Virus record (IMG/VR): IMGVR_UViG_3300027969_002881
Span: 32,001 to 96,000 of that record
Strand: one strand, 5' to 3'
Source: a virus
DNA: 64,000 nucleotides
Shown: positions 1-64,000 of the stretch, piece after piece
Layout of the letters: each line of letters opens with the position of its first letter
How positions within the stretch are numbered: the first letter of the stretch is position 1
Translations under genes and position numbers: made by a program
Notes under the pieces: model-generated
Databases searched by the model: none
Told to the model about the DNA's origin: nothing
The model's input: only the letters and a program-made list of their open reading frames with translations

Positions 1-5
1 TATAA

Positions 6-470
6 ATGATTTTAGCTAAAAGTATTATTAAAGATAAATTTTGGATTCTTGAAGAGAATGCCAAACGGGTTGGTATGATGAACTTTAAGGATGATAACTA
101 TACTATCAATCTTAAACGTAGAGATTTTGTTGTTCGTAATACTACTGAACTTAAAAATCTTGGCATCGAATTTGTTGTTCGTGATTTAACACAAGGCGGC
201 AATATTGAAGTAATGGGTTATCCTACTGATCAAGAAGAAGTCTTTAACATCAAAGAAATGGACGGATATCCTACATTTACTAAAAAATCCACAAGTAAAA
301 GTACTCATGTGGCAGGATGGTATGGATTGAAGTTCAAAAATGGGTGGGTTGCTAGCCTATGCCCTAGATTTACTACTATCAAAACCAATGTATTTGTGGG
401 TCCTTACAAGACCAAGATGGATCTTAAAGTAGTTCTAAGCCAACAAAAAGAAACTATATTAGAAGATTAA
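6..470 (+). CDS. hypothetical phage protein (154 aa)
   Basis: ORF track; no recognisable motif. Confidence 0.75.
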   Translation: MILAKSIIKDKFWILEENAKRVGMMNFKDDNYTINLKRRDFVVRNTTELKNLGIEFVVRDLTQGGNIEVMGYPTDQEEVFNIKEMDGYPTFTKKSTSKSTHVAGWYGLKFKNGWVASLCPRFTTIKTNVFVGPYKTKMDLKVVLSQQKETILED

Positions 471-481
471 GTTAGCATTTA

Positions 482-519
482 ATCTGTTTCTCTGATAAAT
501 AATAGTAGGAGAAACAGAT
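482..519 (+). promoter_or_regulatory. RBS-sequestering stem-loop with T4-type late promoter (GATAAATA, 494-501) in the loop
   Basis: ATCTGTTTCTC (482-492) is the exact reverse complement of GAGAAACAGAT (509-519), which overlaps SD AGGAG (507-511); ATG at 521. Confidence 0.75.
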
Positions 520-520
520 A

Positions 521-838
521 ATGGCTAGACCGAAACCTACTATACTTTTAACATATACAGATCCAACAAGTTACAAAAGCGAAGAGATTTTAGAAGCTGA
601 AGCCATCTATGCTGTTTTCTTTCAAGGTAAACCGTTTAATCTTAGAACACACTTGAACAGTTTACAAGACTATCCGGGTCCAAAATATAAAAAAGTAAGT
701 TTTAGCAATTCAGGTCATGCGTTTAATCTAATGGAAAAGATGAATAAACTTTTTAAATGTAATGATTTTACTGTAGTGGAACTTTTACAAGGCGCCGAGG
801 TCAATGAATATGACCTTATCAAAAGAGCAGATAAGTAA
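521..838 (+). CDS. hypothetical phage protein (105 aa, MARPKP...), probably late
   Basis: ORF with strong SD AGGAG. Confidence 0.85.
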   Translation: MARPKPTILLTYTDPTSYKSEEILEAEAIYAVFFQGKPFNLRTHLNSLQDYPGPKYKKVSFSNSGHAFNLMEKMNKLFKCNDFTVVELLQGAEVNEYDLIKRADK

Positions 839-1145
839 ACTGGTTTTTGGTGAGATACAAAAATCAGTTGATACGCCATTGACCTTTTTTAGGGTTTATA
901 AAAATAGCAAGGGAACAAGATTTACTGGCTTGGGTTTTGATCTAGCTAGTTTTTTATGGAAAACCTATACAGTAAAGCTTCCACAAGATTATAAAATTGC
1001 CAACAAAACTCTGCTAATGCTGGACAGCAGAATGGAATGGCCCTACTATCTTAGTAAGAAAAAACTTATATTATTCAGCGAAATGGATGCTTTTGAATTT
1101 ACTTTATACTCAGGTGATATAAATTTATGGGCGCACAAAGAATGA
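804..1145 (+). CDS. hypothetical protein (113 aa)
   Basis: ORF overlapping neighbours; ATGA coupling to next gene. Confidence 0.75.
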   Translation: MNMTLSKEQISKLVFGEIQKSVDTPLTFFRVYKNSKGTRFTGLGFDLASFLWKTYTVKLPQDYKIANKTLLMLDSRMEWPYYLSKKKLILFSEMDAFEFTLYSGDINLWAHKE

Positions 1146-2305
1146 ATGCCAATGGATATTATTCAGTCAATGGTATAGAATTTGACAACAAAATTACTGC
1201 ACTGATTCGTGCTTCAGAATTAAACACTGAAGTTAAATGGCATTACTTTGATAATGTATTTGAAACTGCGAAAAACAATAATTTATTAGTAGATACTAAC
1301 TTAGAAGAATTATACAAAATAAGAGCACAACAACTTAGAGACAGCTATGATTATCTTATTTTAAATTATAGCGGAGGCAGCGATAGTCATAATATATTAC
1401 ATGTGTTTTTAAAGAACAATATCAAATTAGATTGTATCTATATACAATGGCCCGAGCGGCTGATGGACAAAGGTCTGTTCAATGTTAACACCAACGACAA
1501 ATCTACATTTAACTTTCACAGTGAATGGGAACTAGTATTAAAGAAAGACCTAGAGTGGCTAGCACAATCACACCCAGAAATAAAGATAGAACTATTTGAT
1601 TGGCTGGACTGTGTCGACGAAAACTTTTATACTGATAAAATATTTGAACAGAATGTTAGTAACTTGCCCAGCATGGCAAGAAGTATCAAGCAAAATAATT
1701 ACAGTAAAACCGAAACAGAACTAGCTGGCAAGGGTAAACGAGTTGCCAGTATATTTGGTATAGACAAACCTAATATTGTAAAGCATCAAGGTAAGTGGCA
1801 TTACTTTTTCGCAGACACAGCATTCATGGCACAAGCGAATCCTGGAAATCCCCATGGGCTGGAATATTTTTATAATACTCCTGCATTTCCTGAATTAACA
1901 ACAATACAATGTAAGAAACTAGCCAAGTGGTATGATTCAAATCCCAGTCATTTGTATTTGGTTAAATCACGCACAGACAGAATCGCAGAAAATCCTGCTG
2001 TAGCAAATTTCACGCACAGGCAGAACATGGATGAGTACCATCAAATGGCAGAAATTGCCAAACTTGTGTGTTACCCTTACTGGGACTTTACTAGATTTCA
2101 AGCAGAAAAGCCGTTTAGTGTCTTGGATAACTTACAACTAGGTGTACGAGCCTGGGATAACATTTTACATGCTTTGCCAAAATTTAAAAGAGCACAACAA
2201 GCATGGGAATATCATTGGACCAGCTATTTAAATAATATAGACATTGCAAAGATGCGAAGCAAAGATACGGTACCCGTAATAAGATCAAAATATTATAAGT
2301 TATAA
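1142..2305 (+). CDS. adenine nucleotide alpha-hydrolase (PP-loop) family protein, paralog 1
   Basis: LILNYSGGSDS PP-loop (SGGxDS); start chosen at ATGA overlap 1142. Confidence 0.7.
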   Translation: MNANGYYSVNGIEFDNKITALIRASELNTEVKWHYFDNVFETAKNNNLLVDTNLEELYKIRAQQLRDSYDYLILNYSGGSDSHNILHVFLKNNIKLDCIYIQWPERLMDKGLFNVNTNDKSTFNFHSEWELVLKKDLEWLAQSHPEIKIELFDWLDCVDENFYTDKIFEQNVSNLPSMARSIKQNNYSKTETELAGKGKRVASIFGIDKPNIVKHQGKWHYFFADTAFMAQANPGNPHGLEYFYNTPAFPELTTIQCKKLAKWYDSNPSHLYLVKSRTDRIAENPAVANFTHRQNMDEYHQMAEIAKLVCYPYWDFTRFQAEKPFSVLDNLQLGVRAWDNILHALPKFKRAQQAWEYHWTSYLNNIDIAKMRSKDTVPVIRSKYYKL

Positions 2306-2306
2306 C

Positions 2307-3494
2307 ATGGAACTTTTTAATCCACATTCCAATGATTGGTTGAAAAATAAATTTTCAATTTATAATGATCTCCGTAGTCGCGATACCGCGTATTGGAGCG
2401 ATACCTACAACATGTATATTATAACCAGATATGACGATGTTGTATTTGCGTTACATAATCCTGAAATTTTTTCGTCAGCCTATGGTAATCTTATTGTAGA
2501 GGATTCTCGAAGGTTTAATACAACGCTGGGTGCCAGTGATAATCCCACACATGATTTTCTAAAGAATATTGTAAGAAACGCTTATAGTAAAGACAACATG
2601 GATAGGATTACCTCATGCTTCTCTTATCATGCACGTCGATTATTATCGGATAAAGATAATCTAAATCTGTCAGATGTAATATCAGAGTTAAGTGCATGGT
2701 GTGTTGCAGAAATAATAAATTTTCCCTATGACAAAAAAGAAGTAGTGGATTTAATTATTGATATACAAAAGAAATCTAGTTTAGCAACAAACACTGATAT
2801 CGATGATAGTTCATATAAAAAATTTAGGCACATTTTAAAGAAACTATGGGTTTCTAAGACAGAGCCACATGGGCCGGGAATTTATAATGAGTTTTATTAC
2901 AATGATTCCATGGACCTTGATCCCGATGAACAGCACCCTAGATCTTCGTTGTTCATAGGACCTATAATCTCAGGAGCAAGTTCACTGGCTGGTGGATTAC
3001 AGTTTCTTACTTTAGATTTGTGTAGAAGCGGTAAATTACATAATTTATTAAATGACAAGTCACTAATACATTCTGCGGTAAATGAATCTTTGAGGTACAA
3101 TGCAAGTACAGGTAGGTTTAGTAGAACCGTTAATTCAGAGGTAGAATTACATGGCGTCAAATTAATGGCTGGCGACCGAGTTGCATTATGCCTGGATTCT
3201 GCCAATAGGGATCCTAGTGCTTTTACAAATCCAGATGTTTTTGATTTAGGTCGCCAGGGATCTAAATCCCTAGCTTTTGGGCACGGTATGCATGCCTGTA
3301 TTGCATTATCAATATCTAAAAACATTATGTCAACTTGGCTGGAATTGTTGTTTGATATATTTGGCAATTACCGCATAACGACATTGGACTCCGAGCTAGA
3401 ATATCTAATGACAGCATCCGGAAACAACGATTTGTTAACTAACCTACACCTAGAAAAGACGCAGAATATCACGAATAGTAATTCCTCAGCATAA
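2307..3494 (+). CDS. cytochrome P450
   Basis: heme motif FGHGMHAC, K-helix ESLR, meander FTNPDVFDLGR, N-terminal TRYDDV...LHNPEIFSS; 395 aa. Confidence 0.9.
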   Translation: MELFNPHSNDWLKNKFSIYNDLRSRDTAYWSDTYNMYIITRYDDVVFALHNPEIFSSAYGNLIVEDSRRFNTTLGASDNPTHDFLKNIVRNAYSKDNMDRITSCFSYHARRLLSDKDNLNLSDVISELSAWCVAEIINFPYDKKEVVDLIIDIQKKSSLATNTDIDDSSYKKFRHILKKLWVSKTEPHGPGIYNEFYYNDSMDLDPDEQHPRSSLFIGPIISGASSLAGGLQFLTLDLCRSGKLHNLLNDKSLIHSAVNESLRYNASTGRFSRTVNSEVELHGVKLMAGDRVALCLDSANRDPSAFTNPDVFDLGRQGSKSLAFGHGMHACIALSISKNIMSTWLELLFDIFGNYRITTLDSELEYLMTASGNNDLLTNLHLEKTQNITNSNSSA

Positions 3495-3497
3495 ATA
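3490..3497 (+). promoter_or_regulatory. putative T4-type late promoter (CATAAATA)
   Basis: 7/8 match to TATAAATA, upstream of SD AAGGAG and ATG 3528. Confidence 0.5.
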
Positions 3498-3527
3498 TAT
3501 ATAGTAACTAACCCCTAAGGAGATTAT

Positions 3528-3845
3528 ATGTTTTTAGTAACTAGAACACAAGTCAGACCCAACACGTCTGTAGAATTTTTTGGTCAAGATAATTCTGCTA
3601 TAACGCCCGAAGCTATCGCCCATATGCGTGAGAATTATATCACTACCGGCAAACAAATTAATTCTGATCGAATTGTATCAGAAGATGGATTAACTTTGAC
3701 TGTCGCTACGATTTGGCAATCAGAGGAAGCATTTAACGACTATAGAAATGACCAATTCGTAGTAGACAATCTAATTAACGTTAGCAACGCTTATTGCCAA
3801 GCTAATGGTATTGCTTCTACATTAGTCGGCAAAGAACAATTATAA
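3528..3845 (+). CDS. small hypothetical protein (105 aa), possibly ABM-like alpha+beta barrel
   Basis: strong SD; TIWQSEEAF segment resembles ABM-type W.S.EAF pattern (weak). Confidence 0.7.
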   Translation: MFLVTRTQVRPNTSVEFFGQDNSAITPEAIAHMRENYITTGKQINSDRIVSEDGLTLTVATIWQSEEAFNDYRNDQFVVDNLINVSNAYCQANGIASTLVGKEQL

Positions 3846-3860
3846 AATAATATTCCCGCA

Positions 3861-4820
3861 TTGTTTTCTGTATTTGATCAGCATCATATTTTTGTTGTGT
3901 TCAATCCTGGAAGTGGCGGGAATTTCCTTGCCGGAATCATTAACAACTTACTTAATTCAAATTTAACAGACTTAGATATATCCTCGACTGGCAGCAGTCA
4001 TACTGTATTGCGTGACAAATCAACTGGCACAGATTATCTATCATTTGGCACATTAATGGAGGAACATGACTCATTTAAGTCTGAAGAAGATCGTGAGCTG
4101 TTCTATCTAGAAAATATCAAGAAAACATATACATCGGAAAATAATAAACCCGAAGTTATATGGACACATGATTTTACAAACATTCCTCTTTACCGTAAAT
4201 ATTTTAAAAATTCTAAGATATTGGTTATTAACAATACATCACATGATGAACAGTTGACTGCACTGTTTATGTTGGCTAAGAAAACTCTTTTAGACAAAAA
4301 TTGCCTGTTGCCTATGTCAAGAGCCACATGGGAAATTGTCATGGAGAGATGGTCGATACATTGTATGAAGCAATTATTGCTGTTCAAGAACAGTGATGAT
4401 GCTATCAAAATGGTAAACGATCGTTTCAATGCTGAGTACAACAATGACCTACACTATGCAACTATAAGAATGATACTGGGCTTTTATGGCATGTTACACT
4501 TAGTAGAAGAAGTTCCAGCACAAAGAAGTGTATATGAATATGTTATATATCCTGCTACAAAAACAACAGGAAAAAGATTAGATCATTATGTCGACGATGA
4601 GTGTGTAATATTACCATACAACTATCTTTCCACTGGTGACTATGAGTTATTAGTTGAAAAGATATCTGCAACATTAGAACGACCACTGAACAGTGATGAG
4701 CTGGGTTACATTAGATCGTCTTTTGATAGGTATAGGTCGTGTCAAGATCAACTATTATTATCAAACCCCAAGAGTTACTATAAAAATTTAAGAGCCGCTG
4801 TATTAAATAAAGTACAATGA
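3861..4820 (+). CDS. hypothetical protein with N-terminal P-loop-like motif (sulfotransferase-like fold?)
   Basis: beta strand followed by NPGSGGNFL; TTG start; ATGA coupling to next gene; function tentative. Confidence 0.55.
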   Translation: MFSVFDQHHIFVVFNPGSGGNFLAGIINNLLNSNLTDLDISSTGSSHTVLRDKSTGTDYLSFGTLMEEHDSFKSEEDRELFYLENIKKTYTSENNKPEVIWTHDFTNIPLYRKYFKNSKILVINNTSHDEQLTALFMLAKKTLLDKNCLLPMSRATWEIVMERWSIHCMKQLLLFKNSDDAIKMVNDRFNAEYNNDLHYATIRMILGFYGMLHLVEEVPAQRSVYEYVIYPATKTTGKRLDHYVDDECVILPYNYLSTGDYELLVEKISATLERPLNSDELGYIRSSFDRYRSCQDQLLLSNPKSYYKNLRAAVLNKVQ

Positions 4821-6055
4821 ACAAAACGGACCTAGGATATTACACCGTAAATGGTGTAAGTTTCAACACCAATAAAGTCGCGGCCATTTTAGAAGCACAA
4901 AGAGTAGGTGCCGATATAGAATGGCATTTCCATGATACAATCTTTAATTCTGTCGACTGGACTAAAGAACCTGAACCCTCACTGGACATGATGTACGAAG
5001 CCAGGGCGCGGCAAATCAGAGAAAAATATGATTATGTTATTGTATTTTGCAGCGGTGGTGCAGACAGTACGAATGTGATTAGAACATTTATGAATCATAA
5101 CATTCATGTTGACGAAGTTGTTGCAATGATTCCAGAATCTGGTCTAAACAACTATGATTCCAATGACAAAGATTTATCACCAACAAATCTGATGTCAGAA
5201 ACAAAATATGCACAATACCCAATTTTACATGAAGTATCTACACGTAGTCCAAGAACAAAAATTACGGTTATTGATATATTTAAAAATGTAGAGGCTGCAG
5301 AATCCGACTCGTGGATATTTGAAACTGAGGGTGATATGATCGATCTAGTAAGCCATAGTTATGGCAAATTAGATTCTGTGCCGCACTTAGTTGATATGGC
5401 GGAACGTGGTGTAAGTATTGCCGCTGTATGGGGTACAGATAAGCCGATTATTTCATTTATAGGTGATACTGTTGCTACTGTACTTGCAGATGGTCCCGCA
5501 TATCTGCCCAAATATCCGTTTAAAACAGCGTATCCAAATGTAGACAGAGTACTATTCTATTGGTCACATGATATGCCAGAATTAATGGTCAAACAGGCAC
5601 ATGTTGTTGCTAGAGAATTATTAAAGCCTGAAAATATAGCAGTTTATCAGGCTTGTATTGATATGACAAATTTCAGTAAAAGGCCACAGGTTGTAAATTC
5701 TGCAGATGATATTATTTCAAATATGCACAAGCCAAAATTTAATCCTGCAGGATACTATTCACCTAAGACAATTTTCCAACGTGGCATAGTACCATTTGTA
5801 TATCCAACAACCTGGGATAATAAAGTATTCCAAGTTAATAAATTTGATCTCACACAGACCTTCCTACCTGCGTTCGCAAGCTGGGTTTCAGAATTACATC
5901 TAGGGTCTAGGATAACTCAATTAATAGAAAGCGATTTCAAATCGTTCTATTCACAAATTTCACCAAAATACCTGAATCCAAATAAGTCAGGTTTTAGAAT
6001 GTGTGTTAAAATATTTCCTATTGGAAATAAATACAACTTTAAAAAGAAACTATGA
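4817..6055 (+). CDS. adenine nucleotide alpha-hydrolase (PP-loop) family protein, paralog 2
   Basis: VIVFCSGGADS; shares GYYxVNG, Y..RA.Q.R..YDY and G.DKP motifs with 1142..2305. Confidence 0.7.
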   Translation: MNKTDLGYYTVNGVSFNTNKVAAILEAQRVGADIEWHFHDTIFNSVDWTKEPEPSLDMMYEARARQIREKYDYVIVFCSGGADSTNVIRTFMNHNIHVDEVVAMIPESGLNNYDSNDKDLSPTNLMSETKYAQYPILHEVSTRSPRTKITVIDIFKNVEAAESDSWIFETEGDMIDLVSHSYGKLDSVPHLVDMAERGVSIAAVWGTDKPIISFIGDTVATVLADGPAYLPKYPFKTAYPNVDRVLFYWSHDMPELMVKQAHVVARELLKPENIAVYQACIDMTNFSKRPQVVNSADDIISNMHKPKFNPAGYYSPKTIFQRGIVPFVYPTTWDNKVFQVNKFDLTQTFLPAFASWVSELHLGSRITQLIESDFKSFYSQISPKYLNPNKSGFRMCVKIFPIGNKYNFKKKL

Positions 6056-6996
6056 AACAATTTAAAAAATTATTACTGTCATCTGTGCTGGCATTATCTA
6101 CACTGTTGTCTCATGCAGAACCCATCAAGTTAATAGTACCAGTGGCACCTGGCGGACTGGTAGACAATCTTGCCAGACTAGTTGCACCTGAACTAGCTAA
6201 AAAACTCAACACCACTATTGTAGTGGAAAATAAAGTAGGTGCCAGCGGATCTATTGGTACTGCATTCGTTGCAGGATCTGCTGCCAACGGTCAGACATTG
6301 GTAATAGGTAATAGCGGCACAATTAATGTGTACCCCATGTTGAATCCTGGCTTTGATGGATACAATTCAAAATCTTTTGTACCTGTATGTTTAATCGGTG
6401 GAGGCCCATTGGTATTAACTGCCAGTGGAGAAATACCTGCAACTAATTTAAAGGAATTACTGCAATACTTTAAAGAAAACCCAACTGCGGCAAGCTGGGC
6501 AAGTCCAGGAGTTGGAACACCACCGCACCTATTAGGCGAACAATTAAAATTTCAGTATAATATAAATTCCATGGTACATGTTCTTTACAAGGGCATGGCA
6601 CCAGCAGTGGCGGATGTTATAGGTAACAGAGTATCGTTGATGTTTGATCTATATGGTCCACAAATGGCGGGTCTAATTAATACGGGTAAATTAAAACCTA
6701 TCTTTGTAACAGACAGTAAACCTTTGGGAAATATCAGTGCCGCACCAGATGCATCTTTTCACGTAAGGGGCTGGCAAGGTTTATTTGTACCGGCAAGCAC
6801 TCCAGAATCAGTGTTAACAAAATTGCGGTCAGCTTGTGAAAGTGCCGTCAATGAATCTACAGTCAAGGACCAATTAGTTACACTAGGAACTCCGCCATTA
6901 AATATCAAGCCCAGTGATGCACAAAGCTACATTGACAATGATACTAAGAGATGGACTACCATTATTAATAGATTAGACCTCAAAGAAAAGAAATAA
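6052..6996 (+). CDS. Bug/TctC family tripartite tricarboxylate transporter substrate-binding protein
   Basis: signal peptide; PIKLIVPVAPGGLVDNLAR, VVENKVGASG, SPGVGTPPHL, HVLYKG motifs. Confidence 0.9.
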   Translation: MKQFKKLLLSSVLALSTLLSHAEPIKLIVPVAPGGLVDNLARLVAPELAKKLNTTIVVENKVGASGSIGTAFVAGSAANGQTLVIGNSGTINVYPMLNPGFDGYNSKSFVPVCLIGGGPLVLTASGEIPATNLKELLQYFKENPTAASWASPGVGTPPHLLGEQLKFQYNINSMVHVLYKGMAPAVADVIGNRVSLMFDLYGPQMAGLINTGKLKPIFVTDSKPLGNISAAPDASFHVRGWQGLFVPASTPESVLTKLRSACESAVNESTVKDQLVTLGTPPLNIKPSDAQSYIDNDTKRWTTIINRLDLKEKK

Positions 6997-7001
6997 ACTT
7001 T

Positions 7002-7928
7002 ATGAGCTTTGCATTTATTTTTCCAGGACACGGATCCGAAATGGCAGTAATGTTGGATTCATTGTCTTCAAGACAGGAAGTAAAGGATACTTTACAGGAA
7101 GCATCTGACATACTAGGGAGAGACTTCAATAAAATAATTGAAGAAGGATTACAAACATCCTTTTCCTTGCTACCAACAGCGGCGCCCGCCATGCTCACTG
7201 CTGGTGTTGCTGGATTTCGGGCATGGCAGGCATCCGGAGGACAACAACCTAGCATTGTTGCCGGACACAGTCATGGAGAATATTCTGCGTTAGTAGCATC
7301 TGGTGTTCTTTCTTTTAAAGATGCACTGGAAGCAGTTCAATATCGTGCAACACTCATGCAGGCCATCAAAGGCAGCATGGCTGCTGTAATAGGGCTCAGT
7401 GCTGTTAAGGTCTTAGAGTTATGCGCTAATATTAGAGATGAAACGGGAAAAGTTGTTGAAGCTATTAACTTTAACGCACCAGGACAAATATTAATTTCAG
7501 GCGACAAAGAGGCAGTAGAGTCAGCCATTATTGCCGCTGATGCCGCAGGGGCAAAAATAACTCGTAGACTGGGACTTGCTGTTCCTGCACATTCTTCCTT
7601 ATTAAGACCAGTTTCAACAAAGCTACACGAGTACTTTCAACAAATAGAGTTCCGCACTCCGTTGATACCTATTATTAATAATGTTGATGTTGCTGTACTA
7701 ACCAATCCAATAGATATCAAAGATGCAATGGCTAGACAAGTTTCAAGGCCTGTTCGCTGGCAGAAAATTATAGAATCAATGTCGTCTCAGGGAATTAAAC
7801 AAGTGGTTCAATGTGGGCCTGGTAATGTTCTACATGAGTTGACTATACGTATTGATAAAAACCTACACAGTATGGCTATTGTGGATGAATTAACTCTCAA
7901 CGAAGTTCTGCGAACTTTAAATACATGA
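7002..7928 (+). CDS. fabD: FabD-like malonyl-CoA:ACP transacylase (variant motifs)
   Basis: FIFPGHGSE (cf. FPGQGSQ), catalytic GHSHG, FNAPGQILISG, VPAHSS, PVRW, GPGNVL. Confidence 0.85.
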   Translation: MSFAFIFPGHGSEMAVMLDSLSSRQEVKDTLQEASDILGRDFNKIIEEGLQTSFSLLPTAAPAMLTAGVAGFRAWQASGGQQPSIVAGHSHGEYSALVASGVLSFKDALEAVQYRATLMQAIKGSMAAVIGLSAVKVLELCANIRDETGKVVEAINFNAPGQILISGDKEAVESAIIAADAAGAKITRRLGLAVPAHSSLLRPVSTKLHEYFQQIEFRTPLIPIINNVDVAVLTNPIDIKDAMARQVSRPVRWQKIIESMSSQGIKQVVQCGPGNVLHELTIRIDKNLHSMAIVDELTLNEVLRTLNT

Positions 7929-8647
7929 CCAAAGAAAAATTAATTGACCTCTTTACTACGACAGGCTATGACGTTTTTAAAAATATTGTAGATGTTAAAC
8001 TTATAGAATCAATTAATAGAAAAGTAGATCTATTGGTGCCGCATCGTGGTCATGCCATGGATCACAAATACTACCCTGCTGATAAAGTAGCGGAATGTAA
8101 TGATCTGGCAGTGTGGTGGAGTCAAGAACTAAGCGGGTGGCCAGAGGTTCAAGAGATTACTCGTCAACTTATTGATGTAATTGGAGTAATGTTCGACGAA
8201 CCTAGCTCGTACATTGCAGACATCATTACCAATGAACCAGGTAATACGCATATCAAACCTCACATAGACAGTCCTTACCGATTCCCCAAATGGTGGAATG
8301 AAGATGAATTACTGGGCGTACAATGTATATTGCCATTGTGTGAATTCACCAAAGAGAATGGCAGTACTGGAGTGCTACCAAATAGTCATAATACTCGCTG
8401 GGTAGTCAAAGATAGTTATGCCGGAAAGTACAATGAAGAATTTTTGGCGGGTGTGGACCAACCAAAAATGGCACCAGGTGACGCACTAATTTATCATCCA
8501 CGCACACTTCACAGCACAATGCCAAATAATACTGATGTTCCACGTAGAGCTTTGCTTATCCATATAACCAGCAAAGAAATGGCTCGCCTGTTAAAATTGG
8601 AAGATACAATTTGGCAAGAAGAATCAAAAAAGATGTCATCTGTGTAA
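7925..8647 (+). CDS. phytanoyl-CoA dioxygenase (PhyH) family Fe(II)/2OG oxygenase
   Basis: HID facial triad start, ENGSTGVLPNSH, PGDALIYHPRTLHSTMPN...RRAL. Confidence 0.85.
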   Translation: MTKEKLIDLFTTTGYDVFKNIVDVKLIESINRKVDLLVPHRGHAMDHKYYPADKVAECNDLAVWWSQELSGWPEVQEITRQLIDVIGVMFDEPSSYIADIITNEPGNTHIKPHIDSPYRFPKWWNEDELLGVQCILPLCEFTKENGSTGVLPNSHNTRWVVKDSYAGKYNEEFLAGVDQPKMAPGDALIYHPRTLHSTMPNNTDVPRRALLIHITSKEMARLLKLEDTIWQEESKKMSSV

Positions 8648-8727
8648 ACGAAATACCGAGCTGCCGCGTTATATATATGTAGGGACAAAAATGTCACTAT
8701 AGTTCATTAATCAAAAGGAAACTTAAA

Positions 8728-9024
8728 ATGAAAAATCTTATCGCTACACTAATCGTTGCAGTTGCCGCAACATCTGCTTTTGCTCAAGCACCTGCTAAGA
8801 CAGAAGAAATTAAGAAGCCTGCTGCCGCTACAGCAGCCGCTCCTGCACCTGCTACACCAAAGGAAATGCCTAAGGTTGATAAGCCAAAGACAAAAGCTGA
8901 AAAAGAAGCTGAGGCAAAGGCAGCTAAACCAGCAGACACTAAAAGTGCTACACCTGCACCAGCACCTGCTGTCAAAGCAGACGAAAAGGCTCCTGCTAAG
9001 CCTGCCACAGCACCAACTAAGTAA
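8728..9024 (+). CDS. secreted Ala/Pro/Lys-rich low-complexity protein
   Basis: SD AAAGGA; signal peptide MKNLIATLIVAVAATSAFA|Q; PA/KA repeats. Confidence 0.85.
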   Translation: MKNLIATLIVAVAATSAFAQAPAKTEEIKKPAAATAAAPAPATPKEMPKVDKPKTKAEKEAEAKAAKPADTKSATPAPAPAVKADEKAPAKPATAPTK

Positions 9025-9208
9025 TTTAGAATTAAACGATGAAGACTATGATGGTGGTTCCGACGACATAGTTCTTCATTGTGGCTACGTTAGACCTAGA
9101 CTTATTACTGTTGATTTAGACAATGATGATGTCAGTGATTATGTAGCACAGAGATTGGCAATAGCCCGTGAAAAGGCTATGATGGCATATAAAGAAAAAT
9201 GGGCTTAA
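8756..9208 (+). CDS. overlapping +1-frame ORF; C-terminal ~60 aa probably coding, true start uncertain
   Basis: frame stays open across the upstream gene and fills 9025-9208 up to a terminator; no in-frame ATG until the last few codons. Confidence 0.45.
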   Translation: MQLPQHLLLLKHLLRQKKLRSLLPLQQPLLHLLHQRKCLRLISQRQKLKKKLRQRQLNQQTLKVLHLHQHLLSKQTKRLLLSLPQHQLSNLELNDEDYDGGSDDIVLHCGYVRPRLITVDLDNDDVSDYVAQRLAIAREKAMMAYKEKWA

Positions 9209-9224
9209 TTGCCCATTTTCTTTT
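9196..9224 (+). terminator. intrinsic terminator
   Basis: AAAATGGGC-TTAATT-GCCCATTTT followed by CTTTT. Confidence 0.7.
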
Positions 9225-9225
9225 A

Positions 9226-9254
9226 TTGACACAAATTGATTTTGGTGCTATAAT
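9226..9254 (+). promoter_or_regulatory. sigma70-type early promoter P1
   Basis: TTGACA-17 bp-TATAAT. Confidence 0.85.
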
Positions 9255-9259
9255 ATAGC

Positions 9260-9502
9260 ATGACTAAAGAAAAAGTAAACGATATTATTCAATGGTCCGG
9301 TGCGTTTTTTATCACAGCCGGACACGTTCTTAATACACTTGGTAGCTCATATCACCAGGATCTGTGGAACATTGCGGCATTTGCAGTTGGAACAACCTTG
9401 TTCCTAACATGGACAATCCGTGTTGTAAATAAGCCACAGATGGCTGTGAATATAGCCGCACTGGCTACGATGGCTGTGGGCTTGTATAAAGCCTTTAATT
9501 GA
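9260..9502 (+). CDS. small membrane protein (80 aa, ~3 TM), probably leaderless
   Basis: three hydrophobic segments; ATG 5 nt after -10 box, no SD. Confidence 0.75.
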   Translation: MTKEKVNDIIQWSGAFFITAGHVLNTLGSSYHQDLWNIAAFAVGTTLFLTWTIRVVNKPQMAVNIAALATMAVGLYKAFN

Positions 9503-9527
9503 CACAAATTGGTTTTGGCGTTATAAT
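9499..9527 (+). promoter_or_regulatory. sigma70-type early promoter P2
   Basis: TTGACA-17 bp-TATAAT. Confidence 0.85.
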
Positions 9528-9557
9528 ACATATATAGTAACAAAACAGGAGCAAAAG

Positions 9558-9839
9558 ATGTCCTACGTAATCGTTTCCAAAGGCACAGGCCTTATTGTAA
9601 CAGATGGCCCTAATTACACTAAGGCTTACAAAACTTTTAGTGCCGCTAAAGCCACTCGCACTCGTTTGTGCAACAAAGCAGGCTGGAGCGAAAGCGACTT
9701 GAGCATTGTTGCTCGTGAAACTTATCGTGCGCCAGGTAGGATCACTGTTAAGAACTTGATGACTGGCAAATTGGTAGAAATCGATGCTGATACTCCTTGG
9801 GCTTGCCGAGTTGACAGCGAATCTTTTTGGTGTAATTGA
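9558..9839 (+). CDS. hypothetical phage protein (93 aa)
   Basis: SD CAGGAG; own promoter. Confidence 0.85.
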   Translation: MSYVIVSKGTGLIVTDGPNYTKAYKTFSAAKATRTRLCNKAGWSESDLSIVARETYRAPGRITVKNLMTGKLVEIDADTPWACRVDSESFWCN

Positions 9840-9864
9840 CACAAATTGGCAATTTTGCTACAAT
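9836..9864 (+). promoter_or_regulatory. sigma70-type early promoter P3
   Basis: TTGACA-17 bp-TACAAT. Confidence 0.8.
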
Positions 9865-9891
9865 ACATATATTAACAAAACAGGAGTCAAA

Positions 9892-10101
9892 ATGACAAAA
9901 TTTTCCATAGTTAAACCCGAACTGATTAAACAAGCCCTTCGTAAGAAAGCAAACGGTCAAAAGCATATTGCTCGTACAAAAATTGTCGAGGTCGCAGAAC
10001 ATATTACAGACGAAGTGGTTACATTTCTGACAGTAGACAATATGAACGAACTTGCTATGGCAGTAGGCGGCACTTATAAAGACGGCAAAATCATATTTTA
10101 A
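9892..10101 (+). CDS. hypothetical protein (69 aa)
   Basis: start reassigned to ATG 9892 after SD CAGGAG, downstream of P3. Confidence 0.8.
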   Translation: MTKFSIVKPELIKQALRKKANGQKHIARTKIVEVAEHITDEVVTFLTVDNMNELAMAVGGTYKDGKIIF

Positions 10102-10105
10102 TATT

Positions 10106-10366
10106 ATGATTAATATCAACGGATTAACTCATGAACAGGTCGAGATGCTGGATATCATCTGGGGTTTCGACACCAAAGAAGAATACAACGATTGGATGGA
10201 AAACTTGGATATTGAAGAATACAACATGTGCCGTGGCCTGATGGAATTGCTGACTTTGGCTATTCTTGATGAATCTCTTGAGAGCCGAGGCCGGCCGGCA
10301 GATCGCTATAAAGATGCAAACAAAGTTATCAATCAAGTTAAATCAAAGTTGACACAAAATAAATAA
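10106..10366 (+). CDS. hypothetical acidic protein (86 aa)
   Basis: ORF track, co-oriented, 4-nt gap. Confidence 0.75.
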   Translation: MININGLTHEQVEMLDIIWGFDTKEEYNDWMENLDIEEYNMCRGLMELLTLAILDESLESRGRPADRYKDANKVINQVKSKLTQNK

Positions 10367-10377
10367 TCCATTATAAT
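10349..10377 (+). promoter_or_regulatory. sigma70-type early promoter P4
   Basis: TTGACA-17 bp-TATAAT. Confidence 0.8.
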
Positions 10378-10397
10378 ATGGATTGTTAGGAAGAATT

Positions 10398-10562
10398 ATG
10401 AAACGAGAAATTATCACTGCTAAAGTTCCAAAACAAAAGCGACGTGCTGACTTCTTGTTCCATGATGGGCAGTTCAAGCCAAAGTGTGTTCAAAGCAAAG
10501 TTTTATACAATCGTAAAAAATTGGTAAAACTTAACATTGACACAAATGGTAAAGACTGCTAA
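10398..10562 (+). CDS. 54-aa basic peptide, ArfA-like (not in ORF track)
   Basis: hand-translated MKREIITAKVPKQKRRADFLFHDGQFKPKCVQSKVLYNRKKLVKLNIDTNGKDC; SD TAGGAAG; downstream of P4. Confidence 0.65.
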   Translation: MKREIITAKVPKQKRRADFLFHDGQFKPKCVQSKVLYNRKKLVKLNIDTNGKDC

Positions 10563-10565
10563 AAT
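10537..10565 (+). promoter_or_regulatory. sigma70-type early promoter P5
   Basis: TTGACA-17 bp-TAAAAT. Confidence 0.75.
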
Positions 10566-10631
10566 AACGGTATGATAAGCAATAGTGCATGTCATACATT
10601 TTACACACACAGAGAAAAGGTAAATTTCAAA

Positions 10632-10889
10632 ATGGCTACTTCTAAACTTTTTACAGTTATCGGCGTTTCAACACTTGCAGGCAAAACTAAAGTTCGCTTT
10701 GCTAACGACCTCGCCACTCGTATTAAAAACTTGGTCAAGAACGGACACACTAATATTGAGTTGTTCGAACTGCCAACAGCAATGACCAAAGAGGCTGGTC
10801 TTGCTTATGCTAAGGCAAACTCCTTGTTTGCTATTCCTGCAGACACAGACACTTCTGCAGAAGATGTTATTGCCGCAGTTAGTAAGTAA
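10632..10889 (+). CDS. hypothetical phage protein (85 aa, MATSKLF...)
   Basis: SD-like AAAAGG before ATG 10632; alternative start 10572. Confidence 0.8.
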   Translation: MATSKLFTVIGVSTLAGKTKVRFANDLATRIKNLVKNGHTNIELFELPTAMTKEAGLAYAKANSLFAIPADTDTSAEDVIAAVSK

Positions 10890-10902
10890 TAGCATATTAT
10901 AT

Positions 10903-10928
10903 GCAGGGGTGTTCTGCCCCTGCTTTTT
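10903..10928 (+). terminator. intrinsic terminator
   Basis: GCAGGGG-TGTTCTG-CCCCTGC followed by TTTTT. Confidence 0.8.
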
Positions 10929-10947
10929 AATTTTATAAGGAAGTGTG

Positions 10948-11175
10948 ATGCTGACTAAACAAGAGATAGAATATATACAGGCTGCACCTGCTCCTGGCAT
11001 AGTATTCCAAACATTAAATGATATATTACAGTGGGAAGGTTGGAACAGTCCAACTCATAAAGGCTGGGTCTGCTGGGCTGTAGAACAAAGCCTAATTGCC
11101 AAAGGCTTACTTGTTAAAGTAAGTGGCGGCCGTGGTCGCGGTCGTAAAAATCATTTCATGTTAAAAGCCTTTTAA
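10948..11175 (+). CDS. hypothetical protein (~75 aa)
   Basis: SD AAGGAAG; GTG 10945 or ATG 10948. Confidence 0.7.
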   Translation: MLTKQEIEYIQAAPAPGIVFQTLNDILQWEGWNSPTHKGWVCWAVEQSLIAKGLLVKVSGGRGRGRKNHFMLKAF

Positions 11176-11187
11176 AAAGGAAGCGTG

Positions 11188-11406
11188 ATGAGCAGACTCC
11201 AATTACATGGTAGACAATTTATGGTGTTCGATCCCAGTGACAAACAACACCGCAAGTGGTTCGCCGATTTTAACAAGAACAGATCATGGTCTCGCTGTCC
11301 AGTTCGTTTTGTGGTCAATGACGACCATGGTGATTTGGTCACCCAAATCCAAAGAGAGTTAATCCAACATTATGTTGACAAAGAATTTAAATCCATTAAA
11401 GAATAA
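11188..11406 (+). CDS. hypothetical protein (~72 aa)
   Basis: SD AAGGAAG; same AAGGAAG(T/C)GTGATG start context as previous gene. Confidence 0.75.
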   Translation: MSRLQLHGRQFMVFDPSDKQHRKWFADFNKNRSWSRCPVRFVVNDDHGDLVTQIQRELIQHYVDKEFKSIKE

Positions 11407-11407
11407 T

Positions 11408-11518
11408 ATGACACAACCTGTTACACACAAAGTCGGCGACAAAGTTCGCAGTTCAACTGGCGGCACGATCACTTACACAACGACAGGTCTAATCCATACA
11501 ATGTCGAAGAATCGTTAA
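11408..11518 (+). CDS. 36-aa peptide (not in ORF track)
   Basis: hand-translated MTQPVTHKVGDKVRSSTGGTITYTTTGLIHTMSKNR; fills gap between previous stop and P6. Confidence 0.5.
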   Translation: MTQPVTHKVGDKVRSSTGGTITYTTTGLIHTMSKNR

Positions 11519-11547
11519 TTGACACAAATTAAGATTTTAGATATAAT
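11519..11547 (+). promoter_or_regulatory. sigma70-type early promoter P6
   Basis: TTGACA-17 bp-TATAAT. Confidence 0.85.
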
Positions 11548-11577
11548 AGACACATAGTTTAACAAAAGGAGTTAGTA

Positions 11578-12687
11578 ATGGCAAAGCGTGAACAGGCAAG
11601 TGAAGCCCGTACAGTAAAAATTAGTGAGGCAAAGCGGTACATCCGCCATGCTATGAAGGCTAAACGACCCGTATTTCTATGGGGTCCTCCAGGCGTAGGT
11701 AAATCCGACCTTGCCGCACAATTGGCAGAAGACATGGGCGGCGCACTTATTGACGTGCGTTTGAACTTGTGGGAACCTACAGACATTAAAGGTATCCCTT
11801 ATTACAATGCTAAAGAGAATGTTATGAGCTGGGCTCCCCCAGCAGAACTGCCCACTAAAGAGTTTGCTAAGAAGCATCCCGTGGTAGTCTTGTTCTTGGA
11901 CGAGCTAGCAGGTGCCGCACCTGCGGTACAGGCCGCGGCTTACCAACTTATCCTTAACCGCAAGGTAGGCACATATGAACTGCCAGACAATGTTGTTATT
12001 ATGGCGGCTGGTAACCGGATGTCCGACAAAGGTGTAACTTATCGTATGCCAACGCCGTTGGCTAACCGTTTTGTACACTTTGAACTTCGCGTGGACTTTG
12101 CGGACTGGAACGTGTGGGCTTTGAAGAACCGTATACATCCAGACGTAGTTGGTTATTTGAACTACCAAAAAGGTGACCTCTACAACTTTGATCCCACAGT
12201 ACACGACCGTAGCTTTGCTACTCCACGTAGCTGGAGTTTTGTGTCGGATCTTATTGATGACGAGATGACAGACAACGAGCAGACCGATATGGTATGTGGT
12301 TGTATTGGTGAAGGACTTGCTATTAAGTTTATGGCTCATCGTAAGATTAGCGCAGACTTGCCTAACCCCGCAGACATTCTTGCTGGTAAAGTTAAAGAGC
12401 TTAAGGTTAAAGAAGTGTCCGCTATGTACAGTTTGACAACTGGCATGTGCTACGAGCTCAAAGACAACTACGAGAACGCTAAGAAGAGCGGCAAGCTGGA
12501 CACATGGCACTCTAACTGTGAAAACTTTATCCAGTTTATGATGGATAATTTTGAGGCAGAGATGGTTATTATGGGTGCCCATACAGCACTTAAGAATTAC
12601 AACTTGCCCTTTGACCACAAGAAGCTTAAGAACTTCCCGGACTTCTTTAAACGCTATGCTCACTTGGTAGTGGATGTATCCAATTAA
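11578..12687 (+). CDS. MoxR-type AAA+ ATPase
   Basis: Walker A GPPGVGKS, Walker B LFLDE, AAGNR, PLANRF arginine finger. Confidence 0.9.
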   Translation: MAKREQASEARTVKISEAKRYIRHAMKAKRPVFLWGPPGVGKSDLAAQLAEDMGGALIDVRLNLWEPTDIKGIPYYNAKENVMSWAPPAELPTKEFAKKHPVVVLFLDELAGAAPAVQAAAYQLILNRKVGTYELPDNVVIMAAGNRMSDKGVTYRMPTPLANRFVHFELRVDFADWNVWALKNRIHPDVVGYLNYQKGDLYNFDPTVHDRSFATPRSWSFVSDLIDDEMTDNEQTDMVCGCIGEGLAIKFMAHRKISADLPNPADILAGKVKELKVKEVSAMYSLTTGMCYELKDNYENAKKSGKLDTWHSNCENFIQFMMDNFEAEMVIMGAHTALKNYNLPFDHKKLKNFPDFFKRYAHLVVDVSN

Positions 12688-13054
12688 AGAATCTGAGAAC
12701 AAACGAAAGGCCTTGGAAGTGTTAAACTTCTGGGTGCCTGACGAAGAGAAGAAAGACTTAATTCCTTTTTTGGATGGTACAGTAGACTTAGTATATGGTG
12801 GATTGGATTATGCCAGAAGTGTGATAGGTACTGACAAAATTACAAGAAGCATGATCATTGACTACTTTGAACATGCTCAAACTACTTGGCCAAAGACAAC
12901 TATGCCTATAGGTGTTTCTAGGGCGTTAGTAAAAAGTTGGTGTAAAGAACTAGGCATTAAACCTTTACACTATTATTCTACAATGCATAATAGATATATT
13001 TGGTTTAAAGAAGAGCAGGACTCTTTTGCTTTCAAATTAAAATTTGGTTTGTAA
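12674..13054 (+). CDS. hypothetical protein (126 aa)
   Basis: ORF between ATPase and P7. Confidence 0.7.
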   Translation: MYPIKESENKRKALEVLNFWVPDEEKKDLIPFLDGTVDLVYGGLDYARSVIGTDKITRSMIIDYFEHAQTTWPKTTMPIGVSRALVKSWCKELGIKPLHYYSTMHNRYIWFKEEQDSFAFKLKFGL

Positions 13055-13083
13055 TTGACACAAATATATTTTGCATATATAAT
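13055..13083 (+). promoter_or_regulatory. sigma70-type early promoter P7
   Basis: TTGACA-17 bp-TATAAT. Confidence 0.85.
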
Positions 13084-13106
13084 ATATACATTAGTAAGGA
13101 ATACAT

Positions 13107-14327
13107 ATGAAACTAGATGTCAGAGACCGTTTAACTAAAGCTCGTGTTAAGATGCTACTAAAGCATCCGTTTTGGGGTAACTTAGCTACCCGCATGAAGA
13201 TTGTAGAAGCAGGAGACTGGTGCAAGACTGCCGCAACAGATGGTCGCCACTTTTACTACTGTGAAGAATTTATTAACAGCCTAGACGATGATGAACTAGT
13301 GTTCCTGTTTGGACACGAAGTCGGACATTGCGTTTATAACCACATGGGACGTCGCGGAGAACGAGACCCTGCTTTGTGGAACATGGCCGGTGACTATCTT
13401 ATTAACGACATGCTTATCACAAATAATGTAGGTAAGAAGATTACTAAGGTGCCAATCCTATGGGATCCTAAGTACCGCGACATGACCGCAGAAGAAGTCT
13501 ATGACGAGCTGTTTAAGAACGCTGTTAAGATCCAAGTTACTTTGGACATGCACATGGACGGTACTGGAGAAGAAGGCGAAGGCGACGCTGATGGTAACGG
13601 CAAGAAAAAAGGTATAGGCAGTGACGGCAAGAGTGGCAGCTCGGGTATCAAAATTGATGACGAGACAATGAAGAAGATCCGAGATGAGGTCAAGGAAGCT
13701 GTTCTTCAAAGTGCTCAAGCCGCAGGCGCTGGTAACACTCCGGTAGGCATTAAACGCCTTATCCAACAATTTACTGCTCCTAAAATGCGTTGGCAGGATC
13801 TGTTACAGATCCAATTAGAGTCTAGCTTAAAGAATAATTATAGTTTTACACGACCAAGTCGCAAGGGCTGGCATACTGGCGCGGTACTGCCAGGTATGTT
13901 GCCAGCAGAACATTTGGATGTTGCTATTGCCATTGACATGTCGGGTAGTATTAGTGCAGAGATGGCACAGGACTTTTTGTCAGAAGTTAAGGGCATGATG
14001 GATATGTACACAACTTACAGTATCCACGTATTTTGCTTTGACACAGAAGTGTACAATCCTGTAACATTTACAGACGACAGTGGAGAAGACATTTACGAAT
14101 ATGAACCACAAGGTGGTGGTGGTACAGACTTTGACTGTGCGTTTAGGTACATGAAAGATAATGACATTAACCCTAAACAATTTGTAATGTTTACAGATGG
14201 ATATCCGTTTAACAGCTGGGGTGATGAAAACTACTGTGACACAATCTTCATTATACATGGTAATGACCAAATTGAAGCACCATTTGGTGTCACTGCTCAC
14301 TATGAATTAGACAGGGCTACAGCATAA
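13107..14327 (+). CDS. putative metallopeptidase + VWA domain protein (DUF2201-like)
   Basis: TAATDG, HEVGH (HExxH), WNMAGDY.IN, MIDAS DMSGS, GGGGTDF, FTDGY. Confidence 0.9.
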   Translation: MKLDVRDRLTKARVKMLLKHPFWGNLATRMKIVEAGDWCKTAATDGRHFYYCEEFINSLDDDELVFLFGHEVGHCVYNHMGRRGERDPALWNMAGDYLINDMLITNNVGKKITKVPILWDPKYRDMTAEEVYDELFKNAVKIQVTLDMHMDGTGEEGEGDADGNGKKKGIGSDGKSGSSGIKIDDETMKKIRDEVKEAVLQSAQAAGAGNTPVGIKRLIQQFTAPKMRWQDLLQIQLESSLKNNYSFTRPSRKGWHTGAVLPGMLPAEHLDVAIAIDMSGSISAEMAQDFLSEVKGMMDMYTTYSIHVFCFDTEVYNPVTFTDDSGEDIYEYEPQGGGGTDFDCAFRYMKDNDINPKQFVMFTDGYPFNSWGDENYCDTIFIIHGNDQIEAPFGVTAHYELDRATA

Positions 14328-14341
14328 AAAACTTAGTTTTT

Positions 14342-14367
14342 ATAGACCTTTCGGGGTCTATTTTTTT
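14342..14367 (+). terminator. intrinsic terminator with UUCG loop
   Basis: ATAGACCT-TTCG-GGGTCTAT followed by T6. Confidence 0.85.
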
Positions 14368-14394
14368 GACTTTATAATTTAATTAGTGTATAAT
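14366..14394 (+). promoter_or_regulatory. sigma70-type promoter (not of the CACAAA family)
   Basis: TTGACT-17 bp-TATAAT. Confidence 0.7.
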
Positions 14395-14406
14395 AAGACT
14401 ATGTAC

Positions 14407-14414
14407 TATAAATA
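14407..14414 (+). promoter_or_regulatory. T4-type late promoter TATAAATA
   Basis: exact consensus, intergenic, upstream of SD TAGGAG and ATG 14446. Confidence 0.65.
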
Positions 14415-14445
14415 TTTATGGTATATTATATAGGAGTTACCGAAC

Positions 14446-14679
14446 ATGAACATTCAAGATTTATCTATTTTACTTGCAGCCGTTGAGTTGGCTGTCAAGC
14501 GTGGCACATTCAGCATTTTTGAAATTGGTGCTGTTGGCCAAACTGCGGACAAACTAGCCGCTTTCCTTAAGGATGCTAACGAGCAAGCCGAAGCTGCCAA
14601 AGCTGCCGCTGAACAAGCTAGTGCCGAAGGTCAAGCACCTGCTGAAGCCGCTCCAGAAGCCCCGGCCGAGCAAGCCTAA
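14446..14679 (+). CDS. hypothetical protein (77 aa, Ala/Glu-rich tail)
   Basis: strong SD. Confidence 0.85.
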   Translation: MNIQDLSILLAAVELAVKRGTFSIFEIGAVGQTADKLAAFLKDANEQAEAAKAAAEQASAEGQAPAEAAPEAPAEQA

Positions 14680-14692
14680 TTAGGAGATTACT

Positions 14693-15298
14693 ATGCCCGA
14701 ATTTATCAAGCATGTTGGGCAGGTAAACAGCACAGGCAAGAAGTGTGTTGTAGTGTTCAGGGAAATCCCTGGCGCTACTGATTCTTGCCTTGTTGTTGAA
14801 ACTGAAACATTGCCACAATTATATCATGATGATGTGATCTCTGCTATCGAAAGTGCGGCGGCGCAAGAAGATATGGATTTCTTCAAGTATGCCACACGCA
14901 GTACTCTTCATGATGGTAGAAATATGCTGGAAGCCATGCACCTAAGTGGTTGGATGAAAAAACTTCCCACCAGTGAAGTCACTATGATGCCCACAAGAGA
15001 AATTAAGATTAGTTTACATGATCTTAATAAACAATTATCATCTTTAAACAAGGACAGTAAATCGACAAGTGGAGATATTTCTGCTGATGAGGGAACAAGC
15101 ACTCCAGCTGGTGTACTTGACGATACAAAAATTGCCAATCAAATGCGTAGTCAAGCGTCATTCTTTCACAAAGAATCACAGCGATTATTAGCTGAAGCTG
15201 AAGCACTTGATCCAAGTAAAACTAAAACTACTGTTAAAGAATCTGTTACCGCAGATCCAGAGGTTAAAGTTAAAAGAAAATATACTAAAAAAAAGTAA
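14693..15298 (+). CDS. hypothetical phage protein (201 aa)
   Basis: SD TAGGAG; basic C-terminus. Confidence 0.85.
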   Translation: MPEFIKHVGQVNSTGKKCVVVFREIPGATDSCLVVETETLPQLYHDDVISAIESAAAQEDMDFFKYATRSTLHDGRNMLEAMHLSGWMKKLPTSEVTMMPTREIKISLHDLNKQLSSLNKDSKSTSGDISADEGTSTPAGVLDDTKIANQMRSQASFFHKESQRLLAEAEALDPSKTKTTVKESVTADPEVKVKRKYTKKK

Positions 15299-15314
15299 TT
15301 AAGGAACCCACGAC

Positions 15315-15632
15315 ATGGCAATTAGGAGAAAGGATCGAAGTTTTGAAGAGATCCTTAAAGATGTGGTCATGGAAGAAGTTCCAATAGAATACATCACACA
15401 CATTCAACTAAAATTGAATGATGGGAATACTTTAGAATTTAGTCAAGAAGAACTATCGGGCATGAAAGATGCCAGAGAAGTTTTAAAGGCACAGGGACTT
15501 GAACATTTAAAAGAACAGGTACAAGACATTGAAGTTTTTATTGACAGTGCTAAAATCAAAGGCAAAGTTATTCAATATGTAAGAACTTTATTAACTAGCC
15601 AATTTGGCGATGAAAATGACACTAAGAACTGA
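15315..15632 (+). CDS. hypothetical protein (105 aa)
   Basis: SD AAGGA. Confidence 0.8.
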   Translation: MAIRRKDRSFEEILKDVVMEEVPIEYITHIQLKLNDGNTLEFSQEELSGMKDAREVLKAQGLEHLKEQVQDIEVFIDSAKIKGKVIQYVRTLLTSQFGDENDTKN

Positions 15633-16500
15633 AATTGATTTTGAAAAAGATACGAACTATGTTCCAGTATTGGATCATGGTTTTGTAGGTCTTGTTGACC
15701 ATATGGGCAGTGATAACGCTATTGTTCAGGCTGCTCGTGTTAGCTATGGTGCTGGCACAAAACAAGTTCAAGACGATAGAAACCTAATCCGTTATCTAAT
15801 GCGTCATGAACACACAACACCATTTGAGATGTGCGAAGTAAAGTTTCACATTAAACTTCCTATCTTCGTTATGCGACAACTTGTACGGCATCGTACTGCC
15901 AGCATGAACGAATATAGTGCTCGTTATAGTGTGCTTACAGATGAGTTTTACATTCCCGAACTAGAACAAATCCAAAAGCAAAGCACAACTAACAAGCAGG
16001 GTCGTGAAGATGCTGAATGGGGCTTTGAAGAAAAACGCGGTGTACAACATGCCTTCCAACGTAGCTTTCATAATGCTTATAAAGAATATGCAAGTTTGCT
16101 AGGAAAAGAAGACTCTGGACTGGCTCGTGAGTTGGCTAGAAGTGTGCTTCCAGTAGGCGGATATACAGAATTGTATTGGAAAGCCAACTTGAAGAACTTC
16201 TTACACATGGCTCGCTTGCGTATGGATCCACACGCACAATGGGAAATCCGAGAGTTTGCAGGTGCTATGTATGACTTGGTTAAACCTTTGTTTCCTGAAG
16301 CCTGTTCGGCATTTGAAGACTACGCTGTTAATACTGTCAAGTTCAGTGCCGGAGAGTATGACTTATTAAAGAATTTAATCAGCTACGAAAAATGGATTAC
16401 ATTAATTGAAAAATACGGTAATGACGAAAAAGCCCTGGGACAAGACGCAGGGCTTGGTGTTCGTGAACTAAAAGAATTTAAAGAAAAATTAGGTTTGTAA
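15610..16500 (+). CDS. thyX: FAD-dependent thymidylate synthase ThyX
   Basis: RHRTASMNEYSARY (RHRxxSxxxxSxR), HTTPFE, AQWEIR; start 15610 or 15616. Confidence 0.95.
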   Translation: MKMTLRTEIDFEKDTNYVPVLDHGFVGLVDHMGSDNAIVQAARVSYGAGTKQVQDDRNLIRYLMRHEHTTPFEMCEVKFHIKLPIFVMRQLVRHRTASMNEYSARYSVLTDEFYIPELEQIQKQSTTNKQGREDAEWGFEEKRGVQHAFQRSFHNAYKEYASLLGKEDSGLARELARSVLPVGGYTELYWKANLKNFLHMARLRMDPHAQWEIREFAGAMYDLVKPLFPEACSAFEDYAVNTVKFSAGEYDLLKNLISYEKWITLIEKYGNDEKALGQDAGLGVRELKEFKEKLGL

Positions 16501-17043
16501 CGGATCAATACTTATCTCATTTATGTGCAGATAAGCTGGTTGTTCAGTTAACCATTTAATATAATTGGCGGCATCCTGAATTGTAATTGTTTTACGTCCA
16601 GGATGTTTCTCTTGCATGTTACTTAAAGTACCGAAGCTAATATAGCTTACTCTAGGTCCTTCATTCCATACTCCGTTAAGACATAGACTATTACAATAGT
16701 CACGCAATGCTTTCTTTTCCGCATTGTATAACCAATCTGTGGCTTTCATTACTCTATCAGTTGTACTACCAATAGCAATAATATGAGTTTTCTTTCCTAA
16801 TGCTTTTAACTTTTTGTACGTTGCTTCAAGTAATAGTGTTTGATTAAACTTCCACAATGCGCTACATAATATAACAACATCATATTCATGCGCTGATTCA
16901 GAAAACCTCTGTTGCTGTTCTGCTTTGGTTAAATCATAACCACAGCTTCTACTTATAAAGGTAACGTCGTGTTCTGCTAGAGATTCTTTTAATCCTTCTG
17001 CTAGACCATAATTGCTATTGCCTGCTATTAATATTTTTTTCAT
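16489..17043 (-). CDS. short-chain dehydrogenase/reductase (SDR)
   Basis: ILIAGNSNYGLAEG Rossmann start; YNAEK (YxxxK). Confidence 0.75.
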   Translation of the reverse strand: MKKILIAGNSNYGLAEGLKESLAEHDVTFISRSCGYDLTKAEQQQRFSESAHEYDVVILCSALWKFNQTLLLEATYKKLKALGKKTHIIAIGSTTDRVMKATDWLYNAEKKALRDYCNSLCLNGVWNEGPRVSYISFGTLSNMQEKHPGRKTITIQDAANYIKWLTEQPAYLHINEISIDPLQT

Positions 17044-17753
17044 AATTCTTTCATTTTTTCCATATCATAATATAAATTAGGATCTTCATCCGGACAAGGA
17101 TTAAAATCACTTCTATTTATTTTAAATTCTTCTCCATTGATGATTCTGGTTAATAACTTAGCAAACACCAAATTATTTTCATCAGTGATGTGATTTTGTA
17201 ATCTAAGTCTTTCTAAATACATACGATTATCTGGAATACCAAAATGCTTTCTTTCTTCAACGTTTACGTAATCAAGAAAGAATTCTAATCCGCTATACTT
17301 CATAATTTCTATGTTCTTAGATTCACCTAATGACGGTAACATAATTAATTTTTTATCATTTTCAATTGATAATTTAACAATTTTTTCTATTAACGCTATA
17401 TGAACAAAATTGTCGAATTTAGAATCTTGTAAATGCAAATAATATTGTATCGCCGCTTTAAATAATTCTTGTTCTTTATGCTGATACGGCTCGCAAGTTT
17501 TCAATCTATATTCTACCGAAGAGAGATTTGGAATTGCTTCTTCGTGGTATAGTCTACCTGGGGCAGTGACTAAAAATACTATAATATCAAAGTTCTTATA
17601 ATTTTCTATAAATTTTAAATAAGAATAAAATAAACTTGTTCCTCTTCTGGCAAAATTTTCAACTTGACATCTGTTCATTGTAGATAGCAATGAACCCCAA
17701 CTTGTTAGACCAGTGCTGGCGGCATAGCTATCACCAAATATTGCTATTTTCAT
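17040..17753 (-). CDS. SGNH/GDSL-like protein 1
   Basis: IAIFGDSY, NFARRGTS, C-terminal NH. Confidence 0.6.
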   Translation of the reverse strand: MKIAIFGDSYAASTGLTSWGSLLSTMNRCQVENFARRGTSLFYSYLKFIENYKNFDIIVFLVTAPGRLYHEEAIPNLSSVEYRLKTCEPYQHKEQELFKAAIQYYLHLQDSKFDNFVHIALIEKIVKLSIENDKKLIMLPSLGESKNIEIMKYSGLEFFLDYVNVEERKHFGIPDNRMYLERLRLQNHITDENNLVFAKLLTRIINGEEFKINRSDFNPCPDEDPNLYYDMEKMKEL

Positions 17754-19063
17754 TTAAACAATCTTGTATATTCAGGTACAATGTCTAGTATGCTATGCCC
17801 ACGTGCATGATCTAGGTAGTTGGTAAACTTAACAAACTCTGGAAGTTTATCGCTAAAGTCTGCACCCAACATGTATTTTGTAATACTGTTTAAAATATTT
17901 TCTGCGTTCTTAGCAATATCTTCTGGATATTCTGCGTTGAACTCAGTGATACATTTAGCATAGTATTCAACAATCTGTTGTTTCATATCAGCAGGTAATA
18001 CACGCACATTAACACGCTTTGGGCCGTGAGCTACATGATGTGTAATGATGGGACGCTTCTTTGTGCTGTTAATCTTAGTAAATCCGCTACTGTTTAACTT
18101 CCACTTCATAAAACGTGGTATGTGCCAAATATTATATGCTGTTACTGTACAAGCCAACCAAGCAAGTATGTTTGGATTCTTTTCTGCGTATTCATCTAAC
18201 TTTTGTAAATTCTTGTATGCTTGATTCCACTTTAATGGCCAACGCTGATATTCAACTGTTTCGCCCATGCCATCCATACTGGCACCAACACGAACTTGCT
18301 TAAACTGTGTCCACATATCTAATACACGGTTGGGCAAGTTACTCATATTGGTATTGTATTCAATAATCATCTTCTTACTATGACCTGCATCAATACATTT
18401 TTGTAGAAACTCGTAGTGACGTTCGATCATCATAGGCTCACCGCCTGCCATATAAACGTGCTTGATGTTTGGAATGTTTGCTTCTATCTGTGTCCAGAAA
18501 CTTTCACTGTTATGCCAGTCATAGTCTGTAGTAGACAATCTACCATTATCATTACGAGCTAATTTAACTGTTCCATGCGTATCTTTGTATTCATCACTGC
18601 CATGATATTCAGTCCATTGCTCGTACCAAGTATGACTATCAGTAGGGCCACACATGCGGCAAGCAAGATTACATAAGTTACCAAAACGCAGATCGTAGTA
18701 TTCTAAGTTTCTGTCTTTGATACTACCATCTTCTTCTGTGATATAACGAGCATCATCGATGTTAAACTTCCAGTTTTCTAATTCATATTGTCTGCGACTA
18801 TTAAGACCACTAGCTTCTTCTTGTTGACAACGTCCGCACTCTTGACTCCACTCACCTACTAACATGTTCTTGCGAACTTCTTTCATTAGTGTAGCATTAC
18901 GGGCAGTTTCCATATTGTCTCTACCAGCATTATACGGAGTTCCATCTTCGTGTCTAACAACACCTTGGTTATCCGTTACATTGGCTTGACAACAAACTCG
19001 AATGTCTCCATTATTGCGAACAGCCTGGAAGTTCCAAGGTATCGGGCAAAATGTATTACTCAT
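17750..19063 (-). CDS. radical SAM protein 1 (N-terminal Twitch/SPASM-like Cys motifs)
   Basis: CNLACRMC, GGEP; FCPIPW...RVCC...CGRC. Confidence 0.92.
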   Translation of the reverse strand: MSNTFCPIPWNFQAVRNNGDIRVCCQANVTDNQGVVRHEDGTPYNAGRDNMETARNATLMKEVRKNMLVGEWSQECGRCQQEEASGLNSRRQYELENWKFNIDDARYITEEDGSIKDRNLEYYDLRFGNLCNLACRMCGPTDSHTWYEQWTEYHGSDEYKDTHGTVKLARNDNGRLSTTDYDWHNSESFWTQIEANIPNIKHVYMAGGEPMMIERHYEFLQKCIDAGHSKKMIIEYNTNMSNLPNRVLDMWTQFKQVRVGASMDGMGETVEYQRWPLKWNQAYKNLQKLDEYAEKNPNILAWLACTVTAYNIWHIPRFMKWKLNSSGFTKINSTKKRPIITHHVAHGPKRVNVRVLPADMKQQIVEYYAKCITEFNAEYPEDIAKNAENILNSITKYMLGADFSDKLPEFVKFTNYLDHARGHSILDIVPEYTRLFK

Positions 19064-20444
19064 TGATTCTTCCTTTATATTCTATTATATCCTCGAATTG
19101 TTTCCATAAGTCAGGTAAGTCTGTTCTAATATCTTGTCTTCTAATCTTGTCAAGATCCACCGTGTATTGTATAAAAATCGTTATTTGTTCGCTGTTGCAT
19201 TCTTCGTTAATTGAACCAATTACTTTATTATACATAGTATTTAAATCTAATTCAGCTTCATGAATATCTTTTTCGTCAATTACATTTGATTTTAACTCTT
19301 CTAGTAAATTATTTTTATGCGCTAATAATTTTTCTATATGAACTTTTTTAGAAAACAATGGAAATATTAAAGATGGCTTTAAAAACTTAGGATCGTGTAC
19401 AATATTAACCATATAATTTTTACTATCCCACCATGGCTTACCTCTAAATTCTTGTTGTAAACCAAACCACCAATCAATCATAATATGAAAATGCCAAACA
19501 TTATATATACTAACGCATGGAACCCATTTTACTATATATTTTCTTGTTAAAAACGGTCCTTCTCCATTTGCTTCATAATACTTTCCTGTATATTGTTTTT
19601 CTAACTTTAACCATTCACAAACAGACTCATTGACAGTAGACCATTCACTGGGATAACGTATATAGTCATTTACTTTACCTACACCGTCGACACTTAAATT
19701 AATATAAACTTTAAAAAATTGATCTAAACGTGTTAGAACTTTTTCTTTCGGAACCCAACTTGCATTAGTAAAAATGTCTAACGTTATTTGATCAGCCCTG
19801 CCTGACTGTATTAGAATATCTAAGATTTTAATAAAATTTGGATGTAGCATGGGCTCGCCGCCTGTGAACTTAATTTCTTCAATGCTAGAAAAATCTTCTA
19901 TATTCCATTCTTTTTCTATATTATTAATTTTAGTTACTTTTCGTTCTTTGTAATAATTACTTAAAATAGCATCATCATCTTCCCAAGTAGTGCTCAAATC
20001 AGAGCCACATGTTCTGCATTTTAAATTACAATAATTACCCATGGTAATTTCTAAATATCTAATTTCTATAGAATTATCTTCTGGAGATGTTAAATTTTTA
20101 TTGTTACGAGTCCAGTTTTCTTTTTCTCTAAGACTTTTAATTCTCCTACGAGGATTTTTGTAGTTGTTGTTAAATGCAAATTCTTCTTCTTGATAACATT
20201 TTCTGCATCCAGGAACTTTTTTATCCTTTAACATTGTTTCTCGAATTTCTTGCCATTCAGATGAGCCTAATGCAAAAGTAAATGAAGTATTTTCATCGTT
20301 AATATTAAATTTGTCAAATTTATAAGTTTTATCAGGTAATTGATAATCTACATGTTTGGTATCAAATCTGCAACAAGGTTTTATTTGTCCGTTGGGTTTA
20401 GTTTGTGCGTGTATCCATGGCAGGACACAAAAAGTTTTACTCAT
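19056..20444 (-). CDS. radical SAM protein 2
   Basis: CNLKCRTC, FTGGEP, LSVDG; start reassigned to MSKTFCVLPW at 20444. Confidence 0.92.
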   Translation of the reverse strand: MSKTFCVLPWIHAQTKPNGQIKPCCRFDTKHVDYQLPDKTYKFDKFNINDENTSFTFALGSSEWQEIRETMLKDKKVPGCRKCYQEEEFAFNNNYKNPRRRIKSLREKENWTRNNKNLTSPEDNSIEIRYLEITMGNYCNLKCRTCGSDLSTTWEDDDAILSNYYKERKVTKINNIEKEWNIEDFSSIEEIKFTGGEPMLHPNFIKILDILIQSGRADQITLDIFTNASWVPKEKVLTRLDQFFKVYINLSVDGVGKVNDYIRYPSEWSTVNESVCEWLKLEKQYTGKYYEANGEGPFLTRKYIVKWVPCVSIYNVWHFHIMIDWWFGLQQEFRGKPWWDSKNYMVNIVHDPKFLKPSLIFPLFSKKVHIEKLLAHKNNLLEELKSNVIDEKDIHEAELDLNTMYNKVIGSINEECNSEQITIFIQYTVDLDKIRRQDIRTDLPDLWKQFEDIIEYKGRINE

Positions 20445-21603
20445 AACTCTTGTCCCCAGGGAACAATGGCAACTTGGTGCCTGGCGCACGTTTTGGTATC
20501 TTACTGTCGGCACTACTCACACAACTTGTTCCACCGCAGGGCATAGGCTTGTCGTACAACTTAAAGCCTGTTTCAATATGCCCTAATGGCACTTCGCTAC
20601 AGCTATAACTACGCTTTACGGTGCCATCTGGCTCACGAATAATAATACTGCGATAGCCACTGCTACATTCCCAGCCGTGAAAGTTGTTAAAGTTAAACGC
20701 ATTAAAACGTTCTGCTTGGTCCATGAACCAGGGATTGCCATCTTTATCTACAAATTCAATTTGATAATGCGGATCAATATCCACTTGTTTCTTACGCTGA
20801 GTATCTGCTTTGTCAATCATAAATGTTGGCTTTGGGCGTTTGACTAGTCCAGACTTTAATGCCTTTTCTTCTGTGTAAGCACGTTGTGGCATACCATTGT
20901 GTAACTTAGCCAACATCTCAGGTGTATACCCATCTACTACTCTGCTTGCGGTTGGATCGCTTTGTGGCTTGAGTGTTACGTTAATACCTCGGTTATGAAA
21001 GTATAAACTTAGATCATATATCTCATTAAACTGCTCCGGAACCATGACCATGTTGATAGTTATCTGTGTGTCGTATTCTTGGCATAAGACTAGTTTGTCA
21101 GCAAACTCTTCTACCTTCTTATCTGTATCAACGTGTTCACGATGGCAACTTGCTGTGATGCTAGCACGGTGGAAGTTCTTAACTGCTGGAACATATTGTT
21201 CTTCAAACCATTTAAGAGGGCGACTCATATTACTGGTCATGTGTACGCTGGTATAGTTTGTATTGGCAGCATCATCATTTAAATGATTAAGGATATCAAT
21301 GTAAGCAGGATGGAATGTAGGCTCGCCGCCACTTAGACTAAAGTGGAAACTATTAAATCCGTTTTCTCTTGATTGACGTTTAATCTCATCTACTGTGTGT
21401 AGCATTAGTGGAGTAGGACGATGATCCTTTGTATCACTGCGAGCATAGGGCCAGCAATAGCTACAACGATAGTTACAGTAGCGTCCTAAGAGCCAAGATA
21501 CAGTAAACATATCGCGGTATAGCATTGTTCTCTGTCCAACTCTAACTAAGTCACTGTAAGGTATCTTAGTAAAGTCGTATTCACTGGTTTTTAAATCACT
21601 CAT
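20437..21603 (-). CDS. radical SAM protein 3 (C-terminal SPASM/Twitch-like)
   Basis: CNYRCSYC, LSGGEPT, WECSSG...CVSSAD. Confidence 0.92.
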   Translation of the reverse strand: MSDLKTSEYDFTKIPYSDLVRVGQRTMLYRDMFTVSWLLGRYCNYRCSYCWPYARSDTKDHRPTPLMLHTVDEIKRQSRENGFNSFHFSLSGGEPTFHPAYIDILNHLNDDAANTNYTSVHMTSNMSRPLKWFEEQYVPAVKNFHRASITASCHREHVDTDKKVEEFADKLVLCQEYDTQITINMVMVPEQFNEIYDLSLYFHNRGINVTLKPQSDPTASRVVDGYTPEMLAKLHNGMPQRAYTEEKALKSGLVKRPKPTFMIDKADTQRKKQVDIDPHYQIEFVDKDGNPWFMDQAERFNAFNFNNFHGWECSSGYRSIIIREPDGTVKRSYSCSEVPLGHIETGFKLYDKPMPCGGTSCVSSADSKIPKRAPGTKLPLFPGDKSYE

Positions 21604-21829
21604 TTTGTTCGTATATAAATTTTATTTCTTTACCTGGTCCGACTTCACTGGGCAAGCCGCCATATTCTTTTACATACCAAGTTATAGCAGCCTTGTACCA
21701 TCCGGTACTATCGTGTCTGCTTTCCTTGTTAAACTTGTATATGTTATCGTTAGTAGCTTCCATACTACTGATAATTCTGGCAGCTTCTAATTGTAGCATT
21801 CTTAAAGGCATATTGTCAATATCAATCAT
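21596..21829 (-). CDS. hypothetical protein (77 aa)
   Basis: coupled ORF between radical SAM genes. Confidence 0.75.
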   Translation of the reverse strand: MIDIDNMPLRMLQLEAARIISSMEATNDNIYKFNKESRHDSTGWYKAAITWYVKEYGGLPSEVGPGKEIKFIYEQNE

Positions 21830-23031
21830 AGGTCTAAATTATTCATCAATCTAATTAATTTGTCAGTTTTCTTTACTGCTTGTTTACGCACCAAAAAATC
21901 TTCGGCTATTTGTTTGTAATCAGGATTATATGCTGCCGCTAGTCGTTGCTTCATTGTGTCGATGAATGTTATAAAATTCTCTTTGAAAACATGTTTGGTA
22001 TTACCTGCTTCTTTTAGTATAGCCTGTTCTGCCAGTTCTATATATTTAATATATTCTATCGGCAAATGTGAGATATCCATTTCATCTGGCCAACTGACAA
22101 AGTTACCGTACCATGTGAATTCTTTTTCTGGAGCATATAATTTGAATTGTTCGTAGACCCATGTAATATACAAGTGAAAACTTTTCAAATTAAAAATATT
22201 AATAGTGGGGCTCATTACAATTAATTCAGTTTTGGGATGTTGAATATATCTTTTAAAGTTTTCTCCGAAACGTTGCCAATCTAAACCATGGCGAAGACCT
22301 TCAGCATCTTCGCCAAACGCTTCATTACTAACTCCGATACCCCATGTTAGTTTACTGGTATCCATTCTAGTAATAACTTTGTCCATTAAGAATTTTTTAC
22401 TATTAGCATTAGTACATATTTCAAGTCTAATCTTTTTATCAGTTAATTTAGCTACATCTTCAATGTAATCTACCAACTCATAGAAACGTTCACTGGCTGT
22501 GGGTTCGCCACCTAAAAAGATAAAAATCAATTGAGTAGCAGTGACATCTTCTCGTAATATATAATTTTTAATCCAAGACTTGAAAATAATATAATCATCT
22601 TCTTTTGTAGAATCCCTAACAGGCAATCCTTCCTCTTGAGCAATTTTACTACTGCTATTTGGACTACAATATAGGCAAGCCAAATCACATGTACTATCTG
22701 TTTTAATTTCTATATAATGAACAAACTTATCATCGTCATTGACTTTGATTTGATTGTCTTTGAGAAAAATATTATCCCATCTATTGGCCCAATCTCTGTA
22801 TGCCGAGTTTCCTTTAGTATAGTCATCCCAACATGCATTACAATCACTGTGCGCGATGTTCTCCAAGCTTTGCTGCCTGCGCTCTTTAATTACATCACTT
22901 AGACTAATAAATTGTTCTGTTAATTTTTCTGGAAAACTATGTCCTTTTGCTTTACAGCAATGGCGTAGAGTTCTTGATTCGAAATCAATGTTTATATCAG
23001 TCCAGCTTTTGGAGCAGTAAGTTGTATTCAT
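21826..23031 (-). CDS. radical SAM protein 4
   Basis: CDLACLYC, LGGEPT; N-terminal YC...HCCK...CNAC. Confidence 0.9.
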   Translation of the reverse strand: MNTTYCSKSWTDINIDFESRTLRHCCKAKGHSFPEKLTEQFISLSDVIKERRQQSLENIAHSDCNACWDDYTKGNSAYRDWANRWDNIFLKDNQIKVNDDDKFVHYIEIKTDSTCDLACLYCSPNSSSKIAQEEGLPVRDSTKEDDYIIFKSWIKNYILREDVTATQLIFIFLGGEPTASERFYELVDYIEDVAKLTDKKIRLEICTNANSKKFLMDKVITRMDTSKLTWGIGVSNEAFGEDAEGLRHGLDWQRFGENFKRYIQHPKTELIVMSPTINIFNLKSFHLYITWVYEQFKLYAPEKEFTWYGNFVSWPDEMDISHLPIEYIKYIELAEQAILKEAGNTKHVFKENFITFIDTMKQRLAAAYNPDYKQIAEDFLVRKQAVKKTDKLIRLMNNLDL

Positions 23032-23034
23032 ATG

Positions 23035-23778
23035 TTATATGTTAACTATCATTGTTTCTTGTTTTTTATTAATAAAGAAACTTTCTTCTCTACCACTGCG
23101 TTTATAATGAGTCTCACCGTCTAAATATTCTTCTTCTATAGACGAATCTATACCAGCATATATATCTAGAATCTTTTGTTCCTTGGGTCCGATACAAACA
23201 GCAACGATTGCTTCAATTGGCTGTGATTTAAAATCGCTGCCAAACTCTTTGGCCAATAAGCTAGTAAATCTATCATTAAATAAAACATCTTCCATACCAC
23301 AGGCAACAAATGCTGTTCCGTATCCCAAATCTTCCGCTGTTAGTTGTGCGTATGTTGCGCTAATCATTGCGTCACGAACTGAGCCTTTGACCATGACATA
23401 ACGATCAGCTTCACTTTTGACTTCACTATAAACTCTGTCGTATACTTCTGTGCCATTGTTTTCTTTAATATCAACCATTTGATGCTCGGGGGCTGGATTA
23501 GTTACGTAAAGTAAAACTAAAGGTGCTTTGGTTTGTAACAGATAAACTTGTTGTCCTTTATCACCTTCACATGAAGTAATGTGATCACACAATTCTAATT
23601 TTAGTTGTTTACCCAAATCTGATTCCGTTAATGCAAAAACTTTGTAACCATAAATTTTGTTTTTACTAGGAGCACGTCTGGCGCTATCCAAAATTGTTTG
23701 TATATCATTTTCATCTATACTATTTTTCATTAAACGAGTAGTATGTCTCGCCTTGATTAATTTATTAACTGTTGACAT
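23035..23778 (-). CDS. nitroreductase family flavoprotein
   Basis: LIKARHTTR, ARRAPSKN, AEDLGYGT motifs. Confidence 0.8.
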   Translation of the reverse strand: MSTVNKLIKARHTTRLMKNSIDENDIQTILDSARRAPSKNKIYGYKVFALTESDLGKQLKLELCDHITSCEGDKGQQVYLLQTKAPLVLLYVTNPAPEHQMVDIKENNGTEVYDRVYSEVKSEADRYVMVKGSVRDAMISATYAQLTAEDLGYGTAFVACGMEDVLFNDRFTSLLAKEFGSDFKSQPIEAIVAVCIGPKEQKILDIYAGIDSSIEEEYLDGETHYKRSGREESFFINKKQETMIVNI

Positions 23779-23805
23779 TGTGGATCCTTAAATATTAAAT
23801 GCTCT

Positions 23806-23817
23806 GATAAATATTTA
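23806..23817. promoter_or_regulatory. overlapping divergent late-promoter-like site (palindrome TAAATATTTA)
   Basis: GATAAATA on + and CTAAATA on - within the only divergent intergenic gap. Confidence 0.5.
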
Positions 23818-23839
23818 GTAAATATAACCTGGATAAATT

Positions 23840-24577
23840 ATGACCGAGCACCTAAATGACTATGGTATCAGTAATGAACCTATAGATAGCTTTTCAAAAA
23901 GAAATAGCTACCCTGCATCTTGCAAATACCCTCAGAATTTAGAAATACCTAGAGATGTCAATATGAATTCTACCATTCCATTTTTACCAATCGACGACTG
24001 GAAAGACACTGAAGATTGGACAGAAATGCATAGAGAAGCGAAGGCATTAGAAAAGCATTTTGTTCCTCACAGACATCATGAAAGTCACAGCGGATGGAGC
24101 AGTTTGTGTATACACGGTATCACTAGTGTTCACACTGAAAGCCCGCATACATATGGATACACCGACGACAATTGCCCCTGGAGATGGACCGATGTCGCTG
24201 ATGTATGTCCGACTATTACTAAATTTTTTAAAGATAAATTTGACTATAACAAGTATTTTAGAGTTAGAATTATGAAACTTGCACCCGGGGGATATATAAT
24301 TCCACATCGCGATACGTTGGATATTAATCAAAGCCATATTGGTCCTGTTAATCTAGCATTAAATCACCCCGAAAATTGCAAGTTTTACATGGATGATATT
24401 GGTATGTTGCCATGGACAGCCGGGCGAGCTATCAAATTAAACTTATACAATGTTCATGCTGTAGTTAATCACAGTAATGAGGATAGGTATCATATCATTG
24501 TTCACGGTCATATGGGCCCCAGTTGGAATGACCGTATATATCAAAATTATTTAAATTGGAAAACTGTATATGCGTAA
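23840..24577 (+). CDS. aspartyl/asparaginyl beta-hydroxylase family 2OG-Fe(II) oxygenase
   Basis: RVRIMKLAPGGYIIPHRD, NVHAVVNHSNEDRYHIIVHG. Confidence 0.85.
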   Translation: MTEHLNDYGISNEPIDSFSKRNSYPASCKYPQNLEIPRDVNMNSTIPFLPIDDWKDTEDWTEMHREAKALEKHFVPHRHHESHSGWSSLCIHGITSVHTESPHTYGYTDDNCPWRWTDVADVCPTITKFFKDKFDYNKYFRVRIMKLAPGGYIIPHRDTLDINQSHIGPVNLALNHPENCKFYMDDIGMLPWTAGRAIKLNLYNVHAVVNHSNEDRYHIIVHGHMGPSWNDRIYQNYLNWKTVYA

Positions 24578-26036
24578 GACTTATGTAAATGCTCTTGTAT
24601 TTGACAAGAGCGGGATCGGCGTTGATGAAGTTGTAAGGGATAGCCTACGAACATTTTATAAAAGAAATTTGTATATTGATAAAATCGAAGGAAATCCTTT
24701 AGACAGTATTATAGAAGACACTGAAGATAAATGTTTAGAAAGAGCATCAGAATCAAATTTTGATTATCTAATTTTAACATGGGAAGGTAATATAATTGAT
24801 ATACATGCCTATCATGATGAGTGTATCAACTATATAGATACGTCGGGCGGTGACTGGTTAGTTGCTGGCCATATTATGGATCAATATCAAAATAGACTAT
24901 TGCATAATGATCCAAAGGCCGCAGAATGGGCTGACAGCTTTTGGTTGTTTCCTATTACTGCTATTGTAAATGTCAAAATGTGGGAGAAATTAGGAAAACC
25001 AAAATGGGGAGAGGCCATGGGAATTCAAACTGTTACTAAAGGAATTCCAGACGAAAGCTGCGTTCATGATAATTATACTCCTCTGTCATTGACTTTTAGC
25101 GATCATACAGTTTCCGCCAACACTAAAAAAGGCTGGAATATTATCAATACATCATTGTCCAATGGCATAAAAGTAATTAACTTAAACAACGGCATACGAA
25201 CCAGTCAAACTTATTTGTATCCTGAAAACGATGTAGATAGATACAACAAATATTGGCAATCATTGTACATGATGCCAAAGCTAACAGATCAATATAAAAA
25301 AGTTTTAGAAAAGATCTTACCCAGCAAATATCCTAGACGAATCAATGACATAACATGGCAATGTTTCATTCGCAATACAGAAAATTATTTTCCCGAAGAA
25401 ATAAATTATCCTGTTAACATTAATTGGGAAGAAATAGATACTATTGCATTGCCTTCCAGCGGATTTAAAGACTTTATCGTCAGCATGAGTAAAAATTCTG
25501 CTCGTAAAACAGTAGATGTAGTACATTTTGATATCATTAAACAATGTACAGAAATTCGTAGAAAAATAATAGAACGTTGGGATGGATCTAGAGAAACATT
25601 TTCTGACACATTATTAGGTATCGGCAAGGAATATAGAAACGACCCGTTACATGCTTTCCACATGAATTCAATGAAGGATATTATTGAAGCATATGAACAC
25701 TTATTACCGTTTTTTAACAGCGAAGAAGATTTAAAAGAATGCTGGCAAAAATTTAAATCATTTAAACATAGCTATATAGAAGCAGACTTATTGGACGATC
25801 CATGGCCAGCTATTAAATTAATCAACAATAAAAGACTTTATATTTGTTTAAGTGATATTGCAGGTTGGAGAAATAATATCATTGGTTATGGATATAAAAA
25901 CTTACGCAATGAGATTTCAGGCTGTATAGAGAAGTTACAGAATAAAGGTATCACTGGATATATAGATTATAAAGATCCAGGAACAGACTTACAAATGTGG
26001 CAAACATTCGAAGATGCTATCACGCATTTAAAATAA
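24570..26036 (+). CDS. hypothetical two-domain protein (488 aa)
   Basis: ORF; C-terminal half resembles N-terminus of next gene. Confidence 0.8.
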   Translation: MRKTYVNALVFDKSGIGVDEVVRDSLRTFYKRNLYIDKIEGNPLDSIIEDTEDKCLERASESNFDYLILTWEGNIIDIHAYHDECINYIDTSGGDWLVAGHIMDQYQNRLLHNDPKAAEWADSFWLFPITAIVNVKMWEKLGKPKWGEAMGIQTVTKGIPDESCVHDNYTPLSLTFSDHTVSANTKKGWNIINTSLSNGIKVINLNNGIRTSQTYLYPENDVDRYNKYWQSLYMMPKLTDQYKKVLEKILPSKYPRRINDITWQCFIRNTENYFPEEINYPVNINWEEIDTIALPSSGFKDFIVSMSKNSARKTVDVVHFDIIKQCTEIRRKIIERWDGSRETFSDTLLGIGKEYRNDPLHAFHMNSMKDIIEAYEHLLPFFNSEEDLKECWQKFKSFKHSYIEADLLDDPWPAIKLINNKRLYICLSDIAGWRNNIIGYGYKNLRNEISGCIEKLQNKGITGYIDYKDPGTDLQMWQTFEDAITHLK

Positions 26037-26037
26037 A

Positions 26038-28101
26038 ATGACTAATAAAAAATATAAAATTATTTCCAAAAATATTGTAGCAAAAGGAAAAGGCATTCTT
26101 AACAATACTTGTATAAGGTACATAGGCCATGCCAGTAGTCTTTTTAGTTTATTTTATAGAGCATATGCAGATCGTCATTTAACATCACTGACTGACGATT
26201 TCTATGACAATTATAATTTTATTATATATGATAATAATCAAGCCAATATAGAAATGTTTCAAGCCATTCTGAAGTGGGATGGTGTTTTTGATCATGATAA
26301 CAAATATGATTCTACAGCATTTCATGCTCACTTAGATATTTTTAAATCTCAGATTGGCATTAGTATAGAAAAGTTTAATTGGCACGAAACGGTTGGATTG
26401 AACACAAGACATAATTTTTTAGATTTTAAAAAAGCATGGGATCACTTTAGATCTCGTCAGTTTAAATTCGTCAATATTGATATTATTAAAGAAACCAATA
26501 GGTTTATAGAAATAATAGATAGCCTAAGGCCTATAGGTAAGTCTACGCAATTTTTAAAATTAGATATATCTTATCATGATACACCTGAATACAAAGAAGC
26601 GATAGATAATATTTTACATAGAGTGTGGCTTAAAAACATTAAAGAATATCTTACTGTGGTAGAGCTATCAGACAAAGATAATAACCCAATCGAAGACTAC
26701 GCCGGTAAATTATATTCTGAACGAAATCCTTCTTTCTGTATTCTGCCATGGATGCATATCCAATATAAACCAACAGGGCAAAGTAAACTTTGCTGTAGAT
26801 ATGATATCGGAAATGAAACATACAAAGCTAAACAAGAACCAAATAGCACTGATAAGCTATTACAACTAAGCCATGTTAGAGAAGAGTCAATGATACAGAC
26901 AACTACCATGGAAGAAAGCTTCTTTGGAGACTATTGGAGTGCCGCAAGAGAATATACTGAAAATAATACTCCTTTAGTAGGATGTCATAAATGCTATAAA
27001 GAAGAACGAGGGAATAAAGGTGAAGTATCTCAAAGTATGAGACTAGGATCTGCTATCTTATATAACGGTGGACTATTGCACAAGCGATCAGAGTCTGAAA
27101 GACCTAAGTTAGAATTCTTAGAAGTGGGTTTCGGTAACTATTGCAATCTGGCTTGTCTAACATGTAATAGCTCGTTGAGCACGACATGGCATACTGATGA
27201 ATTAGAATTAAATCAAGTTGTAAATAAAAATATTAAACGTCAAGTGTTTAAAAAATTGGATAACTTAAAATTCGTTCCTAACGAAGAAACGCTACGTACT
27301 CTGCGTGTTATTAAATTCACCGGCGGCGAGCCTATGATTAATCCGGAGTTTATTAAGTTCATTGACTTAATCTGTGAACAAGGTAAGCCTGAACAAATTA
27401 GTCTAGAAATATATACAAATTGTAGCTATATTCCTAGCCCCAAGCTACTGGAAAATTTAGCTAGATTTGAAGCAGTTCAATTAAATCTCAGTATAGATGC
27501 GTACGGTCATGTCAATGATTATGTTCGCTATGGTAGCACATGGGAAGGTGATGCAAAACAAACAGTTAGCAATGCTATCGACCATTGGCTAGCATATGGT
27601 AAACAATATGAAAATATTAGCATCATAATGTCAACTACACTAAGTGTACTAAGCGTATTAGAAATACCCAAGTTAATGACATGGTGGATGGACAAATATA
27701 AAGATTCCGGCAATAAGATTACTGTCTTTAGATCTGGGCTTCTTGCCACAGAATATGATGGTTTCTTTAAATTGCAACCAGCACATGATCCTAGTTATAT
27801 TAATTTGAATATACTTCCCGCAGAATATTACAACAAAGTCCTGGACTGGGTAGAAGAGTATCGCAACAATTTTACTTTAAATTATCCTGATCTAGAAGGT
27901 ATACCAGAATGTATTAGTGCTAGTTTGCTCAAATTGACACAAATTATCAATAAAGCAAAAGGTAATGCTGAAGAAGCAACCAATTTATTAAATTATTTGT
28001 CTAACATAGACAGTATTAGAAAAAATTCATGCGAAGCTAGTATACCTGAAATAGTATCTAAAGTTAAAGAATACTTGCAAGCTCAGGGTACACCAACTTA
28101 A
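26038..28101 (+). CDS. radical SAM protein 5, fused to ~225-aa N-terminal unknown domain
   Basis: FCILPW...LCC...CHKC, CNLACLTC, FTGGEP, LSIDA. Confidence 0.9.
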   Translation: MTNKKYKIISKNIVAKGKGILNNTCIRYIGHASSLFSLFYRAYADRHLTSLTDDFYDNYNFIIYDNNQANIEMFQAILKWDGVFDHDNKYDSTAFHAHLDIFKSQIGISIEKFNWHETVGLNTRHNFLDFKKAWDHFRSRQFKFVNIDIIKETNRFIEIIDSLRPIGKSTQFLKLDISYHDTPEYKEAIDNILHRVWLKNIKEYLTVVELSDKDNNPIEDYAGKLYSERNPSFCILPWMHIQYKPTGQSKLCCRYDIGNETYKAKQEPNSTDKLLQLSHVREESMIQTTTMEESFFGDYWSAAREYTENNTPLVGCHKCYKEERGNKGEVSQSMRLGSAILYNGGLLHKRSESERPKLEFLEVGFGNYCNLACLTCNSSLSTTWHTDELELNQVVNKNIKRQVFKKLDNLKFVPNEETLRTLRVIKFTGGEPMINPEFIKFIDLICEQGKPEQISLEIYTNCSYIPSPKLLENLARFEAVQLNLSIDAYGHVNDYVRYGSTWEGDAKQTVSNAIDHWLAYGKQYENISIIMSTTLSVLSVLEIPKLMTWWMDKYKDSGNKITVFRSGLLATEYDGFFKLQPAHDPSYINLNILPAEYYNKVLDWVEEYRNNFTLNYPDLEGIPECISASLLKLTQIINKAKGNAEEATNLLNYLSNIDSIRKNSCEASIPEIVSKVKEYLQAQGTPT

Positions 28102-29320
28102 AATCTGTGTTATTATGCTTGTCCATGAAGTTTATATAATTTGCAGTTTCAATTAATTCTGTCGAGTAATCTTCTGCATTCATATAATTAATCGCATAAT
28201 CACCGTAGCGAATAATCCGCTTCTTTTGTTGGTTAACTAGTCTAGTACTAGACCATTGTGTGTGCGTCCATAGCGTGGGTTCATCTAACGTTAATTTAAA
28301 CGCTGTCCACTCAGCAGTAATTTTATCTTTAATGTCTTTTGGTAACACTTTGGGATTGATTGCTTTTGGAAACTGTACTATGCTAGTATGGAACAATCCG
28401 CCTGCGTTGTTAACAAACTTAACAATATCAACAAGTCTGCTTATATTGTAAATGCTAATAGTTGTAGTCAGACTCATTTCGATATTTTTAAGTTCGTGTA
28501 ATTTTTGAACATTGTCTACTATCTTATTAATATCACCATAGGTTCTAAAGTAACTGAATGTAGTATCATCACCATCGATACTTACACGTAGAATAATCTT
28601 TTTAAACTTAGGCCAATGATCCAATACGTTATAGTAACCCAATCCCAGTGCCACTAGATTACTGTTATAACTTAGTGTTATGTTATGTGCGTGATCAGCC
28701 ATTGCATCAATCATTTCCCAATGACGCTTTTGTTGTAGAGGTTCGCCGCCAGCAATCAATACTTCACGTAGATGCGGGATGGCATTTTTAAACTCTTCAA
28801 AGCTACGTTCAGGCAAACTGATATGTTTCTTTTCTAATCTTCCAGCACCATGCTTGATAAAAAATGTTTTTACTTCAGGATCTTTAAATGCCAATACTTC
28901 CCATTGACTACTGTAAGTAGGACTACAATGTCTACAGCGTAGATTACAAGTATTATCAAAACGTATTTCAATGCTCTGAGGCTCGTAGGGCATTGAATAG
29001 TCTTCTGCTACCTTACTTACTACTTTGTCAAAATCAATATTATAGCTATCTTTATATGTTTCATTACATGTTTGTCTAGTACTAGCAACTCCGCTGTCTT
29101 CAAAGTCCCAGCAACTACGGCATCCAGTAGGACGCTCGTCATTTAATACAGCTCTACGAAGTTCTCGAGTTTCGTTACTGTTCCAAATTTCACTTAATGT
29201 TTGACTACGATAGTCTCCGATACGATCTGGATAACGCCAGCAAGCACCGACTTTGCCCTCGTGCTTGATGTTTTGATGTATAAAAGGCATTATACAGAAT
29301 GTTTTGCTGTCTTTGTTCAT
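28064..29320 (-). CDS. radical SAM protein 6
   Basis: CNLRCRHC, AGGEP, VSIDG; FCIMPF...ACW...CRSC. Confidence 0.92.
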   Translation of the reverse strand: MNKDSKTFCIMPFIHQNIKHEGKVGACWRYPDRIGDYRSQTLSEIWNSNETRELRRAVLNDERPTGCRSCWDFEDSGVASTRQTCNETYKDSYNIDFDKVVSKVAEDYSMPYEPQSIEIRFDNTCNLRCRHCSPTYSSQWEVLAFKDPEVKTFFIKHGAGRLEKKHISLPERSFEEFKNAIPHLREVLIAGGEPLQQKRHWEMIDAMADHAHNITLSYNSNLVALGLGYYNVLDHWPKFKKIILRVSIDGDDTTFSYFRTYGDINKIVDNVQKLHELKNIEMSLTTTISIYNISRLVDIVKFVNNAGGLFHTSIVQFPKAINPKVLPKDIKDKITAEWTAFKLTLDEPTLWTHTQWSSTRLVNQQKKRIIRYGDYAINYMNAEDYSTELIETANYINFMDKHNNTDFKLVYPELASIL

Positions 29321-30627
29321 AATTTGGCTTGTATGTTATTCCACCATTCTTGTAAAAATGGATAATCTTTTATTACATCTTGTGTTGTTGGATATTGATC
29401 AATGGTATCTATCTTTTTCGCATATGAGAATGCCCTGCGTATCTGTTTGACTCTATTATCATTTAAATTTGTTAAATCTAATTCACTGATATCTAATGTA
29501 GAATGTTGTTTAATTAATTCTAACGCAGAATATAAGTCATTGGCTATAGATTCTTTTAACTGCGATTTGTATTCATCTAATATTTTTTTAAATTCATCTA
29601 CCCATTGTTCTTTATATTTTCCTAGATAATCAAAGCATAGATACTTATTGTTATTGTTATGTTTAACTAATGTGATATCGTGTGTAGGTAAATCTTGTTC
29701 TATAATAAATTCTAACCATTCTTTAAATCCGCATAAAGTAAAGATTGTTATAGTCAGTCCTGAACCTAAATTCCTGTTTTTACCCTGAGCCTGTGATTGC
29801 TTAAAATGTTTATTAAGTTCATCAAAATTACTTTTCCATTTCTCCCAATTTAATCCTCTGCGTATATATTCTCCGGCTAGGCCGCCTGCTTCACAACTTG
29901 CATGAATATTAACATCTGAGAAAGGTTCTAGTAAATCTACTAATCTCGTACCTTTAAATTTAGTTATGCTAAGATTTGTTATGTAAGAAACCGACAAGTT
30001 AGTATTGTTAGTTTCTTTTAAGTAGTTCATAAAATCCCAATGCTGTTGCTCAAACAACGGCTCGCCACCAATCCATTGTAATGTTTTAAGTCTACGCTCA
30101 TCAGCCGCTAATATTAGTTCTTGATAAAGTAAATTATTTCGTTCATCTGAGTCTTCTATCGAATCATCGTGGCTTGCGTGTTCTAAATTATGTATGCGTT
30201 CTTCTAATTCAATTTGACTACTAGAACTAGAACTACAATGTCTACATTTAAAATTACAAGTTTTACCAAATCTATAATCATAATAAACAGGTTCAAACGT
30301 AGTTGATCCATCTACTTCTGTTTTTGTCATGGCATCATCATAATATTTAGAATAGTAAGTATTCCAATGGTCTTTAAATAAATTAATTTTATTTGCATCA
30401 CCTACAGTAACATCACATTGATGACAAGCGGCTGGAAATTTATTGTTCATTAGAGATGTTCTGATCTCTTTCATATACGTAGAGTTTTGAAATTCTACAA
30501 AAGTTTTTGCTGTTCTGGTATTCTTATCTGTGGGTATTTCTGCTGTACAGCAAGCCTTTCTGACATACTGACTATCATGCATTGCATGAACCCAGGGTGC
30601 CATACAAAAATTTTCGGGCATTGTCAT
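29317..30627 (-). CDS. radical SAM protein 7
   Basis: CNFKCRHC, IGGEP; FCMAPW...ACC...CHQC. Confidence 0.92.
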   Translation of the reverse strand: MTMPENFCMAPWVHAMHDSQYVRKACCTAEIPTDKNTRTAKTFVEFQNSTYMKEIRTSLMNNKFPAACHQCDVTVGDANKINLFKDHWNTYYSKYYDDAMTKTEVDGSTTFEPVYYDYRFGKTCNFKCRHCSSSSSSQIELEERIHNLEHASHDDSIEDSDERNNLLYQELILAADERRLKTLQWIGGEPLFEQQHWDFMNYLKETNNTNLSVSYITNLSITKFKGTRLVDLLEPFSDVNIHASCEAGGLAGEYIRRGLNWEKWKSNFDELNKHFKQSQAQGKNRNLGSGLTITIFTLCGFKEWLEFIIEQDLPTHDITLVKHNNNNKYLCFDYLGKYKEQWVDEFKKILDEYKSQLKESIANDLYSALELIKQHSTLDISELDLTNLNDNRVKQIRRAFSYAKKIDTIDQYPTTQDVIKDYPFLQEWWNNIQAKL

Positions 30628-31685
30628 TGTTTTAAAATATTTTCCTTGTCAAGATTGTTTGAAACATATAGAGTAGTATTTTCTTTACTACCGCAGGTAT
30701 GCAAACAAGTAATAAGATTTCCATCTTCTACAGTATTATTCCATTTAGAACTAATATTATACTGTTTATTTAAAATTTCGTCAACCGAATATATATTCAA
30801 ATCAAAATCGGCAAGATTGTAATTCTCATTGAGATTCCAAGAGCCTGGGCTATCATGTGTATGTGTACCTAAATAACAACAAGGCATTAATAAGCCATTG
30901 GCTGCCAAATATATTTCTTTACGTTCTAAACTTTTACAAGTAATTTTATTTTCATTTAGCTTTTTATAGTTGTTTATTTCAAATTTAAATAATGTAATCG
31001 GTACATGTTCTTCGATGCCCACATTAGTATGCCTGAATTGTTCATGAGCAGGAGGCTCCAATGTGAACACATGTTTGCCTTCTACCATAACCTTAAAGTC
31101 TTTTTTGCCTCTAAATTTTTGAGTAACTTTAAGTCTAAACTTAACGCCTAAGTCTTTGGCCAACTGTTTGGCCGTTTCAACTTGATGTTCATTGTGTCTG
31201 AATACAATAAAGTTCCATTGAGCATTTCCACCGGCCGCCACAAAGGCTTGTAAGTTAGCATAAACTTTATCATACTTAACACCAATTCTATATTTCTCCA
31301 ATGATTCATTGTCTGTGCCATCTAAGGCAAAGTTAATTAGTACATTGGGACGAGCAAGACTGGCCCACCAATCTTCACTGCGGTAGCCGCCATTAGTATC
31401 TATGCTAACACTTTTACAGCCGTTGTCCATTAAGTAGTTAACAAACTCTGGTAATAGTTTGTTTAAGCAAGGATCTCCATAAACCCCGCTGAAGTAGACA
31501 TGATCCAATTGACTAGTAAACTCTGGAGTGAACAGTTTATAAAATACATCTGCTGTTAAATCGCCTTCTGCTAAGTCCGGCTGCACGTAACCATGCCCGG
31601 TGTATCTGCTACACATAGGACATTGGCTATTACATCTACTACTAGACTCGACGTGAACTATTTTGATTTCATCGTAGGCAATCAT
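30624..31685 (-). CDS. radical SAM protein 8 (C-terminal Twitch-like)
   Basis: CNSQCPMC, SGVYGDP, FALDG; PCC...CLHTC; start 31685 (alt 31694). Confidence 0.92.
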   Translation of the reverse strand: MIAYDEIKIVHVESSSRCNSQCPMCSRYTGHGYVQPDLAEGDLTADVFYKLFTPEFTSQLDHVYFSGVYGDPCLNKLLPEFVNYLMDNGCKSVSIDTNGGYRSEDWWASLARPNVLINFALDGTDNESLEKYRIGVKYDKVYANLQAFVAAGGNAQWNFIVFRHNEHQVETAKQLAKDLGVKFRLKVTQKFRGKKDFKVMVEGKHVFTLEPPAHEQFRHTNVGIEEHVPITLFKFEINNYKKLNENKITCKSLERKEIYLAANGLLMPCCYLGTHTHDSPGSWNLNENYNLADFDLNIYSVDEILNKQYNISSKWNNTVEDGNLITCLHTCGSKENTTLYVSNNLDKENILKQ

Positions 31686-32301
31686 TGAAGTCACCGTTAC
31701 GTAGTATATAAAAGAATGAATTAAGGTCTACTGTTAATACTCTATTGTTTCTATTGCCATACTCGATTACTGCTCGAATGACTTCAGGACAATGATAGCC
31801 AAAATCATCTCCGCATATAACTGGAACACCATTAAACTTTATCAATTCCTTTGATACGTTTTCATAAGTATGGTCTCCATCTAAAAATACAATATCATAG
31901 TTATCACTGTTCAGCGTCAGTGATTCTTGCTGAAATATATTTTTAATTAAATTAAAGTTAGCACTTTTAGAGACATGTAGTTCCCATACTTGCCTAATAG
32001 TTAATTCTCTTGTCAATATTTTATCGCGAACATTTAAAATGTTTTCTCTTTGTCCATATAAAGAATCAACTTGCTCAGGATTATTCATAACGTCCCAAAA
32101 GAATTGTGCGTCCCATTTATCGCAAACGTCCAGAGTATGACTTGATTTCATGCCACTTAATATAGACAATGTACTTTTGCCAAAGGCAGCACCCACTTCT
32201 AATATTCTGGTATTATCTGGTAATAATTTTACTAAGTTAGTAATTTGATCAGACTGTGTTTTGTTTATCCAGCCTGGGATATCATCATTTAATATCATCA
32301 T
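31669..32301 (-). CDS. class I SAM-dependent methyltransferase (Methyltransf_24-like)
   Basis: ILEVGAAFGKS, DIVFLDGDHTY, ICGDDF. Confidence 0.85.
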   Translation of the reverse strand: MMILNDDIPGWINKTQSDQITNLVKLLPDNTRILEVGAAFGKSTLSILSGMKSSHTLDVCDKWDAQFFWDVMNNPEQVDSLYGQRENILNVRDKILTRELTIRQVWELHVSKSANFNLIKNIFQQESLTLNSDNYDIVFLDGDHTYENVSKELIKFNGVPVICGDDFGYHCPEVIRAVIEYGNRNNRVLTVDLNSFFYILRNGDFNDCLR

Positions 32302-33122
32302 TTTTTAATTGTGGACATCATCGATAATCCACATTTCATAGTTACACCACTGGCAGGAAAGTTAACGCCTGCATGAGCTTGACAACGATCAAACACAATA
32401 ATGCCGCCGCGCTTCCAGTTGTATACACCTTCTAATTCGAATCCTTCTAGCCACTTTTTATTAAAATGTCTAAAATATCTATTGTATATTTCATCGCTGA
32501 TTGTTTGCCGATTCCAATCAACTTCCCAGATACTGCCATCACGTTTGTAGCATACTAAGTTATCATAATTGCGTACTGTATAGAATACATTTGTATCATA
32601 CTTAGGATCACCTTTAGCAAAGTTTGTTCCATACATTAGGAATCTGTTTTTAAAGATTGCTGTGCCGCAGTCTAATTCTGTGCTTTCTCCTTTGTTCTTA
32701 TCACAAACCCACAATGGGATAATAAACTGTTTTCCTGGAACACTGTTGCTGTCCTTTAATGTATTAGGATTACCTGTATCGATATGCAAATTATAAGGCG
32801 TGGCCGTAATTAAAAAGTTACCTTCCCAAAGTGAGTCGTTGGTTAGTTCAGGAATAACTTCCTTTAATTTACCAAAAAATTTATCTTGAATGCGTTTATT
32901 ATCTACATTGAAATGTAACGTTCCGTTGCGTTTAACTCTACGACTGCGATGTTCGCGATGCATTAAATCTTCTAACCAGACTAATTCTTCTTCATCAAAA
33001 ACATTATCTACAGCATAGCTACTATCACTCCAGGTGCTCATCCACTTGAGATGTTCTGCAGAATCAACAGGGATAAATTCTTTTACTAGATTATCTCCGT
33101 GTACGTATTCTAAATTAACCAT
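32298..33122 (-). CDS. putative 2OG-Fe(II) oxygenase
   Basis: LHID...WKRGGIIVFDRCQAH facial-triad pattern, terminal K.GLS. Confidence 0.65.
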   Translation of the reverse strand: MVNLEYVHGDNLVKEFIPVDSAEHLKWMSTWSDSSYAVDNVFDEEELVWLEDLMHREHRSRRVKRNGTLHFNVDNKRIQDKFFGKLKEVIPELTNDSLWEGNFLITATPYNLHIDTGNPNTLKDSNSVPGKQFIIPLWVCDKNKGESTELDCGTAIFKNRFLMYGTNFAKGDPKYDTNVFYTVRNYDNLVCYKRDGSIWEVDWNRQTISDEIYNRYFRHFNKKWLEGFELEGVYNWKRGGIIVFDRCQAHAGVNFPASGVTMKCGLSMMSTIKK

Positions 33123-33126
33123 GATA

Positions 33127-33882
33127 TTAATGTCCTTTTATGATATTTATTTGTTCTAAGATGTATTCTGCTAAAAATTTATAGGCATGTTCGTCAAAAT
33201 GCTTGCAGGAATATTGTTTAAAACCCGAATTCAATAAGAGTTGTGTCATGCCGAATGTACTGTCCCATGCATCTGCATATCTAATTATGGGTAATTTTTT
33301 TCCTAATAAAGACATTTTGGGCAATACCTCTGGGTGTAATACAGTGGAAGTAAAAAAAGATTCTATATTTAAATCGTCTAGCACCGCCTTAAGAGAAAAT
33401 AAACTGTTGCGTAAAATTTTTTCACTAAATATATCATCGTTAAAACTTTCGTAATGCATACGTACAAAGTCTGAGAATTTATGGTTAGTAAAGTCCAGGC
33501 ACCACGAACCAATGCCGCCGGCTATAATTTCAGTATGTATAGTATCATAATGTAGTGGATCTTCTGGCACTATAGTCAATGTTCGACCAGTATTATGATT
33601 GACTGGCAATTCAAATCTAGATAATTCTGATCCTGCAAAAATTACTAGATATTTTTCATTATGACTATACTCTTGCTCTAGATATTCATAGAGTACCCTA
33701 ATTGAACGATAATTAGATCCTCCCGGTGCTCCTAAATTCACAGAAGTTTTAAAATTACCCGCTTTTTCTAATTGTCGAACCCAGCTTCTGTTATGGCAAG
33801 ATTCTGCATTCAAATCATCTCCTAAATGACCGTATACAAAGCTATCACCAACTACAACAAGGGTTGTGTCATTGAATACCAT
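33127..33882 (-). CDS. SGNH/GDSL-like protein 2
   Basis: VVVGDSF, NLGAPGGSN, C-terminal KHF. Confidence 0.6.
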   Translation of the reverse strand: MVFNDTTLVVVGDSFVYGHLGDDLNAESCHNRSWVRQLEKAGNFKTSVNLGAPGGSNYRSIRVLYEYLEQEYSHNEKYLVIFAGSELSRFELPVNHNTGRTLTIVPEDPLHYDTIHTEIIAGGIGSWCLDFTNHKFSDFVRMHYESFNDDIFSEKILRNSLFSLKAVLDDLNIESFFTSTVLHPEVLPKMSLLGKKLPIIRYADAWDSTFGMTQLLLNSGFKQYSCKHFDEHAYKFLAEYILEQINIIKGH

Positions 33883-35275
33883 TGAAAATATCTTTCATTT
33901 CAGGAAACGTAGCATAGAAATCCGTGCCTCGCTGTTTATCCAAAAGTTCGATATATTCTTTCATTTCTGGTAAACGTACACTCCAGTCCTCGCTCTTAGC
34001 AAACTTGACCATACCGCGCAGACGTTCGATGCCATAGTCAGCGTTTAGCCACATCTCTTCAGTGACTTTGCCCTTATGCCATTCAGGGACACCTAGTTGC
34101 CAATTAGCTTTCCACCATGGAATAAATTCTTCATACTTGCGTTCAATTTCATCTTTAAACCATGCTGGCAATATTTTAACATTTAAGTGCGGTGGATGGT
34201 AAACAAAATGATAATTGATACCGCCTGCGCCAAATGGCCACATGTTAATCTTCTTAAAGCCGTGTTCAAGTTTCCATTTTAGGAACTCTGGAATATAATA
34301 AATGTTTAATGCTTGTACTGCACAGGCAATAGAAACTTCTGTGTTAGATCCTGTTTCCTGATCTAACTGTCTAAATGCTTCCAAGTTTCTTCCCCATACA
34401 CTTGGATAACGAATGTAATCATTTCTATCTTCGATGGCATCAACACTATAATGATAACGAACCAACTTAAAGTGACTCCACAATTCAAACAAGTCTTCAC
34501 GCCATTCGACACCATTACTGTTGTATCGAATTTCCATGTCCTTGGCATAACCTCGTTTGATACATTCTTCGAGAATCATATAATGTTCTTCAATGATCAA
34601 TGGTTCGCCACCTGCAAAATATAACTGTTTCATGTTAGGAATCTGTTCCCATAACTGTGTCCAGAACTCAGGATTGTTTTTATGCCAATTGTAACTAGCA
34701 CCATTCTCTTTGCCTTTATTACCCCATTGCATTGTATCTTTGAGAGTTTCGTTTTTAATCTCTGGATACATTGTATTCCATTCAGGGACCCATAAACTGC
34801 TATCATGCGGGCTACACATTACGCAGGCCAGATTACATTTAGTACCAAAGCGCATGTCAATGTAAGCAATGTGCGGAGGAACTGATCCATCTTCTTGTGT
34901 GTCTGCTAATAGCTTGTCAAGGTCGACACGTTCGCTCCAATATTTGGTTTCCCATTCACGCTTAGATTTATGGCCTTCTCGTTCTTCTTTATAACATTTA
35001 GTGCAACTAGCAGGTTCTTCCCCAGCAAGCATCTTAAGTCTAGTGTTTTTCATGTAGTCATTATTCCAACTACTTAGAAAGTCTGTGTGATTTAAGTTAG
35101 CAGGTTTGCCGTCGGCATTTTTCAGAATACCAACTTCTCCGCCATGGACTTTATCATTGGTTGCGCCCACTGAGCTGGCATTAGCAGTACAGCACACACG
35201 CATATGGCCATTGGGACGAGTGCTTAAATGTACCCATGGCAGGATGCAAAACGTTTTACTTATTTCTTTAGTCAT
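33869..35275 (-). CDS. radical SAM protein 9
   Basis: CNLACVMC, YFAGGEP; close paralog of 17750..19063. Confidence 0.93.
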   Translation of the reverse strand: MTKEISKTFCILPWVHLSTRPNGHMRVCCTANASSVGATNDKVHGGEVGILKNADGKPANLNHTDFLSSWNNDYMKNTRLKMLAGEEPASCTKCYKEEREGHKSKREWETKYWSERVDLDKLLADTQEDGSVPPHIAYIDMRFGTKCNLACVMCSPHDSSLWVPEWNTMYPEIKNETLKDTMQWGNKGKENGASYNWHKNNPEFWTQLWEQIPNMKQLYFAGGEPLIIEEHYMILEECIKRGYAKDMEIRYNSNGVEWREDLFELWSHFKLVRYHYSVDAIEDRNDYIRYPSVWGRNLEAFRQLDQETGSNTEVSIACAVQALNIYYIPEFLKWKLEHGFKKINMWPFGAGGINYHFVYHPPHLNVKILPAWFKDEIERKYEEFIPWWKANWQLGVPEWHKGKVTEEMWLNADYGIERLRGMVKFAKSEDWSVRLPEMKEYIELLDKQRGTDFYATFPEMKDIFNGIQ

Positions 35276-35280
35276 ATTAT

Positions 35281-35286
35281 TATTTA
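35281..35286 (-). promoter_or_regulatory. putative late promoter core TAAATA, 5 nt before ATG
   Basis: intergenic; same spacing as 46273-46280. Confidence 0.4.
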
Positions 35287-35296
35287 CTCGTATATT

Positions 35297-35599
35297 TTAT
35301 ATATTATTTTTATCTGCTCTATTTAATGCACTATCTGGATTTTCTGTACCACAAACCTTTAAACAAGTCTTAAACGGATCATCAGTTACCCAGCTTTGTT
35401 CTACTACAGCATACGCAGATTCAATTTGGTCTCGTGGATATGTGATAAACGCATGATCAAATTTGTCTCCCATGAATTCTTTTAGTGCTTCGTAGCGATT
35501 CTTGTCAGTGACTAACCAACAACACGGGGTTACTAGTCCTGTAAATTCTATAAAGGCACCAGGAAATTTTTTACAGTAAGGATTTATTTTTGTAGTCAT
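35297..35599 (-). CDS. stand-alone Twitch/SPASM-like Cys domain (C-terminal partner of radical SAM 10)
   Basis: YC...GLVTPCCW...CLKVC, matching C-termini of 30624, 36244 and 40177 genes. Confidence 0.75.
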   Translation of the reverse strand: MTTKINPYCKKFPGAFIEFTGLVTPCCWLVTDKNRYEALKEFMGDKFDHAFITYPRDQIESAYAVVEQSWVTDDPFKTCLKVCGTENPDSALNRADKNNI

Positions 35600-36242
35600 T
35601 GAATTCTTTTTCTATTTCATTGAATGGTTTGGTGGTTGCCAACCAGGTATTTTCGTTGGTTTCATCTACTAGACTATGCTGTAGGAAAAATAAATCAAAC
35701 CCCATAGTTTTACTTAGCTCATAACTTGATTTAATTGTATCTTGATTATAAGAAAATACCAAGTGTTTCCAATATATTTTTGGACCTGCGCCAAGTTGTT
35801 TTTTGTATTCGATACAGGTTCTAGCCGCGTTGCTCACATCATCCCATTTAGCGTTTATTCTATATTGGTTAAAATTATCGGGTGTGCCATCTATGCTGAA
35901 TATTAATGTGTCGTTGGTATTCATCGACGACATCAATGATTGCCACCATTCAGTGCTTTTGCCACTGCCATTGGTATGTATCATGATTACTAAATTAGCA
36001 TCATTGTTCTTCAGTGACTGAATCAAACCCACAAGATCTTTTGAATATATTGGATCTCCCCAATTGCCACAAAATAATATTCTCTCAGGCTTAGCATCTA
36101 TTAAGAACTTTTTAAAGTATTCAGTGTCTAGATCAAACATACTTTGAATGTATCTACCACCTACGCTAGTTCTTGCACATTCAGGACATAACAGTCTACA
36201 TCTGTTAGTTAAGCCCACATGTAAATCTTTAAAATTAAACAT
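35571..36242 (-). CDS. radical SAM protein 10 (core only)
   Basis: CRLLCPEC, FCGNWGDP, FSIDG; start reassigned to 36242. Confidence 0.88.
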   Translation of the reverse strand: MFNFKDLHVGLTNRCRLLCPECARTSVGGRYIQSMFDLDTEYFKKFLIDAKPERILFCGNWGDPIYSKDLVGLIQSLKNNDANLVIMIHTNGSGKSTEWWQSLMSSMNTNDTLIFSIDGTPDNFNQYRINAKWDDVSNAARTCIEYKKQLGAGPKIYWKHLVFSYNQDTIKSSYELSKTMGFDLFFLQHSLVDETNENTWLATTKPFNEIEKEFNDYKNKSLL

Positions 36243-36243
36243 A

Positions 36244-37308
36244 TTAAAGTACCTTATAATTTCCAATTGGAAGTTTTTCTAAATTCTTAACACTACAAAC
36301 TTCTGTGCAACGATAAATTCTATCTTCTTTACCAAACCCATGTTCGGTTGATTTCCAACTTGCCACTAAATCATTGACATAAAATTCATGTTTCAATATA
36401 TCACTTATACTGTTTTCACTGATATCATTCCATTTATCTGATCCATAAACTTCGTACAAACGTTTGAGTAGTATATCCATTTTACCTTGATCATTTGTAA
36501 TCAAACCATTTTGCATAAAACAGCAGGGCCATAGTTTGCTGTCAAAACTAATAAAGTACATTTTCTTTTCTTTATTATTACAACATATATCGTTGTTTAC
36601 TGTGTTTTTTAAGTTGTTATTAATATCAATCAATGATGACACTGGTATATGCCTATCTGCTATAGCGTTTTTACGCTGTTGCACTACATCCAAGCCCAAT
36701 GATGTAATCAAACTTCTATCATGTCTGCTGGCAAATTGACAAAAACCCATGTTAACACTGAGTTCTTTAGCCTGAGTTATTTGATGCTCATTCCATGGAA
36801 ATATCAAATATTGCCAAAACGCTCTACCGCCTTCATTGATAAAAGTTTCTGCATTTTCCATGATCTTAGACCATGTGGTGTTTTGCCTATACAAATGGTT
36901 GGTGTCTTCTAAACCATCAATGCTGAATTTAAGCATATGATTATAATTCTTTTTTAACACAGCGGCTAATTTTTTCCAATATGCTACATTACGCAAACTG
37001 GCATTTGTATGTATTATGATGTTATATCTACCAACTGTGCTGGCAAAATCTAAGAACTCTAGAAATTCAGGATGCATCAGCGGATCGTCGATTGTTCCGC
37101 AAAACTCTAATTCTTCTACAGTAGCAAACTCTGGTGCAGTTAAAATCTTTTTAAATACATCAAATGAAATATATTGTTTGTCTGGAATTGAAAACTTCTT
37201 ATTTAAAAACGTTCTGGCATCAGTTCTAACACAACCTAAACAAAGAGCATTACACATTGAACTTAGTTCAAATTGAAGTTTTGTTGGGCCTGTTAAATAA
37301 TTATTCAT
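36244..37308 (-). CDS. radical SAM protein 11
   Basis: CNALCLGC, FCGTIDDP, FSIDGLEDTNHLYR; PCCF...CTEVC. Confidence 0.92.
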   Translation of the reverse strand: MNNYLTGPTKLQFELSSMCNALCLGCVRTDARTFLNKKFSIPDKQYISFDVFKKILTAPEFATVEELEFCGTIDDPLMHPEFLEFLDFASTVGRYNIIIHTNASLRNVAYWKKLAAVLKKNYNHMLKFSIDGLEDTNHLYRQNTTWSKIMENAETFINEGGRAFWQYLIFPWNEHQITQAKELSVNMGFCQFASRHDRSLITSLGLDVVQQRKNAIADRHIPVSSLIDINNNLKNTVNNDICCNNKEKKMYFISFDSKLWPCCFMQNGLITNDQGKMDILLKRLYEVYGSDKWNDISENSISDILKHEFYVNDLVASWKSTEHGFGKEDRIYRCTEVCSVKNLEKLPIGNYKVL

Positions 37309-38261
37309 ATTTTTACCTTAGGTATCAATACGTCATTGGTACAGGTGCAATATTTAATTGTACATATCTCAGGAACTAACGCTGGCAATCCTTTAAAATC
37401 AATGATGTTACCAATTAGTTCGGCTTGGTTACAAGCACTTTTTCTAATATTTCCATAAGCATCAAGTAAGATGTGATTGATACCCATTGTACATTCCCAA
37501 CCAGTGAAAGTGTTCTTTAAATTATTAACATACTCAACTTCATCTAGATGCTCGACATGTCCATTGTCAAATTCTATAGAATTTTCTCCATAATAGTTAT
37601 TTTCTGGTGGGGGGAATCCTGTTCCTTTAATTCCTAATCCACTATTAGCTTCTAACCATGCCAATTGTTCATTATTATATTCGTAGCTGGCATCACTTTG
37701 CTGACTTTCTCGTTTAAACACTCTACTAGGTTCTAATGTAATATCTTTAAAAGTTTTGAATCTCTCAAAAGCATCCTGTGATTTAGACCACAGTGGCGGA
37801 TACATAAGTGTAAATACTCCTACATTTGTTTGTGTGCCAATGTATTCGACTTTTTCGAATATACTGTCATCTACACTTTCTGGATGGTAACTGATAGTTA
37901 CTTTGTAAATTTTTTTAGCATAATCTTTCCACCAATCTAAGCTTCGGCTGCCATTTGTGTTAACATATAAACACCAACCCTTTTCATTACAAAACTCAAT
38001 GATTGTTTCTAGACTAGGACTAATTGTAGGCTCGCCACCATTTAAAAAGATGTGTACGCTACGGCCGTGTAATTGTTCTGCTAATTTAATTAGAAAATCT
38101 TTTATAATTTTCGGATCTTCTAATTTATTTTTTAGAACATTTACTCCACGATGCAACAATTCAGGGCAGTAACTACAGTGATAAGTGCAAAGACTATTAA
38201 TAGTCCAGTCCAAGACGAATCGATTGACTTCATTGTATATTTTAATAGGGTTCATTATCAA
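37305..38261 (-). CDS. radical SAM protein 12
   Basis: CTYHCSYC, LNGGEPT, WECTMG...CTC; paralog of 20437..21603. Confidence 0.92.
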   Translation of the reverse strand: MIMNPIKIYNEVNRFVLDWTINSLCTYHCSYCPELLHRGVNVLKNKLEDPKIIKDFLIKLAEQLHGRSVHIFLNGGEPTISPSLETIIEFCNEKGWCLYVNTNGSRSLDWWKDYAKKIYKVTISYHPESVDDSIFEKVEYIGTQTNVGVFTLMYPPLWSKSQDAFERFKTFKDITLEPSRVFKRESQQSDASYEYNNEQLAWLEANSGLGIKGTGFPPPENNYYGENSIEFDNGHVEHLDEVEYVNNLKNTFTGWECTMGINHILLDAYGNIRKSACNQAELIGNIIDFKGLPALVPEICTIKYCTCTNDVLIPKVKI

Positions 38262-39414
38262 ACCATTCTATGTATTCTGGAAAAACTGTTCTCCAGTTCG
38301 TATTTCTAATTGAGTCTATGTTAGTTATTGCTTTTCTAAACAATTTAGCATTAGATGTATCATTGGAAATATTAAATTTTAAATTACTATACCAACCGTT
38401 GATAAATTTATGACCCACATTACTAGACTTGACATATTCTTCTAACTTAGTTAGTTCTGGTAGAAATCTATGATCTAATATCTCTGTTCTAAAAAACTTT
38501 TGATGCGGATAATTGTAATCAAACTTTATATTGTAAGATGAAAAGAATTTAACAAAGTCAACTATATTTACTATGCTAAACGGATTTATTGTTAATCTGA
38601 TGTTATGTTGATCTGATTTTGAATTATGTATTTTGAAATTATCGACGAAATTACTCCAAACCAATCCTCCCCTAACATATTCAGCACGTTCTTCTAAATT
38701 TTCTACGCTAGTAGTTATTAGTAATTTAAGATTATATTTGGACTTTAATTCTTTTACCATTTCATAAAAATGAAGTAAATTATGAATATCAACATTTGTG
38801 TTCGTTGATATCGACATTCGTACTGATCTATCTTTGTCTTTTTCACAAAATGTTTGTAATATTGTTTTGATATTTTCATTGAAATTGTCAACAATAAATG
38901 GTTCTCCACCAGTGAGGCCAATCTCCATCACCTTCACTGAGCTAGGGATAGAATCGACGAATTGTATAATATGTTCAAAATTTATTACTGGGTCTATTTT
39001 TTCTTTAGCCCAAGAGAATATTTCTCCAGTATCATTTTTTACCCAGCTACCGTATCTAGCAATAGAACTGCTTAACGTATAAGTGCAATAGTAACAAGTT
39101 TGATTGCATAGCGAGCTGGTTTGTAAATTTAAGTTTATAATGGTAGATGGTATTTGGCGACTAGTTCTCCAGCTAGCTTTTCCGGCTGCCTCTAAATCCC
39201 AACAATCTTTACATCTGGCAGTTTTAATTCCCTGTGATAATTCTGTTCTTGCTTTTATTGTTTCAGTGTTATTGCTAAAATAGTTAAAGCCTAATTCTTT
39301 TACTTCATTGATGTTTAACTGTATGGGTTCAAATTTGCAACAGTGACTCATTTCCCCGCTGATCAGATTTATATCGTAAGAGTTATATAATTCATTGCAT
39401 TTAATCGCTGCCAT
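38242..39414 (-). CDS. radical SAM protein 13
   Basis: CNQTCYYC, LTGGEP; KC...HCCK...CKDC; start 39414 (alt 39435). Confidence 0.9.
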   Translation of the reverse strand: MAAIKCNELYNSYDINLISGEMSHCCKFEPIQLNINEVKELGFNYFSNNTETIKARTELSQGIKTARCKDCWDLEAAGKASWRTSRQIPSTIINLNLQTSSLCNQTCYYCTYTLSSSIARYGSWVKNDTGEIFSWAKEKIDPVINFEHIIQFVDSIPSSVKVMEIGLTGGEPFIVDNFNENIKTILQTFCEKDKDRSVRMSISTNTNVDIHNLLHFYEMVKELKSKYNLKLLITTSVENLEERAEYVRGGLVWSNFVDNFKIHNSKSDQHNIRLTINPFSIVNIVDFVKFFSSYNIKFDYNYPHQKFFRTEILDHRFLPELTKLEEYVKSSNVGHKFINGWYSNLKFNISNDTSNAKLFRKAITNIDSIRNTNWRTVFPEYIEWFDNEPY

Positions 39415-40180
39415 GGATATCTTTCCATTTGACATAATACTCTATGTCTTTACTGGGCACAACAAAATCTGACAACATCAACGGTAATTCAAATCTGTTA
39501 TTTTCTATTGTATCTATTATTTTATTAGCTAGTATCATATTGTTTTCTTCTGATAAATGACACTTGCGATAGTCAGTGAAGTATTTATCGTCTTTTATGT
39601 GACCAAAATTAATGTCATTATTTTTATATTTTTCTACAAAACCTAGACTATGCTGTTCCATAAATTGAACTTCTATTAGACTAGTCTCATCGCCAATATC
39701 TTCAACTGAATCGTTGAAACAATTAATAAAAATTGTATTGTTAGTAGATCTCTTAAGTTTGTCAAGCAATGCATAGTGAAATTCTTTTTCTACTTCGTAG
39801 TCTTTCCAATAAGCATAGTATGTTACCAGACTAGAATAAACATTTTTTAACAACTCGTAATTCTCAGGAGGGAATTTTTCATTACGCATTTGAAATGTCA
39901 ATAGAGATGATAAGTTATTATAGCCCGCTCTAGACACATTTTCTTCTAAGAATTTAGAATATAATCTATGTGTTTCTGTAATTAAAAATATGTTTACATC
40001 GTATTTGTCATGATGTTCTTGGAACTTTTTGTAACTCCAATAAAAGCTAGTACCTTGTGCGGCATAATTAGTAACTGTATTATATTTTTCTTTAACTACA
40101 TCAACCCAAGCAGGGCCTTGAATATCTCTAGACTCAATTTCATATGAAGCAAAGCTGTCGCCATATATTGCTATTCTCAT
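39401..40180 (-). CDS. SGNH/GDSL-like protein 3
   Basis: IAIYGDSF, NYAAQGTS, CHLSEENN; paralog of 17040..17753. Confidence 0.6.
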   Translation of the reverse strand: MRIAIYGDSFASYEIESRDIQGPAWVDVVKEKYNTVTNYAAQGTSFYWSYKKFQEHHDKYDVNIFLITETHRLYSKFLEENVSRAGYNNLSSLLTFQMRNEKFPPENYELLKNVYSSLVTYYAYWKDYEVEKEFHYALLDKLKRSTNNTIFINCFNDSVEDIGDETSLIEVQFMEQHSLGFVEKYKNNDINFGHIKDDKYFTDYRKCHLSEENNMILANKIIDTIENNRFELPLMLSDFVVPSKDIEYYVKWKDIHGSD

Positions 40181-41352
40181 TTAAACTGTTCCTCAAATGC
40201 ATCATGTGTAGTGCCGCAAGTCTTGGCACATACTGCCAGTTTTCCTTCGGCACAGCTATTTTTATTCCAGCTATTAGGGATAATTTCCTGCATAAATTTA
40301 CCTTCAACAACATGCTTAATGCTATGTTGTTTCAAGTCAAGTGAATCTAAGCCAGCTTCATTGATAGCGTTCCATATTTGACCGCCCTTAGCTTTCCAAT
40401 ACCAAACATACATTTGACCAGCTGTCCAACAACACGGTTGTAAATATCCTTCAGCTGTGACATAAATGCTTTTCTCTTCTGCTACTTTACATTTGATAGG
40501 TACAGTGTCCCAATACTTTTCCATGGGCTTTTTCTTTTCTGGATCAGCGGTAAATTTTTGAGCACCAACTCGACCTTTTAATCCATTTACTGTAGTTATG
40601 AGATCATTTGGGTTTGTATTATCCTGTCTTTTAGCAATGTTTTCTAAATCTTTAATAGCGGCATTATGATATTTTGGATCAGTGGGCATTGTCAACAACG
40701 TAGTAGCAACTCCTTTGCGATTGCCAGCCTGATGGTCTTGTTTAACTTCGCCGCGAGTATTACTAAAAAATCTATTACTCTTTTTAATGTTAAACTTTTC
40801 AAAGCCCATCTTAGTTGCTAATGTCTGTGCTTCTTCTACTTGATGTTCATTGTGTGCAAATACAATATAGTCCCAACGTGCTCTGCCGCCCGCATCTATA
40901 AATGCCTGAGCATTTTCCATTATCTTAGTCCACACAGTTCCTTGACGATATAAATGATTAGTGTCTTCTAATCCATCTACGCCAAATATAACGTAACCTT
41001 TTTTTCCTATTACACCCGCAAGCTTGGCCCACCATTCAGGCTTTTTCATACTGCCATTTGTATGCATACTAAGATTAAGGCTTGAGTTATGTTCTCTAAA
41101 ATAAGCAAACGCTTCTAATGTATCTGCAGCTACGGCGGGATCACCATAGTTGCCGCACATATACAATCTGTTTAACTGTTTAATAAACTCTACAGGGAAT
41201 ATGTGTTTAATGTCAGCAATGCCGAGTTCTGCGCCGTGTAACAATGGGCTTACTTCGCCCCCATTTAAATTCCTAGCACACATAGGACAAGAGGCATTAC
41301 ATGCTTCTGTCATTTCTAAATGCACAGTGGTAATATCACTGTAATTATACAT
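40177..41352 (-). CDS. radical SAM protein 14
   Basis: CNASCPMC, MCGNYGDP, VDGLEDTNHLYR; PCCW...CAKTC. Confidence 0.93.
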   Translation of the reverse strand: MYNYSDITTVHLEMTEACNASCPMCARNLNGGEVSPLLHGAELGIADIKHIFPVEFIKQLNRLYMCGNYGDPAVAADTLEAFAYFREHNSSLNLSMHTNGSMKKPEWWAKLAGVIGKKGYVIFGVDGLEDTNHLYRQGTVWTKIMENAQAFIDAGGRARWDYIVFAHNEHQVEEAQTLATKMGFEKFNIKKSNRFFSNTRGEVKQDHQAGNRKGVATTLLTMPTDPKYHNAAIKDLENIAKRQDNTNPNDLITTVNGLKGRVGAQKFTADPEKKKPMEKYWDTVPIKCKVAEEKSIYVTAEGYLQPCCWTAGQMYVWYWKAKGGQIWNAINEAGLDSLDLKQHSIKHVVEGKFMQEIIPNSWNKNSCAEGKLAVCAKTCGTTHDAFEEQFK

Positions 41353-42209
41353 TATTTTACTCCGTAAAGAGCGTACCTTTTATATTTAGGAAATGTAATT
41401 TCTCCGCGATAGTAAATTGTTGTCATTGGATACTTTCTTAAAAAGTCTGGCAACGTTTCGGAGTAATTAATATGCTCTTCAATGGGATCGCTGTTATTTT
41501 CGATGAACACAGTTGTACCTGACTTTAATTTGTTAAACCATTCGGTGTCCATATGTTCACTGCTGGTATTGATAACCAAGTCTGCATCTAGAATCTTATC
41601 ATAGAAGGTTAGATTGTTTTCATGGTCAAAACAATCGTTGATAGATTTATTTTCAACGTAAGCATCTGGATTAATAATTTCTATCAATTCGTTGATACTA
41701 GCATCTGGATCAATGCTAAACAATTTGTTATAATTAATGTCTTTAAGATATAGGCTATGATGTGTTAGCCAGCCGCCGATTAATAATACGTTTGTAAAAT
41801 TTAAGTTAAACTTGGACAAAATTTCAGCCATCCATATCTTACTAAGTACTTGACTTTTAGAAAAAATTATAGGTAATACAACTTCGTAACCTTCATCGAT
41901 CATTTTAAAAAGTTTACGAATAAATTCATCTTCTGGCCATATAGAATATAAAGTACCAACAATATCTCTTGTAGTGACTTCGTCTAGTGAACATACATTT
42001 GTGTAAAAATTTAATCGATCTTCACGGAACGCTACTGGATACTTGTTATAGTCATCGGATATTAAATTTTTAAGAGACCATGGCTTTGATTGTTGATCTG
42101 CATATTTTAGATTTATAATATTTCTTATAAATTGCTTTTTTCTTACATCTTGTGTAAAATGAAAATATTTTTCTATTCCAAAAAGCCACGTGATTTTATC
42201 TGTGTCCAT
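41352..42209 (-). CDS. putative class I SAM-dependent methyltransferase
   Basis: VLLIGGW, SIDPD, DLVINTSSEHM. Confidence 0.6.
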   Translation of the reverse strand: MDTDKITWLFGIEKYFHFTQDVRKKQFIRNIINLKYADQQSKPWSLKNLISDDYNKYPVAFREDRLNFYTNVCSLDEVTTRDIVGTLYSIWPEDEFIRKLFKMIDEGYEVVLPIIFSKSQVLSKIWMAEILSKFNLNFTNVLLIGGWLTHHSLYLKDINYNKLFSIDPDASINELIEIINPDAYVENKSINDCFDHENNLTFYDKILDADLVINTSSEHMDTEWFNKLKSGTTVFIENNSDPIEEHINYSETLPDFLRKYPMTTIYYRGEITFPKYKRYALYGVK

Positions 42210-42882
42210 TTAATCCTATCCATTCTTTAAATTTATCTTCCAACCAAACAAAGTCATTGACTTTCATTGTATCATAGTCTTTGGATGCCCAAAGACATCC
42301 TTCTCTGGCGCCCTGTATCGCAAAATATCCATATTGTGTTTCTAATCCTGCTTCGCACCACATTGTTAAACGATCTTGACTTTCCTGGTCATTGTTGTTT
42401 TTATTAATGCCTGCGCTGAGTTTGACTGCTTCCCTAAATGCTGTGCGCCATGTACTATATGGTGTGTAATTAAAACGATGTTCGCTGGCCAGTATGTTTA
42501 GTTTTATATAACCATCTGCTAGAGTAGTTGTCATATCTGGCTTGTCTAGTCTCTCAGCACTAAAGCAATCTTTGCTAAACAATTTGATACCACCATGACC
42601 ATACACTAATCCATTAATAGGATTTTTAGCACGAAATACTGCTACATATTTTGGTTTGAGTTCTATTTGTTTATCAAATGTAAATCCGTCTACGATCCAG
42701 CAATCGGCATCAACTACATAAAATCTGTCAGTACCACATAAATTAGCAACGTGCTTATGACTTTCAAATATTGTACCCACGCTGGCCACTGCTTCGGCCC
42801 ATGGTGCAATAGATTGAAGTCTTTCCCAATTCTCATTAAGGTTGTCTTCGTCTGTGTATAGAAAATATACAGGTATATTCAT
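42196..42882 (-). CDS. GT-A-like (DxD) glycosyltransferase-like protein, paralog A
   Basis: VVDADC, NGLVYGHGGIKLF, WRTAFREAVKL; start reassigned to 42882. Confidence 0.6.
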   Translation of the reverse strand: MNIPVYFLYTDEDNLNENWERLQSIAPWAEAVASVGTIFESHKHVANLCGTDRFYVVDADCWIVDGFTFDKQIELKPKYVAVFRAKNPINGLVYGHGGIKLFSKDCFSAERLDKPDMTTTLADGYIKLNILASEHRFNYTPYSTWRTAFREAVKLSAGINKNNNDQESQDRLTMWCEAGLETQYGYFAIQGAREGCLWASKDYDTMKVNDFVWLEDKFKEWIGLNGHR

Positions 42883-42883
42883 A

Positions 42884-43909
42884 TCAGTACTTGGGTAAAG
42901 TAAATCCATATAATGGCAATGCGCTTTGATTTAATAACGCTGGCCAACCTACACCTTTGCCAGGACTGATATTCACATGTTTAAACCATTCACTTTGTTC
43001 AGCATCTAACTCCGCTAGCGGCAAGCCTAGACTGTCTTTTAAATCTGTTAATAATTTACGATTATGACTTTCTAGGTATTCCCCATGATTTAAAATTTGA
43101 GATTGTTGTTCCCAGAATGTGTTAAACCAATCATAGTCTGCAATTACTGTGTGATCGAAATTTTCTACATATAACTTATATGCCGCTAACCTTGCACCAT
43201 ATATAACCCAGGCACCATTTTCAATGTCTCGACCCACTGTCATCCATATTAACCAACGAGCATAATTAGCGGGATACATTTTATGTTTGAAATCTTCTAA
43301 TGGAACTTTGTTACCTTGGTCCAGGCCCATCTTAATACCTTCACGGAATCCTGCTCTAAATGATTGCTTGGCACTGGAGTTATTGTGAACAACGCCGTAT
43401 GTATTATTCATTTGCTTGTAGTTTTCAGGATCCCAGCAAAAGTCTACATTGTTTGTGCCATCTTCAGGGTTGGCAGCTTCATGACTTTTCATATTCATAA
43501 CATGTTCAGTATACCATAGTTTAACGCCGCCATTGCCGTATACTAATCCATTGACAATATTACGACTACTCCAACTTAATGTAGCTTCTGCGATATCAGG
43601 AGTGAGTTCAACGCTTTTAGACCATATAGCTTTGTCTACTTTACAGTCAGCATCTACTGTAAAAAATCTAGGAGCATTTGAAACTCGTCCAGCTTCTTTA
43701 TGGGCGGCGTCGAACCCTTTAACACCATGAACCCTGCGTATCTGTTGTGCGTTAGGATGATTGTCTAGCAAATATTGAAAGTTTTCATCTGCATTAGGTT
43801 CATCGTAACTTAAAAAGACTACAGGGATATCTTTTAATTTTAATAAGGGATTTGGTTCCGTCTTATTAACTTTTATAATTTTATTTCCTAGAGAATTTAG
43901 TAAACTCAT
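42884..43909 (-). CDS. GT-A-like glycosyltransferase-like protein, paralog B
   Basis: FLSYDEPNADEN, RVHGVKGFDAAH, TVDADC, NGLVYGNGGVKLW. Confidence 0.6.
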   Translation of the reverse strand: MSLLNSLGNKIIKVNKTEPNPLLKLKDIPVVFLSYDEPNADENFQYLLDNHPNAQQIRRVHGVKGFDAAHKEAGRVSNAPRFFTVDADCKVDKAIWSKSVELTPDIAEATLSWSSRNIVNGLVYGNGGVKLWYTEHVMNMKSHEAANPEDGTNNVDFCWDPENYKQMNNTYGVVHNNSSAKQSFRAGFREGIKMGLDQGNKVPLEDFKHKMYPANYARWLIWMTVGRDIENGAWVIYGARLAAYKLYVENFDHTVIADYDWFNTFWEQQSQILNHGEYLESHNRKLLTDLKDSLGLPLAELDAEQSEWFKHVNISPGKGVGWPALLNQSALPLYGFTLPKY

Positions 43910-44630
43910 TTTTCATCCATTCTAAATCATTAATAACACGCAAGGCTTCGACCTTGCCTGTATTTTTTAATCCATAGTTCCTGCCTTGTTTTGCACCGGC
44001 TATGGCATACTTACCAAAAGGTTGTTTTGCACCTTTAGTAGTCCATATTTTAAGACGTTGATTACTTTCTTCTACAACACGATTTATAGCTTCGTCGTTA
44101 TAGTTTAATTTATGCCTTAATTCTTCGTTGGTTAAATTAGAGGCTAGTTTAACACATTCGCGAAAGGCACTGCGCCACGTGCTAAACTCGTCATAGTTAA
44201 ATTTAGTAATATTACTTACTTGATCAAAGACTTTAATATTTAATCCAAATCCAGTGGTAAAGTCAACTGTGTCTGGATTTTTACTCAGTAAAGATTGCTT
44301 AGGTAACAGTTTAACGCCTCCGTGACCGTATGTCAAGTCATTTATAGGATTTATACTATTCCACAAACAGAGACATTCATTTTCTGGAATATCCCACCAC
44401 TTCTTATATTTACTGGGTGTAAAGAAAAAATCAAAGTCATTTAATATAATTGCATCGCTGTCTACTACATAAAAATTGTTAGTAAGACTACGACGAGCAC
44501 ATTCTTGATGTGCTGCCGTAAAACCAGTTATACCATTGACACGTCGAACATGTGGAACTTTCTCTTTAAGAAGTTCGTAATTTTCGTCAGCGTAAGGTTC
44601 GTTGTAACTAAGAAAGAAAACATCTAGCAT
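43881..44630 (-). CDS. GT-A-like glycosyltransferase-like protein, paralog C
   Basis: FLSYNEPYADEN, VVDSDA, YGHGGVKL, WRSAFRECVKL. Confidence 0.6.
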   Translation of the reverse strand: MLDVFFLSYNEPYADENYELLKEKVPHVRRVNGITGFTAAHQECARRSLTNNFYVVDSDAIILNDFDFFFTPSKYKKWWDIPENECLCLWNSINPINDLTYGHGGVKLLPKQSLLSKNPDTVDFTTGFGLNIKVFDQVSNITKFNYDEFSTWRSAFRECVKLASNLTNEELRHKLNYNDEAINRVVEESNQRLKIWTTKGAKQPFGKYAIAGAKQGRNYGLKNTGKVEALRVINDLEWMKNEFTKFSRK

Positions 44631-44638
44631 TATACGAG

Positions 44639-44644
44639 TATTTA
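44639..44644 (-). promoter_or_regulatory. putative late promoter core TAAATA
   Basis: intergenic, 8 nt before ATG 44630, no SD. Confidence 0.35.
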
Positions 44645-44654
44645 ATATTTTTAC

Positions 44655-46127
44655 TCATGATAATACAGGTACATTGTATTTCTTGTAAAAGTCTTTGGCA
44701 TCTTTAAGATTGTTAACCATTGGCTGACCTTTGATGTTCAAGCTGGTATTCAATAACATTGGACAGCCAGTTTCACTGTACCAATTTTCTAATAGTTTAC
44801 GGAAGCCCGGGCTGTCATTTTTGCCCACTGTTTGTACACGACTTGTTCCGTCTTTGTGTATGATAGCAGGAAACTCGTCAGGTCGAGTACAACGAGCAAC
44901 AAACTGCATATATGGACTAGCGGTTATATTTGCGGGCATATCGAAATAGTCATGTACATGTTCTTCTAGGATTGCTGGTGCAAATGGTCTGAATTGCTGT
45001 CTTCGCTTGATTGCGTTGACTGTGTCTTTGATTTCGGAACCTCTAGGATCTGCCAATAAGCTTCGGTGCCCAAGAGCACGTGGTCCGAACTCAGCCTTGC
45101 CGCTAGCCACTCCCACAATTTTATCTCTTGTAAGTATACTAATAGTTTCATCAACTGGATATTCCTCGCCTATGTTTGTGCCGAGATATGCTCCTGGCCA
45201 CGTAACTTGCTCGCCAAAGAAAGCGGCCACTGCTCCGACACTACTTCCAGCATCTCCGGGGTTTGGCATAATCCAAACTCGGTCCCAGTCTCCTGTGATT
45301 TCACTGTTGGCCACACAGTTAAGAGCACAACCGCCCATTAATACAATGTTCTTGCTGGGCAAGTTTGCTCTAGCCCAACGACTAATACCTTGTAGTATTT
45401 CAGTGTACACTTGTTGAGTAGCGGCGGCTAAATCAAATGTATCTTGTTCGCTGAGTAAATCTAAACGCCAATCAGGACAGCCACGATGCAAGTTACGTTT
45501 AAACTTAATTTCGGGTCCGTTGATTACACTGAAGAAATCTTCGTATATATCGGCTTTGTATTTGTTGGGGTCACCGTATGCTGCCATGCCCATGAGAATA
45601 TATTCTTCTTCATTGGGTTTTAATCCTATACGTTGTGTCATAGCACTGAACCAAAGTCCTAGACTATCCGGATAACCTTGTGTATAGACTTTCTTTAAGT
45701 CATTGCCCTGACCTTGCCATACAGTAAGAGTTTCAAACTCGCCAATACTGTCAATAACGACAACTGTAGCATCACTTAATCCGCTGGTATAATATCCTGC
45801 GGCAGCATGACTTTTGTGATGTTCACCGAAGTGTAAAGATTGTGTTAAATTATATTTTGCAAGATACGTTTTAACATCATTTTCTTTAGTTCTGTCGCCT
45901 TGCCCTGCCATAAATTGTCTAGCAGTTTTTAAGTCAGGATTTTCATACCAAACAATTAAGTCTGGTTTTCCATACTGTTCAGCATCCTGTATAATACCTG
46001 CACACAAGTCGCCATCGTTTTTAATTCCGCTATATCGTTCGCTGTGTGCCGCAAATTGTAATTGTTTATCGTGCCAAACGCTAACGGCAGCGTCGTGACT
46101 GTTGGCACTAATTCCCCAAATATTCAT
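44655..46127 (-). CDS. O-carbamoyltransferase (NodU/CmcH/TobZ family)
   Basis: HDAA, ERYSGIK, HHKSHAA, EFGPRALGHRS, KRRQQFRPFAP, LNTSLN. Confidence 0.93.
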   Translation of the reverse strand: MNIWGISANSHDAAVSVWHDKQLQFAAHSERYSGIKNDGDLCAGIIQDAEQYGKPDLIVWYENPDLKTARQFMAGQGDRTKENDVKTYLAKYNLTQSLHFGEHHKSHAAAGYYTSGLSDATVVVIDSIGEFETLTVWQGQGNDLKKVYTQGYPDSLGLWFSAMTQRIGLKPNEEEYILMGMAAYGDPNKYKADIYEDFFSVINGPEIKFKRNLHRGCPDWRLDLLSEQDTFDLAAATQQVYTEILQGISRWARANLPSKNIVLMGGCALNCVANSEITGDWDRVWIMPNPGDAGSSVGAVAAFFGEQVTWPGAYLGTNIGEEYPVDETISILTRDKIVGVASGKAEFGPRALGHRSLLADPRGSEIKDTVNAIKRRQQFRPFAPAILEEHVHDYFDMPANITASPYMQFVARCTRPDEFPAIIHKDGTSRVQTVGKNDSPGFRKLLENWYSETGCPMLLNTSLNIKGQPMVNNLKDAKDFYKKYNVPVLS

Positions 46128-46267
46128 TTGTAAATAAAAGGGTCTCGTCGGCGTAGTTCTTCTAGGCGTTTTTTAAGTTGTTCTTCATATTGCAACTCTT
46201 CCTGTGTTTTTTGTTTTTCTTCGACAACAGGTTGTTGGTCGGGTTGTTGATTAGTATTGTTTTCCAT
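46124..46267 (-). CDS. 47-aa peptide (not in ORF track)
   Basis: hand-translated MENNTNQQPDQQPVVEEKQKTQEELQYEEQLKKRLEELRRRDPFIYK; ATGA-coupled to carbamoyltransferase. Confidence 0.75.
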   Translation of the reverse strand: MENNTNQQPDQQPVVEEKQKTQEELQYEEQLKKRLEELRRRDPFIYK

Positions 46268-46272
46268 AATAA

Positions 46273-46280
46273 TATTTATA
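46273..46280 (-). promoter_or_regulatory. T4-type late promoter TATAAATA
   Basis: exact consensus on - strand, 5 nt before ATG 46267. Confidence 0.65.
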
Positions 46281-46282
46281 GT

Positions 46283-46825
46283 TTAATTAGCAGAATATAA
46301 TTCAGGATATTCAACCAACACATGAATACCTTTTTGTTCGGTGGCTGTTTTATAAGCAGTGGAAATGTCTAAGGGGTTTTTTAAATCATAAAACTTAGTG
46401 TTTGGGCACATACTTTTAAATTCTTCAAAGTAGCTACCTTTATGTTGATGTCCAGGATCTAAGGGCTTGTCGCTGCCTTTGCCCAATCTAATCAATACAT
46501 GAGCTTCTTTGCCAGTCATTAATTCAAATTTGTCCAAGTGATTCACTAATTGATTTGTTGCGCTGATAACAAAATCCCATCTTGGATAAAAGCTAACAAC
46601 TGTTTTGCCGGCCATCGCCAAGCCTAAACTCATACCCATTTGTGTTTCTTCCATTACGGGGAGTTCAATCATTTTGTCCTTAGGCACATTGCCTAATGTT
46701 GTGCTCATTGGATTACCTGCGTAAACAATCTGTTGTCCAATAAAAAGAATATTGTCGTTAGCCGCTAGTACTGTCATAGCGGCAGTCAGTGCATCTTTAT
46801 ATGGCGTTAGTTGTGGTGTTGTCAT
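46283..46825 (-). CDS. ThDP-dependent E1 beta/transketolase pyrimidine-binding subunit (truncated, 180 aa)
   Basis: ELPVMEETQMGMSLGLA, DFVISATNQLVN, PGHQH. Confidence 0.85.
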   Translation of the reverse strand: MTTPQLTPYKDALTAAMTVLAANDNILFIGQQIVYAGNPMSTTLGNVPKDKMIELPVMEETQMGMSLGLAMAGKTVVSFYPRWDFVISATNQLVNHLDKFELMTGKEAHVLIRLGKGSDKPLDPGHQHKGSYFEEFKSMCPNTKFYDLKNPLDISTAYKTATEQKGIHVLVEYPELYSAN

Positions 46826-46826
46826 T

Positions 46827-47687
46827 TTAAATTTCTCTTTCTAAATGTTTTATTATATTGTCTGCTATTACACGATGGCATTTCTTAGATGGGTGAAGAT
46901 CTCCTGGAGTAACTTCGAACTCATTGACATCCCAATATATAGTAAGTTCAGGGTTAGTGTATCCTCTGAATTGATTATATTTGTCTTCCATCATATGTTC
47001 TATGCTAGGATAGTTATTGCCGTTGTAGTCGAATTTAATCATCCTACTTCTCAGCCAATCATCTTGTTCAATATATTTAACAAGGTCCATGGGCCAGCTC
47101 ATTACATAAACTTTAACACCGTTGTCAGTGAAAGTTTGTAAAAATTCTTTGACATCTTGTATTTCTTTTTTCGTGGCACGATCAATATATTTGTCCAATG
47201 TTAAGTTATTGTCTACTAACCATTGCGGAAAGATTGGATTATTCATTACTTCATTATGAGTTACTTCATACAATGAGTCCAACCTAGTAAAGCTTTTTGC
47301 TCGCGGCCATTGCGTAAACTGATAAAATACATGACTTACATCTTCATAATTATACGTAGGAGGGGTAGCGGGATGATTACCTTTATTTTTTTCTGGATCT
47401 GTTTTATCCATAAAACATCGTCTCCACCAATCATGTATACTATAGCTGGCGCCGCCATTCCATGGTTGGCAAAGTTCAAATGTGTTAAAATGATTTGCCA
47501 CGAATCTAGGAAATCTAATGGACTTCATATATTCGATATGCGTGTCTTTAACTAGTTCAACTTTGTAGTGATTCAATGGAGGTTCCTCTAGTGTAGACAT
47601 ATTTGAATAATAATACAAACCTTGCCCCCATGTAAAGCTACATCCAGCAAAAATCATTCCCTTAGTAACTGGGCTCTGGCTTTTCAT
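46827..47687 (-). CDS. SGNH-like protein 4
   Basis: FAGCSFTWG, NGGAS, DLHPSKKCH. Confidence 0.6.
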   Translation of the reverse strand: MKSQSPVTKGMIFAGCSFTWGQGLYYYSNMSTLEEPPLNHYKVELVKDTHIEYMKSIRFPRFVANHFNTFELCQPWNGGASYSIHDWWRRCFMDKTDPEKNKGNHPATPPTYNYEDVSHVFYQFTQWPRAKSFTRLDSLYEVTHNEVMNNPIFPQWLVDNNLTLDKYIDRATKKEIQDVKEFLQTFTDNGVKVYVMSWPMDLVKYIEQDDWLRSRMIKFDYNGNNYPSIEHMMEDKYNQFRGYTNPELTIYWDVNEFEVTPGDLHPSKKCHRVIADNIIKHLEREI

Positions 47688-48103
47688 TTATTTCTATTTG
47701 GCCAACTAATTTCCCAGTCTTTAAAGTCTGCTGCCAAGCAGTCTACTTTATAGTCCTTACGTCCGCCAACGCTTTCTTGAATTACGTTTTTACTAGTATT
47801 ACGAATACCATTTAAGCCATGCGTTAATTCTAAGTTGTTGCCATCTTTAATGCCACGACGATAATTGCTTTCGTTGTGCCAAATATGTAAATTCATTTGG
47901 CTTACAACTACTATAGCGCGAATAACATCAGCAGTAACTTCTACATCTTTTTCTTCTAGTATTAGTTGAATATCATGTACAATGGCAGAAATTTCTTCAC
48001 TGTATTCTTGTTTGTGTTCAGGAATAAAAACTTCCTTAAGTTGAACGATGCTTAAACGATCGATCAAATCTCCTAGTGTATGCAAGTATTTTCTCTCAGT
48101 CAT
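47684..48103 (-). CDS. hypothetical protein (139 aa, helical)
   Basis: ORF coupled on both sides; TLGDLIDRLSIVQLKE start. Confidence 0.8.
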   Translation of the reverse strand: MTERKYLHTLGDLIDRLSIVQLKEVFIPEHKQEYSEEISAIVHDIQLILEEKDVEVTADVIRAIVVVSQMNLHIWHNESNYRRGIKDGNNLELTHGLNGIRNTSKNVIQESVGGRKDYKVDCLAADFKDWEISWPNRNK

Positions 48104-49035
48104 AAATTTGTAAAGTTCCTGTTATTGAATGGAACAGTCATTTGATATGCACTGATCAATTGCTTGATACCATAGTCCAAATCAAACATCGGTTTCCATC
48201 CTAGACTTTCTAACTTAGCGTTAGAAACTATGTAATTTCGTTTGTCGAAATCTTGTTTGAATTCATCTTGCTTAATCACTAATGCAGGAATTTGTTCTTT
48301 AATCTTTTCAGCTAATTCTAGTTTACTTATATTTGCTGTACTTAATCCTACATTGTATACTTGGCCGCGACATTTGTCATAATTATCAATCATGAATTCA
48401 AATGTACGAGCAATGTCTTGTACATGGATATAGTTACGTTTAAAGTTTGCTTCAAACAATACCATATATCCATCTACCACTGCTTTGTAAACAAAGTCAT
48501 TGACTAACAAGTCTTGGCGCATACGTGGACTTACACCAAACACAGTGGCAAGTCTTAGAATGACGCCATTACCTTTTTTAAGCACGTAATCTTCTGCGTC
48601 GCATTTAGTTTGTGCGTATAAGCTTAATGGCTTAAACGGACTTTCTTCAGTGATAATGTTTTCACTACTTCCATATTGACTATTTGTATTGGGCAATATC
48701 AGCATTTGATCATCACGCAACACATCGACGACATTTTTAATTTGTTCGTAGTTAACTTGTACCGTCAATTCTGGATTAGCTTTGCAGGCTGGCATGCCAA
48801 CAATGGCTGCCAATGGAATAACTACGTCAGCCAAGCCAACTTGCTCAGTTAATAAATCTTTATCCCTGACATCACCTGCAATGAAATGAAATTTAGGTTG
48901 TTTAAACAGATGTAATAGACTTGTTTGTTTATACATCAAGTTATCTAATACAGTAACTCGATGTCCTTTAAACAATAAATGTTCAGCTAATATGGATCCG
49001 AGATAGCCCGCTCCGCCTGTGATTAAAATTTTCAT
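48100..49035 (-). CDS. NAD-dependent NDP-sugar epimerase/dehydratase (extended SDR)
   Basis: TGGAGYLG, YAQTK, LRLATVFG. Confidence 0.92.
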   Translation of the reverse strand: MKILITGGAGYLGSILAEHLLFKGHRVTVLDNLMYKQTSLLHLFKQPKFHFIAGDVRDKDLLTEQVGLADVVIPLAAIVGMPACKANPELTVQVNYEQIKNVVDVLRDDQMLILPNTNSQYGSSENIITEESPFKPLSLYAQTKCDAEDYVLKKGNGVILRLATVFGVSPRMRQDLLVNDFVYKAVVDGYMVLFEANFKRNYIHVQDIARTFEFMIDNYDKCRGQVYNVGLSTANISKLELAEKIKEQIPALVIKQDEFKQDFDKRNYIVSNAKLESLGWKPMFDLDYGIKQLISAYQMTVPFNNRNFTNL

Positions 49036-50024
49036 GGTTTGCTATTTGGATCGTATTGGTCTTTGTTGGTTTTATACCATCTCATTGCATTGTGTAATGC
49101 ATCGCGTAGTTCGTATTTTGGTTTCCAGCCCAATGCGTTAATTTTCTCTGAACTTAACAATCTCACTGAGATCATGAATGCTTTGTTATTAACATATTCA
49201 ATGGGATTTTCATTATTATCCAACTCTCTAAGCATGTGAAGCACTTCATTCACTGTATAACCTTTTCCATAGCATACATTATATATATCATACTTGTCAA
49301 CATTTTCTGCAACAAATACAATGCCGTCTGCCATGTCTTCAACGTGTAGTAAGTCACGAACATCTTTGCCGTCGCCCCATACTGGAATAGGATTTAATCC
49401 GTCTGCTACTTTACGAATACTAGCAGGTGTTACGTGACACTTTTCATAGTCAAACTTATCATTGGGACCAAACGCATTACTAGGACGAATGATAACGCAT
49501 TGCATTGGATTATGAATCTGATTACTGAAAAAATCACATAATGCTTCACTGTAACGCTTCATACCACCCACAGCCTTGTATACTGGAATTAAAGGAGTGC
49601 TGTTAATATCAATGCCTTCATGACAATATTCATCACCCATGTCTGGGTATACTGTATTTGAACTAATGAATACAAATTTCTTAACGCCATTGCGCCAGCT
49701 ATGTTCCATTAAGTTTGTATTCATTTCAATGTTAGGTGTAACATGTAGTAAAGGATTAAATTTAGTGTCCAATGCGTTACTGGTATTTGCCGCGCAATGA
49801 ATAACAACATCAACGTCTTTACTGACTTTTTCACAGAACTCAGCTGTGCGTAGATCACCATGGTGATTCTCTACTGTTTCCCATCCGTAAAAGTCTTTAC
49901 GCAATGTTCTGCTATAAGTTGTACTGCGTACATTCTTATAGCCTTTTTCAAATAATGTTCTTAATATGTGGCTGCCAATAAATCCTGAGGCGCCCGTAAC
50001 TAAAATTTTGTCTGTTTTTTTCAT
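49032..50024 (-). CDS. NDP-sugar epimerase/reductase, GDP-fucose-synthase-like SDR
   Basis: TGASGFIG, RPSNAFGP, VWGDG..VRD; start reassigned to 50024. Confidence 0.85.
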   Translation of the reverse strand: MKKTDKILVTGASGFIGSHILRTLFEKGYKNVRSTTYSRTLRKDFYGWETVENHHGDLRTAEFCEKVSKDVDVVIHCAANTSNALDTKFNPLLHVTPNIEMNTNLMEHSWRNGVKKFVFISSNTVYPDMGDEYCHEGIDINSTPLIPVYKAVGGMKRYSEALCDFFSNQIHNPMQCVIIRPSNAFGPNDKFDYEKCHVTPASIRKVADGLNPIPVWGDGKDVRDLLHVEDMADGIVFVAENVDKYDIYNVCYGKGYTVNEVLHMLRELDNNENPIEYVNNKAFMISVRLLSSEKINALGWKPKYELRDALHNAMRWYKTNKDQYDPNSKP

Positions 50025-50025
50025 T

Positions 50026-51000
50026 TTATTTTCCAATATAGTTTTCTATGGTTTTCTTAATACCATCTCGCAATGTAGTTCTGGGTAACATATTATATTT
50101 ACGTTGCTTATCCGCACTTAGGCAGCGCACAGGGTCGCCATTTGTCTTTGTTTCATCCCAAATAATTTGTTTTTCTTCACCACTGATTTCTTTGTATACA
50201 TCAATGATAGTTTCAATTGTTTCTTTAATGCTAACTGCTGTACCGCAACCAAAGTTAACAATGTCTTTGACTTCTTTGGTAACTGCGTCAATACTGGCCT
50301 GAGCAACATCATCACCAAACACAAAGTCACGGCGAGCACTGCCGTTGCCCCAACATGTAATGCTATTGCCCGGAACATTTTTCAATTTCCAAATGTTAGA
50401 ACTGATAACTGTGGCATCTTCTGCAAAGTTGTCATTGATACCATAAATGTTACTTGGGCGAATAACTGTCCAATTATCCCAGCCATATTGTACTGTTAGA
50501 GATTCCAAGGTTGCTTCGCCCATGCGCTTGGTCCAGCCTGGATACCAGTCATTGCGACTGGGAGTTGTCTTCCAAACATCGTCTTCGTTCATTAGTTCAG
50601 CAGGCTGATAAACGCCCACGCTACTTAGATATACAAACCAATCTACTTTAGCATCAAACGCTGCCTTAATCATGTTAGTGTTGAACATTAACATAGGGAA
50701 CAAATAATCGCAGGGTTGTTTACTACTGCGAGCCGGACTACCTTTAACTCCGGCAATGTGTAACACAATATTAACTTCTTTCTTAAATAACTCTTCGCAG
50801 TTATGCAAATAAGTTAAATCGCAGTTAATAAACTCCACTACATTGGAATACTTGTCACATACTTCTTTTAGTTTAGGACTTTGTCTAATGTCCACAGCAT
50901 ATACTTTGCTGGCGCCTTCATGAACGCTTTTTTCAACTGCTGGTACTCCGACTAGGCCACTGGCCCCTGTTACCAATACTACTTTGTTTTCAAATTTCAT
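50026..51000 (-). CDS. NDP-sugar epimerase/reductase, GDP-fucose-synthase-like SDR
   Basis: TGASGLVG, RPSNIYG, WGNGSARRDF; start reassigned to 51000. Confidence 0.85.
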   Translation of the reverse strand: MKFENKVVLVTGASGLVGVPAVEKSVHEGASKVYAVDIRQSPKLKEVCDKYSNVVEFINCDLTYLHNCEELFKKEVNIVLHIAGVKGSPARSSKQPCDYLFPMLMFNTNMIKAAFDAKVDWFVYLSSVGVYQPAELMNEDDVWKTTPSRNDWYPGWTKRMGEATLESLTVQYGWDNWTVIRPSNIYGINDNFAEDATVISSNIWKLKNVPGNSITCWGNGSARRDFVFGDDVAQASIDAVTKEVKDIVNFGCGTAVSIKETIETIIDVYKEISGEEKQIIWDETKTNGDPVRCLSADKQRKYNMLPRTTLRDGIKKTIENYIGK

Positions 51001-52442
51001 TTTAAATACCACTTTCTTATATCGTTAAATGTTTTCTCAAATGGGTTATACTCACCAAAAGTCTTTGCATGATTGTGGTTGTATATTAAAACTTCCCTGA
51101 GCTGATAATATATATCATGTATTTCACTTAGTGATAACGCCGACAGCCTGGCAATCTCTGATTCGATTAAATTAAGCCGTTGTTTAAAATCAGTGCATTC
51201 ATCATAAGCTTCGTTGATCAATGGACTAAAAGTTTTAAACCCTAAGTCCCGTAATGTTTTTAATGTGTATGGATTACCAATTACAATAAATGGTTGTAAA
51301 TTAATAATTGGATGGTGAAATGTTTTTTCACTGATAAAAGGAAACTCGCCGCCGCCATACTCAAATGATGTTTCATTGACAATGTTAATGTATGATTCGG
51401 CAAAAAATTCTTTATTGTTATTGTTGAGATCGAAGCCATGCTTTTGATCTATAGGTAAATGAGCAGTATCAATCTCAAGCGGCAATCTAGTGGCTATAGA
51501 ATCAACCATTGATTCTAGCTCTGGAGATTCTCCTACATAATGCGCTATCGCATTATAGATTTTAAGTTTATCGGTATAATCGTGTAATGCTACAAAACTA
51601 AAAATACCATCATCTAGTAGTTTGTACTTGACTGCCATGTATGCACTTAACCAACGATGAGGTCTTTGCATATTCCTATTCATACAAATAAATCTTTTAC
51701 TGCGAATATATTCTTTGTCTAAATCTTCTGGTTTAACATAGTCAGATTTATAACCCAATGAACCGACTCTGGGATATTCATTGAACTTATCTGCTAGTTG
51801 ATTCAACACTACATAACCATTTGTTATTTTTATTTTGCTATTGGGATATGCGTCATAATGACTGTTAAATGTATTGCCTGCTATAATGACAATGTTCTTT
51901 CCGTCTATTCCGTACTGATTAAAGTATTTTTCTGTTTCTACTAAGTTTTCAGAATGTTCCATTGGATCATGAATCATGTTCAATATCAATTTAATATTAC
52001 CAGTTTGTAATCCCAACAACACCTTAGGATCTAACGTATCTATAAAGCTATATGTATATTCTACCCCATTCAACATAATTGAATAGTCGGCAAAAATTGA
52101 GTTCAATGTAAAGCAAATTTCAACAGGATAGAGATACATTGAGTTATCATATACTATCTCGTCGACAGTGATTATATTGTCAATGCCATTGGTTAGTTTG
52201 TAGTAATTATAGAAGTTTTTATGGGCCACGTGCGCCAACCATGTTGTCGAATCGTTTTGTGCTCTTAGATCATCTATTATATCTCCCTGTGATTTTGTTA
52301 CATCATCATTGAGTTTACCTAATATATAATCATTGACTACTGAAGGCAATCCGTTTATTAAAAACTCGTTGCCTTGATAATTAACATAAGAACCGCTGTA
52401 AATTATTTTTATATCGCGATTAAAGTTGTTGAATAAACTCAT
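50997..52442 (-). CDS. GT-B/exostosin-like protein, paralog X
   Basis: FICMNR...HR, YINIVNETSF, SEKTF.PIINLQPF, LGFKTF...EAYD. Confidence 0.5.
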   Translation of the reverse strand: MSLFNNFNRDIKIIYSGSYVNYQGNEFLINGLPSVVNDYILGKLNDDVTKSQGDIIDDLRAQNDSTTWLAHVAHKNFYNYYKLTNGIDNIITVDEIVYDNSMYLYPVEICFTLNSIFADYSIMLNGVEYTYSFIDTLDPKVLLGLQTGNIKLILNMIHDPMEHSENLVETEKYFNQYGIDGKNIVIIAGNTFNSHYDAYPNSKIKITNGYVVLNQLADKFNEYPRVGSLGYKSDYVKPEDLDKEYIRSKRFICMNRNMQRPHRWLSAYMAVKYKLLDDGIFSFVALHDYTDKLKIYNAIAHYVGESPELESMVDSIATRLPLEIDTAHLPIDQKHGFDLNNNNKEFFAESYINIVNETSFEYGGGEFPFISEKTFHHPIINLQPFIVIGNPYTLKTLRDLGFKTFSPLINEAYDECTDFKQRLNLIESEIARLSALSLSEIHDIYYQLREVLIYNHNHAKTFGEYNPFEKTFNDIRKWYLK

Positions 52443-53829
52443 AAACTATTTTATATGGATTAGTGTCTTTGAAACTTTCAAAGTGGTTTCTATTATGGAT
52501 TAATATGTCTGTCATTTCATAATATAACTTATGTAATTCTTCTTGACTTAATGCATTTAATTTTAATATTTCAGATTCTATCATTTGCATTCTTTTAAGA
52601 TAGTCTGTTTCTAGATCATAGCTTTCATCGATATAAGGACTAAAAGTTTTAAAACCTAGACTTTGTAAATGCCTCAATGAACCATAGTCGCCGACAAAAA
52701 TAAAAGGTTGTAGATTAATAATAGGCCTAAATGTTTTCTCTGAAAAGAAAGGGCCATTTTCTATGGGACCAAAAAAGCTTGTTTCAGACGTAATATGAAA
52801 ATAAGTATCTGCATACCATTCTTTTTTATTGTTATCAGTGACGAAACCCCTTTTTTGATCAGGTGACAATTGATCAGTATCTATCTCATAGGGTAATAAA
52901 TTTATCACTGAATTAACTTCACCATCAGAGATTGAATTAGTAGTCAATGACGTTATACTATGTCTAATATGCTCTTCATTGTCTGCTGTATTAACAAAAC
53001 TATAAATGCTGTTCTTTAATAAATCATGCTTTATTGCCATGTGTGCTAGATAATATCTATGCGTTCTCATTGACCTATTAAAGCATAAGAATTTTTTGGG
53101 TCTAATCTTCAACGGATCTAAATCATCTTCACGCATGATATCAGATTCATAGCCCAATGATGTGATTCTAGGAAACTCATTTAATCCTTTGGCCTGCTGT
53201 TGTAATGGAAGATTTCCATATGTAAAATTAGCCTTACTGTCAGGAAAATGCTGTTTATGTGTTAATAATTCATTGCCAAATATAACGATCAGGTTGGCGG
53301 CACTGATGCCTAATTTTTCCAGTCTCAATTCTATATCATTTACACTGGGTGAGTAATGTCCAGGATCATGCATATTACAGACAACAATTTTTACTTTGTT
53401 ATTCCGCAAATGATTAATTATCGGCTCTATGATTTCTTCAAATGAATAGCTAACTGTGGTGCCATCTAAATCCACTGACGTAATGTCATTCAATGCATTA
53501 ATAGATGTTGCTATTTCAATTGGAAATATGTATGTAACATTGTCATCGCCAGGGTCAATTTCATATACTGGTACAACATTGCTTGCTCCGTTGTTGTTTA
53601 AGAAATAATAATGGAAATTGCCAAGATTGTAAGCCATGTTCCAGCCAATCTTAGAATCTGCTTTAAGCAGATCTATACAATTATGCGGGTTTAACTCATT
53701 GACATCATTGATATATTTTTTATCAATGTGATTCATTACCGATTGCGGTATGCCATTGCTGAAATAAAGTCTCTCACCGTTGGGTTTAGTATATATGTGA
53801 GAGTATACTGCTTTTAAAATACGACCCAT
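52420..53829 (-). CDS. GT-B/exostosin-like protein, paralog Y
   Basis: FLCFNR...HR, YFHITSETSF, SEKTFRPIINLQPF, LGFKTF...ESYD. Confidence 0.5.
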   Translation of the reverse strand: MGRILKAVYSHIYTKPNGERLYFSNGIPQSVMNHIDKKYINDVNELNPHNCIDLLKADSKIGWNMAYNLGNFHYYFLNNNGASNVVPVYEIDPGDDNVTYIFPIEIATSINALNDITSVDLDGTTVSYSFEEIIEPIINHLRNNKVKIVVCNMHDPGHYSPSVNDIELRLEKLGISAANLIVIFGNELLTHKQHFPDSKANFTYGNLPLQQQAKGLNEFPRITSLGYESDIMREDDLDPLKIRPKKFLCFNRSMRTHRYYLAHMAIKHDLLKNSIYSFVNTADNEEHIRHSITSLTTNSISDGEVNSVINLLPYEIDTDQLSPDQKRGFVTDNNKKEWYADTYFHITSETSFFGPIENGPFFSEKTFRPIINLQPFIFVGDYGSLRHLQSLGFKTFSPYIDESYDLETDYLKRMQMIESEILKLNALSQEELHKLYYEMTDILIHNRNHFESFKDTNPYKIVYEFIQQL

Positions 53830-54443
53830 TTGCCTGTTCCATAATGCGGGAATTTGGATTTGTATTCATACCAAATCACATCTTCAGGAATATCACGTTT
53901 GTGATTCCATGTTGCTACTGTGGGTGTATTGGTAGATACTGCGTTATCCTCTACAACAAAATATAGGGGCAAATTAAAGTTTCTAGCATACTTGTGTATT
54001 TCATAAAAGACTCCGCTTTCAAAACTCATGTCTCCAATAAAACACCAAACTTTTTCATCACTGCCATTATCTTTGATTGCCTGTGCAACTCCTAGCGCAA
54101 TAGATAATGTTCCGCCCACAATGGCGCTGGAATAAAATTTATTGTCTAAGTTACATATAGTAATACTTTTACCGGCTAATATATCTTGTTCAATGACTGA
54201 AGGATCGATGCCTTTAAGTAGTGCATGGTAATGACTACGCCATGTAGAAAACACCCAATCATCTGTTTTAATTCTCTTAAAAATTTCAATTAACGGCTCT
54301 TCGTTGCCGTTTGATAAGTGTACTGGACCACGAATTTTAGCAGTTTCCCAATGGCTTACAATCTTATCCTCAAACGCAATTAAATCTTCTTTGCTTAGAG
54401 TAATTGGTCGCACAACTTCATATTTGTCAATGTTTTTAATCAT
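53814..54443 (-). CDS. ThDP-dependent E1 alpha subunit (minimal, 209 aa)
   Basis: GPVHLS, STWRSH, IVGG, GDMSFESG...VVEDN ThDP-binding motif. Confidence 0.88.
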   Translation of the reverse strand: MIKNIDKYEVVRPITLSKEDLIAFEDKIVSHWETAKIRGPVHLSNGNEEPLIEIFKRIKTDDWVFSTWRSHYHALLKGIDPSVIEQDILAGKSITICNLDNKFYSSAIVGGTLSIALGVAQAIKDNGSDEKVWCFIGDMSFESGVFYEIHKYARNFNLPLYFVVEDNAVSTNTPTVATWNHKRDIPEDVIWYEYKSKFPHYGTGKWVVF

Positions 54444-54452
54444 ATTTGTCTT

Positions 54453-55706
54453 TCATCTATCTCTTGCTTGTAACACTGGCTTATCTGTAGGCCATTCAAT
54501 ATTGACTCTCTTGTCGTTCCATTTGAGCACACCTTGATTTTTTTCATCAACATATTCTCCTGGATAAAATAAATTATAATGAAATATACAATCTGTTAAC
54601 GCATAGTGCCCGTTTGCAAAGCCTGGTGGTATTAACACTTGGTCCCGAGTGGATTCGGAGATTATATAGCTTTCCCATTTGCCATAATTAGGACTTGATT
54701 TTCTTACATCAACTAACACAAGATAAATGTCGCCCACCAACGCCTGTACTAATTTCCAAGTTTTTTTATCATAATGTAAGCCACGCAATACGCCTTGATA
54801 TGATTTGCTAAATCTCCCATGTATATTAATGTCGTTTGGTAATAATTTCATAATGGGATGAGTTTCACTATGGAATGTTGTAAATATTTCTCCTCGATAT
54901 TCTTTATAAACGCTGGGATGATATATTGGTACATCTGTGCCAAATTTATCTAGATATGAGACATCGAAAGAGTCCCACTGGCGTTGTTTATAATTTTTAC
55001 CAGTGCTAGTAGTACTGATAGTTTCTGTAGTATTATCAATTGTCATAGTTTCGTCGGTGTTGCTTGTATCATATTCTGTAAATTTAATACCATTTAAGCA
55101 ATATAATACATCGTTTTGATTTGGGTCAGACATCCTAGTATAACCTAAATTTTTTAATTCATTGTCGAACTCGTGTCTTGTTGTGCCATTTTTATAATGG
55201 CCGAATCCAGCGACTTCTACCCATATGCATTTTGGCTTAAAATTTCCCATACTGGTAATAATTTTAAATTCTGCGCCTTCGGCATCGATGTGTAACACAT
55301 CGGGCGACACATTAAACTTTTGACAAAAGCTTTCTAGTCTATAGCTTTGTACTTCATAGGGATCGCTGTATTTTTTTCCGTGTGATTCAAATGGCACATC
55401 TTCAAGTTTAAACATACTGCCTGACCATGGATGCAGATTACCAAATTGAGTAGAAGAAGGATTAAACTGAACTAATCCGTCTATGTCCGAAAATGCATAT
55501 TTAAAATAGTGAATATTAAATTTGGCAGCAAGTGGTTCATTACTCGCATGCCAATACTCAAACGGTTCAAACGCATATATTTCTGCTGTAGGAATTAATT
55601 CTCGAACTTTACGCGACGTATCTAATAAGGCGCATCCTATTTCAAAGAATACAAATTTTTCATTTGGAAAGTTTTCTTTGACCCAATTTAAATTTAAAAA
55701 GCTCAC
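54453..55706 (-). CDS. FkbM-type methyltransferase fused to RmlC-like dTDP-4-dehydrorhamnose 3,5-epimerase
   Basis: N-term FEIG, YAFEP, LHIDAEGAE; C-term VLRGLHY, DVRKSSPNYGKW, IPPGFANG; GTG start. Confidence 0.85.
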   Translation of the reverse strand: MSFLNLNWVKENFPNEKFVFFEIGCALLDTSRKVRELIPTAEIYAFEPFEYWHASNEPLAAKFNIHYFKYAFSDIDGLVQFNPSSTQFGNLHPWSGSMFKLEDVPFESHGKKYSDPYEVQSYRLESFCQKFNVSPDVLHIDAEGAEFKIITSMGNFKPKCIWVEVAGFGHYKNGTTRHEFDNELKNLGYTRMSDPNQNDVLYCLNGIKFTEYDTSNTDETMTIDNTTETISTTSTGKNYKQRQWDSFDVSYLDKFGTDVPIYHPSVYKEYRGEIFTTFHSETHPIMKLLPNDINIHGRFSKSYQGVLRGLHYDKKTWKLVQALVGDIYLVLVDVRKSSPNYGKWESYIISESTRDQVLIPPGFANGHYALTDCIFHYNLFYPGEYVDEKNQGVLKWNDKRVNIEWPTDKPVLQARDR

Positions 55707-57124
55707 GAATTTATTCTTTCATGAAGATACTTAATAAAATCTTCTGTCGTTTTATCAGTTTTATACAATGTCAATAAATGCTCTCTATTATGTACAAGAA
55801 TATCTTCCATACTCCAATACCAGTCATGTAATTGTTCTTTACTCATGCTACATATTTTTTTAATTTGCTCATAGACCATGGCAACTCTTTTACTAGTATC
55901 CTGTTCTACATCATAACTTTCGTCAATGAAACCGCTGAATGTCTTAAAACCCATTTCTCTTAACAGTTGTAATGCTCCGGGAAATGATACAAACAAGAAT
56001 GGCAAATAATTTGCTATAGGTTTGCATATTTTTTCAGTGACTGATTTGTAGGGTCCGTCGGTATACGTTTCTGTACAGATATAAAAATAAGCATTGTTAT
56101 ATGAAGTGACCTGTGTGTCAGTCCAAGAACTAACGCTATTGAACGTATCAGTGGGTTCATCATTGAGTGACTTTGGTAATCGATTAAGTAGACGTTTTAA
56201 TTTTTCTTCAGTTAAATTGAATCCATACTTGTTGTTGAATTCACTGAGTATAGTGTCATAATATTTAAAATCTGACAACCAGCTCCAATCGCCAATATCT
56301 AATAGATTATCTTCATTCATTGCTAGGGCAAGAGCTACTCGATGTTCTCTGGATCTTCTTATTTTAAACAAGAATGAATTAGGTCTGATTGTATGTCGTG
56401 ATGAGTCAAATCTTTCTGGGTCAGTTCGGCCTTCTCTTGTTTGCATATAAAAATAGCTGGTATTACTGATGACAAACGGCCAACTTTTAACGATCAACAT
56501 CTGTTCACTGTCAGTGAACCACGACTTATAAACTTCTTCGGCATTAAATGTATTAAAAGCCAGCACGACTTGACTTTTTGGAATACCGCTGTATTCCAAT
56601 GAAGTATGTAAATTTTCATAGCTAGATTTGGAAACAAAGTTCTCTTGTGCATAGTCCAAGACAATTAATGCGCGGCCACTTTTTACATCATCTAACGCAT
56701 CTGCTGACATATATTTCCAAAAGAAATTGCCAGCTATTTTTGTGTTGTTAAAGGCAGCGCCGCAAAAAGCATCTATATGGGGGCTAATTTTTATAGGGTA
56801 TATGTATTTGTTAGTTCGTCTGCGTCCAAAATATAAACTTTCTTCTGTTGCATCAACTAATTCCATACAGGGGCCTTGATTCAAATGAGTGCCTGGTGCT
56901 GTGTTTGGCCACGTACCAAAGCTTTTATCAAACATAAAAGATAATACAGTATCAGTATCTGATCCCATGGGAGATTGTTGTTCAAATATACCACAATCTC
57001 TGATCTTAGTTGTATGCATACTGTGCAAATAATTAACTATTCCTAATTCTGTTTGTAGCGCATTTGCTAGCATTGAATTAGGAAATACATAATCGTAAAA
57101 TAAGGGTAATTGTACTTTATCCAT
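55703..57124 (-). CDS. GT-B/exostosin-like protein, paralog Z
   Basis: RRSREHR, YFYICTET, TEKICKPI, MGFKTF...ESYD; start 57124 (alt 57139). Confidence 0.5.
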   Translation of the reverse strand: MDKVQLPLFYDYVFPNSMLANALQTELGIVNYLHSMHTTKIRDCGIFEQQSPMGSDTDTVLSFMFDKSFGTWPNTAPGTHLNQGPCMELVDATEESLYFGRRRTNKYIYPIKISPHIDAFCGAAFNNTKIAGNFFWKYMSADALDDVKSGRALIVLDYAQENFVSKSSYENLHTSLEYSGIPKSQVVLAFNTFNAEEVYKSWFTDSEQMLIVKSWPFVISNTSYFYMQTREGRTDPERFDSSRHTIRPNSFLFKIRRSREHRVALALAMNEDNLLDIGDWSWLSDFKYYDTILSEFNNKYGFNLTEEKLKRLLNRLPKSLNDEPTDTFNSVSSWTDTQVTSYNNAYFYICTETYTDGPYKSVTEKICKPIANYLPFLFVSFPGALQLLREMGFKTFSGFIDESYDVEQDTSKRVAMVYEQIKKICSMSKEQLHDWYWSMEDILVHNREHLLTLYKTDKTTEDFIKYLHERINS

Positions 57125-57890
57125 TGTTAATATATGCATAATCGAATTTTGTTCTAAATTCTTTATTAAACTTGTTTTCCATGTTGATTTGACCCGTATA
57201 ATCGAAATTTCTATTCCACCTGTTTACATTTTTTCTTGTTTTAGTTGTGTTAAATCTAGGAAAAAATTCTTCAATGTATTTAAGATAAACATTCGTACTT
57301 GGGTGCCCGTCAACGTGTTGTATATCTTCCCAAAACGGACTATCGTAATATTGATTTTTCTTTTTCCATTCATCCAGAGTAATATCGACATCCAGTGTGT
57401 TATATATTTCATCAGCCATTGGTTGAATGAAATAACTGACATTGGCAGTGCCGTCGATATAAGCAGAATTGTCTATGCCCATAACTATATGATGTTTAAT
57501 GTTTTTTAATATTTGTTTGATTACTTTAACAGCTATCCAGGATTGATATACTGCCCAATCATCGCTCCACATATTTTTAACAAATTCAACAGTAACAGGA
57601 TCATTGGTATTTTGATTATAAGAATGCAAATCACCTTTTGTTTGCCAATTGGAATTCGGTGGCAGATAACTAAATCTTCCAAACCCAGTTAACATTACAA
57701 TAACAAAATCAGTATCTGGATTAAAGTTATACGTGTGATTAGCTTCTACTATTTTATTCATGATATAAATGTTAGAGCAGCCTGCACGACCATAATTGTA
57801 GTACTCTTCAAAATTTATACCAATTAAATCTGCCCATGTAGCATAAGCATAACTTGTATAACTGCAACCAAAGGCAAAACATCTTTTCAT
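57117..57890 (-). CDS. SGNH-like protein 5
   Basis: AFGCSYT, NYGRAGCSN, DGHP. Confidence 0.6.
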   Translation of the reverse strand: MKRCFAFGCSYTSYAYATWADLIGINFEEYYNYGRAGCSNIYIMNKIVEANHTYNFNPDTDFVIVMLTGFGRFSYLPPNSNWQTKGDLHSYNQNTNDPVTVEFVKNMWSDDWAVYQSWIAVKVIKQILKNIKHHIVMGIDNSAYIDGTANVSYFIQPMADEIYNTLDVDITLDEWKKKNQYYDSPFWEDIQHVDGHPSTNVYLKYIEEFFPRFNTTKTRKNVNRWNRNFDYTGQINMENKFNKEFRTKFDYAYINNG

Positions 57891-58774
57891 ATTAATTTAT
57901 TTACTAAGGGAAATAATATATCTTTACACCACACATCATAGCCTAGCTGACTTGGATGAAAGCCATCCTGTGCAAAGTATTCTCGATTATATTTAGTTTG
58001 TAAACTTTTTCTATTGTCGTGTGATAATAATATTGCGTCATCTTCAGAAACATCAATGAATTTATGTAAGTATTCAAACATGCCCTGAGATATTGTATTT
58101 GTATGATCAAACTGTTTGTACAAATAATTTACAATTTCATGATCTTTATGTTTAATAATATCTTCATATACATGCTTCATGAAGAATTGATTAATTAGTT
58201 TAATGCCATGTAACTTACAAAAGTTTTGAAGCATAATAATATTCTCTAAACTCGAGTGTGTTTTGCCAACACCATTAACTTCCTTATCCAGCAAATAATG
58301 CTGTTGTACAAAGTCTAAATTAGAGTCACTGCCATTAACAGTTAGATACCATCCACCGGATTTATTGTATTTGAATTCTGATCCGTTTTTGGTATAAAAT
58401 ATACCATCACCTTCTATATGATCATTGGTAAGATTCAAAAACTGATCAGTCATTCCACCGTAGAAGTCGGGCCAATCATTGACCATGCGTTCTATTACTA
58501 AGGGATTATCGACAAACCAAGATTTTCTGCTGGTTCCACTCCACATCACGACAACTAATATTTTATTTTTATTAATGCCTGATTCAATGGCAGATAATAT
58601 AGCAGACATTACACGCTTTTGTATAAGCTCTTGTCCACTACTATTTCGACCTGTGTGATTTGTAGTTAAGTTATGATTTTTTGAACGCAATAACTGTGTA
58701 ATGCCACCTACCCAGCCGTTGTCATCGTCACCGGTACTAAAACTACACCCTCCGGTGATTAAATGCCGAATCAT
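57887..58774 (-). CDS. SGNH-like protein 6
   Basis: TGGCSFS, DGFHPS. Confidence 0.6.
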   Translation of the reverse strand: MIRHLITGGCSFSTGDDDNGWVGGITQLLRSKNHNLTTNHTGRNSSGQELIQKRVMSAILSAIESGINKNKILVVVMWSGTSRKSWFVDNPLVIERMVNDWPDFYGGMTDQFLNLTNDHIEGDGIFYTKNGSEFKYNKSGGWYLTVNGSDSNLDFVQQHYLLDKEVNGVGKTHSSLENIIMLQNFCKLHGIKLINQFFMKHVYEDIIKHKDHEIVNYLYKQFDHTNTISQGMFEYLHKFIDVSEDDAILLSHDNRKSLQTKYNREYFAQDGFHPSQLGYDVWCKDILFPLVNKLI

Positions 58775-59436
58775 ATTAATCTAATATCTCTTAAGAATAA
58801 TTTTATTTTCCTAGCTAGTTCAGCATGTGCTTCTTCGTTGGGGTGATACCCATCTTTACATTTCATATCTTTTTCTGTGCAATAAACATTGAATATAGAT
58901 TTATCATGTCCCAATACAAATTTCTTTGTAGGTAGTAATTTAATTAAATTCTTGTATTGATCTTCAAATGGTTCTCTGTCTAAGTAGCCTTCTAAGAACG
59001 AGTTAACAAATGCATACTGTATATTTCTAGATTCTAGGAAAGATGATACAAAGATTTGTTGCATGTAATATTCCATTAGGCCTTCATAGTCATTATACAT
59101 GTGTTCATACCACACATCTTTCATTTTTTTAAGATATGGTTCGTAAGGATCATGACCCAGTAATACATTTTCCCATATTTTCTTTTCTGGAAAATAAACT
59201 GCTGTGCGTGAAATACCAGTCCAGGAAAACACAACTAATGTTTTTTCGGGATTAGGTATATCAGCATAATCGTTCAGCAAATTTATTATGCTGAGTTTAT
59301 TCGATCCGCCTGGTATACCTCTATTGGTCACTGGCGTTTTCATTAATTCACCTAGTTTGGCAGGCCAGGCGTCGCTGTTTGCTACTCCATCGCCAGCTGT
59401 AAAGCTGTCTCCATATGCATAAATCTTATCGATCAT
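58771..59436 (-). CDS. SGNH-like protein 7
   Basis: AYGDSFTAG, NRGIPGGSN, DGYHPNEEAH. Confidence 0.75.
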   Translation of the reverse strand: MIDKIYAYGDSFTAGDGVANSDAWPAKLGELMKTPVTNRGIPGGSNKLSIINLLNDYADIPNPEKTLVVFSWTGISRTAVYFPEKKIWENVLLGHDPYEPYLKKMKDVWYEHMYNDYEGLMEYYMQQIFVSSFLESRNIQYAFVNSFLEGYLDREPFEDQYKNLIKLLPTKKFVLGHDKSIFNVYCTEKDMKCKDGYHPNEEAHAELARKIKLFLRDIRLI

Positions 59437-60871
59437 TTTCCCTATATACTCCTATTTCGGCAAAAGATATTCCGGATTGCTCGACTAATTTAATAATCTC
59501 ATAATTTTTATTAAGTTCTATACTTTCATACCAATCAGCAATTTCCGGAAAAGTATTAATTATGTTTTTGTTTCTTCTAGCATCATACTGCGAATAGAAA
59601 CTCTTAAAGTCATGAAACAATGCAGACTTATCATGCGTAGTAGATACATGTCCAGTTTGAACAACTTCTAAATAGTCAATTAGTCTTTTGATACTGGCTT
59701 TCTCACCAGCTTCTAAATACTGACTATCTTTGTGTAAATCATACCACGTAGATAGTCTTGATTGAACTTCGTCTTTGAGATCGTTGGGCAATGTAATTGG
59801 ACTCATGTATGCAGGCCAGCGCAGTATGTTTAGATCCAGATAAGGTCTATTATTGCCGTACTTTGCTTTGAGTTCCAGCATATCGTCCATGAACTCAGTG
59901 ATACTGAACAAACACAGATTAGATATCGTCATCATGATTGTGACATTTCTAAATTTAGCATTTTCAATAAAGTTAACCAAGTTACTGCGCCATACTTGAT
60001 AGTCCATGCCATCACGTAGATACTCTGCATGTAAGCCGAAGCTTTCATTACTGGTAAACAAATCAAATTCTCTAACTGGCAGTGTTTTAGTTACTTCAAT
60101 TAATCGTTCCAGTGCCCTAGGGCTTGATCCAAGATTACTGTTAACCGCAAAGCGGATGTCCACGTATTCATGCTGTTGCATTATTTCAATAAAGCGCCAG
60201 AAGTTTTGACTTACTGTGCATTCTCCGCCGGTGATACGTAGCTCTTGTAGGCTCTTAGATAATTCAGGCCACCATTCAAAGAAAGCTTCTACATAAGGAT
60301 TGTCATCTAAATGTTTTCCATATGCTGTACTCCAAGAACCATCAGTTTGGTATGCGCCACCACCACCACCTTGGGCAATAAAATTCTGGTAAGGTCCATT
60401 CTTATTAATGTCCTGACTCCATGCTGTGCTGTAACCTGCGTTACAGTAACTACAAGCAAAATTACATTGTCTATCGAAACTGATCTCTAATGTTTTGAGA
60501 TTAACATCGTCAGCCCAGTTCATGTCCTGGATCTTTTTAATATCTTCTGCGCTGTATATAATACTTTTATTAATACGATCACTGATATTATCTCTGCCAA
60601 TGCCTTCTACTTTCCAACAATAGCCGCACTCTGCTGGCTTTTTGCCTTCCAGCATCATCTTACGCATACGCTTTTTATGATCAGTGTTATGTAATGCGCT
60701 GGGATTATAACTGATTTCACTGACATCAATTGAATGAGGCAAAGGCAAATGACAACTACCTGTATAGCCTGATCCTAAAAAGATACTGGCGTTATACCAT
60801 TTGGCCGCGCAAAAGCTAGGACTGATCGAGTTGAGATTCTCATCTCTCCATTTAATTAAGTCATCAGACAT
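59426..60871 (-). CDS. radical SAM protein 15
   Basis: CNFACSYC, ITGGE; FCAAKW...SCH...CGYC. Confidence 0.92.
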   Translation of the reverse strand: MSDDLIKWRDENLNSISPSFCAAKWYNASIFLGSGYTGSCHLPLPHSIDVSEISYNPSALHNTDHKKRMRKMMLEGKKPAECGYCWKVEGIGRDNISDRINKSIIYSAEDIKKIQDMNWADDVNLKTLEISFDRQCNFACSYCNAGYSTAWSQDINKNGPYQNFIAQGGGGGAYQTDGSWSTAYGKHLDDNPYVEAFFEWWPELSKSLQELRITGGECTVSQNFWRFIEIMQQHEYVDIRFAVNSNLGSSPRALERLIEVTKTLPVREFDLFTSNESFGLHAEYLRDGMDYQVWRSNLVNFIENAKFRNVTIMMTISNLCLFSITEFMDDMLELKAKYGNNRPYLDLNILRWPAYMSPITLPNDLKDEVQSRLSTWYDLHKDSQYLEAGEKASIKRLIDYLEVVQTGHVSTTHDKSALFHDFKSFYSQYDARRNKNIINTFPEIADWYESIELNKNYEIIKLVEQSGISFAEIGVYRENDR

Positions 60872-62441
60872 CTTTGTTAACTACCTTTTGTTTCATCTCT
60901 TTACAGATGTTATAAAATTCTGTGTACTCTGGATATACTTCTAAAAAGTTCGTACCATAGCGACGATCTAAATCATTGACAAAGTCATAGAACTTGGCAC
61001 GATTTAGTGCAAAATCTTTATTGCCTTCCAAATCATTTTTAGAATTGTAAGTGATATTCAAACATACACGCTTGAACTTTTCCAGCTCGAACTCTTCAAA
61101 AGCATGATGCATTTTCCAAGTCTTAACTTGTGTGGTATGATCCGCCATGTAGTTGATACTTGGTATCAAATACTCTTGAATAAGATCTTTACTGGCCCAT
61201 TGTGCATCTAAGAACGTGGGGTTGCGTAAATAAGGTAAGTCAATGCCATTGATACTAGGATGACTTGTAGTCTTTTTATCTCTATCTGTGTACGACTCTC
61301 CTGGCCAAGCAAAGTTAAAACCTGTTTCTTTTTCCCACATTTTTGCAATTGTTGGATTGGGGTTATATTTCTTTCTAAGTTCAAGCTGCCACTCAAATAA
61401 TTTTTGTATGCTGGAAATACTCAGAATGTTAAACGTAACCATTGTGGTAATTCTAATATTGCCCATTTGCATGATTTGTTCGTAACGCTTGCAGAACTTT
61501 TCAAAGTCCAGGCCTGGGCGTAAGTATTCAGCACGTTCACCCCAACCATCGACACTGGTAAAGATAGTTAGTTTCTTAATATAGTTACCACGACTTAAAA
61601 TCTCAGCACGTTCAATGAACTTGTCCCACAACTTATCAGGTACGCCCAAGTTAGTATTAATACTAAGTTCGAGTTCTGGATTCGGATTATCAATAAACCA
61701 ATCCATACTTTTATATGTTTCTTTACTTAACAGTGGCTCGCCACCTGTAATACGAAACACATGTAAGTGTTTGTAAGCTTCAGGCCACCATTTCCAAAAT
61801 GCGTCAATATAAGGATTGAATTCGTTGTTCTTATAACTTAAACTATCTAAGTCGGGTTGCCAGCCCTGTGCCCATACGGTATGATCTGTATTTTCCAACA
61901 ACTTAACTGGACCATTTTGTTTTAGTTCTTCTACCCACTTGCTACTGTACTCAGGGCCACAGTATACGCATTTAAAGTTACATACATTACTAAAGTCTAC
62001 TTCGAGATAGCTTGGGTAAAAGTCTTTGTTAGGATCACTGGCTTGAACTTCATCATGCTTTTCTAATGCCCATGGTTCTAAACTCTTGTAGAATCTATCA
62101 CTGGGACTTTTGTTATCTTCAACACGCCAGCAGTAGTCACATTCACTTGGGCGTTGACCTTCCAACATTTCTTTTCTAGCTTGTTTAAGTATACTGGTAT
62201 TAAACAATGCTCCTGGATTCTTTTGTATTTCTGCCAATGGAATCTTATGTGGCACTGGATGGTGACAACTGTGTGTCATTCCTGTACCCAGGTGCATGGT
62301 AACTTGTGTAAACTTTGCCAAGCAAAAACCTGGACCAGTGCTGTCTAATAGTTCTTTTGTTTTGTCAATATTTGGTCCTGTACGAGCAACTTTATTATCA
62401 TATCCGATATCCCAATTGATATCGCTGAGTTTCTTTTTCAT
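60864..62441 (-). CDS. radical SAM protein 16
   Basis: CNFKCVYC, ITGGEP; FCLAKF...SCHH...CDYC; paralog of 59426..60871. Confidence 0.93.
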   Translation of the reverse strand: MKKKLSDINWDIGYDNKVARTGPNIDKTKELLDSTGPGFCLAKFTQVTMHLGTGMTHSCHHPVPHKIPLAEIQKNPGALFNTSILKQARKEMLEGQRPSECDYCWRVEDNKSPSDRFYKSLEPWALEKHDEVQASDPNKDFYPSYLEVDFSNVCNFKCVYCGPEYSSKWVEELKQNGPVKLLENTDHTVWAQGWQPDLDSLSYKNNEFNPYIDAFWKWWPEAYKHLHVFRITGGEPLLSKETYKSMDWFIDNPNPELELSINTNLGVPDKLWDKFIERAEILSRGNYIKKLTIFTSVDGWGERAEYLRPGLDFEKFCKRYEQIMQMGNIRITTMVTFNILSISSIQKLFEWQLELRKKYNPNPTIAKMWEKETGFNFAWPGESYTDRDKKTTSHPSINGIDLPYLRNPTFLDAQWASKDLIQEYLIPSINYMADHTTQVKTWKMHHAFEEFELEKFKRVCLNITYNSKNDLEGNKDFALNRAKFYDFVNDLDRRYGTNFLEVYPEYTEFYNICKEMKQKVVNKDV

Positions 62442-62450
62442 ATTTTGCCT

Positions 62451-63422
62451 TTAATTTATGCTGTTATCTACTTGGCTCTCTTTGACCAGAGCACCTAACC
62501 TTGGAGGGTTAATAAAACTCTCCTTAAACATTCTACTGCCATTGGCATCCAATTCTGCAACCTCTAAGTTTAATTTTGTTCTTAATTCTTGACCGAATTT
62601 GTAAATTTCTTTTTTTAGTTTTTCAGAATCATAGTTCCAGCCTGTGGCATTACATCTGCCGCCTTCTCCTTTGAACTGGGGTTGAATACTTTCTTTCCAG
62701 AAGTTATCATGCCAGTCAAAGTCTCTACAATCCGTAAAATCAAAACTGTCTTTAGCAAGATTAGTTAAGTAAGCGCCAAGTCTAGTGCCGAACATTGCCC
62801 AGGCGCCGTTCTCCACATCGGCTCCAACACTACTCCAAACTAAGAATCTTTTATAATTGCGTTCATGTACTTGTTCTTTTAAACGTCTAGGGTCAACAGT
62901 TACACCGCCATTAAGCAACAGCTTAACGCCTTCACGAAATCCTGCTCTATATGCTTGATATGCACTGGCATTATTATGTACATCACAGTAAATATTATTC
63001 ATTTGGAAATAATAAATGTCCCAACAGAAATCAACTTTTGCTTTTGGATCATCTGCATTTTCGTGAGTACGCATTTGTTCTACTACATGCTTGGGCCACA
63101 TCTTAATGCCGCCGTTACCGTATACCAATCCGTTGATTGCGTTTTTACCGGCCCAACTGACAATATCATGATGACCAATTTTACTCATATCTAATTCAAG
63201 ACCAAAGAAATCATCACGAACAATGTTATCTGCATCAATGGTAATGAAGCGATCTGTTTCAGCCACTCTTGCGGCTTCCTTGTGTGCATTATCAAACCCC
63301 TTAACACCATGTACACGTTTGGCCCATGGGGCTTTTTCTAATAGGTTTGCATAATTCTTATCTGCATTTGGTTCATCGTAACTTAAAAATACGATATCAA
63401 AACTGGTAATAGGTACTGACAT
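62451..63422 (-). CDS. GT-A-like glycosyltransferase-like protein, paralog D
   Basis: FLSYDEPNADKN, RVHGVKGFDNAH, TIDADN, NGLVYGNGGIK; start reassigned to 63422. Confidence 0.6.
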   Translation of the reverse strand: MSVPITSFDIVFLSYDEPNADKNYANLLEKAPWAKRVHGVKGFDNAHKEAARVAETDRFITIDADNIVRDDFFGLELDMSKIGHHDIVSWAGKNAINGLVYGNGGIKMWPKHVVEQMRTHENADDPKAKVDFCWDIYYFQMNNIYCDVHNNASAYQAYRAGFREGVKLLLNGGVTVDPRRLKEQVHERNYKRFLVWSSVGADVENGAWAMFGTRLGAYLTNLAKDSFDFTDCRDFDWHDNFWKESIQPQFKGEGGRCNATGWNYDSEKLKKEIYKFGQELRTKLNLEVAELDANGSRMFKESFINPPRLGALVKESQVDNSIN

Positions 63423-64000
63423 TTGCGTCCTCAATATGTAAATGGTGATAATTTGAAATTATCTTAACAGGTGTCTTTGATTTTAATGTTAATTCGACTA
63501 GTTTAAAATCATCTAATTCGTTTGTATTTAAAGTTATACTATCTAAAATTTGACTAGGATCATTGCTGTCAAAGACATAAAATGTTATTTCTTTGTCCAA
63601 ATTAAAATTTTGAGTTCCTCTCATAGCACTTTGAATTTGTAGCTTGTTACCCGTTTGTTTATACACTAATAAAGGTTTAAAACCTACTGTTGCAATCGGA
63701 ACGTAATACGGCTCTTTATCTATACTAACCTTAAAGTCATGATTATAATGTAAAAATCCTAGATTGTCAAATTTTATATGTTCATTAGGTAACCATTTGC
63801 AGGGGAAAGTCTGGGCATGATTGGAAAATAGTTCTTTAATGTTTAATTCGAGTGTATCATACAACCTACTGGGCTCTTTTTTGTCTATACAAAAAATTTC
63901 CATTTTATCAGGCATGTTTTCCAATTGAAATTCTGTTGTGTTTTCTTTTGTATATTCTTGCTTAAAATTATCATAGATAAAATTAACGTTGATCTTTTTA
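63397..64000 (-). CDS. hypothetical protein, 5'-truncated by window edge
   Basis: frame stays open upstream of the track's TTG 63924 to the window end (KKINVNFIYDNF...). Confidence 0.75.
   Translation of the reverse strand, partial: KKINVNFIYDNFKQEYTKENTTEFQLENMPDKMEIFCIDKKEPSRLYDTLELNIKELFSNHAQTFPCKWLPNEHIKFDNLGFLHYNHDFKVSIDKEPYYVPIATVGFKPLLVYKQTGNKLQIQSAMRGTQNFNLDKEITFYVFDSNDPSQILDSITLNTNELDDFKLVELTLKSKTPVKIISNYHHLHIEDANVSTYYQF

What the first reader, a model, noticed from the sequence alone, without database searches (positions are those of the whole stretch)
1142..8647. Phage-borne biosynthetic-cluster-like operon: AANH x2, P450, P-loop protein, Bug binding protein, FabD, PhyH
Eight co-oriented genes, several joined by ATGA overlaps, encode ATP-dependent adenylation/ligation (two SGGxDS enzymes), two oxidases (P450, PhyH), an acyl-CoA transferase and a periplasmic carboxylate-binding protein. 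This is the make-up of a small-molecule or tailoring pathway, not a standard phage module. No ACP, ketosynthase or ferredoxin gene lies in the window, so it would borrow host partners or act on a non-ACP acceptor. The product (metabolite, modified lipid, tRNA/DNA base or virion protein adduct) is unknown.
Basis: partly seen in the sequence, partly recalled or inferred. Interest (0 to 1): 0.85.

Follow-up and report, generated by a model that had tools for sequence, protein, structure and literature searches.

The report
Jumbo-phage carboxylate capture and tailoring cassette
A giant freshwater phage carries a conserved eight-gene operon, built around two virus-only ATP-dependent ligases and a secreted carboxylate-binding protein, that probably modifies an acid-bearing molecule whose identity is still unknown.

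Summary
Window 1127-8647 (+) has eight co-oriented genes with three ATGA overlaps and no internal strong promoter or terminator. It lies on a 127.9-kb IMG/VR virus record, about 35% of a roughly 360-kb Rak2-like jumbo myophage.

Three genes needed re-reading:
- The two SGGxDS proteins are paralogues of a large, virus-only family with an asparagine-synthetase-B / beta-lactam-synthetase-type synthetase fold. They lack a glutaminase domain.
- The 'P-loop protein' has a sulfotransferase fold with a non-canonical cofactor loop.
- The 105-aa ORF is ABM-like and occurs elsewhere fused to that sulfotransferase-fold protein.

The P450 (nearest solved relative CYP203A), the secreted TctC/Bug protein, the FabD-like enzyme and the PhyH enzyme all keep their catalytic motifs.

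The core (ligases, P450, ABM, ST-fold, TctC) recurs in other jumbo-phage contigs, even with the gene order shuffled. FabD is a lineage-specific addition. In 67 dereplicated loci, 24 of 34 TctC genes directly abut a ligase gene.

No characterised pathway matches. My best reading, at moderate confidence, is uptake of a carboxylate followed by oxidative tailoring and ATP-dependent amide formation. The main rival is amide hypermodification of a carboxylated DNA base, 7-carboxy-7-deazaguanine.

Earlier notes on this genome covered the neighbouring deazaguanine and radical-SAM/glycan clusters, not this cassette on other DNA.

The parts
1127..2305 (+). PP-loop ligase paralogue 1 (392 aa; SGGSDS at nt 1370-1387; alternative ATG at 1142)
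   Evidence: 29% identical to ORF5, E 4e-31. No Pfam, NCBIfam or PHROG hit. Belongs to the same virus-only family.
2307..3494 (+). Cytochrome P450 (395 aa; FGHGMHAC heme-Cys motif at aa 324-331, ESLR at aa 260-263)
   Evidence: Pfam p450 1.8e-13. Best solved relative is 8FBC, P450-T2 of the CYP203A subfamily, E 8e-39. BioI, CypX, CYP199A4 and CYP124 follow. Motifs located.
3528..3845 (+). ABM/Dabb-like small protein (105 aa)
   Evidence: Atlas structure match to an ABM-domain cluster, TM 0.73. Present in 16 related loci. Occurs as an N-terminal fusion to the ST-fold protein in P0235: 44% identity over 75 aa, E 2e-14.
3861..4820 (+). Sulfotransferase-fold protein (319 aa; loop PGSGGNF at aa 16-22, WTHDF at aa 101-105)
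   Evidence: AF2 pLDDT 92.2. Foldseek and VIA-align hits: SULT1E1 Z 10.6 (200 aa, rmsd 4.5), TPST, CurM ST, Teg12. Closed family of 158 representatives among 1.84e9 proteins. No Pfam hit.
4817..6055 (+). PP-loop ligase paralogue 2 (412 aa; SGGADS at nt 5051-5068)
   Evidence: AF2 pLDDT 91.7. VIA-align: AsnB Z 10.8 (282 aa, rmsd 4.9), human ASNS 10.4-10.6, beta-lactam synthetase 8.7-9.7, TsnB9 8.7, CarA 8.0-8.2, against about 7 for NadE, GuaA and LarE. 469 clusters in the protein search. 371 IMG/VR stretches.
6052..6996 (+). Secreted TctC/Bug-type carboxylate-binding protein (314 aa; signal peptide aa 1-22, nt 6052-6117; PVAPGGLVDNLAR at aa 30-42)
   Evidence: Pfam TctC 6.9e-41. PDB hits: BugD 1.4e-41, BugE, Bug27, terephthalate-binding protein. 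All 37 distinct phage homologues have signal peptides.
7002..7928 (+). FabD-like malonyl-CoA:ACP transacylase (308 aa; GHSHG at aa 88-92, YRATLMQ at aa 114-120, PAHSSL at aa 195-200)
   Evidence: TIGR00128 258.5 bits against a cut-off of 260.9. Found only in loci with 94% relatives (L007-L009). GC3 is the same as its neighbours.
7925..8647 (+). PhyH-type Fe(II)/2-oxoglutarate dioxygenase (240 aa; HID at aa 113-115, His196, RRALL at aa 207-211)
   Evidence: Pfam PhyH 1.1e-14. Weak PDB matches to FtmOx1, SptF and PrhA. Present in L012, L015 and L018.
9196..9219 (.). Bidirectional terminator-like hairpin, the first good one downstream of the cassette
   Evidence: Perfect sigma-70 promoters start only at 9226 and beyond.

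Best explanation
The block is a conserved accessory operon of uncultivated freshwater jumbo myophages. I read it as working on one carboxylic-acid substrate.

Proposed steps (inferred unless marked shown):
1. The phage-made TctC/Bug protein is exported to the host periplasm. Its signal peptide is shown. It captures a carboxylate and hands it to the host's own TctAB permease.
2. In the cytoplasm, the two paralogous ligases adenylate a carboxyl group with ATP and pass it to ammonia or an amine, giving an amide or lactam. Their AsnB / beta-lactam-synthetase-type PP-loop fold is shown.
3. The CYP203-like P450 (using host ferredoxin), the ABM-like protein and the PhyH dioxygenase oxidise the scaffold.
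4. The sulfotransferase-fold protein, which works with the ABM protein, adds or removes a group using a nucleotide cofactor. That cofactor may not be PAPS.
5. FabD is a lineage-specific add-on. It would load malonate onto host ACP or another acceptor.

The enzymes' nearest relatives point to a small, possibly aromatic or amino-acid-like, acid. The product is unknown.
For: One transcription unit:
- Eight co-oriented genes, three ATGA overlaps, and no strong promoter or terminator inside.

Synteny:
- The same set is present at 94% identity (L007).
- At 60% identity it recurs without FabD (L010/L011), and again at 48% (L012).
- It appears in shuffled order in a 360-kb relative (L015).
- In 67 dereplicated loci, 24 of 34 TctC genes and 10 of 15 ST-fold genes are immediate neighbours of a PP-loop gene.
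- 12 of 23 close ORF5 orthologues are followed directly by TctC.

Ligase fold:
- The five best matches among 48,161 PDB representatives are all AsnB-class enzymes that adenylate small-molecule carboxylates: AsnB, ASNS, beta-LS, TsnB9 and CarA, at Z 10.8-8.0.

TctC:
- Signal peptides are present in all 37 distinct phage homologues.
- The best solved relatives are the carboxylate binders BugD, BugE, Bug27 and the terephthalate-binding protein.

Related loci add an outer-membrane porin, a further TctC, an Amidohydro_2 (aromatic-acid decarboxylase family), a Rieske ring-hydroxylase alpha-like protein, cupins and DctP. This fits uptake plus transformation of organic acids.

P450:
- The nearest solved relative is CYP203A, a subfamily that binds substituted aromatic acids and phenols (PMC7780096).

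ABM and ST:
- Natural ABM-ST fusions exist.

Catalytic motifs are intact in the P450, PhyH, FabD and the PP-loops. GC3 is uniform, so the genes are long resident in the phage.
Against: - No substrate has been identified.
- Co-location of genes does not prove that they form one pathway.
- PP-loop amide synthetases are unusual partners for organic-acid uptake; CoA ligases are the norm there.
- The ST-fold protein lacks the Lys and Thr-Thr of the PAPS 5'-phosphosulfate loop, so its chemistry is open.
- P450, ABM and ST co-occur with the ligase in only 11-19 of 85 loci, and PhyH in 6. The cassette is therefore modular rather than fixed.
- The operon sits in the replication and nucleotide-metabolism arm, next to RNase H, FolE, MetK and ThyX. 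A phage AsnB homologue is already known to act on DNA (PMC12783734). Both points favour the DNA rival.
- The host is unknown, so host TctAB, ACP and ferredoxin are assumed.
Confidence: 0.4

Rival explanations
1. DNA (or nucleotide-pool) hypermodification. The PP-loop ligases would adenylate the carboxyl group of 7-carboxy-7-deazaguanine (CDG, free or already in DNA) and attach ammonia or an amine or amino acid. The oxygenases and the ST-fold protein would tailor the adduct further. TctC would import the amine or amino-acid donor.
For: - The contig carries FolE.
- No canonical QueC is present in the contig.
- Two near-complete relatives (100% and 97% complete) have FolE and QueD but no QueC above the cut-off.
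- DpdA inserts dCDG into DNA when QueC is missing (PMC10516641).
- The phage AsnB homologue CmoY ligates glycine to a carboxyl handle on DNA (PMC12783734).
- The cassette lies in the replication arm, next to RNase H, MetK and ThyX.
- A third, QueC-like PP-loop gene sits inside the upstream operon.
Against: - The tightest gene partner of the ligase is a secreted periplasmic binding protein. Related loci add a porin.
- ORF1 and ORF5 give no QueC or Asn_synthase Pfam signal at E<=1.
- No CmoA or C5-methyltransferase is present in this contig or in its relatives.
- Two 72-79% complete PP-loop-bearing genomes lack FolE, and the one also tested (72% complete) lacks QueD.
- The co-occurrence of FolE with the ligase family is confounded by shared ancestry of these jumbo phages.
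- The shorter, QueC-like PP-loop family is the more obvious stand-in for QueC.
Confidence: 0.22
2. Glycan tailoring. The ligases would amidate uronic or nonulosonic acid carboxylates. The ST-fold protein and the oxygenases would decorate sugars made by the phage's 45-kb radical-SAM and sugar cluster, for a virion or host-surface glycan.
For: - The contig encodes NDP-sugar epimerases/dehydratases, an RmlC fusion, a carbamoyltransferase, ThDP enzymes and at least 16 radical SAM genes. It also has a UDP-glucose-dehydrogenase-like gene.
- In 14 related loci, PP-loop genes directly follow homologues of these sugar-cluster genes.
- AsnB-like and PP-loop sugar amidotransferases are known; Legionella 8WEX appears in the fold list at Z 5.6.
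Against: - The cassette is on the opposite strand, about 9 kb from the glycan block. Early-type promoters and replication genes lie between them.
- The solved sugar amidotransferase scores far below the AsnB class.
- P450 and secreted TctC are not usual in glycan pathways.
Confidence: 0.13
3. The block is a collection of independent auxiliary genes with no shared substrate, for example a nutrient-scavenging binding protein plus unrelated oxygenases. They would be packed together only because this site downstream of RNase H is a hot spot for accessory genes.
For: - The same site downstream of RNase H holds variable cargo in relatives.
- Membership is modular: FabD in 3, PhyH in 6 and P450 in 11 of 85 loci.
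Against: - Translational coupling through ATGA overlaps.
- The gene set is retained after gene-order shuffling in L015.
- TctC and ST-fold genes are strongly adjacent to the ligase across diverged phages.
- ABM-ST fusion proteins exist.
Confidence: 0.15

Closest known systems
Asparagine synthetase B class synthetase domains (AsnB, beta-lactam synthetase, carbapenam synthetase CarA, TsnB9)
   Same: - SGGxDS PP-loop.
- The overall synthetase-domain fold aligns over about 280 residues at Z 10.8-8.0.
- The expected chemistry is adenylation of a carboxylate followed by attack of a nitrogen nucleophile.
   Different: - No Asn_synthase Pfam signal.
- No N-terminal glutaminase domain.
- About 10% sequence identity.
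- The family is known only from viruses.
- Often 2-4 paralogues per locus.
- No fused longer forms found.
CmoY, the phage asparagine-synthetase homologue that ligates glycine to 5-carboxymethylcytosine in DNA (PMC12783734)
   Same: Phage-encoded, AsnB-type, ATP-dependent amide ligase. It lies near nucleotide-modification genes in the genome.
   Different: - CmoY is recognisable as an asparagine synthetase by sequence, and it sits beside CmoA and CmoX. Neither of those is present here or in relatives.
- ORF5 has no tblastn match in 50,697 phage records.
PAPS-dependent sulfotransferases (cytosolic SULTs, TPST, CurM ST, Teg12)
   Same: Fold match over about 200 residues at Z 9-10.6. A His follows strand 3 (WTHDF), at the place where SULTs carry their catalytic His.
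   Different: - The loop is PGSGGNF rather than PKSGTTW: the Lys and Thr-Thr are replaced by invariant Gly, Gly and Asn.
- No sulfotransferase Pfam hit.
- A profile search stays within a closed family of 158 members.
Bug/TctC periplasmic receptors of tripartite tricarboxylate transporters (BugD, BugE, Bug27, TphC)
   Same: Full-length Pfam match, signal peptide and PxxxGGxxDxxxR carboxylate-clamp motif.
   Different: - Encoded by a phage with no tctA or tctB nearby, so it would have to use host permeases.
- Almost unknown in isolated phages: one weak hit in 50,697 records.
CYP203A P450s (P450-T2, PDB 8FBC; CYP203A1)
   Same: Best solved sequence relative, E 8e-39 over residues 4-357. Heme-Cys and ExxR motifs are present.
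   Different: - Far more distant than members of the CYP203A subfamily are from each other (E 8e-39; percent identity not computed).
- The I-helix region reads GASSLAGG, with no obvious acid-alcohol pair.
- No redox partner is encoded in the contig.

Membership tests
Asparagine synthetase B class (Asn_synthase, PF00733) | PP-loop SGGxDS ATP pyrophosphatase motif | tested here: met
   SGGSDS in ORF1 and SGGADS in ORF5. Invariant across 31 homologues.
Asparagine synthetase B class (Asn_synthase, PF00733) | Sequence match to the family profile | tested here: not met
   No PF00733 match in the whole contig at E<=1. No Pfam or NCBIfam hit.
Asparagine synthetase B class (Asn_synthase, PF00733) | N-terminal Ntn glutaminase domain | tested here: not met
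   The PP-loop starts at aa 79-82. Only a roughly 50-aa N-terminal beta-unit precedes the helix that leads to it. No longer fused forms were found.
Asparagine synthetase B class (Asn_synthase, PF00733) | Synthetase-domain fold | tested here: met
   AsnB Z 10.8 (282 aa, rmsd 4.9). The top five of 48,161 chains are all of this class.
QueC (PF06508) | Profile match and C-terminal Zn-Cys cluster | tested here: not met
   No match to ORF1 or ORF5 at E<=1. B. subtilis QueC gives only Z 5.5.
CmoA/CmoX/CmoY DNA carboxymethyl-amide system | Co-occurrence with Cx-SAM synthase CmoA and C5-carboxymethyltransferase CmoX | tested here: not met
   No PF00145 or TIGR00740 match in this contig or in four relatives, two of them near-complete.
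Cytochrome P450 | Heme-thiolate motif FxxGxxxC, ExxR, and profile match above the cut-off | tested here: met
   FGHGMHAC at aa 324-331 and ESLR at aa 260-263. PF00067 50.5 bits against 22.8.
PAPS sulfotransferase | Fold | tested here: met
   SULT1E1 Z 10.6. TPST1 Foldseek probability 1.0.
PAPS sulfotransferase | 5'-phosphosulfate-binding loop PKxGTT with catalytic Lys | tested here: not met
   The loop is PGSGGNF; G17, G20 and N21 are invariant in 28 homologues. The correspondence was assigned from position after strand 1, not from a residue-level superposition.
PAPS sulfotransferase | 3'-phosphate-binding Arg/Ser motif | tested here: inconclusive
   No invariant Arg or Ser follows strand 4; E130 and K141 are invariant instead. 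No residue-level structural alignment was available.
TctC/Bug solute receptor | Full-length profile match and export signal | tested here: met
   PF03401 141 bits, profile positions 2-274 of 274. Signal peptide MKQFKKLLLSSVLALSTLLSHA.
TctC/Bug solute receptor | Cognate TctA/TctB membrane components | not testable with these tools
   The host is unknown. None was seen among the annotated genes of the contig.
FabD malonyl-CoA:ACP transacylase (TIGR00128) | Equivalog score above the cut-off | tested here: inconclusive
   258.5 bits against a cut-off of 260.9.
FabD malonyl-CoA:ACP transacylase (TIGR00128) | GHSxG Ser nucleophile, malonyl-binding Arg, catalytic His | tested here: met
   GHSHG, YRATLMQ and PAHSSL. 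The Gln of the FPGQGSQ motif is His here. Equivalence to the E. coli residues is from my own knowledge.
FabD malonyl-CoA:ACP transacylase (TIGR00128) | ACP acceptor available | tested here: not met
   No PP-binding domain in the contig at E<=1. The contig is only about 35% of the genome, and the host's ACP could serve.
PhyH Fe(II)/2OG dioxygenase | Profile match and HxD...H triad with 2OG-binding Arg | tested here: met
   PF05721 55.6 bits against 22. HID at aa 113-115, His196, Arg207/208.
ABM (antibiotic biosynthesis monooxygenase) domain | Ferredoxin-like alpha+beta fold and profile match | tested here: inconclusive
   Atlas model TM 0.73 to an ABM cluster, but no Pfam hit.

The most novel reading that the evidence does not exclude
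The virus-only AsnB-fold ligases would be the writers of a previously unknown family of amide-linked DNA hypermodifications, built on 7-carboxy-7-deazaguanine. Different paralogues would attach different amines. Those amines would be scavenged from outside the cell by phage-encoded periplasmic binding proteins (and porins), and the adducts would then be oxidised or conjugated by the P450, ABM, ST-fold and PhyH enzymes.
Probability: 0.12. Interest if true: 0.9.

Novelty: new variant of a known kind. Interest (0 to 1): 0.62.

Why it matters
- Auxiliary genes in phages are usually single host-derived enzymes. This is a translationally coupled, multi-enzyme module that has been kept together across diverged jumbo phages.
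- Its two central proteins, the PP-loop ligase and the sulfotransferase-fold protein, belong to families that so far have no cellular or characterised members.
- The ligase family is large: 469 sequence clusters at 90% identity, 371 IMG/VR occurrences, and up to four paralogues per locus. Assigning it a function would annotate hundreds of genes in uncultivated giant phages.
- Phage-encoded, exported TctC receptors, with porins in relatives, imply that these phages rewire what the infected cell imports.
- If the target turns out to be a carboxylated DNA base, this would extend the new 'carboxyl handle plus amide ligase' principle of phage DNA hypermodification to deazapurines.

Tried and rejected
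- Sequence searches of ORF1, ORF4 and ORF5 against PDB chains gave only chance hits.
- PHROGs gave nothing for any of the eight genes.
- PADLOC gave no defence-family hit.
- Megablast of 1-12000 and tblastn of ORF5 against 50,697 phage records found no match.
- FabD and TctC hits in that collection are weak and look like host-derived fragments.
- A scan of genome contigs with FabD found no close cellular relative, so I could not infer a host.
- A search for longer, fused forms of ORF5 found none; this is weak evidence.
- Complex prediction of the ST-fold protein with the ABM protein returned no verdict.
- The look-up of sequencing runs listed no RNA holder. The only full holder is a freshwater metagenome that may be the source sample.
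- Solved QueC (Z 5.5) and the Legionella sugar amidotransferase (Z 5.6) were much weaker fold matches than the AsnB class.
- The T4 late-promoter word TATAAATA is not associated with the cassette: 2 matches in the window against 11 expected, none near it.
- Literature searches for phage TctC, for phage P450 plus sulfotransferase, and for jumbo-phage asparagine synthetase found no description of this cassette.
- A carbapenem- or clavam-like beta-lactam pathway was considered, because it also combines an AsnB-class synthetase with a 2OG oxygenase. I did not pursue it: no crotonase (CarB) or ThDP (CEAS) partner lies in the cassette, and I did not search for them specifically.

Full report
CONTEXT

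The window is bases 32001-96000 of a single 127,886-bp contig. That contig is an IMG/VR virus record, linear, with a CheckV completeness estimate of about 35%. The contig encodes:
- a T4-type DNA polymerase (phrog_262, E 1.8e-189), a baseplate hub and virion proteins;
- the polymerase is 47-49% identical to those of the Rak2-like jumbo phages Phosso and Atu_ph07, and about 42% to 121Q-like phages.

A 360,465-bp contig carries a 78% identical copy of one cassette gene, so a genome of about 360 kb is plausible. The one run that holds nearly all of the stretch is a freshwater metagenome, which may be the source sample.

THE OBSERVATION

Eight + strand ORFs fill 1127-8647. Three junctions are ATGA overlaps (4817, 6052, 7925) and the other gaps are 1-33 nt. 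No strong sigma-70-like promoter or good terminator lies inside. Four perfect 12/12 promoters and a bidirectional hairpin start only at 9196-9226. Third-position GC is uniform across the genes (0.28-0.33), including TctC and FabD, so none looks like a recent import.

WHAT EACH GENE IS

ORF1 (1127-2305) and ORF5 (4817-6055):
- They are paralogues (29% identity, E 4e-31) carrying SGGSDS and SGGADS.
- They have no Pfam, NCBIfam or PHROG hit, and no Asn_synthase or QueC signal at E<=1.
- An AlphaFold model of ORF5, built on 31 homologues, has pLDDT 91.7.
- Foldseek, a VIA-align re-scoring of its hits, and an independent VIA-align scan of 48,161 PDB representatives all put the asparagine-synthetase-B class first: E. 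coli AsnB Z 10.8 (282 aligned residues, rmsd 4.9), human ASNS 10.4-10.6, beta-lactam synthetase 8.7-9.7, TsnB9 8.7, carbapenam synthetase 8.0-8.2.
- Generic PP-loop enzymes (NadE, GuaA, LarE, TilS) sit near Z 7, and QueC at 5.5.
- There is no glutaminase domain, and no longer fused form was found.
- The family is large and, as far as the data go, viral only: 469 clusters at E<=1e-3, all unnamed; 28 Uroviricota-only Atlas clusters; 371 IMG/VR stretches; no hit in 50,697 isolate-phage records.

ORF2 (2307-3494):
- It is a P450 with intact heme-Cys and ExxR motifs.
- Its best solved relative by a wide margin is P450-T2 (8FBC, CYP203A subfamily, E 8e-39).
- CYP203A enzymes bind substituted aromatic acids and phenols (PMC7780096).

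ORF3 (3528-3845):
- It is a 105-aa protein whose Atlas model matches ABM-domain clusters (TM 0.73).

- Its model has pLDDT 92.2 and a sulfotransferase fold: SULT1E1 Z 10.6, TPST, CurM ST, Teg12.
- The loop after strand 1 is an invariant PGSGGNF rather than PKSGTTW, so the catalytic Lys and the phosphate-binding Thr-Thr are missing.
- A profile search of 1.84 billion proteins stays inside a closed family of 158 representatives.
- Several members of that family are about 430 aa long, with an N-terminal copy of the ORF3 domain (P0235: 44% identity over 75 aa, E 2e-14). This natural fusion ties ORF3 and ORF4 together functionally.

ORF6 (6052-6996):
- It is a full-length TctC/Bug receptor (6.9e-41) with a Sec signal peptide and the carboxylate-clamp motif.
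- Its closest solved relatives are BugD, BugE, Bug27 and the terephthalate-binding protein.

ORF7 (7002-7928):
- It is FabD-like: 258.5 bits against the 260.9 cut-off of TIGR00128. The Ser, Arg and His are present.

ORF8 (7925-8647):
- It is a PhyH-type dioxygenase with an intact HxD...H triad.

ACP, ketosynthase, Fer2 and Fer4_15 families are absent from the contig.

IS THE COMBINATION REAL?

- A 94% relative has the identical gene order (L007).
- A 60% relative has PP1, a 101-aa ORF, P450, ABM, ST, PP2 and TctC, with no FabD (L010/L011).
- A 48% relative on a 156-kb contig has the same set plus PhyH (L012).
- The 360-kb relative keeps the set in a different order: PP2-TctC-P450-ABM-ST-PP1-x-PhyH (L015).
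- Across 85 loci that hold the ligase family, blastp with the window's own proteins finds TctC in 25, ST-fold in 19, ABM in 17, P450 in 11, PhyH in 6 and FabD in 3. The FabD loci are all the near-identical relatives.
- Clustering all neighbouring genes widens the TctC count to 37 loci. It also adds a second, shorter QueC-like PP-loop family (28 loci), FA-desaturase-like proteins (24), DctP (18), radical SAM enzymes (17 and 15), GNAT-like proteins (16) and cupins (10).
- After dereplication to 67 loci, 24 of 34 TctC genes and 10 of 15 ST-fold genes are immediate neighbours of a ligase gene.
- 12 of 23 close ORF5 orthologues are followed directly by TctC, and 6 are preceded by the ST-fold gene.
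- All 37 distinct phage TctC sequences have signal peptides. All 12 DctP homologues lack one.
- Related loci also carry a Gram-negative porin, a further divergent TctC, an Amidohydro_2 protein (the family of non-oxidative aromatic-acid decarboxylases), a Rieske ring-hydroxylase alpha-like protein and a nitronate-monooxygenase-like protein.

The conserved core is therefore ST-fold, ligase and secreted TctC, together with the ABM and P450 genes and a second ligase. FabD and PhyH are peripheral.

MECHANISM

All five best structural relatives of the ligase adenylate the carboxyl group of a small molecule and then form a C-N bond. The gene most tightly linked to the ligase encodes an exported receptor for carboxylates. 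Relatives add a porin and aromatic-acid-type enzymes. The P450's nearest solved relative belongs to a subfamily that binds aromatic acids and phenols.

The simplest reading is a capture-and-tailor route:
1. periplasmic binding of an organic acid;
2. entry through the host TctAB permease;
3. oxidation by the P450, ABM and PhyH enzymes;
4. ATP-dependent amidation or lactam formation by the two ligases;
5. a group transfer by the ST-fold/ABM pair.

Only the folds, motifs, signal peptide and synteny are shown. Every step of the pathway is inferred. I give this reading 0.4.

RIVALS

DNA hypermodification is the serious alternative (0.22).
- For: the contig has FolE, MetK and a UDP-glucose-dehydrogenase-like gene just upstream.
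- For: there is no canonical QueC in the contig. Two near-complete relatives have FolE and QueD but no QueC.
- For: DpdA inserts 7-carboxy-7-deazaguanine into DNA when QueC is absent (PMC10516641). A phage asparagine-synthetase homologue, CmoY, ligates glycine to a carboxyl handle on DNA (PMC12783734).
- Against: the ligase is linked to a secreted protein. CmoA and a C5-methyltransferase are absent.
- Against: two 72-79% complete ligase-bearing genomes lack FolE. The FolE association follows phage lineage.
- Against: the shorter QueC-like PP-loop gene, which sits inside the upstream operon (L002:6859-7788), is the more natural QueC substitute.

Glycan amidation is possible (0.13) because of the large sugar and radical-SAM cluster and because ligase genes follow sugar genes in 14 loci. 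However, the cassette is on the other strand, in the replication arm.

A loose collection of unrelated accessory genes (0.15) is made unlikely by the translational coupling, by retention of the set after shuffling, and by the ABM-ST fusions.

COMPARISON AND NOVELTY

The cassette matches no characterised pathway that I could find, and no defence family. Literature searches found no description of it.

It is a new variant of a known kind, a phage auxiliary or tailoring gene cluster. It is built from known superfamilies, but its centre is two families with no characterised member. The ligases fail two defining tests for asparagine synthetase membership (no profile match, no glutaminase domain), so I describe them as AsnB-fold and do not call them asparagine synthetases. 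The ST-fold protein fails the PAPS-loop test, so 'sulfotransferase' describes its fold only.

VERDICT

Interest is 0.62.

Noticed in passing
L002:6450-7788 (contig 22450-23788, about 8-9.5 kb upstream of the window): A third PP-loop protein (309 aa, SGGSDS) belongs to a separate virus family with a weak QueC-like signal, found in 27-28 related loci. It is preceded by a 147-aa His-box membrane protein of fatty-acid-hydroxylase type. Both lie inside the FolE and sugar-nucleotide operon. This is a candidate non-canonical QueC.
   Followed up: partly
window 17750-62441, minus strand: At least 16 radical SAM genes, several with the SPASM domain N-terminal to the SAM cluster. They are interleaved with a nitroreductase, an Asp/Arg hydroxylase, a carbamoyltransferase, a split ThDP enzyme, three NDP-sugar SDRs and an FkbM-RmlC fusion. 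MetK lies upstream at L002:13373-14473.
   Followed up: partly
window 9226-11547: Four perfect 12/12 sigma-70 consensus promoters (at 9226, 9499, 10349 and 11519) precede a run of small ORFs. This looks like an early-gene region directly after the cassette.
   Followed up: no
L051:16224-17105, L051:14091-14996, L026:14321-15394, L028:18268-19110, L028:15875-16843: Related jumbo-phage loci encode, beside the PP-loop genes, a Gram-negative porin, an extra divergent TctC, an Amidohydro_2 decarboxylase-like protein, a Rieske ring-hydroxylase alpha-like protein and a nitronate-monooxygenase-like protein.
   Followed up: partly
L025-L028, L050, L057, L060, L062, L065, L071, L075, L082 (DctP genes): All 12 distinct phage DctP (TRAP solute-binding) homologues lack a signal peptide. 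That is unusual for this periplasmic family and suggests a cytoplasmic role.
   Followed up: no
window 11578-14327: A MoxR-type AAA ATPase followed by a DUF2201 metallopeptidase/VWA-like protein. The pair is conserved in several relatives.
   Followed up: no
whole window: The T4 late-promoter word TATAAATA is depleted: 2 matches against 11 expected from shuffles.
   Followed up: no
IMG/VR relatives G013-G015 (contigs of L027, L021 and L048): CheckV completeness of 9-17% for contigs of 50-89 kb implies that some phages carrying this ligase family have genomes of 350-600 kb.
   Followed up: no
L003:10370-18904, minus strand: A 2,844-aa ORF, followed by ORFs of 1,155 aa and more than 968 aa. They are probably giant fibre or structural proteins next to the baseplate genes.
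   Followed up: no

What the first reader, a model, noticed from the sequence alone, without database searches (positions are those of the whole stretch)
17750..62441. Sixteen radical SAM genes in 45 kb: a phage radical-chemistry complex of unknown product
Sixteen ORFs carry CxxxCxxC plus GGE(P) or G..DP motifs. They sort into at least four paralog groups: FCxxPW/F-type (17750, 19056, 26038, 28064, 29317, 33869); FCxAK or HCCK-type (21826, 38242, 59426, 60864); DP/FSIDG-type (30624, 35571, 36244, 40177); and GGEPT/WEC-type (20437, 37305). They are translationally coupled to SGNH-like proteins, methyltransferases, 2OG oxygenases, an SDR and a nitroreductase, and continue into NDP-sugar and GT genes. 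None matches the usual phage radical SAMs (NrdG, QueE) by context. I found no clear RiPP precursor array. The most economical model is stepwise tailoring of a glycan or polymer (virion surface, host surface or hypermodified DNA).
Basis: partly seen in the sequence, partly recalled or inferred. Interest (0 to 1): 0.92.

Follow-up and report, generated by a model that had tools for sequence, protein, structure and literature searches.

The report
Phage radical-SAM glycan-tailoring island
A giant uncultured freshwater phage devotes about 47 kb, placed just behind its tail and baseplate genes, to 16 iron-sulfur "radical SAM" enzymes mixed with sugar-building and sugar-transferring enzymes. The island most likely builds and chemically edits an unusual sugar coat, but nobody has tested what this widespread enzyme set makes.

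Summary
Sixteen ORFs between 17750 and 62441 carry CxxxCxxC, and all match radical SAM models. The contig is a real phage: T4-type PolB, gp6/gp5-like baseplate proteins and a VrlC-like giant virion protein. It is related to Rak2/Atu_ph07-type jumbo phages, is about 35% complete, and comes from freshwater.

- ten N-terminal-twitch enzymes (NCBIfam NF033640, no known function);
- four with a C-terminal Cys domain, one of them split into two ORFs;
- two of a third type.

All keep their cluster cysteines. dN/dS is 0.03-0.05 for the four radical SAM genes that could be scored.

Fold prediction shows that seven unannotated proteins are glycosyltransferases (four GT-A, three GT-B). The island also holds seven SGNH-like proteins, NDP-sugar enzymes and a carbamoyltransferase, and no membrane protein. 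The same radical SAM orthologues sit among glycosyltransferases in Parcubacteria and Bdellovibrionota genomes.

Best reading: cytoplasmic glycan assembly with radical editing, probably of virion proteins. The product and the chemistry are unknown.

Multi-radical-SAM islands in aquatic T4-like phages are already in the literature, and this scan has reported the same kind of island on other DNA (76 notes in at least 66 genomes match the search words). This is a new, very large member of a known but uncharacterised kind.

The parts
33869..35275 (-). Radical SAM group A (N-terminal twitch, NF033640). The most conserved member and part of the conserved core.
   Evidence: NF033640 419.9 bits. Thousands of homologues at 70-89% identity. 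Bacterial orthologues at 54-63%. Clade support 100/100. dN/dS 0.03.
17750..19063 (-). Radical SAM group A, core member.
   Evidence: NF033640 385 bits. Orthologues in the Parcubacteria and Bacteriovoracaceae genomes at 39-44%, clade support 100/99. dN/dS 0.053.
19056..20513 (-). Radical SAM group A.
   Evidence: NF033640 269.9 bits. Groups with 26038 and a Parcubacteria orthologue, support 100/99.
21826..23031 (-). Radical SAM group A, divergent.
   Evidence: NF033640 170.5 bits, at the cut-off. 64% identical orthologue in L009.
26038..28101 (+). Radical SAM group A with an N-terminal extension of about 225 aa of unknown type. Part of a three-gene unit on the opposite strand.
   Evidence: NF033640 239.2 bits over residues 231-672.
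28064..29320 (-). Radical SAM group A.
   Evidence: NF033640 320.9 bits; Pfam SPASM hit at residues 9-71. Parcubacteria orthologue, support 99/98.
29317..30627 (-). Radical SAM group A.
   Evidence: NF033640 235.3 bits.
38242..39435 (-). Radical SAM group A, divergent; just below the family cut-off.
   Evidence: NF033640 153.7 bits against a cut-off of 170. Keeps all seven invariant Cys and GGE.
59426..60871 (-). Radical SAM group A.
   Evidence: NF033640 285.7 bits. dN/dS 0.048. P0376 carries modules most like 60864 (32%) and 59426 (47%), in window order.
60864..62441 (-). Radical SAM group A.
   Evidence: NF033640 309.9 bits. dN/dS 0.026.
40177..41352 (-). Radical SAM group B (cluster motif at the N-terminus, Cys-rich C-terminal domain), core member.
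   Evidence: PF04055. Bacterial orthologues at 44-46%. Invariant C18/C22/C25 plus C307/C375/C379.
30624..31694 (-). Radical SAM group B.
   Evidence: PF04055 38.7 bits. 31% identical to 40177.
36244..37308 (-). Radical SAM group B. No Pfam hit.
   Evidence: NCBIfam radical SAM models and paralogy with 40177 (E 1.6e-40).
35571..36266 (-). Radical SAM group B, core half only (231 aa).
   Evidence: Aligns to residues 10-190 of its paralogues, then stops.
35297..35599 (-). Detached C-terminal Cys domain of the split group B gene (100 aa). It is in another frame and overlaps 35571 by 29 nt.
   Evidence: Aligns to residues 262-353 of 30624. Carries the PCCW and CxxxC motifs. The Logan contig of run X1 reproduces the region without differences.
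20437..21603 (-). Radical SAM group C (GGEPT, four-Cys C-terminal domain), core member.
   Evidence: PF04055 49.3 bits. Bacterial orthologues at 56-58%. Invariant C313/C335/C356/C361.
37305..38261 (-). Radical SAM group C.
   Evidence: PF04055 31.5 bits. 24% identical to 20437.
62451..63434 (-). GT-A-fold glycosyltransferase-like protein, family D.
   Evidence: AF2 model with pLDDT 88.6. VIA Z 10.2 (B4GALNT1), 9.3 (WrtF), 9.1 (STIV A197), 8.2 (PBCV-1 A64R). Invariant D67/D69 as a DxD candidate.
42196..44630 (-). Three more family D paralogues: 42196-42909, 42884-43909 and 43881-44630.
   Evidence: blastp E 1e-20 to 1e-81 to one another and to 62451. Orthologues lie next to the radical SAM core in L001, L003, L006 and L009.
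50997..53829 (-). Two GT-B-fold proteins, family E: 50997-52442 and 52420-53829.
   Evidence: AF2 model with pLDDT 92.3. Foldseek hits GtfA/B (3.2e-5), SdgB, VldE, T4 BGT and alpha-1,3-FucT.
55703..57139 (-). Third family E (GT-B-like) paralogue.
   Evidence: blastp E 1e-35 to 52420.
48100..51012 (-). Three NDP-sugar epimerase/dehydratase-type SDRs.
   Evidence: PF01370, E 6e-34 to 8e-47. dN/dS 0.02-0.04.
54453..55706 (-). Fusion of an FkbM methyltransferase with an RmlC-like 3,5-epimerase/isomerase.
   Evidence: PF05050 and PF00908.
53814..54443 (-). ThDP-binding half of a split E1/transketolase-like enzyme.
   Evidence: PF00676, PF13292.
46283..46825 (-). Pyrimidine-binding half of the split ThDP enzyme.
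   Evidence: PF02779.
44655..46127 (-). Carbamoyltransferase (NodU/TobZ type).
   Evidence: PF16861 at 1.9e-53 and PF02543 at 3.7e-34. The Parcubacteria cluster has YrdC plus TsaD-like genes.
57117..59436 (-). Three SGNH-like proteins: 57117-57890, 57887-58774 and 58771-59436.
   Evidence: DUF6071/Lipase_GDSL hit for 58771, weak DUF6071 hit for 57887. N-terminal GCS/GDS block for all three.
33127..33882 (-). SGNH-like protein.
   Evidence: Weak DUF6071 hit. N-terminal VGDSF block.
17040..17753 (-). SGNH-like protein by motif only; paralogue of 39401-40180.
   Evidence: N-terminal FGDSYA block. blastp E 5e-16 to 39401.
39401..40180 (-). SGNH-like protein by motif only.
   Evidence: N-terminal YGDSFA block.
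46827..47687 (-). SGNH-like protein by motif only.
   Evidence: N-terminal AGCSFTWG block.
23840..26036 (+). Asp/Arg-hydroxylase-type cupin (23840-24577), translationally coupled to a virus-only 488-aa protein of unknown fold (24570-26036).
   Evidence: PF05118 at 3e-12. The 488-aa family occurs as a domain in radical SAM proteins in L006 (964 aa) and P0366. Fusion to the hydroxylase is an Atlas lead only, score 0.84.
23035..23778 (-). Nitroreductase-family flavoprotein.
   Evidence: PF00881 at 8e-8.
31669..32301 (-). Class I SAM methyltransferase (Methyltransf_24).
   Evidence: PF13578 at 2.9e-9.
46273..46280 (-). T4-late-promoter-like TATAAATA, in the largest non-coding gap of the block (155 bp), upstream of the carbamoyltransferase.
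   Evidence: The motif is depleted: 2 in the window against 11.1 +/- 3.4 expected. The only other non-coding gap over 25 bp lies between the divergent genes at 23778/23840.

Best explanation
The island is a phage-borne, entirely cytoplasmic pathway for building and tailoring a glycan. It probably acts late in infection and most likely decorates virion proteins (tail fibres, baseplate or capsid).

Proposed flow:
1. The three SDRs, the RmlC-like domain and the split ThDP enzyme turn host NDP-hexoses into deoxy or branched sugars.
2. Four GT-A and three GT-B enzymes transfer sugars to the acceptor and extend the chain.
3. Methyltransferases, the carbamoyltransferase and about seven SGNH-like proteins decorate hydroxyl groups.
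4. The 16 radical SAM enzymes each abstract a hydrogen from one particular unactivated sugar carbon, by BtrN-like chemistry with a fully Cys-ligated auxiliary cluster as electron conduit. The outcome would be oxidation, epimerisation, deoxygenation or C-C coupling. These are changes that ordinary sugar enzymes cannot make after assembly.

Shown here: enzyme families and folds, intact cofactor motifs, purifying selection, absence of membrane proteins, position behind the baseplate and tail-fibre-like genes, and conservation of the radical SAM core among GTs in phages and bacteria.

Inferred: the substrate class, the acceptor, the reaction types, the timing, and that the genes act in one pathway.
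For: Phage identity and position:
- PolB phrog_262 at 1.8e-189, gp6-like wedge at 4.7e-263, gp5-like hub, and a 2844-aa VrlC-like protein directly upstream in the same orientation.
- The closest cultured relatives are jumbo phages at 42-49% PolB identity.

Radical SAM enzymes:
- All 16 keep CxxxCxxC.
- Group A keeps four further invariant Cys and GGE across 24 phage and bacterial sequences. Groups B and C keep C-terminal Cys sets.
- The group A N-terminal domain aligns to the BtrN twitch segment with all four Cys matched (E 1e-4; alignment).
- dN/dS is 0.02-0.17 for every gene that could be scored.

Sugar context:
- GT-A fold for family D (Z up to 10.2, DxD candidate).
- GT-B fold for family E.
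- NDP-sugar SDRs, RmlC-like domain, carbamoyltransferase, ThDP enzyme and SGNH proteins.
- No predicted membrane-spanning protein in the 47 island proteins screened; one weak hydrophobic segment in SDR 48100.

Conservation:
- The same island recurs in many metagenome contigs.
- Orthologues of 40177, 33869, 20437 and 17750 lie in arrays beside GT1/4, GT2 and GT28 genes, an aminotransferase, YrdC plus TsaD-like genes and a cupin hydroxylase in Parcubacteria and Bacteriovoracaceae genomes.
- At least four group A orthogroups unite phage and bacterial members with 99-100% support.
- Natural fusions join two or three N-twitch modules in one protein, and join the 24570-type domain to them.

Timing:
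- TATAAATA is depleted. Two of its three minus-strand copies in the contig lie in non-coding gaps inside or just upstream of the block.
Against: - No member of NF033640, group B or group C has a known reaction.
- The nearest solved cores include peptide maturases (SkfB, TvgB, CteB, anSME) as well as sugar or nucleotide enzymes (BlsE, viperins, MoaA, BtrN), so homology does not pick the substrate class.
- No acceptor has been identified.
- No sugar nucleotidyltransferase was found on the fragment.
- The GT assignments rest on predicted folds with modest scores. Foldseek E for family D is only about 2e-3.
- Late expression rests on a motif borrowed from T4 and was not tested for this phage.
- Gene adjacency does not prove a single pathway.
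Confidence: 0.5

Rival explanations
1. The island makes a soluble oligosaccharide or aminoglycoside-like small molecule, or heavily modified NDP-sugars. The radical SAM enzymes act on free or nucleotide-bound sugars, not on a virion-attached glycan.
For: - All the enzymes are soluble.
- BtrN, BlsE and viperins, which act on small sugar or nucleotide substrates, are among the nearest solved relatives.
- Carbamoyltransferases of the TobZ/NodU type and split ThDP enzymes are typical of natural-product sugar pathways (established knowledge).
Against: - There is no exporter, resistance gene or scaffold-forming enzyme in the island.
- Seven GTs suggest a chain built on an acceptor.
- The island lies in the virion module.
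Confidence: 0.15
2. The island hypermodifies phage DNA. Glycosyl chains are attached to modified bases and then edited by radical SAM enzymes, to evade restriction.
For: - T4 beta-glucosyltransferase is among the GT-B fold matches.
- ThyX abuts the island.
- Radical SAM enzymes take part in thymidine hypermodification (PMC8989533, seen in the list only; not read).
Against: - No DNA-binding, kinase or base-hydroxymethylating enzyme was found in the island.
- The bacterial counterparts sit among ordinary GT2/GT4 genes.
- Another note of this scan, untested here, places a DpdA/7-deazaguanine module elsewhere on the contig.
Confidence: 0.1
3. The radical SAM enzymes modify a protein or peptide, either RiPP-like or as cross-links or epimerisations in virion proteins. 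The sugar genes would be a separate neighbouring module.
For: - SPASM/twitch enzymes are mostly peptide maturases.
- SkfB and TvgB are the top solved matches.
- An Asp/Asn-hydroxylase-type cupin and a nitroreductase-family protein are present.
- A conserved 77-aa ORF lies among the radical SAM genes.
Against: - No RRE/PqqD domain, leader peptidase, transporter or Cys/Ser-rich precursor was seen.
- Groups B and C start directly with the cluster motif, and group A starts with the twitch domain, so there is no room for a recognition element.
- GT-A genes are interleaved with the radical SAM core in several lineages.
Confidence: 0.1
4. The island remodels a host envelope glycan (LPS, capsule or S-layer glycan) during infection, for example to block superinfection. 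This is the usual reading of 'LPS genes' in marine myophages.
For: The pelagimyophage and cyanomyophage literature reads GT-rich hypervariable islands this way (PMC7029224). The bacterial counterparts probably serve cell-surface glycans.
Against: The island has no flippase, polymerase, ligase, polyprenyl-phosphate transferase or any other predicted membrane protein. It would have to hand intermediates to host machinery.
Confidence: 0.1
5. The array is decaying junk, an assembly chimera, or cellular DNA mis-binned as viral.
For: One gene is split (35571/35297). The contig is a fragment, about 35% complete.
Against: - All cofactor motifs are intact.
- dN/dS is 0.02-0.17.
- Phage hallmark genes lie on both sides.
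- Contigs from two freshwater runs of different studies give depth in all 30 bins of 16400-36399; no single contig spans it.
- The island is syntenic in independent contigs.
Confidence: 0.02

Closest known systems
NCBIfam NF033640, N_Twi_rSAM (twitch domain-containing radical SAM protein)
   Same: Ten of the 16 enzymes match the model over its full length. Nine score above the curated cut-off. All have the N-terminal four-Cys domain followed by CxxxCxxC and GGE.
   Different: The family has a name but no assigned reaction, and no solved structure by sequence search. Here it appears as ten anciently diverged copies in one phage island, together with two further radical SAM types.
BtrN (butirosin 2-deoxy-scyllo-inosamine dehydrogenase), the archetypal twitch-domain radical SAM enzyme
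   Same: The group A N-terminal domain aligns to the BtrN twitch segment with all four cysteines matched, at chain positions 169, 187, 232 and 235 of 4m7s_A. From memory, these ligate the BtrN auxiliary cluster. BtrN acts on a carbohydrate-like substrate.
   Different: In BtrN the twitch domain follows the core; here it precedes it, like a circular permutation. The sequence match is weak (E 1e-4 within the whole profile, 0.29 for the domain alone). No shared substrate has been shown.
Radical-SAM-rich hypervariable islands of aquatic T4-like phages (PMC5332604: T4-like genome with 12 radical SAM genes; PMC7029224: 'host recognition cluster' next to VrlC with GTs and radical SAM cassettes)
   Same: A large island beside the VrlC-type baseplate protein, holding GTs, LPS-like sugar genes and cassettes of radical SAM genes that vary between related phages.
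   Different: This phage belongs to the Rak2/Atu_ph07-like jumbo lineage by PolB and comes from freshwater. The far border is ThyX and replication genes, not gp14. Sixteen copies exceeds the 12 noted in PMC5332604. Those papers offered no function.
Virus-encoded virion glycosylation (PBCV-1 A64R capsid GT; Mimivirus R655/R699; mycobacteriophage virion glycosylation, PMC10527164, known only as a reference seen)
   Same: The GT-A family D model matches PBCV-1 A64R (Z 8.2) and the Mimivirus GTs. In both cases a cytoplasmic, virus-encoded glycan machinery lacks membrane export components.
   Different: As far as I know, none of those systems contains radical SAM enzymes. Virion glycosylation is not demonstrated here.
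RiPP radical SAM/SPASM maturases (SkfB, TvgB, CteB, anSME)
   Same: They give the best sequence matches among solved cores. Auxiliary Fe-S domains are present.
   Different: There is no RRE, precursor, protease or transporter. The auxiliary domain is at the N-terminus in ten copies. The genes are embedded among GT and NDP-sugar genes.

Membership tests
Radical SAM superfamily (PF04055) | CxxxCxxC motif for the SAM-binding [4Fe-4S] cluster | tested here: met
   Present in 16 of 16. Invariant in the alignments of groups A, B and C.
Radical SAM superfamily (PF04055) | Match to the family profile | tested here: met
   15 of 16 hit at E<1e-3, ten above the gathering score. 36244 is recovered only through NCBIfam radical SAM models and paralogy.
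Radical SAM superfamily (PF04055) | Reductive cleavage of SAM to the 5'-deoxyadenosyl radical | not testable with these tools
   Needs anaerobic biochemistry.
NF033640 N_Twi_rSAM | Full-length score above the curated cut-off (170 bits) | tested here: met
   Nine genes score 170.5-419.9 bits. 38242 scores 153.7, below the cut-off, and is a divergent relative. Groups B and C score under 55 bits and are not members.
NF033640 N_Twi_rSAM | Twitch-type Cys domain placed N-terminal to the radical SAM core | tested here: met
   Invariant C10, C28, C91 and C94 lie ahead of C147/C151/C154. A Pfam SPASM hit lies at residues 9-71 of 28064. The domain aligns to the BtrN twitch segment.
RiPP radical SAM maturase systems | Precursor peptide and RRE/PqqD-like recognition element | tested here: inconclusive
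   No PqqD/RRE hit in any island protein at the E-values used. No Cys-rich small ORF. The conserved 77-aa ORF 21596-21829 has no Cys and no family. Remote RREs could be missed.
Cobalamin-dependent (class B) radical SAM methyltransferases | N-terminal B12-binding domain | tested here: not met
   No B12-binding hit in any of the 16. The N-terminus is either the twitch domain or the cluster motif itself.
GT-A glycosyltransferases | Rossmann-like GT-A fold with a DxD metal/nucleotide-sugar motif | tested here: met
   AF2 pLDDT 88.6. The best matches are all GT-A enzymes, Z 8-10.2 over residues 5-171. D67 and D69 are invariant in 31 sequences. Activity not tested.
GT-B glycosyltransferases | Two-Rossmann-domain GT-B fold | tested here: met
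   AF2 pLDDT 92.3. The 12 Foldseek matches at E<=1e-3 listed are all GT-B enzymes. TM-scores are low (0.2-0.36), probably because of domain orientation. Donor and acceptor are unknown.
SGNH/GDSL hydrolase-acyltransferase superfamily | Block I Gly-Asp/Cys-Ser motif near the N-terminus, plus a profile match | tested here: inconclusive
   Profile support for 58771, and weakly for 33127 and 57887. Motif only for 17040, 39401, 46827 and 57117.
Host recognition cluster of T4-like marine myophages (PMC7029224) | Hypervariable island between VrlC and neck gene gp14, containing tail fibres, GTs and radical SAM cassettes | tested here: inconclusive
   The VrlC-like gene and tail-fibre-like genes lie directly upstream. 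The other border is ThyX and replication genes, not gp14. Cassette-type variation is seen against L009, L019 and L021.

The most novel reading that the evidence does not exclude
N-twitch radical SAM enzymes and their two companion types form a previously unrecognised class of glycan-editing enzymes. They would rewrite individual sugar carbons (epimerise, oxidise, deoxygenate or cross-link) after or during assembly. Phages would use arrays of them, sometimes fused into multi-module proteins, to give their virion proteins a chemically exotic, rapidly diversifiable sugar coat that shapes host recognition or protects the particle.
Probability: 0.3. Interest if true: 0.85.

Novelty: new member of a known kind. 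Interest (0 to 1): 0.6.

Why it matters
Radical SAM enzymes that act on carbohydrates are few and are mostly known from antibiotic pathways. The family studied here has at least 8,541 clusters at 50% identity (profile search at E<=1e-30). No member has a known reaction or a solved structure.

This island offers a compact, selection-tested set of 16 such enzymes next to their likely partner GTs and sugar-nucleotide enzymes. That makes it a practical entry point for discovering new sugar C-H chemistry.

If the product decorates virions, it would also bear on how large aquatic phages vary host recognition and particle surfaces. That question is left open by the 'LPS gene' and 'host recognition cluster' annotations in marine phage genomics.

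The finding itself is not unique. The same kind of island is in the literature and has been reported repeatedly in this scan.

Tried and rejected
- Sequence search of PDB with 33869, 62451, 52420 and 24570 gave nothing useful.
- PHROGs found no family for seven ORFs at 1127-8647.
- Pfam found no GT in the island, and nothing for 24570, 32298, 39401, 41352, 46827, 47684, 57117, 63397 or the 77-aa ORF.
- Cultured phages hold only distant relatives of 33869: 21-24% identity in Ralstonia phage RsoM2USA and Vibrio phages K566/K567.
- Complex prediction on 60864 plus 59426 returned 'no answer' (score 0.00). It is no evidence either way.
- No RNA holder was listed for the stretch, so expression could not be examined.
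- Fe-S assembly proteins (PF01521, PF01592), flavodoxin (PF00258) and sugar nucleotidyltransferase (PF00483) were not found on the 128-kb fragment. It is only about 35% of the genome, so they may lie elsewhere.
- I first took the phage for marine because relatives come from Tara and marine JGI samples. The run search showed freshwater and lake metagenomes.
- dS was saturated for about half of the comparisons with L009, so no ratio is given for those genes.
- Literature searches for NF033640, 'N-terminal twitch', jumbo phage plus radical SAM plus GT, and Bdellovibrio plus radical SAM plus GT found no functional study.

Full report
**What is there**

The window is bases 32001-96000 of a 127,886-bp IMG/VR virus record. 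CheckV rates the record about 35% complete, which by inference implies a genome near 350 kb.

Pfam Radical_SAM matches 15 of the 16 at E<1e-3, ten of them above the gathering score. 36244 is recovered through NCBIfam radical SAM models and paralogy. All radical SAM matches of the contig lie inside the window. 37 of 47 gene junctions in the island overlap, and only two non-coding gaps exceed 25 bp.

**It is a phage, and the island sits in the virion module**

- Left of the island lie a T4-type PolB (phrog_262, E 1.8e-189), a MoxR-like ATPase, a VWA/DUF2201 protein and ThyX.
- Right of it, in the same orientation, lie a gp6-like baseplate wedge (phrog_10646, E 4.7e-263), a 2844-aa VrlC-like virion protein and a gp5-like hub.
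- Between VrlC and the island lie seven small genes. One has a weak hit to a tail-fibre intramolecular-chaperone domain.
- PolB is closest to the jumbo phages Phosso, Atu_ph07 and Rak2-like phages, at 42-49% identity.
- The stretch is held almost fully by one freshwater metagenome run, which is probably the source, and about half by a second run from another study. Contigs from both runs give depth along the whole of 16400-36399, though no single contig spans it.

A cellular or chimeric origin is therefore very unlikely.

**Three radical SAM families, all intact**

All-against-all BLAST gives three families.

*Group A* has ten members: 17750, 19056, 21826, 26038, 28064, 29317, 33869, 38242, 59426 and 60864.
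- It matches NCBIfam NF033640 'N_Twi_rSAM' over the full length. Nine score above the 170-bit cut-off; 38242 scores 153.7.
- In an alignment of 24 phage and bacterial members the invariant residues are C10, C28, C91, C94, the cluster triad C147/C151/C154, and GGE.
- The N-terminal domain aligns to the C-terminal twitch domain of BtrN with all four cysteines matched (E 1e-4 within the full profile; alignment).
- Group A is therefore a permuted BtrN-type architecture with a fully Cys-ligated auxiliary site.

*Group B* has four members: 30624, 35571, 36244 and 40177. The cluster motif lies at residues 18-25, and the C-terminus carries a PCC...C...C domain.

*Group C* has two members: 20437 and 37305. 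It has GGEPT and four invariant C-terminal cysteines.

One group B gene is split. 35571 encodes only the core. The overlapping ORF 35297-35599, in another frame, encodes the Cys domain. The Logan contig of run X1 shows the same sequence.

The paralogues are only 20-36% identical to one another, so they are old.

**Selection and age**

- Against close relatives (L021, L019, L009), dN/dS is 0.02-0.17 for every gene that could be scored.
- The radical SAM values are 0.026 (60864), 0.048 (59426), 0.03 (33869) and 0.053 (17750).
- Where dS is saturated, dN stays modest.
- A maximum-likelihood tree groups 33869, 17750, 28064 and the pair 19056/26038 each with its own Parcubacteria and/or Bacteriovoracaceae orthologue, at 99-100% support.
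- The paralogues had therefore differentiated before phages and bacteria exchanged the array.

**The companions are sugar enzymes, more of them than Pfam shows**

Pfam gives:
- three NDP-sugar SDRs;
- an FkbM methyltransferase fused to an RmlC-like domain;
- a split ThDP enzyme (53814 and 46283);
- a NodU/TobZ-type carbamoyltransferase;
- a Methyltransf_24;
- a nitroreductase-family protein;
- an Asp/Arg-hydroxylase-type cupin;
- SGNH/DUF6071 proteins.

Two paralogue families without Pfam hits were modelled.
- *Family D* (42196, 42884, 43881, 62451) has more than 7,700 homologues, all unannotated. Its model has pLDDT 88.6. It matches only GT-A enzymes over residues 5-171: Z 10.2 B4GALNT1, 9.3 WrtF, 9.1 STIV A197, 8.2 PBCV-1 A64R. 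It has an invariant D-x-D.
- *Family E* (50997, 52420, 55703) has a model with pLDDT 92.3. It matches GT-B enzymes: GtfA/B, SdgB, VldE, T4 BGT and fucosyltransferases.

Four more proteins carry the N-terminal GDS/GCS block of SGNH enzymes, which makes about seven in all. A hydrophobicity screen of the 47 island proteins predicts no membrane-spanning protein; the single weak hydrophobic segment is in SDR 48100.

**The island recurs in phages and has bacterial counterparts**

- 33869 has thousands of homologues at 70-89% identity. The nearest ESM Atlas clusters are almost all viral.
- Contigs carrying them show the same radical-SAM-rich neighbourhoods with cassette-level differences. L019 has twelve or more radical SAM genes in a row. 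L021 has RmlC and a methyltransferase as separate genes.
- A Parcubacteria genome carries eleven radical SAM genes in a row on a 1.27-Mb contig. A Bacteriovoracaceae genome carries several arrays.
- These arrays include orthologues of 40177, 33869, 20437 and 17750. They are flanked by GT1/4, GT28 and GT2 genes, an aminotransferase, an Asn-synthase-like protein, YrdC plus TsaD-like proteins, a cupin hydroxylase and a GLF-like flavoprotein.
- In a sample of 151 genomes from the phylum of the Bacteriovoracaceae genome, 31 have NF033640 members above cut-off, up to eleven or more per genome. None of 14 model organisms does.
- A profile search of 1.84 billion representatives finds 8,541 clusters at E<=1e-30.
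- Many hits are natural fusions of two or three N-twitch modules. P0376 carries modules most like 60864 (32%) and 59426 (47%), in window order. P0364 pairs a 17750-like (45%) with a weakly 19056-like (28%) module. P0366 joins a domain weakly like 24570 (22%) to two radical SAM modules, as does a 964-aa protein in L006.

**Mechanism**

The consistent association with GTs and sugar-nucleotide enzymes in unrelated genomes, the lack of export machinery, and the position behind the baseplate and tail-fibre-like genes all point one way. I read the island as cytoplasmic glycan assembly with heavy tailoring, most likely on virion proteins. Precedents for virus-made virion glycans exist (PBCV-1 and Mimivirus GTs among the fold matches).

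The BtrN-type, fully ligated auxiliary cluster suggests reactions in which a substrate radical is oxidised or re-reduced, that is dehydrogenation, epimerisation and related chemistry. This is inference.

TATAAATA, the T4 late-promoter core (established knowledge), is strongly depleted: 2 in the window against 11.1 +/- 3.4 expected, and 6 in 128 kb. Of its three minus-strand copies in the contig, two fall in non-coding gaps: one inside the block, upstream of the carbamoyltransferase, and one just upstream of it, ahead of the genes that follow the tail-fibre-like genes. This fits late co-expression with virion genes but is untested.

**What stays open**

Homology cannot choose between sugar and peptide substrates. 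The nearest solved cores include SkfB, TvgB (8vpo; PMC10878394, from the list), CteB and anSME, as well as BlsE, viperins, MoaA and BtrN. No acceptor, nucleotidyltransferase, Fe-S assembly protein or reductant was found on this fragment. The rivals are a soluble glycoside product, DNA glycosylation, protein or peptide modification, and host-envelope remodelling. Together they keep about 45% of the probability.

**Novelty**

- NF033640 is a catalogued family without a function.
- A T4-like marine genome with 12 radical SAM genes was noted in 2017 (PMC5332604).
- Radical SAM cassettes in the VrlC-adjacent host recognition cluster of pelagimyophages were noted in 2020 (PMC7029224).
- This scan has reported the same kind of island on other DNA: 76 notes in at least 66 genomes match the search words.

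The window is therefore a new and unusually large member of a known but uncharacterised kind.
- fold-level identification of seven GTs;
- the four-Cys correspondence with BtrN;
- orthogroups shared with bacteria at high support;
- the multi-module fusions;
- the split group B gene;
- the promoter-motif placement.

Noticed in passing
window 35297-36266 (-): A group B radical SAM gene is split into a 231-aa core ORF and an overlapping 100-aa Cys-domain ORF in another frame. It could be a two-piece enzyme, a frameshift needing recoding, or a fresh pseudogene.
   Followed up: partly
window 21596-21829 (-): A conserved 77-aa ORF without Cys lies between radical SAM genes 21826 and 20437, overlapping both. 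It is about 75% identical in L009 (20974-21207). No family found.
   Followed up: partly
window 46273-46280 (-), 14407-14414 (+); contig 98468 (-): TATAAATA is about fivefold depleted in the contig. Two of its three minus-strand copies fall in non-coding gaps inside or just upstream of the co-directional block, as expected if T4-type late promoters are used.
   Followed up: partly
P0363-P0512: 35 of the 150 best family representatives are 750-1466 aa long. Most hold two or three tandem N-twitch radical SAM modules, and some carry a 24570-like domain.
   Followed up: partly
window 23840-28101 (+): A three-gene unit (cupin hydroxylase, 488-aa unknown, 687-aa radical SAM with a 225-aa N-terminal extension) is inverted relative to the rest of the island. 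Its hydroxylase and 488-aa genes are also inverted in L009. L019 has two hydroxylase-plus-unknown pairs.
   Followed up: partly
window 54453-55706 (-) versus L021 8262-9378: FkbM methyltransferase and RmlC-like domains are fused in the window. A close relative instead has a stand-alone RmlC-like gene followed by a Methyltransf_24 gene, and an extra 376-aa gene between the SDRs.
   Followed up: no
window 11578-14327 (+): A MoxR-like AAA ATPase (phrog_1297) is followed by a DUF2201 metallopeptidase/VWA protein (phrog_1314), a pair common in large phages.
   Followed up: no
window 1127-8647 (+): Seven co-oriented ORFs of 240-412 aa have no PHROG family at E<=1e-3. Another note of this scan reads them as a small-molecule pathway; not examined here.
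   Followed up: no
L019 1-13780: A related contig carries at least twelve consecutive radical SAM genes, including an 89%-identical orthologue of 33869, followed by a UDP-glucose dehydrogenase.
   Followed up: no

What the first reader, a model, noticed from the sequence alone, without database searches (positions are those of the whole stretch)
41352..63422. Integrated glycan-building module resembling an oligosaccharide natural-product toolkit
The block holds three NDP-sugar SDRs, an RmlC-like epimerase, an E1 alpha/beta pair, a carbamoyltransferase, methyltransferases, four GT-A-like and three GT-B-like proteins and SGNH-like proteins, with 2OG oxygenases and radical SAMs upstream. Orthosomycin (avilamycin) biosynthesis uses the same enzyme classes, including E1-like AviB1/B2, radical SAM AviX12 and 2OG oxygenases (established). 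The analogy is mine and implies a heavily decorated, possibly branched-sugar glycan made by a phage.
Basis: partly seen in the sequence, partly recalled or inferred. Interest (0 to 1): 0.8.

Follow-up and report, generated by a model that had tools for sequence, protein, structure and literature searches.

The report
Phage sugar-coat factory with hidden peptide
A giant uncultured phage carries, behind its tail genes, a 22-kb block of soluble enzymes that make, transfer and decorate an unusual sugar; the block also hides a tiny conserved peptide gene that appears to be the partner of its carbamoyltransferase.

Summary
Window 41352-63434 (minus strand) is one tightly packed gene run with three extended SDRs, an FkbM-methyltransferase/RmlC fusion, a minimal ThDP E1 alpha (209 aa) and beta (180 aa), a NodU/TobZ-type carbamoyltransferase, four SGNH-like proteins and two N-twitch radical SAM enzymes. 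It also holds two paralogue families with no Pfam match.

The sugar-making core is syntenic in about 70 of 77 related viral contigs at 65-79% identity, while the transferases are only 34-43% identical. Bacteria and archaea carry the E1/SDR/RmlC core, but the GT-B family is almost only viral.

No gene in the block is membrane-bound. It lies downstream of baseplate, giant virion protein and fibre-like genes, behind T4-type late-promoter motifs. I favour glycosylation of the phage's own virion; the target is unproven.

The orthosomycin analogy holds only at enzyme-class level. New here: a 47-aa gene ending in RDPFIYK sits directly before the carbamoyltransferase. The two travel together across viral contigs and are predicted to bind (0.70 vs best control 0.02).

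This scan had already found the cassette on other DNA.

The parts
41352..42209 (-). 285-aa protein, candidate class I SAM methyltransferase
   Evidence: No Pfam, PHROG or NCBIfam hit. Rossmann-like VLLIGGW...SIDPD motif. Atlas look-alikes are viral clusters named class I methyltransferase (a lead only). Present in 21-23 related loci.
42196..42909 (-). GT-A-like paralogue 1 (237 aa)
   Evidence: Paralogue of the other three (E 1e-19 to 1e-34). DAD at residue 67.
42884..43909 (-). GT-A-like paralogue 2 (341 aa)
   Evidence: 44% identical to w62451-63434. DAD at residue 86. More than 6,300 metagenomic homologues, mostly about 535-aa tandem forms, a few carrying PF00535 or PF13641.
43881..44630 (-). 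GT-A-like paralogue 3 (249 aa)
   Evidence: DSD at residue 57.
44655..46127 (-). Carbamoyltransferase of the NodU/TobZ/NovN family (490 aa)
   Evidence: Pfam Carbam_trans_C and Carbam_trans_N, both above cut-off. PDB: NovN 4e-60, GdmN 2e-50, TobZ 2e-38. 47% identical to Ralstonia phage RsoM2USA gp199.
46127..46267 (-).
   Evidence: Translation. The motif occurs in 39 of 77 viral loci, always on the cassette strand and at the end of the ORF. It ends a short ORF in 80 of 80 loci picked by DNA pattern. A carbamoyltransferase lies directly downstream in 39 of 58 such loci. Predicted complex with the carbamoyltransferase scores 0.70 against 0.02 for the best control.
46273..46280 (-). TATAAATA, a T4-type late-promoter-like motif just upstream of the peptide gene
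   Evidence: Only 2 copies in the window against 11 +/- 3.4 expected. 4 of the 6 genome copies lie in short intergenic gaps upstream of same-strand genes.
46283..46825 (-). Minimal ThDP E1 beta (Pyr domain only, 180 aa)
   Evidence: Transket_pyr E 2.9e-7. PDH E1 beta NCBIfam E 3e-9. Aligns to residues 236-398 of the fused S-SM2 protein. Adjacent to E1 alpha in 75 of 80 cellular loci.
46827..47687 (-). SGNH-like protein (286 aa)
   Evidence: GCSFTWG near the N-terminus and DLHP near the C-terminus. No Pfam hit. Present in 36-41 related loci.
47684..48103 (-). 139-aa protein of unknown fold, the most conserved gene of the cassette
   Evidence: Median 79% identity in 46 loci. Viral clusters only in the Atlas. 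No PDB hit with a 12-row profile.
48100..49035 (-). Extended SDR 1 (311 aa), epimerase/reductase type
   Evidence: Pfam Epimerase E 6e-34. YAQTK present, no TDE dehydratase motif. Below every NCBIfam equivalog cut-off.
49032..50036 (-). Extended SDR 2 (334 aa), closest to GDP-L-fucose synthase
   Evidence: Fcl E 1e-39, 136 bits against a 500-bit cut-off.
50026..51012 (-). Extended SDR 3 (328 aa), closest to GDP-L-fucose synthase
   Evidence: Fcl E 1e-35.
50997..52442 (-). GT-B paralogue 1 (481 aa)
   Evidence: 38% identical to paralogue 2. ETS...SEK motif.
52420..53829 (-). GT-B paralogue 2 (469 aa), the modelled member
   Evidence: Model m041996aaebb1, pLDDT 93. Nearly all top structural matches are GT-B enzymes. 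1,290 homologues, all unnamed. No match in 50,697 phage records.
53814..54443 (-). Minimal ThDP E1 alpha (PP domain only, 209 aa)
   Evidence: E1_dh E 1.4e-13. Human PDH E1 alpha E 1e-8. GD...x27...EDN ThDP motif. 40% identical to residues 7-199 of the fused S-SM2 protein.
54453..55706 (-). FkbM methyltransferase (N-terminal) fused to an RmlC-like cupin epimerase (C-terminal)
   Evidence: Only the RmlC half (residues 238-417) is conserved in distant loci.
55703..57139 (-). GT-B paralogue 3 (478 aa)
   Evidence: ETY...TEK motif. Present in 72 loci at a median of 43% identity.
57117..57890 (-). SGNH-like protein (257 aa)
   Evidence: FGCSYT and DGHP motifs.
57887..58774 (-). SGNH-like protein (295 aa)
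   Evidence: GGCSFSTG and DGFHP motifs. Weak DUF6071 hit.
58771..59436 (-). SGNH/DUF6071 hydrolase or acyltransferase (221 aa)
   Evidence: DUF6071 35 bits, above its cut-off; GDSL hits. GDSFTAG and DGYHP motifs.
59426..60871 (-). N-terminal-twitch radical SAM enzyme (481 aa)
   Evidence: NF033640 286 bits against a 170-bit cut-off. CNFACSYC motif. 50% identical to RsoM2USA gp202.
60864..62441 (-). N-terminal-twitch radical SAM enzyme (525 aa), cassette core member
   Evidence: NF033640 310 bits. Present in 61-64 related loci.
62451..63434 (-). GT-A-like paralogue 4 (327 aa), the modelled member
   Evidence: Model m20f125aad81a, pLDDT 90. Residues 5-175 have a GT-A fold. DAD at residue 67.
63397..64000 (-). 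321-aa protein of unknown function, running off the window end
   Evidence: No Pfam or PHROG hit. Found only in the closest relatives.

Best explanation
The region is a late-expressed, fully soluble, phage-encoded pathway that makes an unusual activated sugar, transfers it and decorates the product. It has four layers.

1. Conserved donor-making core: an RmlC-like epimerase, three extended SDRs, a minimal ThDP E1 alpha/beta enzyme and a 139-aa unknown protein. This core probably takes a host NDP-4-keto sugar, epimerises it, adds a two-carbon branch from a 2-keto acid such as pyruvate, and reduces it (inferred).
2. Fast-evolving transferases: three virus-specific GT-B enzymes and four GT-A enzymes. 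They put the sugar on a cytoplasmic acceptor, most likely the phage's own virion proteins (the fibre-like and giant baseplate-linked proteins encoded just upstream) (inferred).
3. Tailoring enzymes: an FkbM O-methyltransferase, a second methyltransferase-like protein, four SGNH-type acyl transferases or esterases, and two N-twitch radical SAM enzymes. These modify the glycan (inferred).
4. A separate two-gene unit: a 47-aa peptide ending in RDPFIYK plus the carbamoyltransferase. The enzyme binds, and probably carbamoylates, the peptide tail rather than a sugar (supported by co-occurrence and by a predicted complex; the chemistry is not shown).

My odds: glycan-building module 0.85; virion proteins as acceptor 0.45; peptide as functional partner of the carbamoyltransferase 0.7.
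For: - Enzyme identities.
- GT folds.
- One gene run: genes overlap or abut, and the only gap over 30 nt in the region (155 nt) holds the peptide gene.
- Conservation: in 77 viral loci the order rSAM, GT-B, RmlC, E1 alpha, GT-B, SDR3, SDR2, SDR1, 139-aa protein, E1 beta recurs.
- Donor enzymes conserved, transferases divergent: median identity is 65-79% for donor-making enzymes, 34-43% for GTs and 36% for the neighbouring fibre-like protein. This is the pattern expected if the sugar is fixed and the acceptor varies.
- The cassette crosses phage lineages. It also occurs in 145-238-kb phages related to Microcystis phage Mel-JY01 and Flavobacterium phage immuto, whose gp6 is only about 30% identical.
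- E1 alpha and beta work together: they are fused in cyanophage S-SM2 and adjacent in 75 of 80 cellular loci, next to SDR and RmlC genes.
- Cytoplasmic target: no membrane-spanning protein anywhere in the block.
- Virion link: the same strand upstream holds a gp25-like gene, a 1155-aa gp6-like baseplate wedge, a 2844-aa virion structural protein and a fibre-like protein. Fibre-like and GT-A-like neighbours recur in other loci.
- Late timing: TATAAATA motifs are depleted overall and sit before the head of the block and before the peptide gene.
- Peptide unit. All 20 carbamoyltransferase-bearing loci have the peptide. In a sample chosen by the peptide alone, the carbamoyltransferase is directly downstream in 39 of 58 loci, while E1/SDR genes are rare (1-7 of 80).
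- Predicted complex: ipSAE 0.70, best control 0.02. That mark was reached by 58 of 80 solved complexes and 2 of 110 mismatched pairs. Runs agree in at least 94% of contacts; partner pLDDT is at least 65; my own alignments were used.
- In that model peptide residues 43-47 touch residues of the enzyme's N-terminal half (Pfam Carbam_trans_N), next to columns invariant in my alignment: H11, D12, D126, S161, G216.
- Precedent for carbamoyl transfer to a conserved protein C-terminus: HypF/HypE (PMC12130793).
Against: - No acceptor is shown.
- No nucleotidyltransferase or 4,6-dehydratase was found, so the donor nucleotide and the starting sugar are unknown.
- Only 35% of the genome is in hand.
- Only one member of each GT family was modelled. 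Structural Z scores of 9-11 show fold, not activity.
- The GT-A N-domain fold is shared with nucleotidyltransferases.
- The published reading of similar islands is host O-chain modification (PMC7029224).
- Top GT-B matches include the two T4 DNA glucosyltransferases.
- The late-promoter reading assumes that this phage uses a T4-type late sigma factor, which I did not test.
- The complex prediction could lean on memory of solved HypE-HypF complexes.
Confidence: 0.55

Rival explanations
1. Host envelope remodelling. The enzymes alter the infected cell's O-antigen or capsule (serotype conversion, exclusion of competing phages), as proposed for the glycosyltransferase-rich islands of pelagimyophages.
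For: This is the published interpretation for similar islands (PMC7029224). The E1/SDR/RmlC core has 45-58% identical homologues in bacterial and archaeal genomes, typically next to other sugar genes.
Against: There is no initiating phosphoglycosyltransferase, flippase, polymerase, ligase or any membrane protein in about 55 kb. The block sits in the virion-gene run behind late-type promoter motifs, which is late for superinfection exclusion. The GT-B family is almost absent from cellular loci (3 of 80, and those carry the viral-type cassette).
Confidence: 0.15
2. Peptide-anchored product. The 47-aa peptide is the common substrate. It is carbamoylated, worked on by radical SAM enzymes and possibly glycosylated, giving a RiPP-like glycopeptide or a modified assembly factor.
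For: The peptide is tightly coupled to the carbamoyltransferase and is predicted to bind it. Where the carbamoyltransferase is absent, the peptide gene is followed directly by a GT-B gene. The cultured phage RsoM2USA has N-twitch rSAM, SGNH, peptide and carbamoyltransferase together, with no sugar core within 9 kb. The best Foldseek match of the GT-A model is the peptide S-glycosyltransferase SunS. Twitch/SPASM radical SAM enzymes often mature peptides (NCBIfam secondary hits).
Against: About half of the cassette loci lack the peptide within the sequence available. In the peptide-chosen sample, GT and sugar genes are uncommon (11-16 and 1-7 of 80), so glycosylation of the peptide is not implied. 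The conserved tail offers only Tyr and Lys as nucleophiles. No protease, leader-recognition domain or exporter was found.
Confidence: 0.2
3. DNA hypermodification. The GTs glycosylate a modified base in phage DNA, and the other enzymes decorate that sugar.
For: T4 beta- and alpha-glucosyltransferases are among the best GT-B structural matches (Z 11.1 and 9.9). Phage GTs put mono- to trisaccharides on 5hmC, sometimes near structural genes (bioRxiv 10.1101/2023.12.21.572611).
Against: The block is not next to replication or nucleotide-metabolism genes but inside the baseplate/fibre run. FUT9, EXT1, POGLUT and GtfC score about as well as the DNA enzymes.
Confidence: 0.07
4. A free orthosomycin-like oligosaccharide antibiotic is made and released by the infected cell.
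For: There is class-level overlap only: an E1 alpha/beta pair (AviB1/B2, PMC4753412), a radical SAM enzyme (the AviX12 citation is seen), methyltransferases and many GTs.
Against: No aglycone or polyketide gene turned up among the block's genes that were scanned, and no exporter or other membrane protein. No 2OG oxygenase lies inside the region. The block has a conserved tie to virion genes. Homology to the Avi proteins was not tested.
Confidence: 0.03

Closest known systems
Host recognition cluster (HRC) of pelagimyophages and cyanomyophages (Zaragoza-Solas et al. 2020, PMC7029224)
   Same: A large variable island inside the structural module, next to a giant structural gene and tail fibres. 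It is rich in glycosyltransferases, sugar genes and radical SAM cassettes. Cyanophage S-SM2 has the fused E1 enzyme in a sugar/heptose cluster.
   Different: That paper describes gene classes only and proposes host O-chain modification. It does not define this conserved cassette, the GT-B family or the peptide-carbamoyltransferase pair. The present phage is a jumbo myophage whose baseplate wedge protein is nearest to those of Atu_ph07, GAP32 and PA5oct. The GT-B family is absent from all 50,697 deposited phage records.
AviB1/AviB2 and Pau11/Pau12, E1-like pairs proposed to add a C-4 acetyl branch to octoses of avilamycin and paulomycin (PMC4753412)
   Same: A two-subunit PDH-E1-like ThDP enzyme with no E2/E3 partner found in the scanned block, sitting among NDP-sugar enzymes.
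   Different: The phage subunits are pared down (209 and 180 aa, PP and Pyr domains only) and encoded 7 kb apart. Sequence relatedness to the Avi and Pau proteins was not tested. The Avi/Pau role is itself described as proposed in the cited paper.
Virus-encoded virion glycosylation (mycobacteriophage capsid and tail-tube glycans; chlorovirus PBCV-1 A64R; mimivirus fibril glycans)
   Same: Soluble virus-encoded GTs, with or without sugar-nucleotide enzymes, acting in the cytoplasm on virion proteins. PBCV-1 A64R and mimivirus R699 and R655 are among the structural matches of the GT-A model. The mycobacteriophage case is cited in PMC12619734.
   Different: Those systems are smaller or belong to eukaryotic viruses. 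None is reported with a ThDP branching enzyme, N-twitch radical SAM enzymes or four SGNH proteins. Virion glycosylation is not shown here.
HypF-HypE carbamoyl transfer to a conserved C-terminal motif
   Same: Carbamoyl transfer to the conserved C-terminal tail (PRIC) of a partner protein (PMC12130793). From my own knowledge, HypF uses the same YrdC-like plus Kae1-like enzyme class. Here the RDPFIYK tail is predicted to enter the enzyme's N-terminal half.
   Different: The partner is a 32-47-aa peptide without cysteine. The enzyme is closest to the small-molecule O-carbamoyltransferases NovN, GdmN and TobZ. No chemistry is shown.

Membership tests
GT-A fold glycosyltransferases (GT2-like) | N-terminal alpha/beta/alpha nucleotide-sugar-binding domain | tested here: met
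   Model pLDDT 90. Residues 5-175 align to B4GALNT1 (Z 10.8, rmsd 2.9, 139 aligned), STIV A197 (9.9), SunS (9.3) and SpsA (9.1). Only one of the four paralogues was modelled.
GT-A fold glycosyltransferases (GT2-like) | DxD metal and nucleotide-sugar motif | tested here: met
   D86 and D88 are invariant in the 4-paralogue alignment; D(A/S)D is found in all four.
GT-A fold glycosyltransferases (GT2-like) | Match to a curated GT family profile (PF00535 or PF13641) | tested here: inconclusive
   The window's four proteins have no Pfam hit at E up to 10, and there is no PF00535 match in the genome. A few of the 120 listed homologues carry PF00535 or PF13641. Nucleotidyltransferases share the fold.
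GT-B fold glycosyltransferases | Two Rossmann-like domains with an inter-domain cleft | tested here: met
   Model pLDDT 93. The top 50 structural matches are mainly GT-B enzymes: T4 BGT Z 11.1 (297 aligned), Actinobacillus glucosyltransferase 11.0, FUT9 10.2, EXT1 10.1.
GT10 fucosyltransferases | Match to PF00852 and the ENS...YxTEK donor motif | tested here: inconclusive
   An ET(S/Y)...(S/T)EK motif is present in all three paralogues, and FUT9 and other alpha1,3-fucosyltransferases score Z about 10. PF00852 gave nothing, but it also rang in no control genome.
E1-type ThDP enzyme (alpha2beta2, AviB1/B2-like sugar-branching pair) | ThDP-binding GDG...N motif in the alpha (PP) subunit | tested here: met
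   GD-x27-EDN at residues 137-167. It is invariant in 9 homologues. E1_dh E 1.4e-13.
E1-type ThDP enzyme (alpha2beta2, AviB1/B2-like sugar-branching pair) | Pyr-domain beta subunit that pairs with alpha | tested here: met
   Transket_pyr is above its cut-off (30.8 vs 27 bits). Alpha and beta are fused in S-SM2 SSM2_198 and adjacent in 75 of 80 cellular loci. Physical binding was not modelled.
E1-type ThDP enzyme (alpha2beta2, AviB1/B2-like sugar-branching pair) | Sequence relatedness to AviB1/AviB2 or Pau11/Pau12, and C2 transfer to an NDP-4-keto sugar | not tested
   No tool gave me the Avi or Pau sequences. The activity needs an enzyme assay.
RmlC (dTDP-4-dehydrorhamnose 3,5-epimerase) | Cupin domain matching the family profile at equivalog level | tested here: not met
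   Pfam dTDP_sugar_isom 113.8 bits is above the family cut-off. TIGR01221 scores 114 bits, below its 155.75 equivalog cut-off. It is therefore a member of the cupin sugar-epimerase family, not a proven RmlC.
NodU/TobZ O-carbamoyltransferases | Both Pfam carbamoyltransferase domains (Carbam_trans_N and Carbam_trans_C) with their conserved motifs | tested here: met
   Both Pfam domains are far above cut-off. HD, HHxxH, D126, PxSLG and D292 are invariant in my alignment and align with NovN and GdmN.
NodU/TobZ O-carbamoyltransferases | A sugar or small-molecule hydroxyl as the acceptor | not testable with these tools
   Genomic coupling and a predicted complex point instead to the 47-aa peptide.
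N-terminal twitch radical SAM (NF033640) | Score above the curated cut-off, a CxxxCxxC cluster and an N-terminal Cys-rich domain | tested here: met
   286 and 310 bits against a 170-bit cut-off. CNFACSYC and CNFKCVYC motifs, with four Cys in the first 110 residues. Nine copies in the genome are above the cut-off.
SGNH hydrolase/acyltransferase | Block I GDS(L)-type serine and block V DxxH | tested here: met
   w58771-59436 has GDSFTAG and DGYHP, and DUF6071 is above its cut-off. w57887-58774 has GGCSFS and DGFHP. The other two have GCS plus DxH variants, seen by eye only.
Orthosomycin (avilamycin/everninomicin) gene cluster | Orthoester-forming 2OG oxygenases, an orsellinate-type polyketide synthase, a halogenase, and resistance or export genes | tested here: not met
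   Pfam scans of the block's genes found none of these inside w41352-63434. The only 2OG enzyme found is an Asp/Asn beta-hydroxylase at w23840-24577. There are no membrane proteins. The list of defining features is from my own knowledge.
HRC-type island of aquatic T4-like myophages | A variable island within the structural module, next to a giant structural gene and fibres, with GTs, sugar genes and radical SAM cassettes | tested here: met
   Upstream on the same strand lie gp25-like and gp6-like baseplate genes, a 2844-aa virion protein and a fibre-like protein. See the description in PMC7029224. The downstream boundary (gp14) was not examined.

The most novel reading that the evidence does not exclude
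The whole block works on the 47-aa RDPFIYK micro-protein. The carbamoyltransferase, the N-twitch radical SAM enzymes and the GT-A and GT-B transferases build a carbamoylated, radical-modified, branched-sugar glycopeptide. This would be a phage-made RiPP-like glycoconjugate, produced late in infection for the virion or for release at lysis.
Probability: 0.15. Interest if true: 0.9.

Novelty: new variant of a known kind. Interest (0 to 1): 0.7.

Why it matters
Phage-encoded 'LPS genes' in aquatic myophages have been catalogued for twenty years without a defined pathway, product or target. This window holds a cassette recurring across viral contigs (359 relatives in IMG/VR; same gene order in about 70 of the 77 loci examined) with three notable features:
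- the donor-sugar enzymes are strongly conserved;
- the transferases are virus-specific and fast-evolving;
- every component is soluble.

That pattern predicts that large phages coat their own particles, probably their fibres, with a rare branched sugar. If so, it would affect host range, phage-phage competition and recognition by grazers or immune systems.

The minimal E1 alpha/beta enzyme is also shared with SAR11, Chloroflexota, CPR bacteria and DPANN archaea. Solving its chemistry would therefore annotate a sugar pathway in some of the most abundant microbes.

The small RDPFIYK peptide paired with a carbamoyltransferase gives a first testable partner for the peptide-linked members of a phage 'auxiliary' gene class whose substrate has never been shown. 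A cultured phage that carries the pair (Ralstonia phage RsoM2USA) is available for testing.

Tried and rejected
Searches that found nothing or were inconclusive:
- Megablast of the 22-kb region against deposited phages: no match.
- tblastn of a GT-B paralogue and of a related locus's version of the peptide (L046) against deposited phages: no match.
- Pfam at E up to 10, PHROGs and NCBIfam on the ten unannotated ORFs: nothing usable.
- PDB sequence or profile searches with the GT-A family, the GT-B family, the 139-aa protein and a radical SAM enzyme: nothing significant.
- Whole-fragment searches for NTP_transferase, GT2, GT10, thymidylate synthase and TET/JBP: none found. The fragment is only 35% of the genome, and the GT10 and TET searches rang in no control genome, so these results are uninformative.
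- The giant virion protein was not found in five other cassette-bearing records.
- Atlas look-ups gave leads only.
- Literature searches for phage N-twitch radical SAM enzymes and for radical SAM modification of fibres found no functional study.

Ideas I considered and dropped:
- The small ORF as a frameshifted N-terminus of the carbamoyltransferase. The enzyme is full length against NovN and GdmN, and the peptide also occurs without it.
- The small ORF as a C-terminal extension of E1 beta. It has its own start codon and a promoter-like motif.

Full report
**What the DNA is.** The window is bases 32001-96000 of a 127,886-bp IMG/VR virus record judged about 35% complete, which implies a genome of roughly 350 kb. 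A minus-strand gene run reaches from about w16489 past the window end to genome position 115,625. At its upstream end lie a gp25-like baseplate protein, a 1155-aa gp6-like wedge protein, a 2844-aa virion structural protein and a fibre-like 319-aa protein. The wedge protein is 34-42% identical to those of the jumbo myophages Atu_ph07, SCTP-2, GAP32 and PA5oct. The phage assignment is therefore sound.

**Checking the observation.** Pfam and NCBIfam confirm these classes:
- three extended SDRs;
- an FkbM-methyltransferase/RmlC fusion;
- a 209-aa E1 alpha-like and a 180-aa E1 beta-like protein;
- a NodU/TobZ-type carbamoyltransferase;
- an SGNH/DUF6071 protein;
- two radical SAM enzymes of the N-terminal-twitch family NF033640.

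Ten ORFs had no hit in any profile library.

**Are the paralogue families glycosyltransferases?** Both families have thousands of unnamed metagenomic relatives.
- GT-B family: the AlphaFold model (pLDDT 93) matches mainly GT-B glycosyltransferases. T4 beta-glucosyltransferase scores Z 11.1, FUT9 10.2 and EXT1 10.1. All three paralogues keep an ET(S/Y)...(S/T)EK motif like the donor motif of GT10 enzymes.
- GT-A family: the model (pLDDT 90) has a GT-A N-domain. B4GALNT1 scores Z 10.8, STIV A197 9.9, and SunS, SpsA, PBCV-1 A64R and mimivirus R699 score 8.5-9.3. All four paralogues keep a DxD motif.

Three further ORFs carry SGNH block I and block V-like motifs, which makes four SGNH-like genes. 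The 285-aa ORF at the 3' end of the region looks like a class I methyltransferase, but only by motif and an Atlas lead.

**Conservation.** A scan of IMG/VR with the GT-B profile found 359 relatives, and 77 loci were examined. About 70 of them share the order radical SAM, GT-B, RmlC, E1 alpha, GT-B, SDR3, SDR2, SDR1, 139-aa protein, E1 beta. Median identity to the window's proteins is:

| Protein | Median identity |
|---|---|
| 139-aa unknown | 79% |
| E1 alpha | 74% |
| SDR1 | 74% |
| RmlC | 69% |
| SDR3 | 68% |
| E1 beta | 67% |
| SDR2 | 65% |
| GT-B proteins | 37-43% |
| GT-A proteins | 34-39% |
| Fibre-like neighbour | 36% |

The cassette also sits in complete 202-238-kb phages whose gp6 is only about 30% identical. 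Their nearest cultured relatives are Microcystis phage Mel-JY01 and Flavobacterium phage immuto. Either the cassette moves between lineages or it is under strong selection. No deposited phage genome has the GT-B family. Cyanophages S-SM2 and P-TIM68 have the E1 enzyme, fused in S-SM2, inside sugar/heptose clusters.

**Cellular relatives.** E1 alpha homologues at 45-59% identity occur in Pelagibacter (including a 1.3-Mb contig), Chloroflexota, CPR bacteria, DPANN archaea and others. E1 beta is adjacent in 75 of 80 loci, and SDR1, SDR3, RmlC and SDR2 homologues lie nearby. The GT-B family, the 139-aa protein and the N-twitch radical SAM enzymes are almost absent there. The two long loci that show the GT-B genes (L084 and L160) carry the viral-type cassette. 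The donor pathway is therefore cellular in origin, and the transfer and tailoring layers are viral.

**Likely mechanism.**
- No SDR has the TDE signature of a 4,6-dehydratase, and no nucleotidyltransferase is on the fragment. I therefore infer that the pathway starts from a host NDP-4-keto sugar.
- SDR2 and SDR3 are closest to GDP-fucose synthase. Some related loci carry RfaE-like kinase and adenylyltransferase genes after E1 beta. A GDP- or heptose-type donor is possible.
- The E1 pair has the ThDP motif and the Pyr domain but no E2/E3 partner among the scanned genes. This matches the class proposed to add a C-4 acetyl branch in avilamycin and paulomycin (PMC4753412).
- Every step of this chemistry is inferred.

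**Likely target.** Nothing in the block is membrane-bound. That argues against a self-sufficient envelope-polysaccharide pathway and for a cytoplasmic acceptor. Three observations favour virion proteins:
- the block's place behind the baseplate and fibre genes;
- the recurrence of fibre-like and GT-A-like neighbours in other loci;
- two TATAAATA motifs in the right places. The motif is depleted overall, and 4 of its 6 genome copies sit just upstream of same-strand genes.

I put virion proteins at 0.45. The published view of similar islands is host O-chain modification (PMC7029224). DNA glycosylation is a further rival.

The only gap in the region (155 nt) holds a 47-aa ORF that starts right after a TATAAATA motif and ends at the carbamoyltransferase start codon.
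- Its C-terminus...EL(K/R)(K/R)RDPF(I/V)Y(K), is invariant, while the N-terminal part varies.
- RDPF[IV]Y occurs once, on the cassette strand and within 3 residues of a stop, in 39 of 77 viral loci. It occurs in only 2 of 80 'cellular' loci, and both of those carry the viral-type cassette.
- All 20 carbamoyltransferase-bearing loci have it.
In all 80 loci returned, the motif ends a short ORF of roughly 32-70 aa (one of 95).
- In that sample a carbamoyltransferase homologue lies directly downstream in 39 of the 58 loci that have enough sequence, and anywhere in 64 of 80. E1 and SDR genes are rare there.
- A complex prediction with my own alignments gave ipSAE 0.70 (runs 0.73, 0.70, 0.65) against 0.02 for the best control. 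That mark was reached by 58 of 80 solved complexes and 2 of 110 mismatched pairs. The runs agree in at least 94% of contacts, and the partner's pLDDT is at least 65.
- In the model, peptide residues 43-47 lie in the N-terminal half of the enzyme (Pfam Carbam_trans_N), next to invariant residues. HypE-HypF complexes have been solved, to my knowledge, so some of the score may come from memory of those structures.
- The cultured Ralstonia jumbo phage RsoM2USA has an unannotated ORF ending in KQDPFIYK. It lies between an N-twitch radical SAM/SGNH gene pair and a carbamoyltransferase 47% identical to this one, with no sugar core within 9 kb.

I conclude that the carbamoyltransferase belongs to a separate peptide-centred unit and probably does not decorate the glycan. 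HypF acting on the C-terminal motif of HypE is the precedent (PMC12130793).

**Comparison and novelty.** The general phenomenon is described for pelagimyophages and cyanomyophages (PMC7029224). A T4-like marine genome with 12 radical SAM genes has also been noted (PMC5332604). Virion glycosylation by virus-encoded enzymes is known for mycobacteriophages, chloroviruses and mimiviruses. In the papers I could search, I found no description of this defined cassette, of the minimal E1 enzyme in it, of the virus-only GT-B family or of the peptide-carbamoyltransferase pair. Earlier follow-ups in this scan reached similar conclusions on other genomes. I rate it a new variant of a known kind.

Noticed in passing
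window 17750-41352 and 59426-62441: There are sixteen radical SAM genes. Nine score above the NF033640 (N-terminal twitch) cut-off, and none of 14 control genomes reaches it. Their substrates are unknown.
   Followed up: partly
L165 (Ralstonia phage RsoM2USA, MG752970) about 8020-8130, between RsoM2USA_201 and _200: An unannotated small ORF ends in ...IRKQDPFIYK. It follows an N-twitch radical SAM gene and an SGNH gene, and lies one gene before the carbamoyltransferase RsoM2USA_199. This gives a cultured system for testing the peptide unit.
   Followed up: partly
genome 96363-98091 (just beyond the window end; L004:363-2091, minus strand): Two more unannotated genes (279 and 298 aa) head the block. 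The 298-aa one has DVD and DTD motifs and an N-terminus typical of GT-A enzymes, and it recurs in 17 related loci next to the fourth GT-A paralogue. It was not modelled.
   Followed up: no
genome-wide; window 14407-14414 (+), 46273-46280 (-); genome 10677 (+), 98475 (-): TATAAATA is about five-fold depleted, and four of its six copies sit 13-153 nt upstream of same-strand gene starts. This suggests T4-type late promoters in a jumbo phage. I did not search for a gp55-like sigma factor.
   Followed up: partly
L059, L062, L064, L068, downstream of E1 beta: In loci that lack the peptide gene, E1 beta is followed by RfaE-like cytidylyl/adenylyltransferase (HxGH) and sugar-kinase genes. This hints that the donor may derive from a heptose.
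   Followed up: no
L220 (IMG/VR 3300031519_000718), about 6960-7270: One peptide variant is 95 aa long. It has a Cys/His-rich N-terminal part before the same KKRDPFIYK tail.
   Followed up: no
window 23035-24577: A nitroreductase-family gene (minus strand) lies back to back with an Asp/Asn beta-hydroxylase gene (plus strand), in the middle of the radical SAM array.
   Followed up: no
window 42196-44630 against the homologues: Most metagenomic relatives of the GT-A family are about 535-aa tandem duplications. In this phage the two half-types are separate neighbouring genes.
   Followed up: partly
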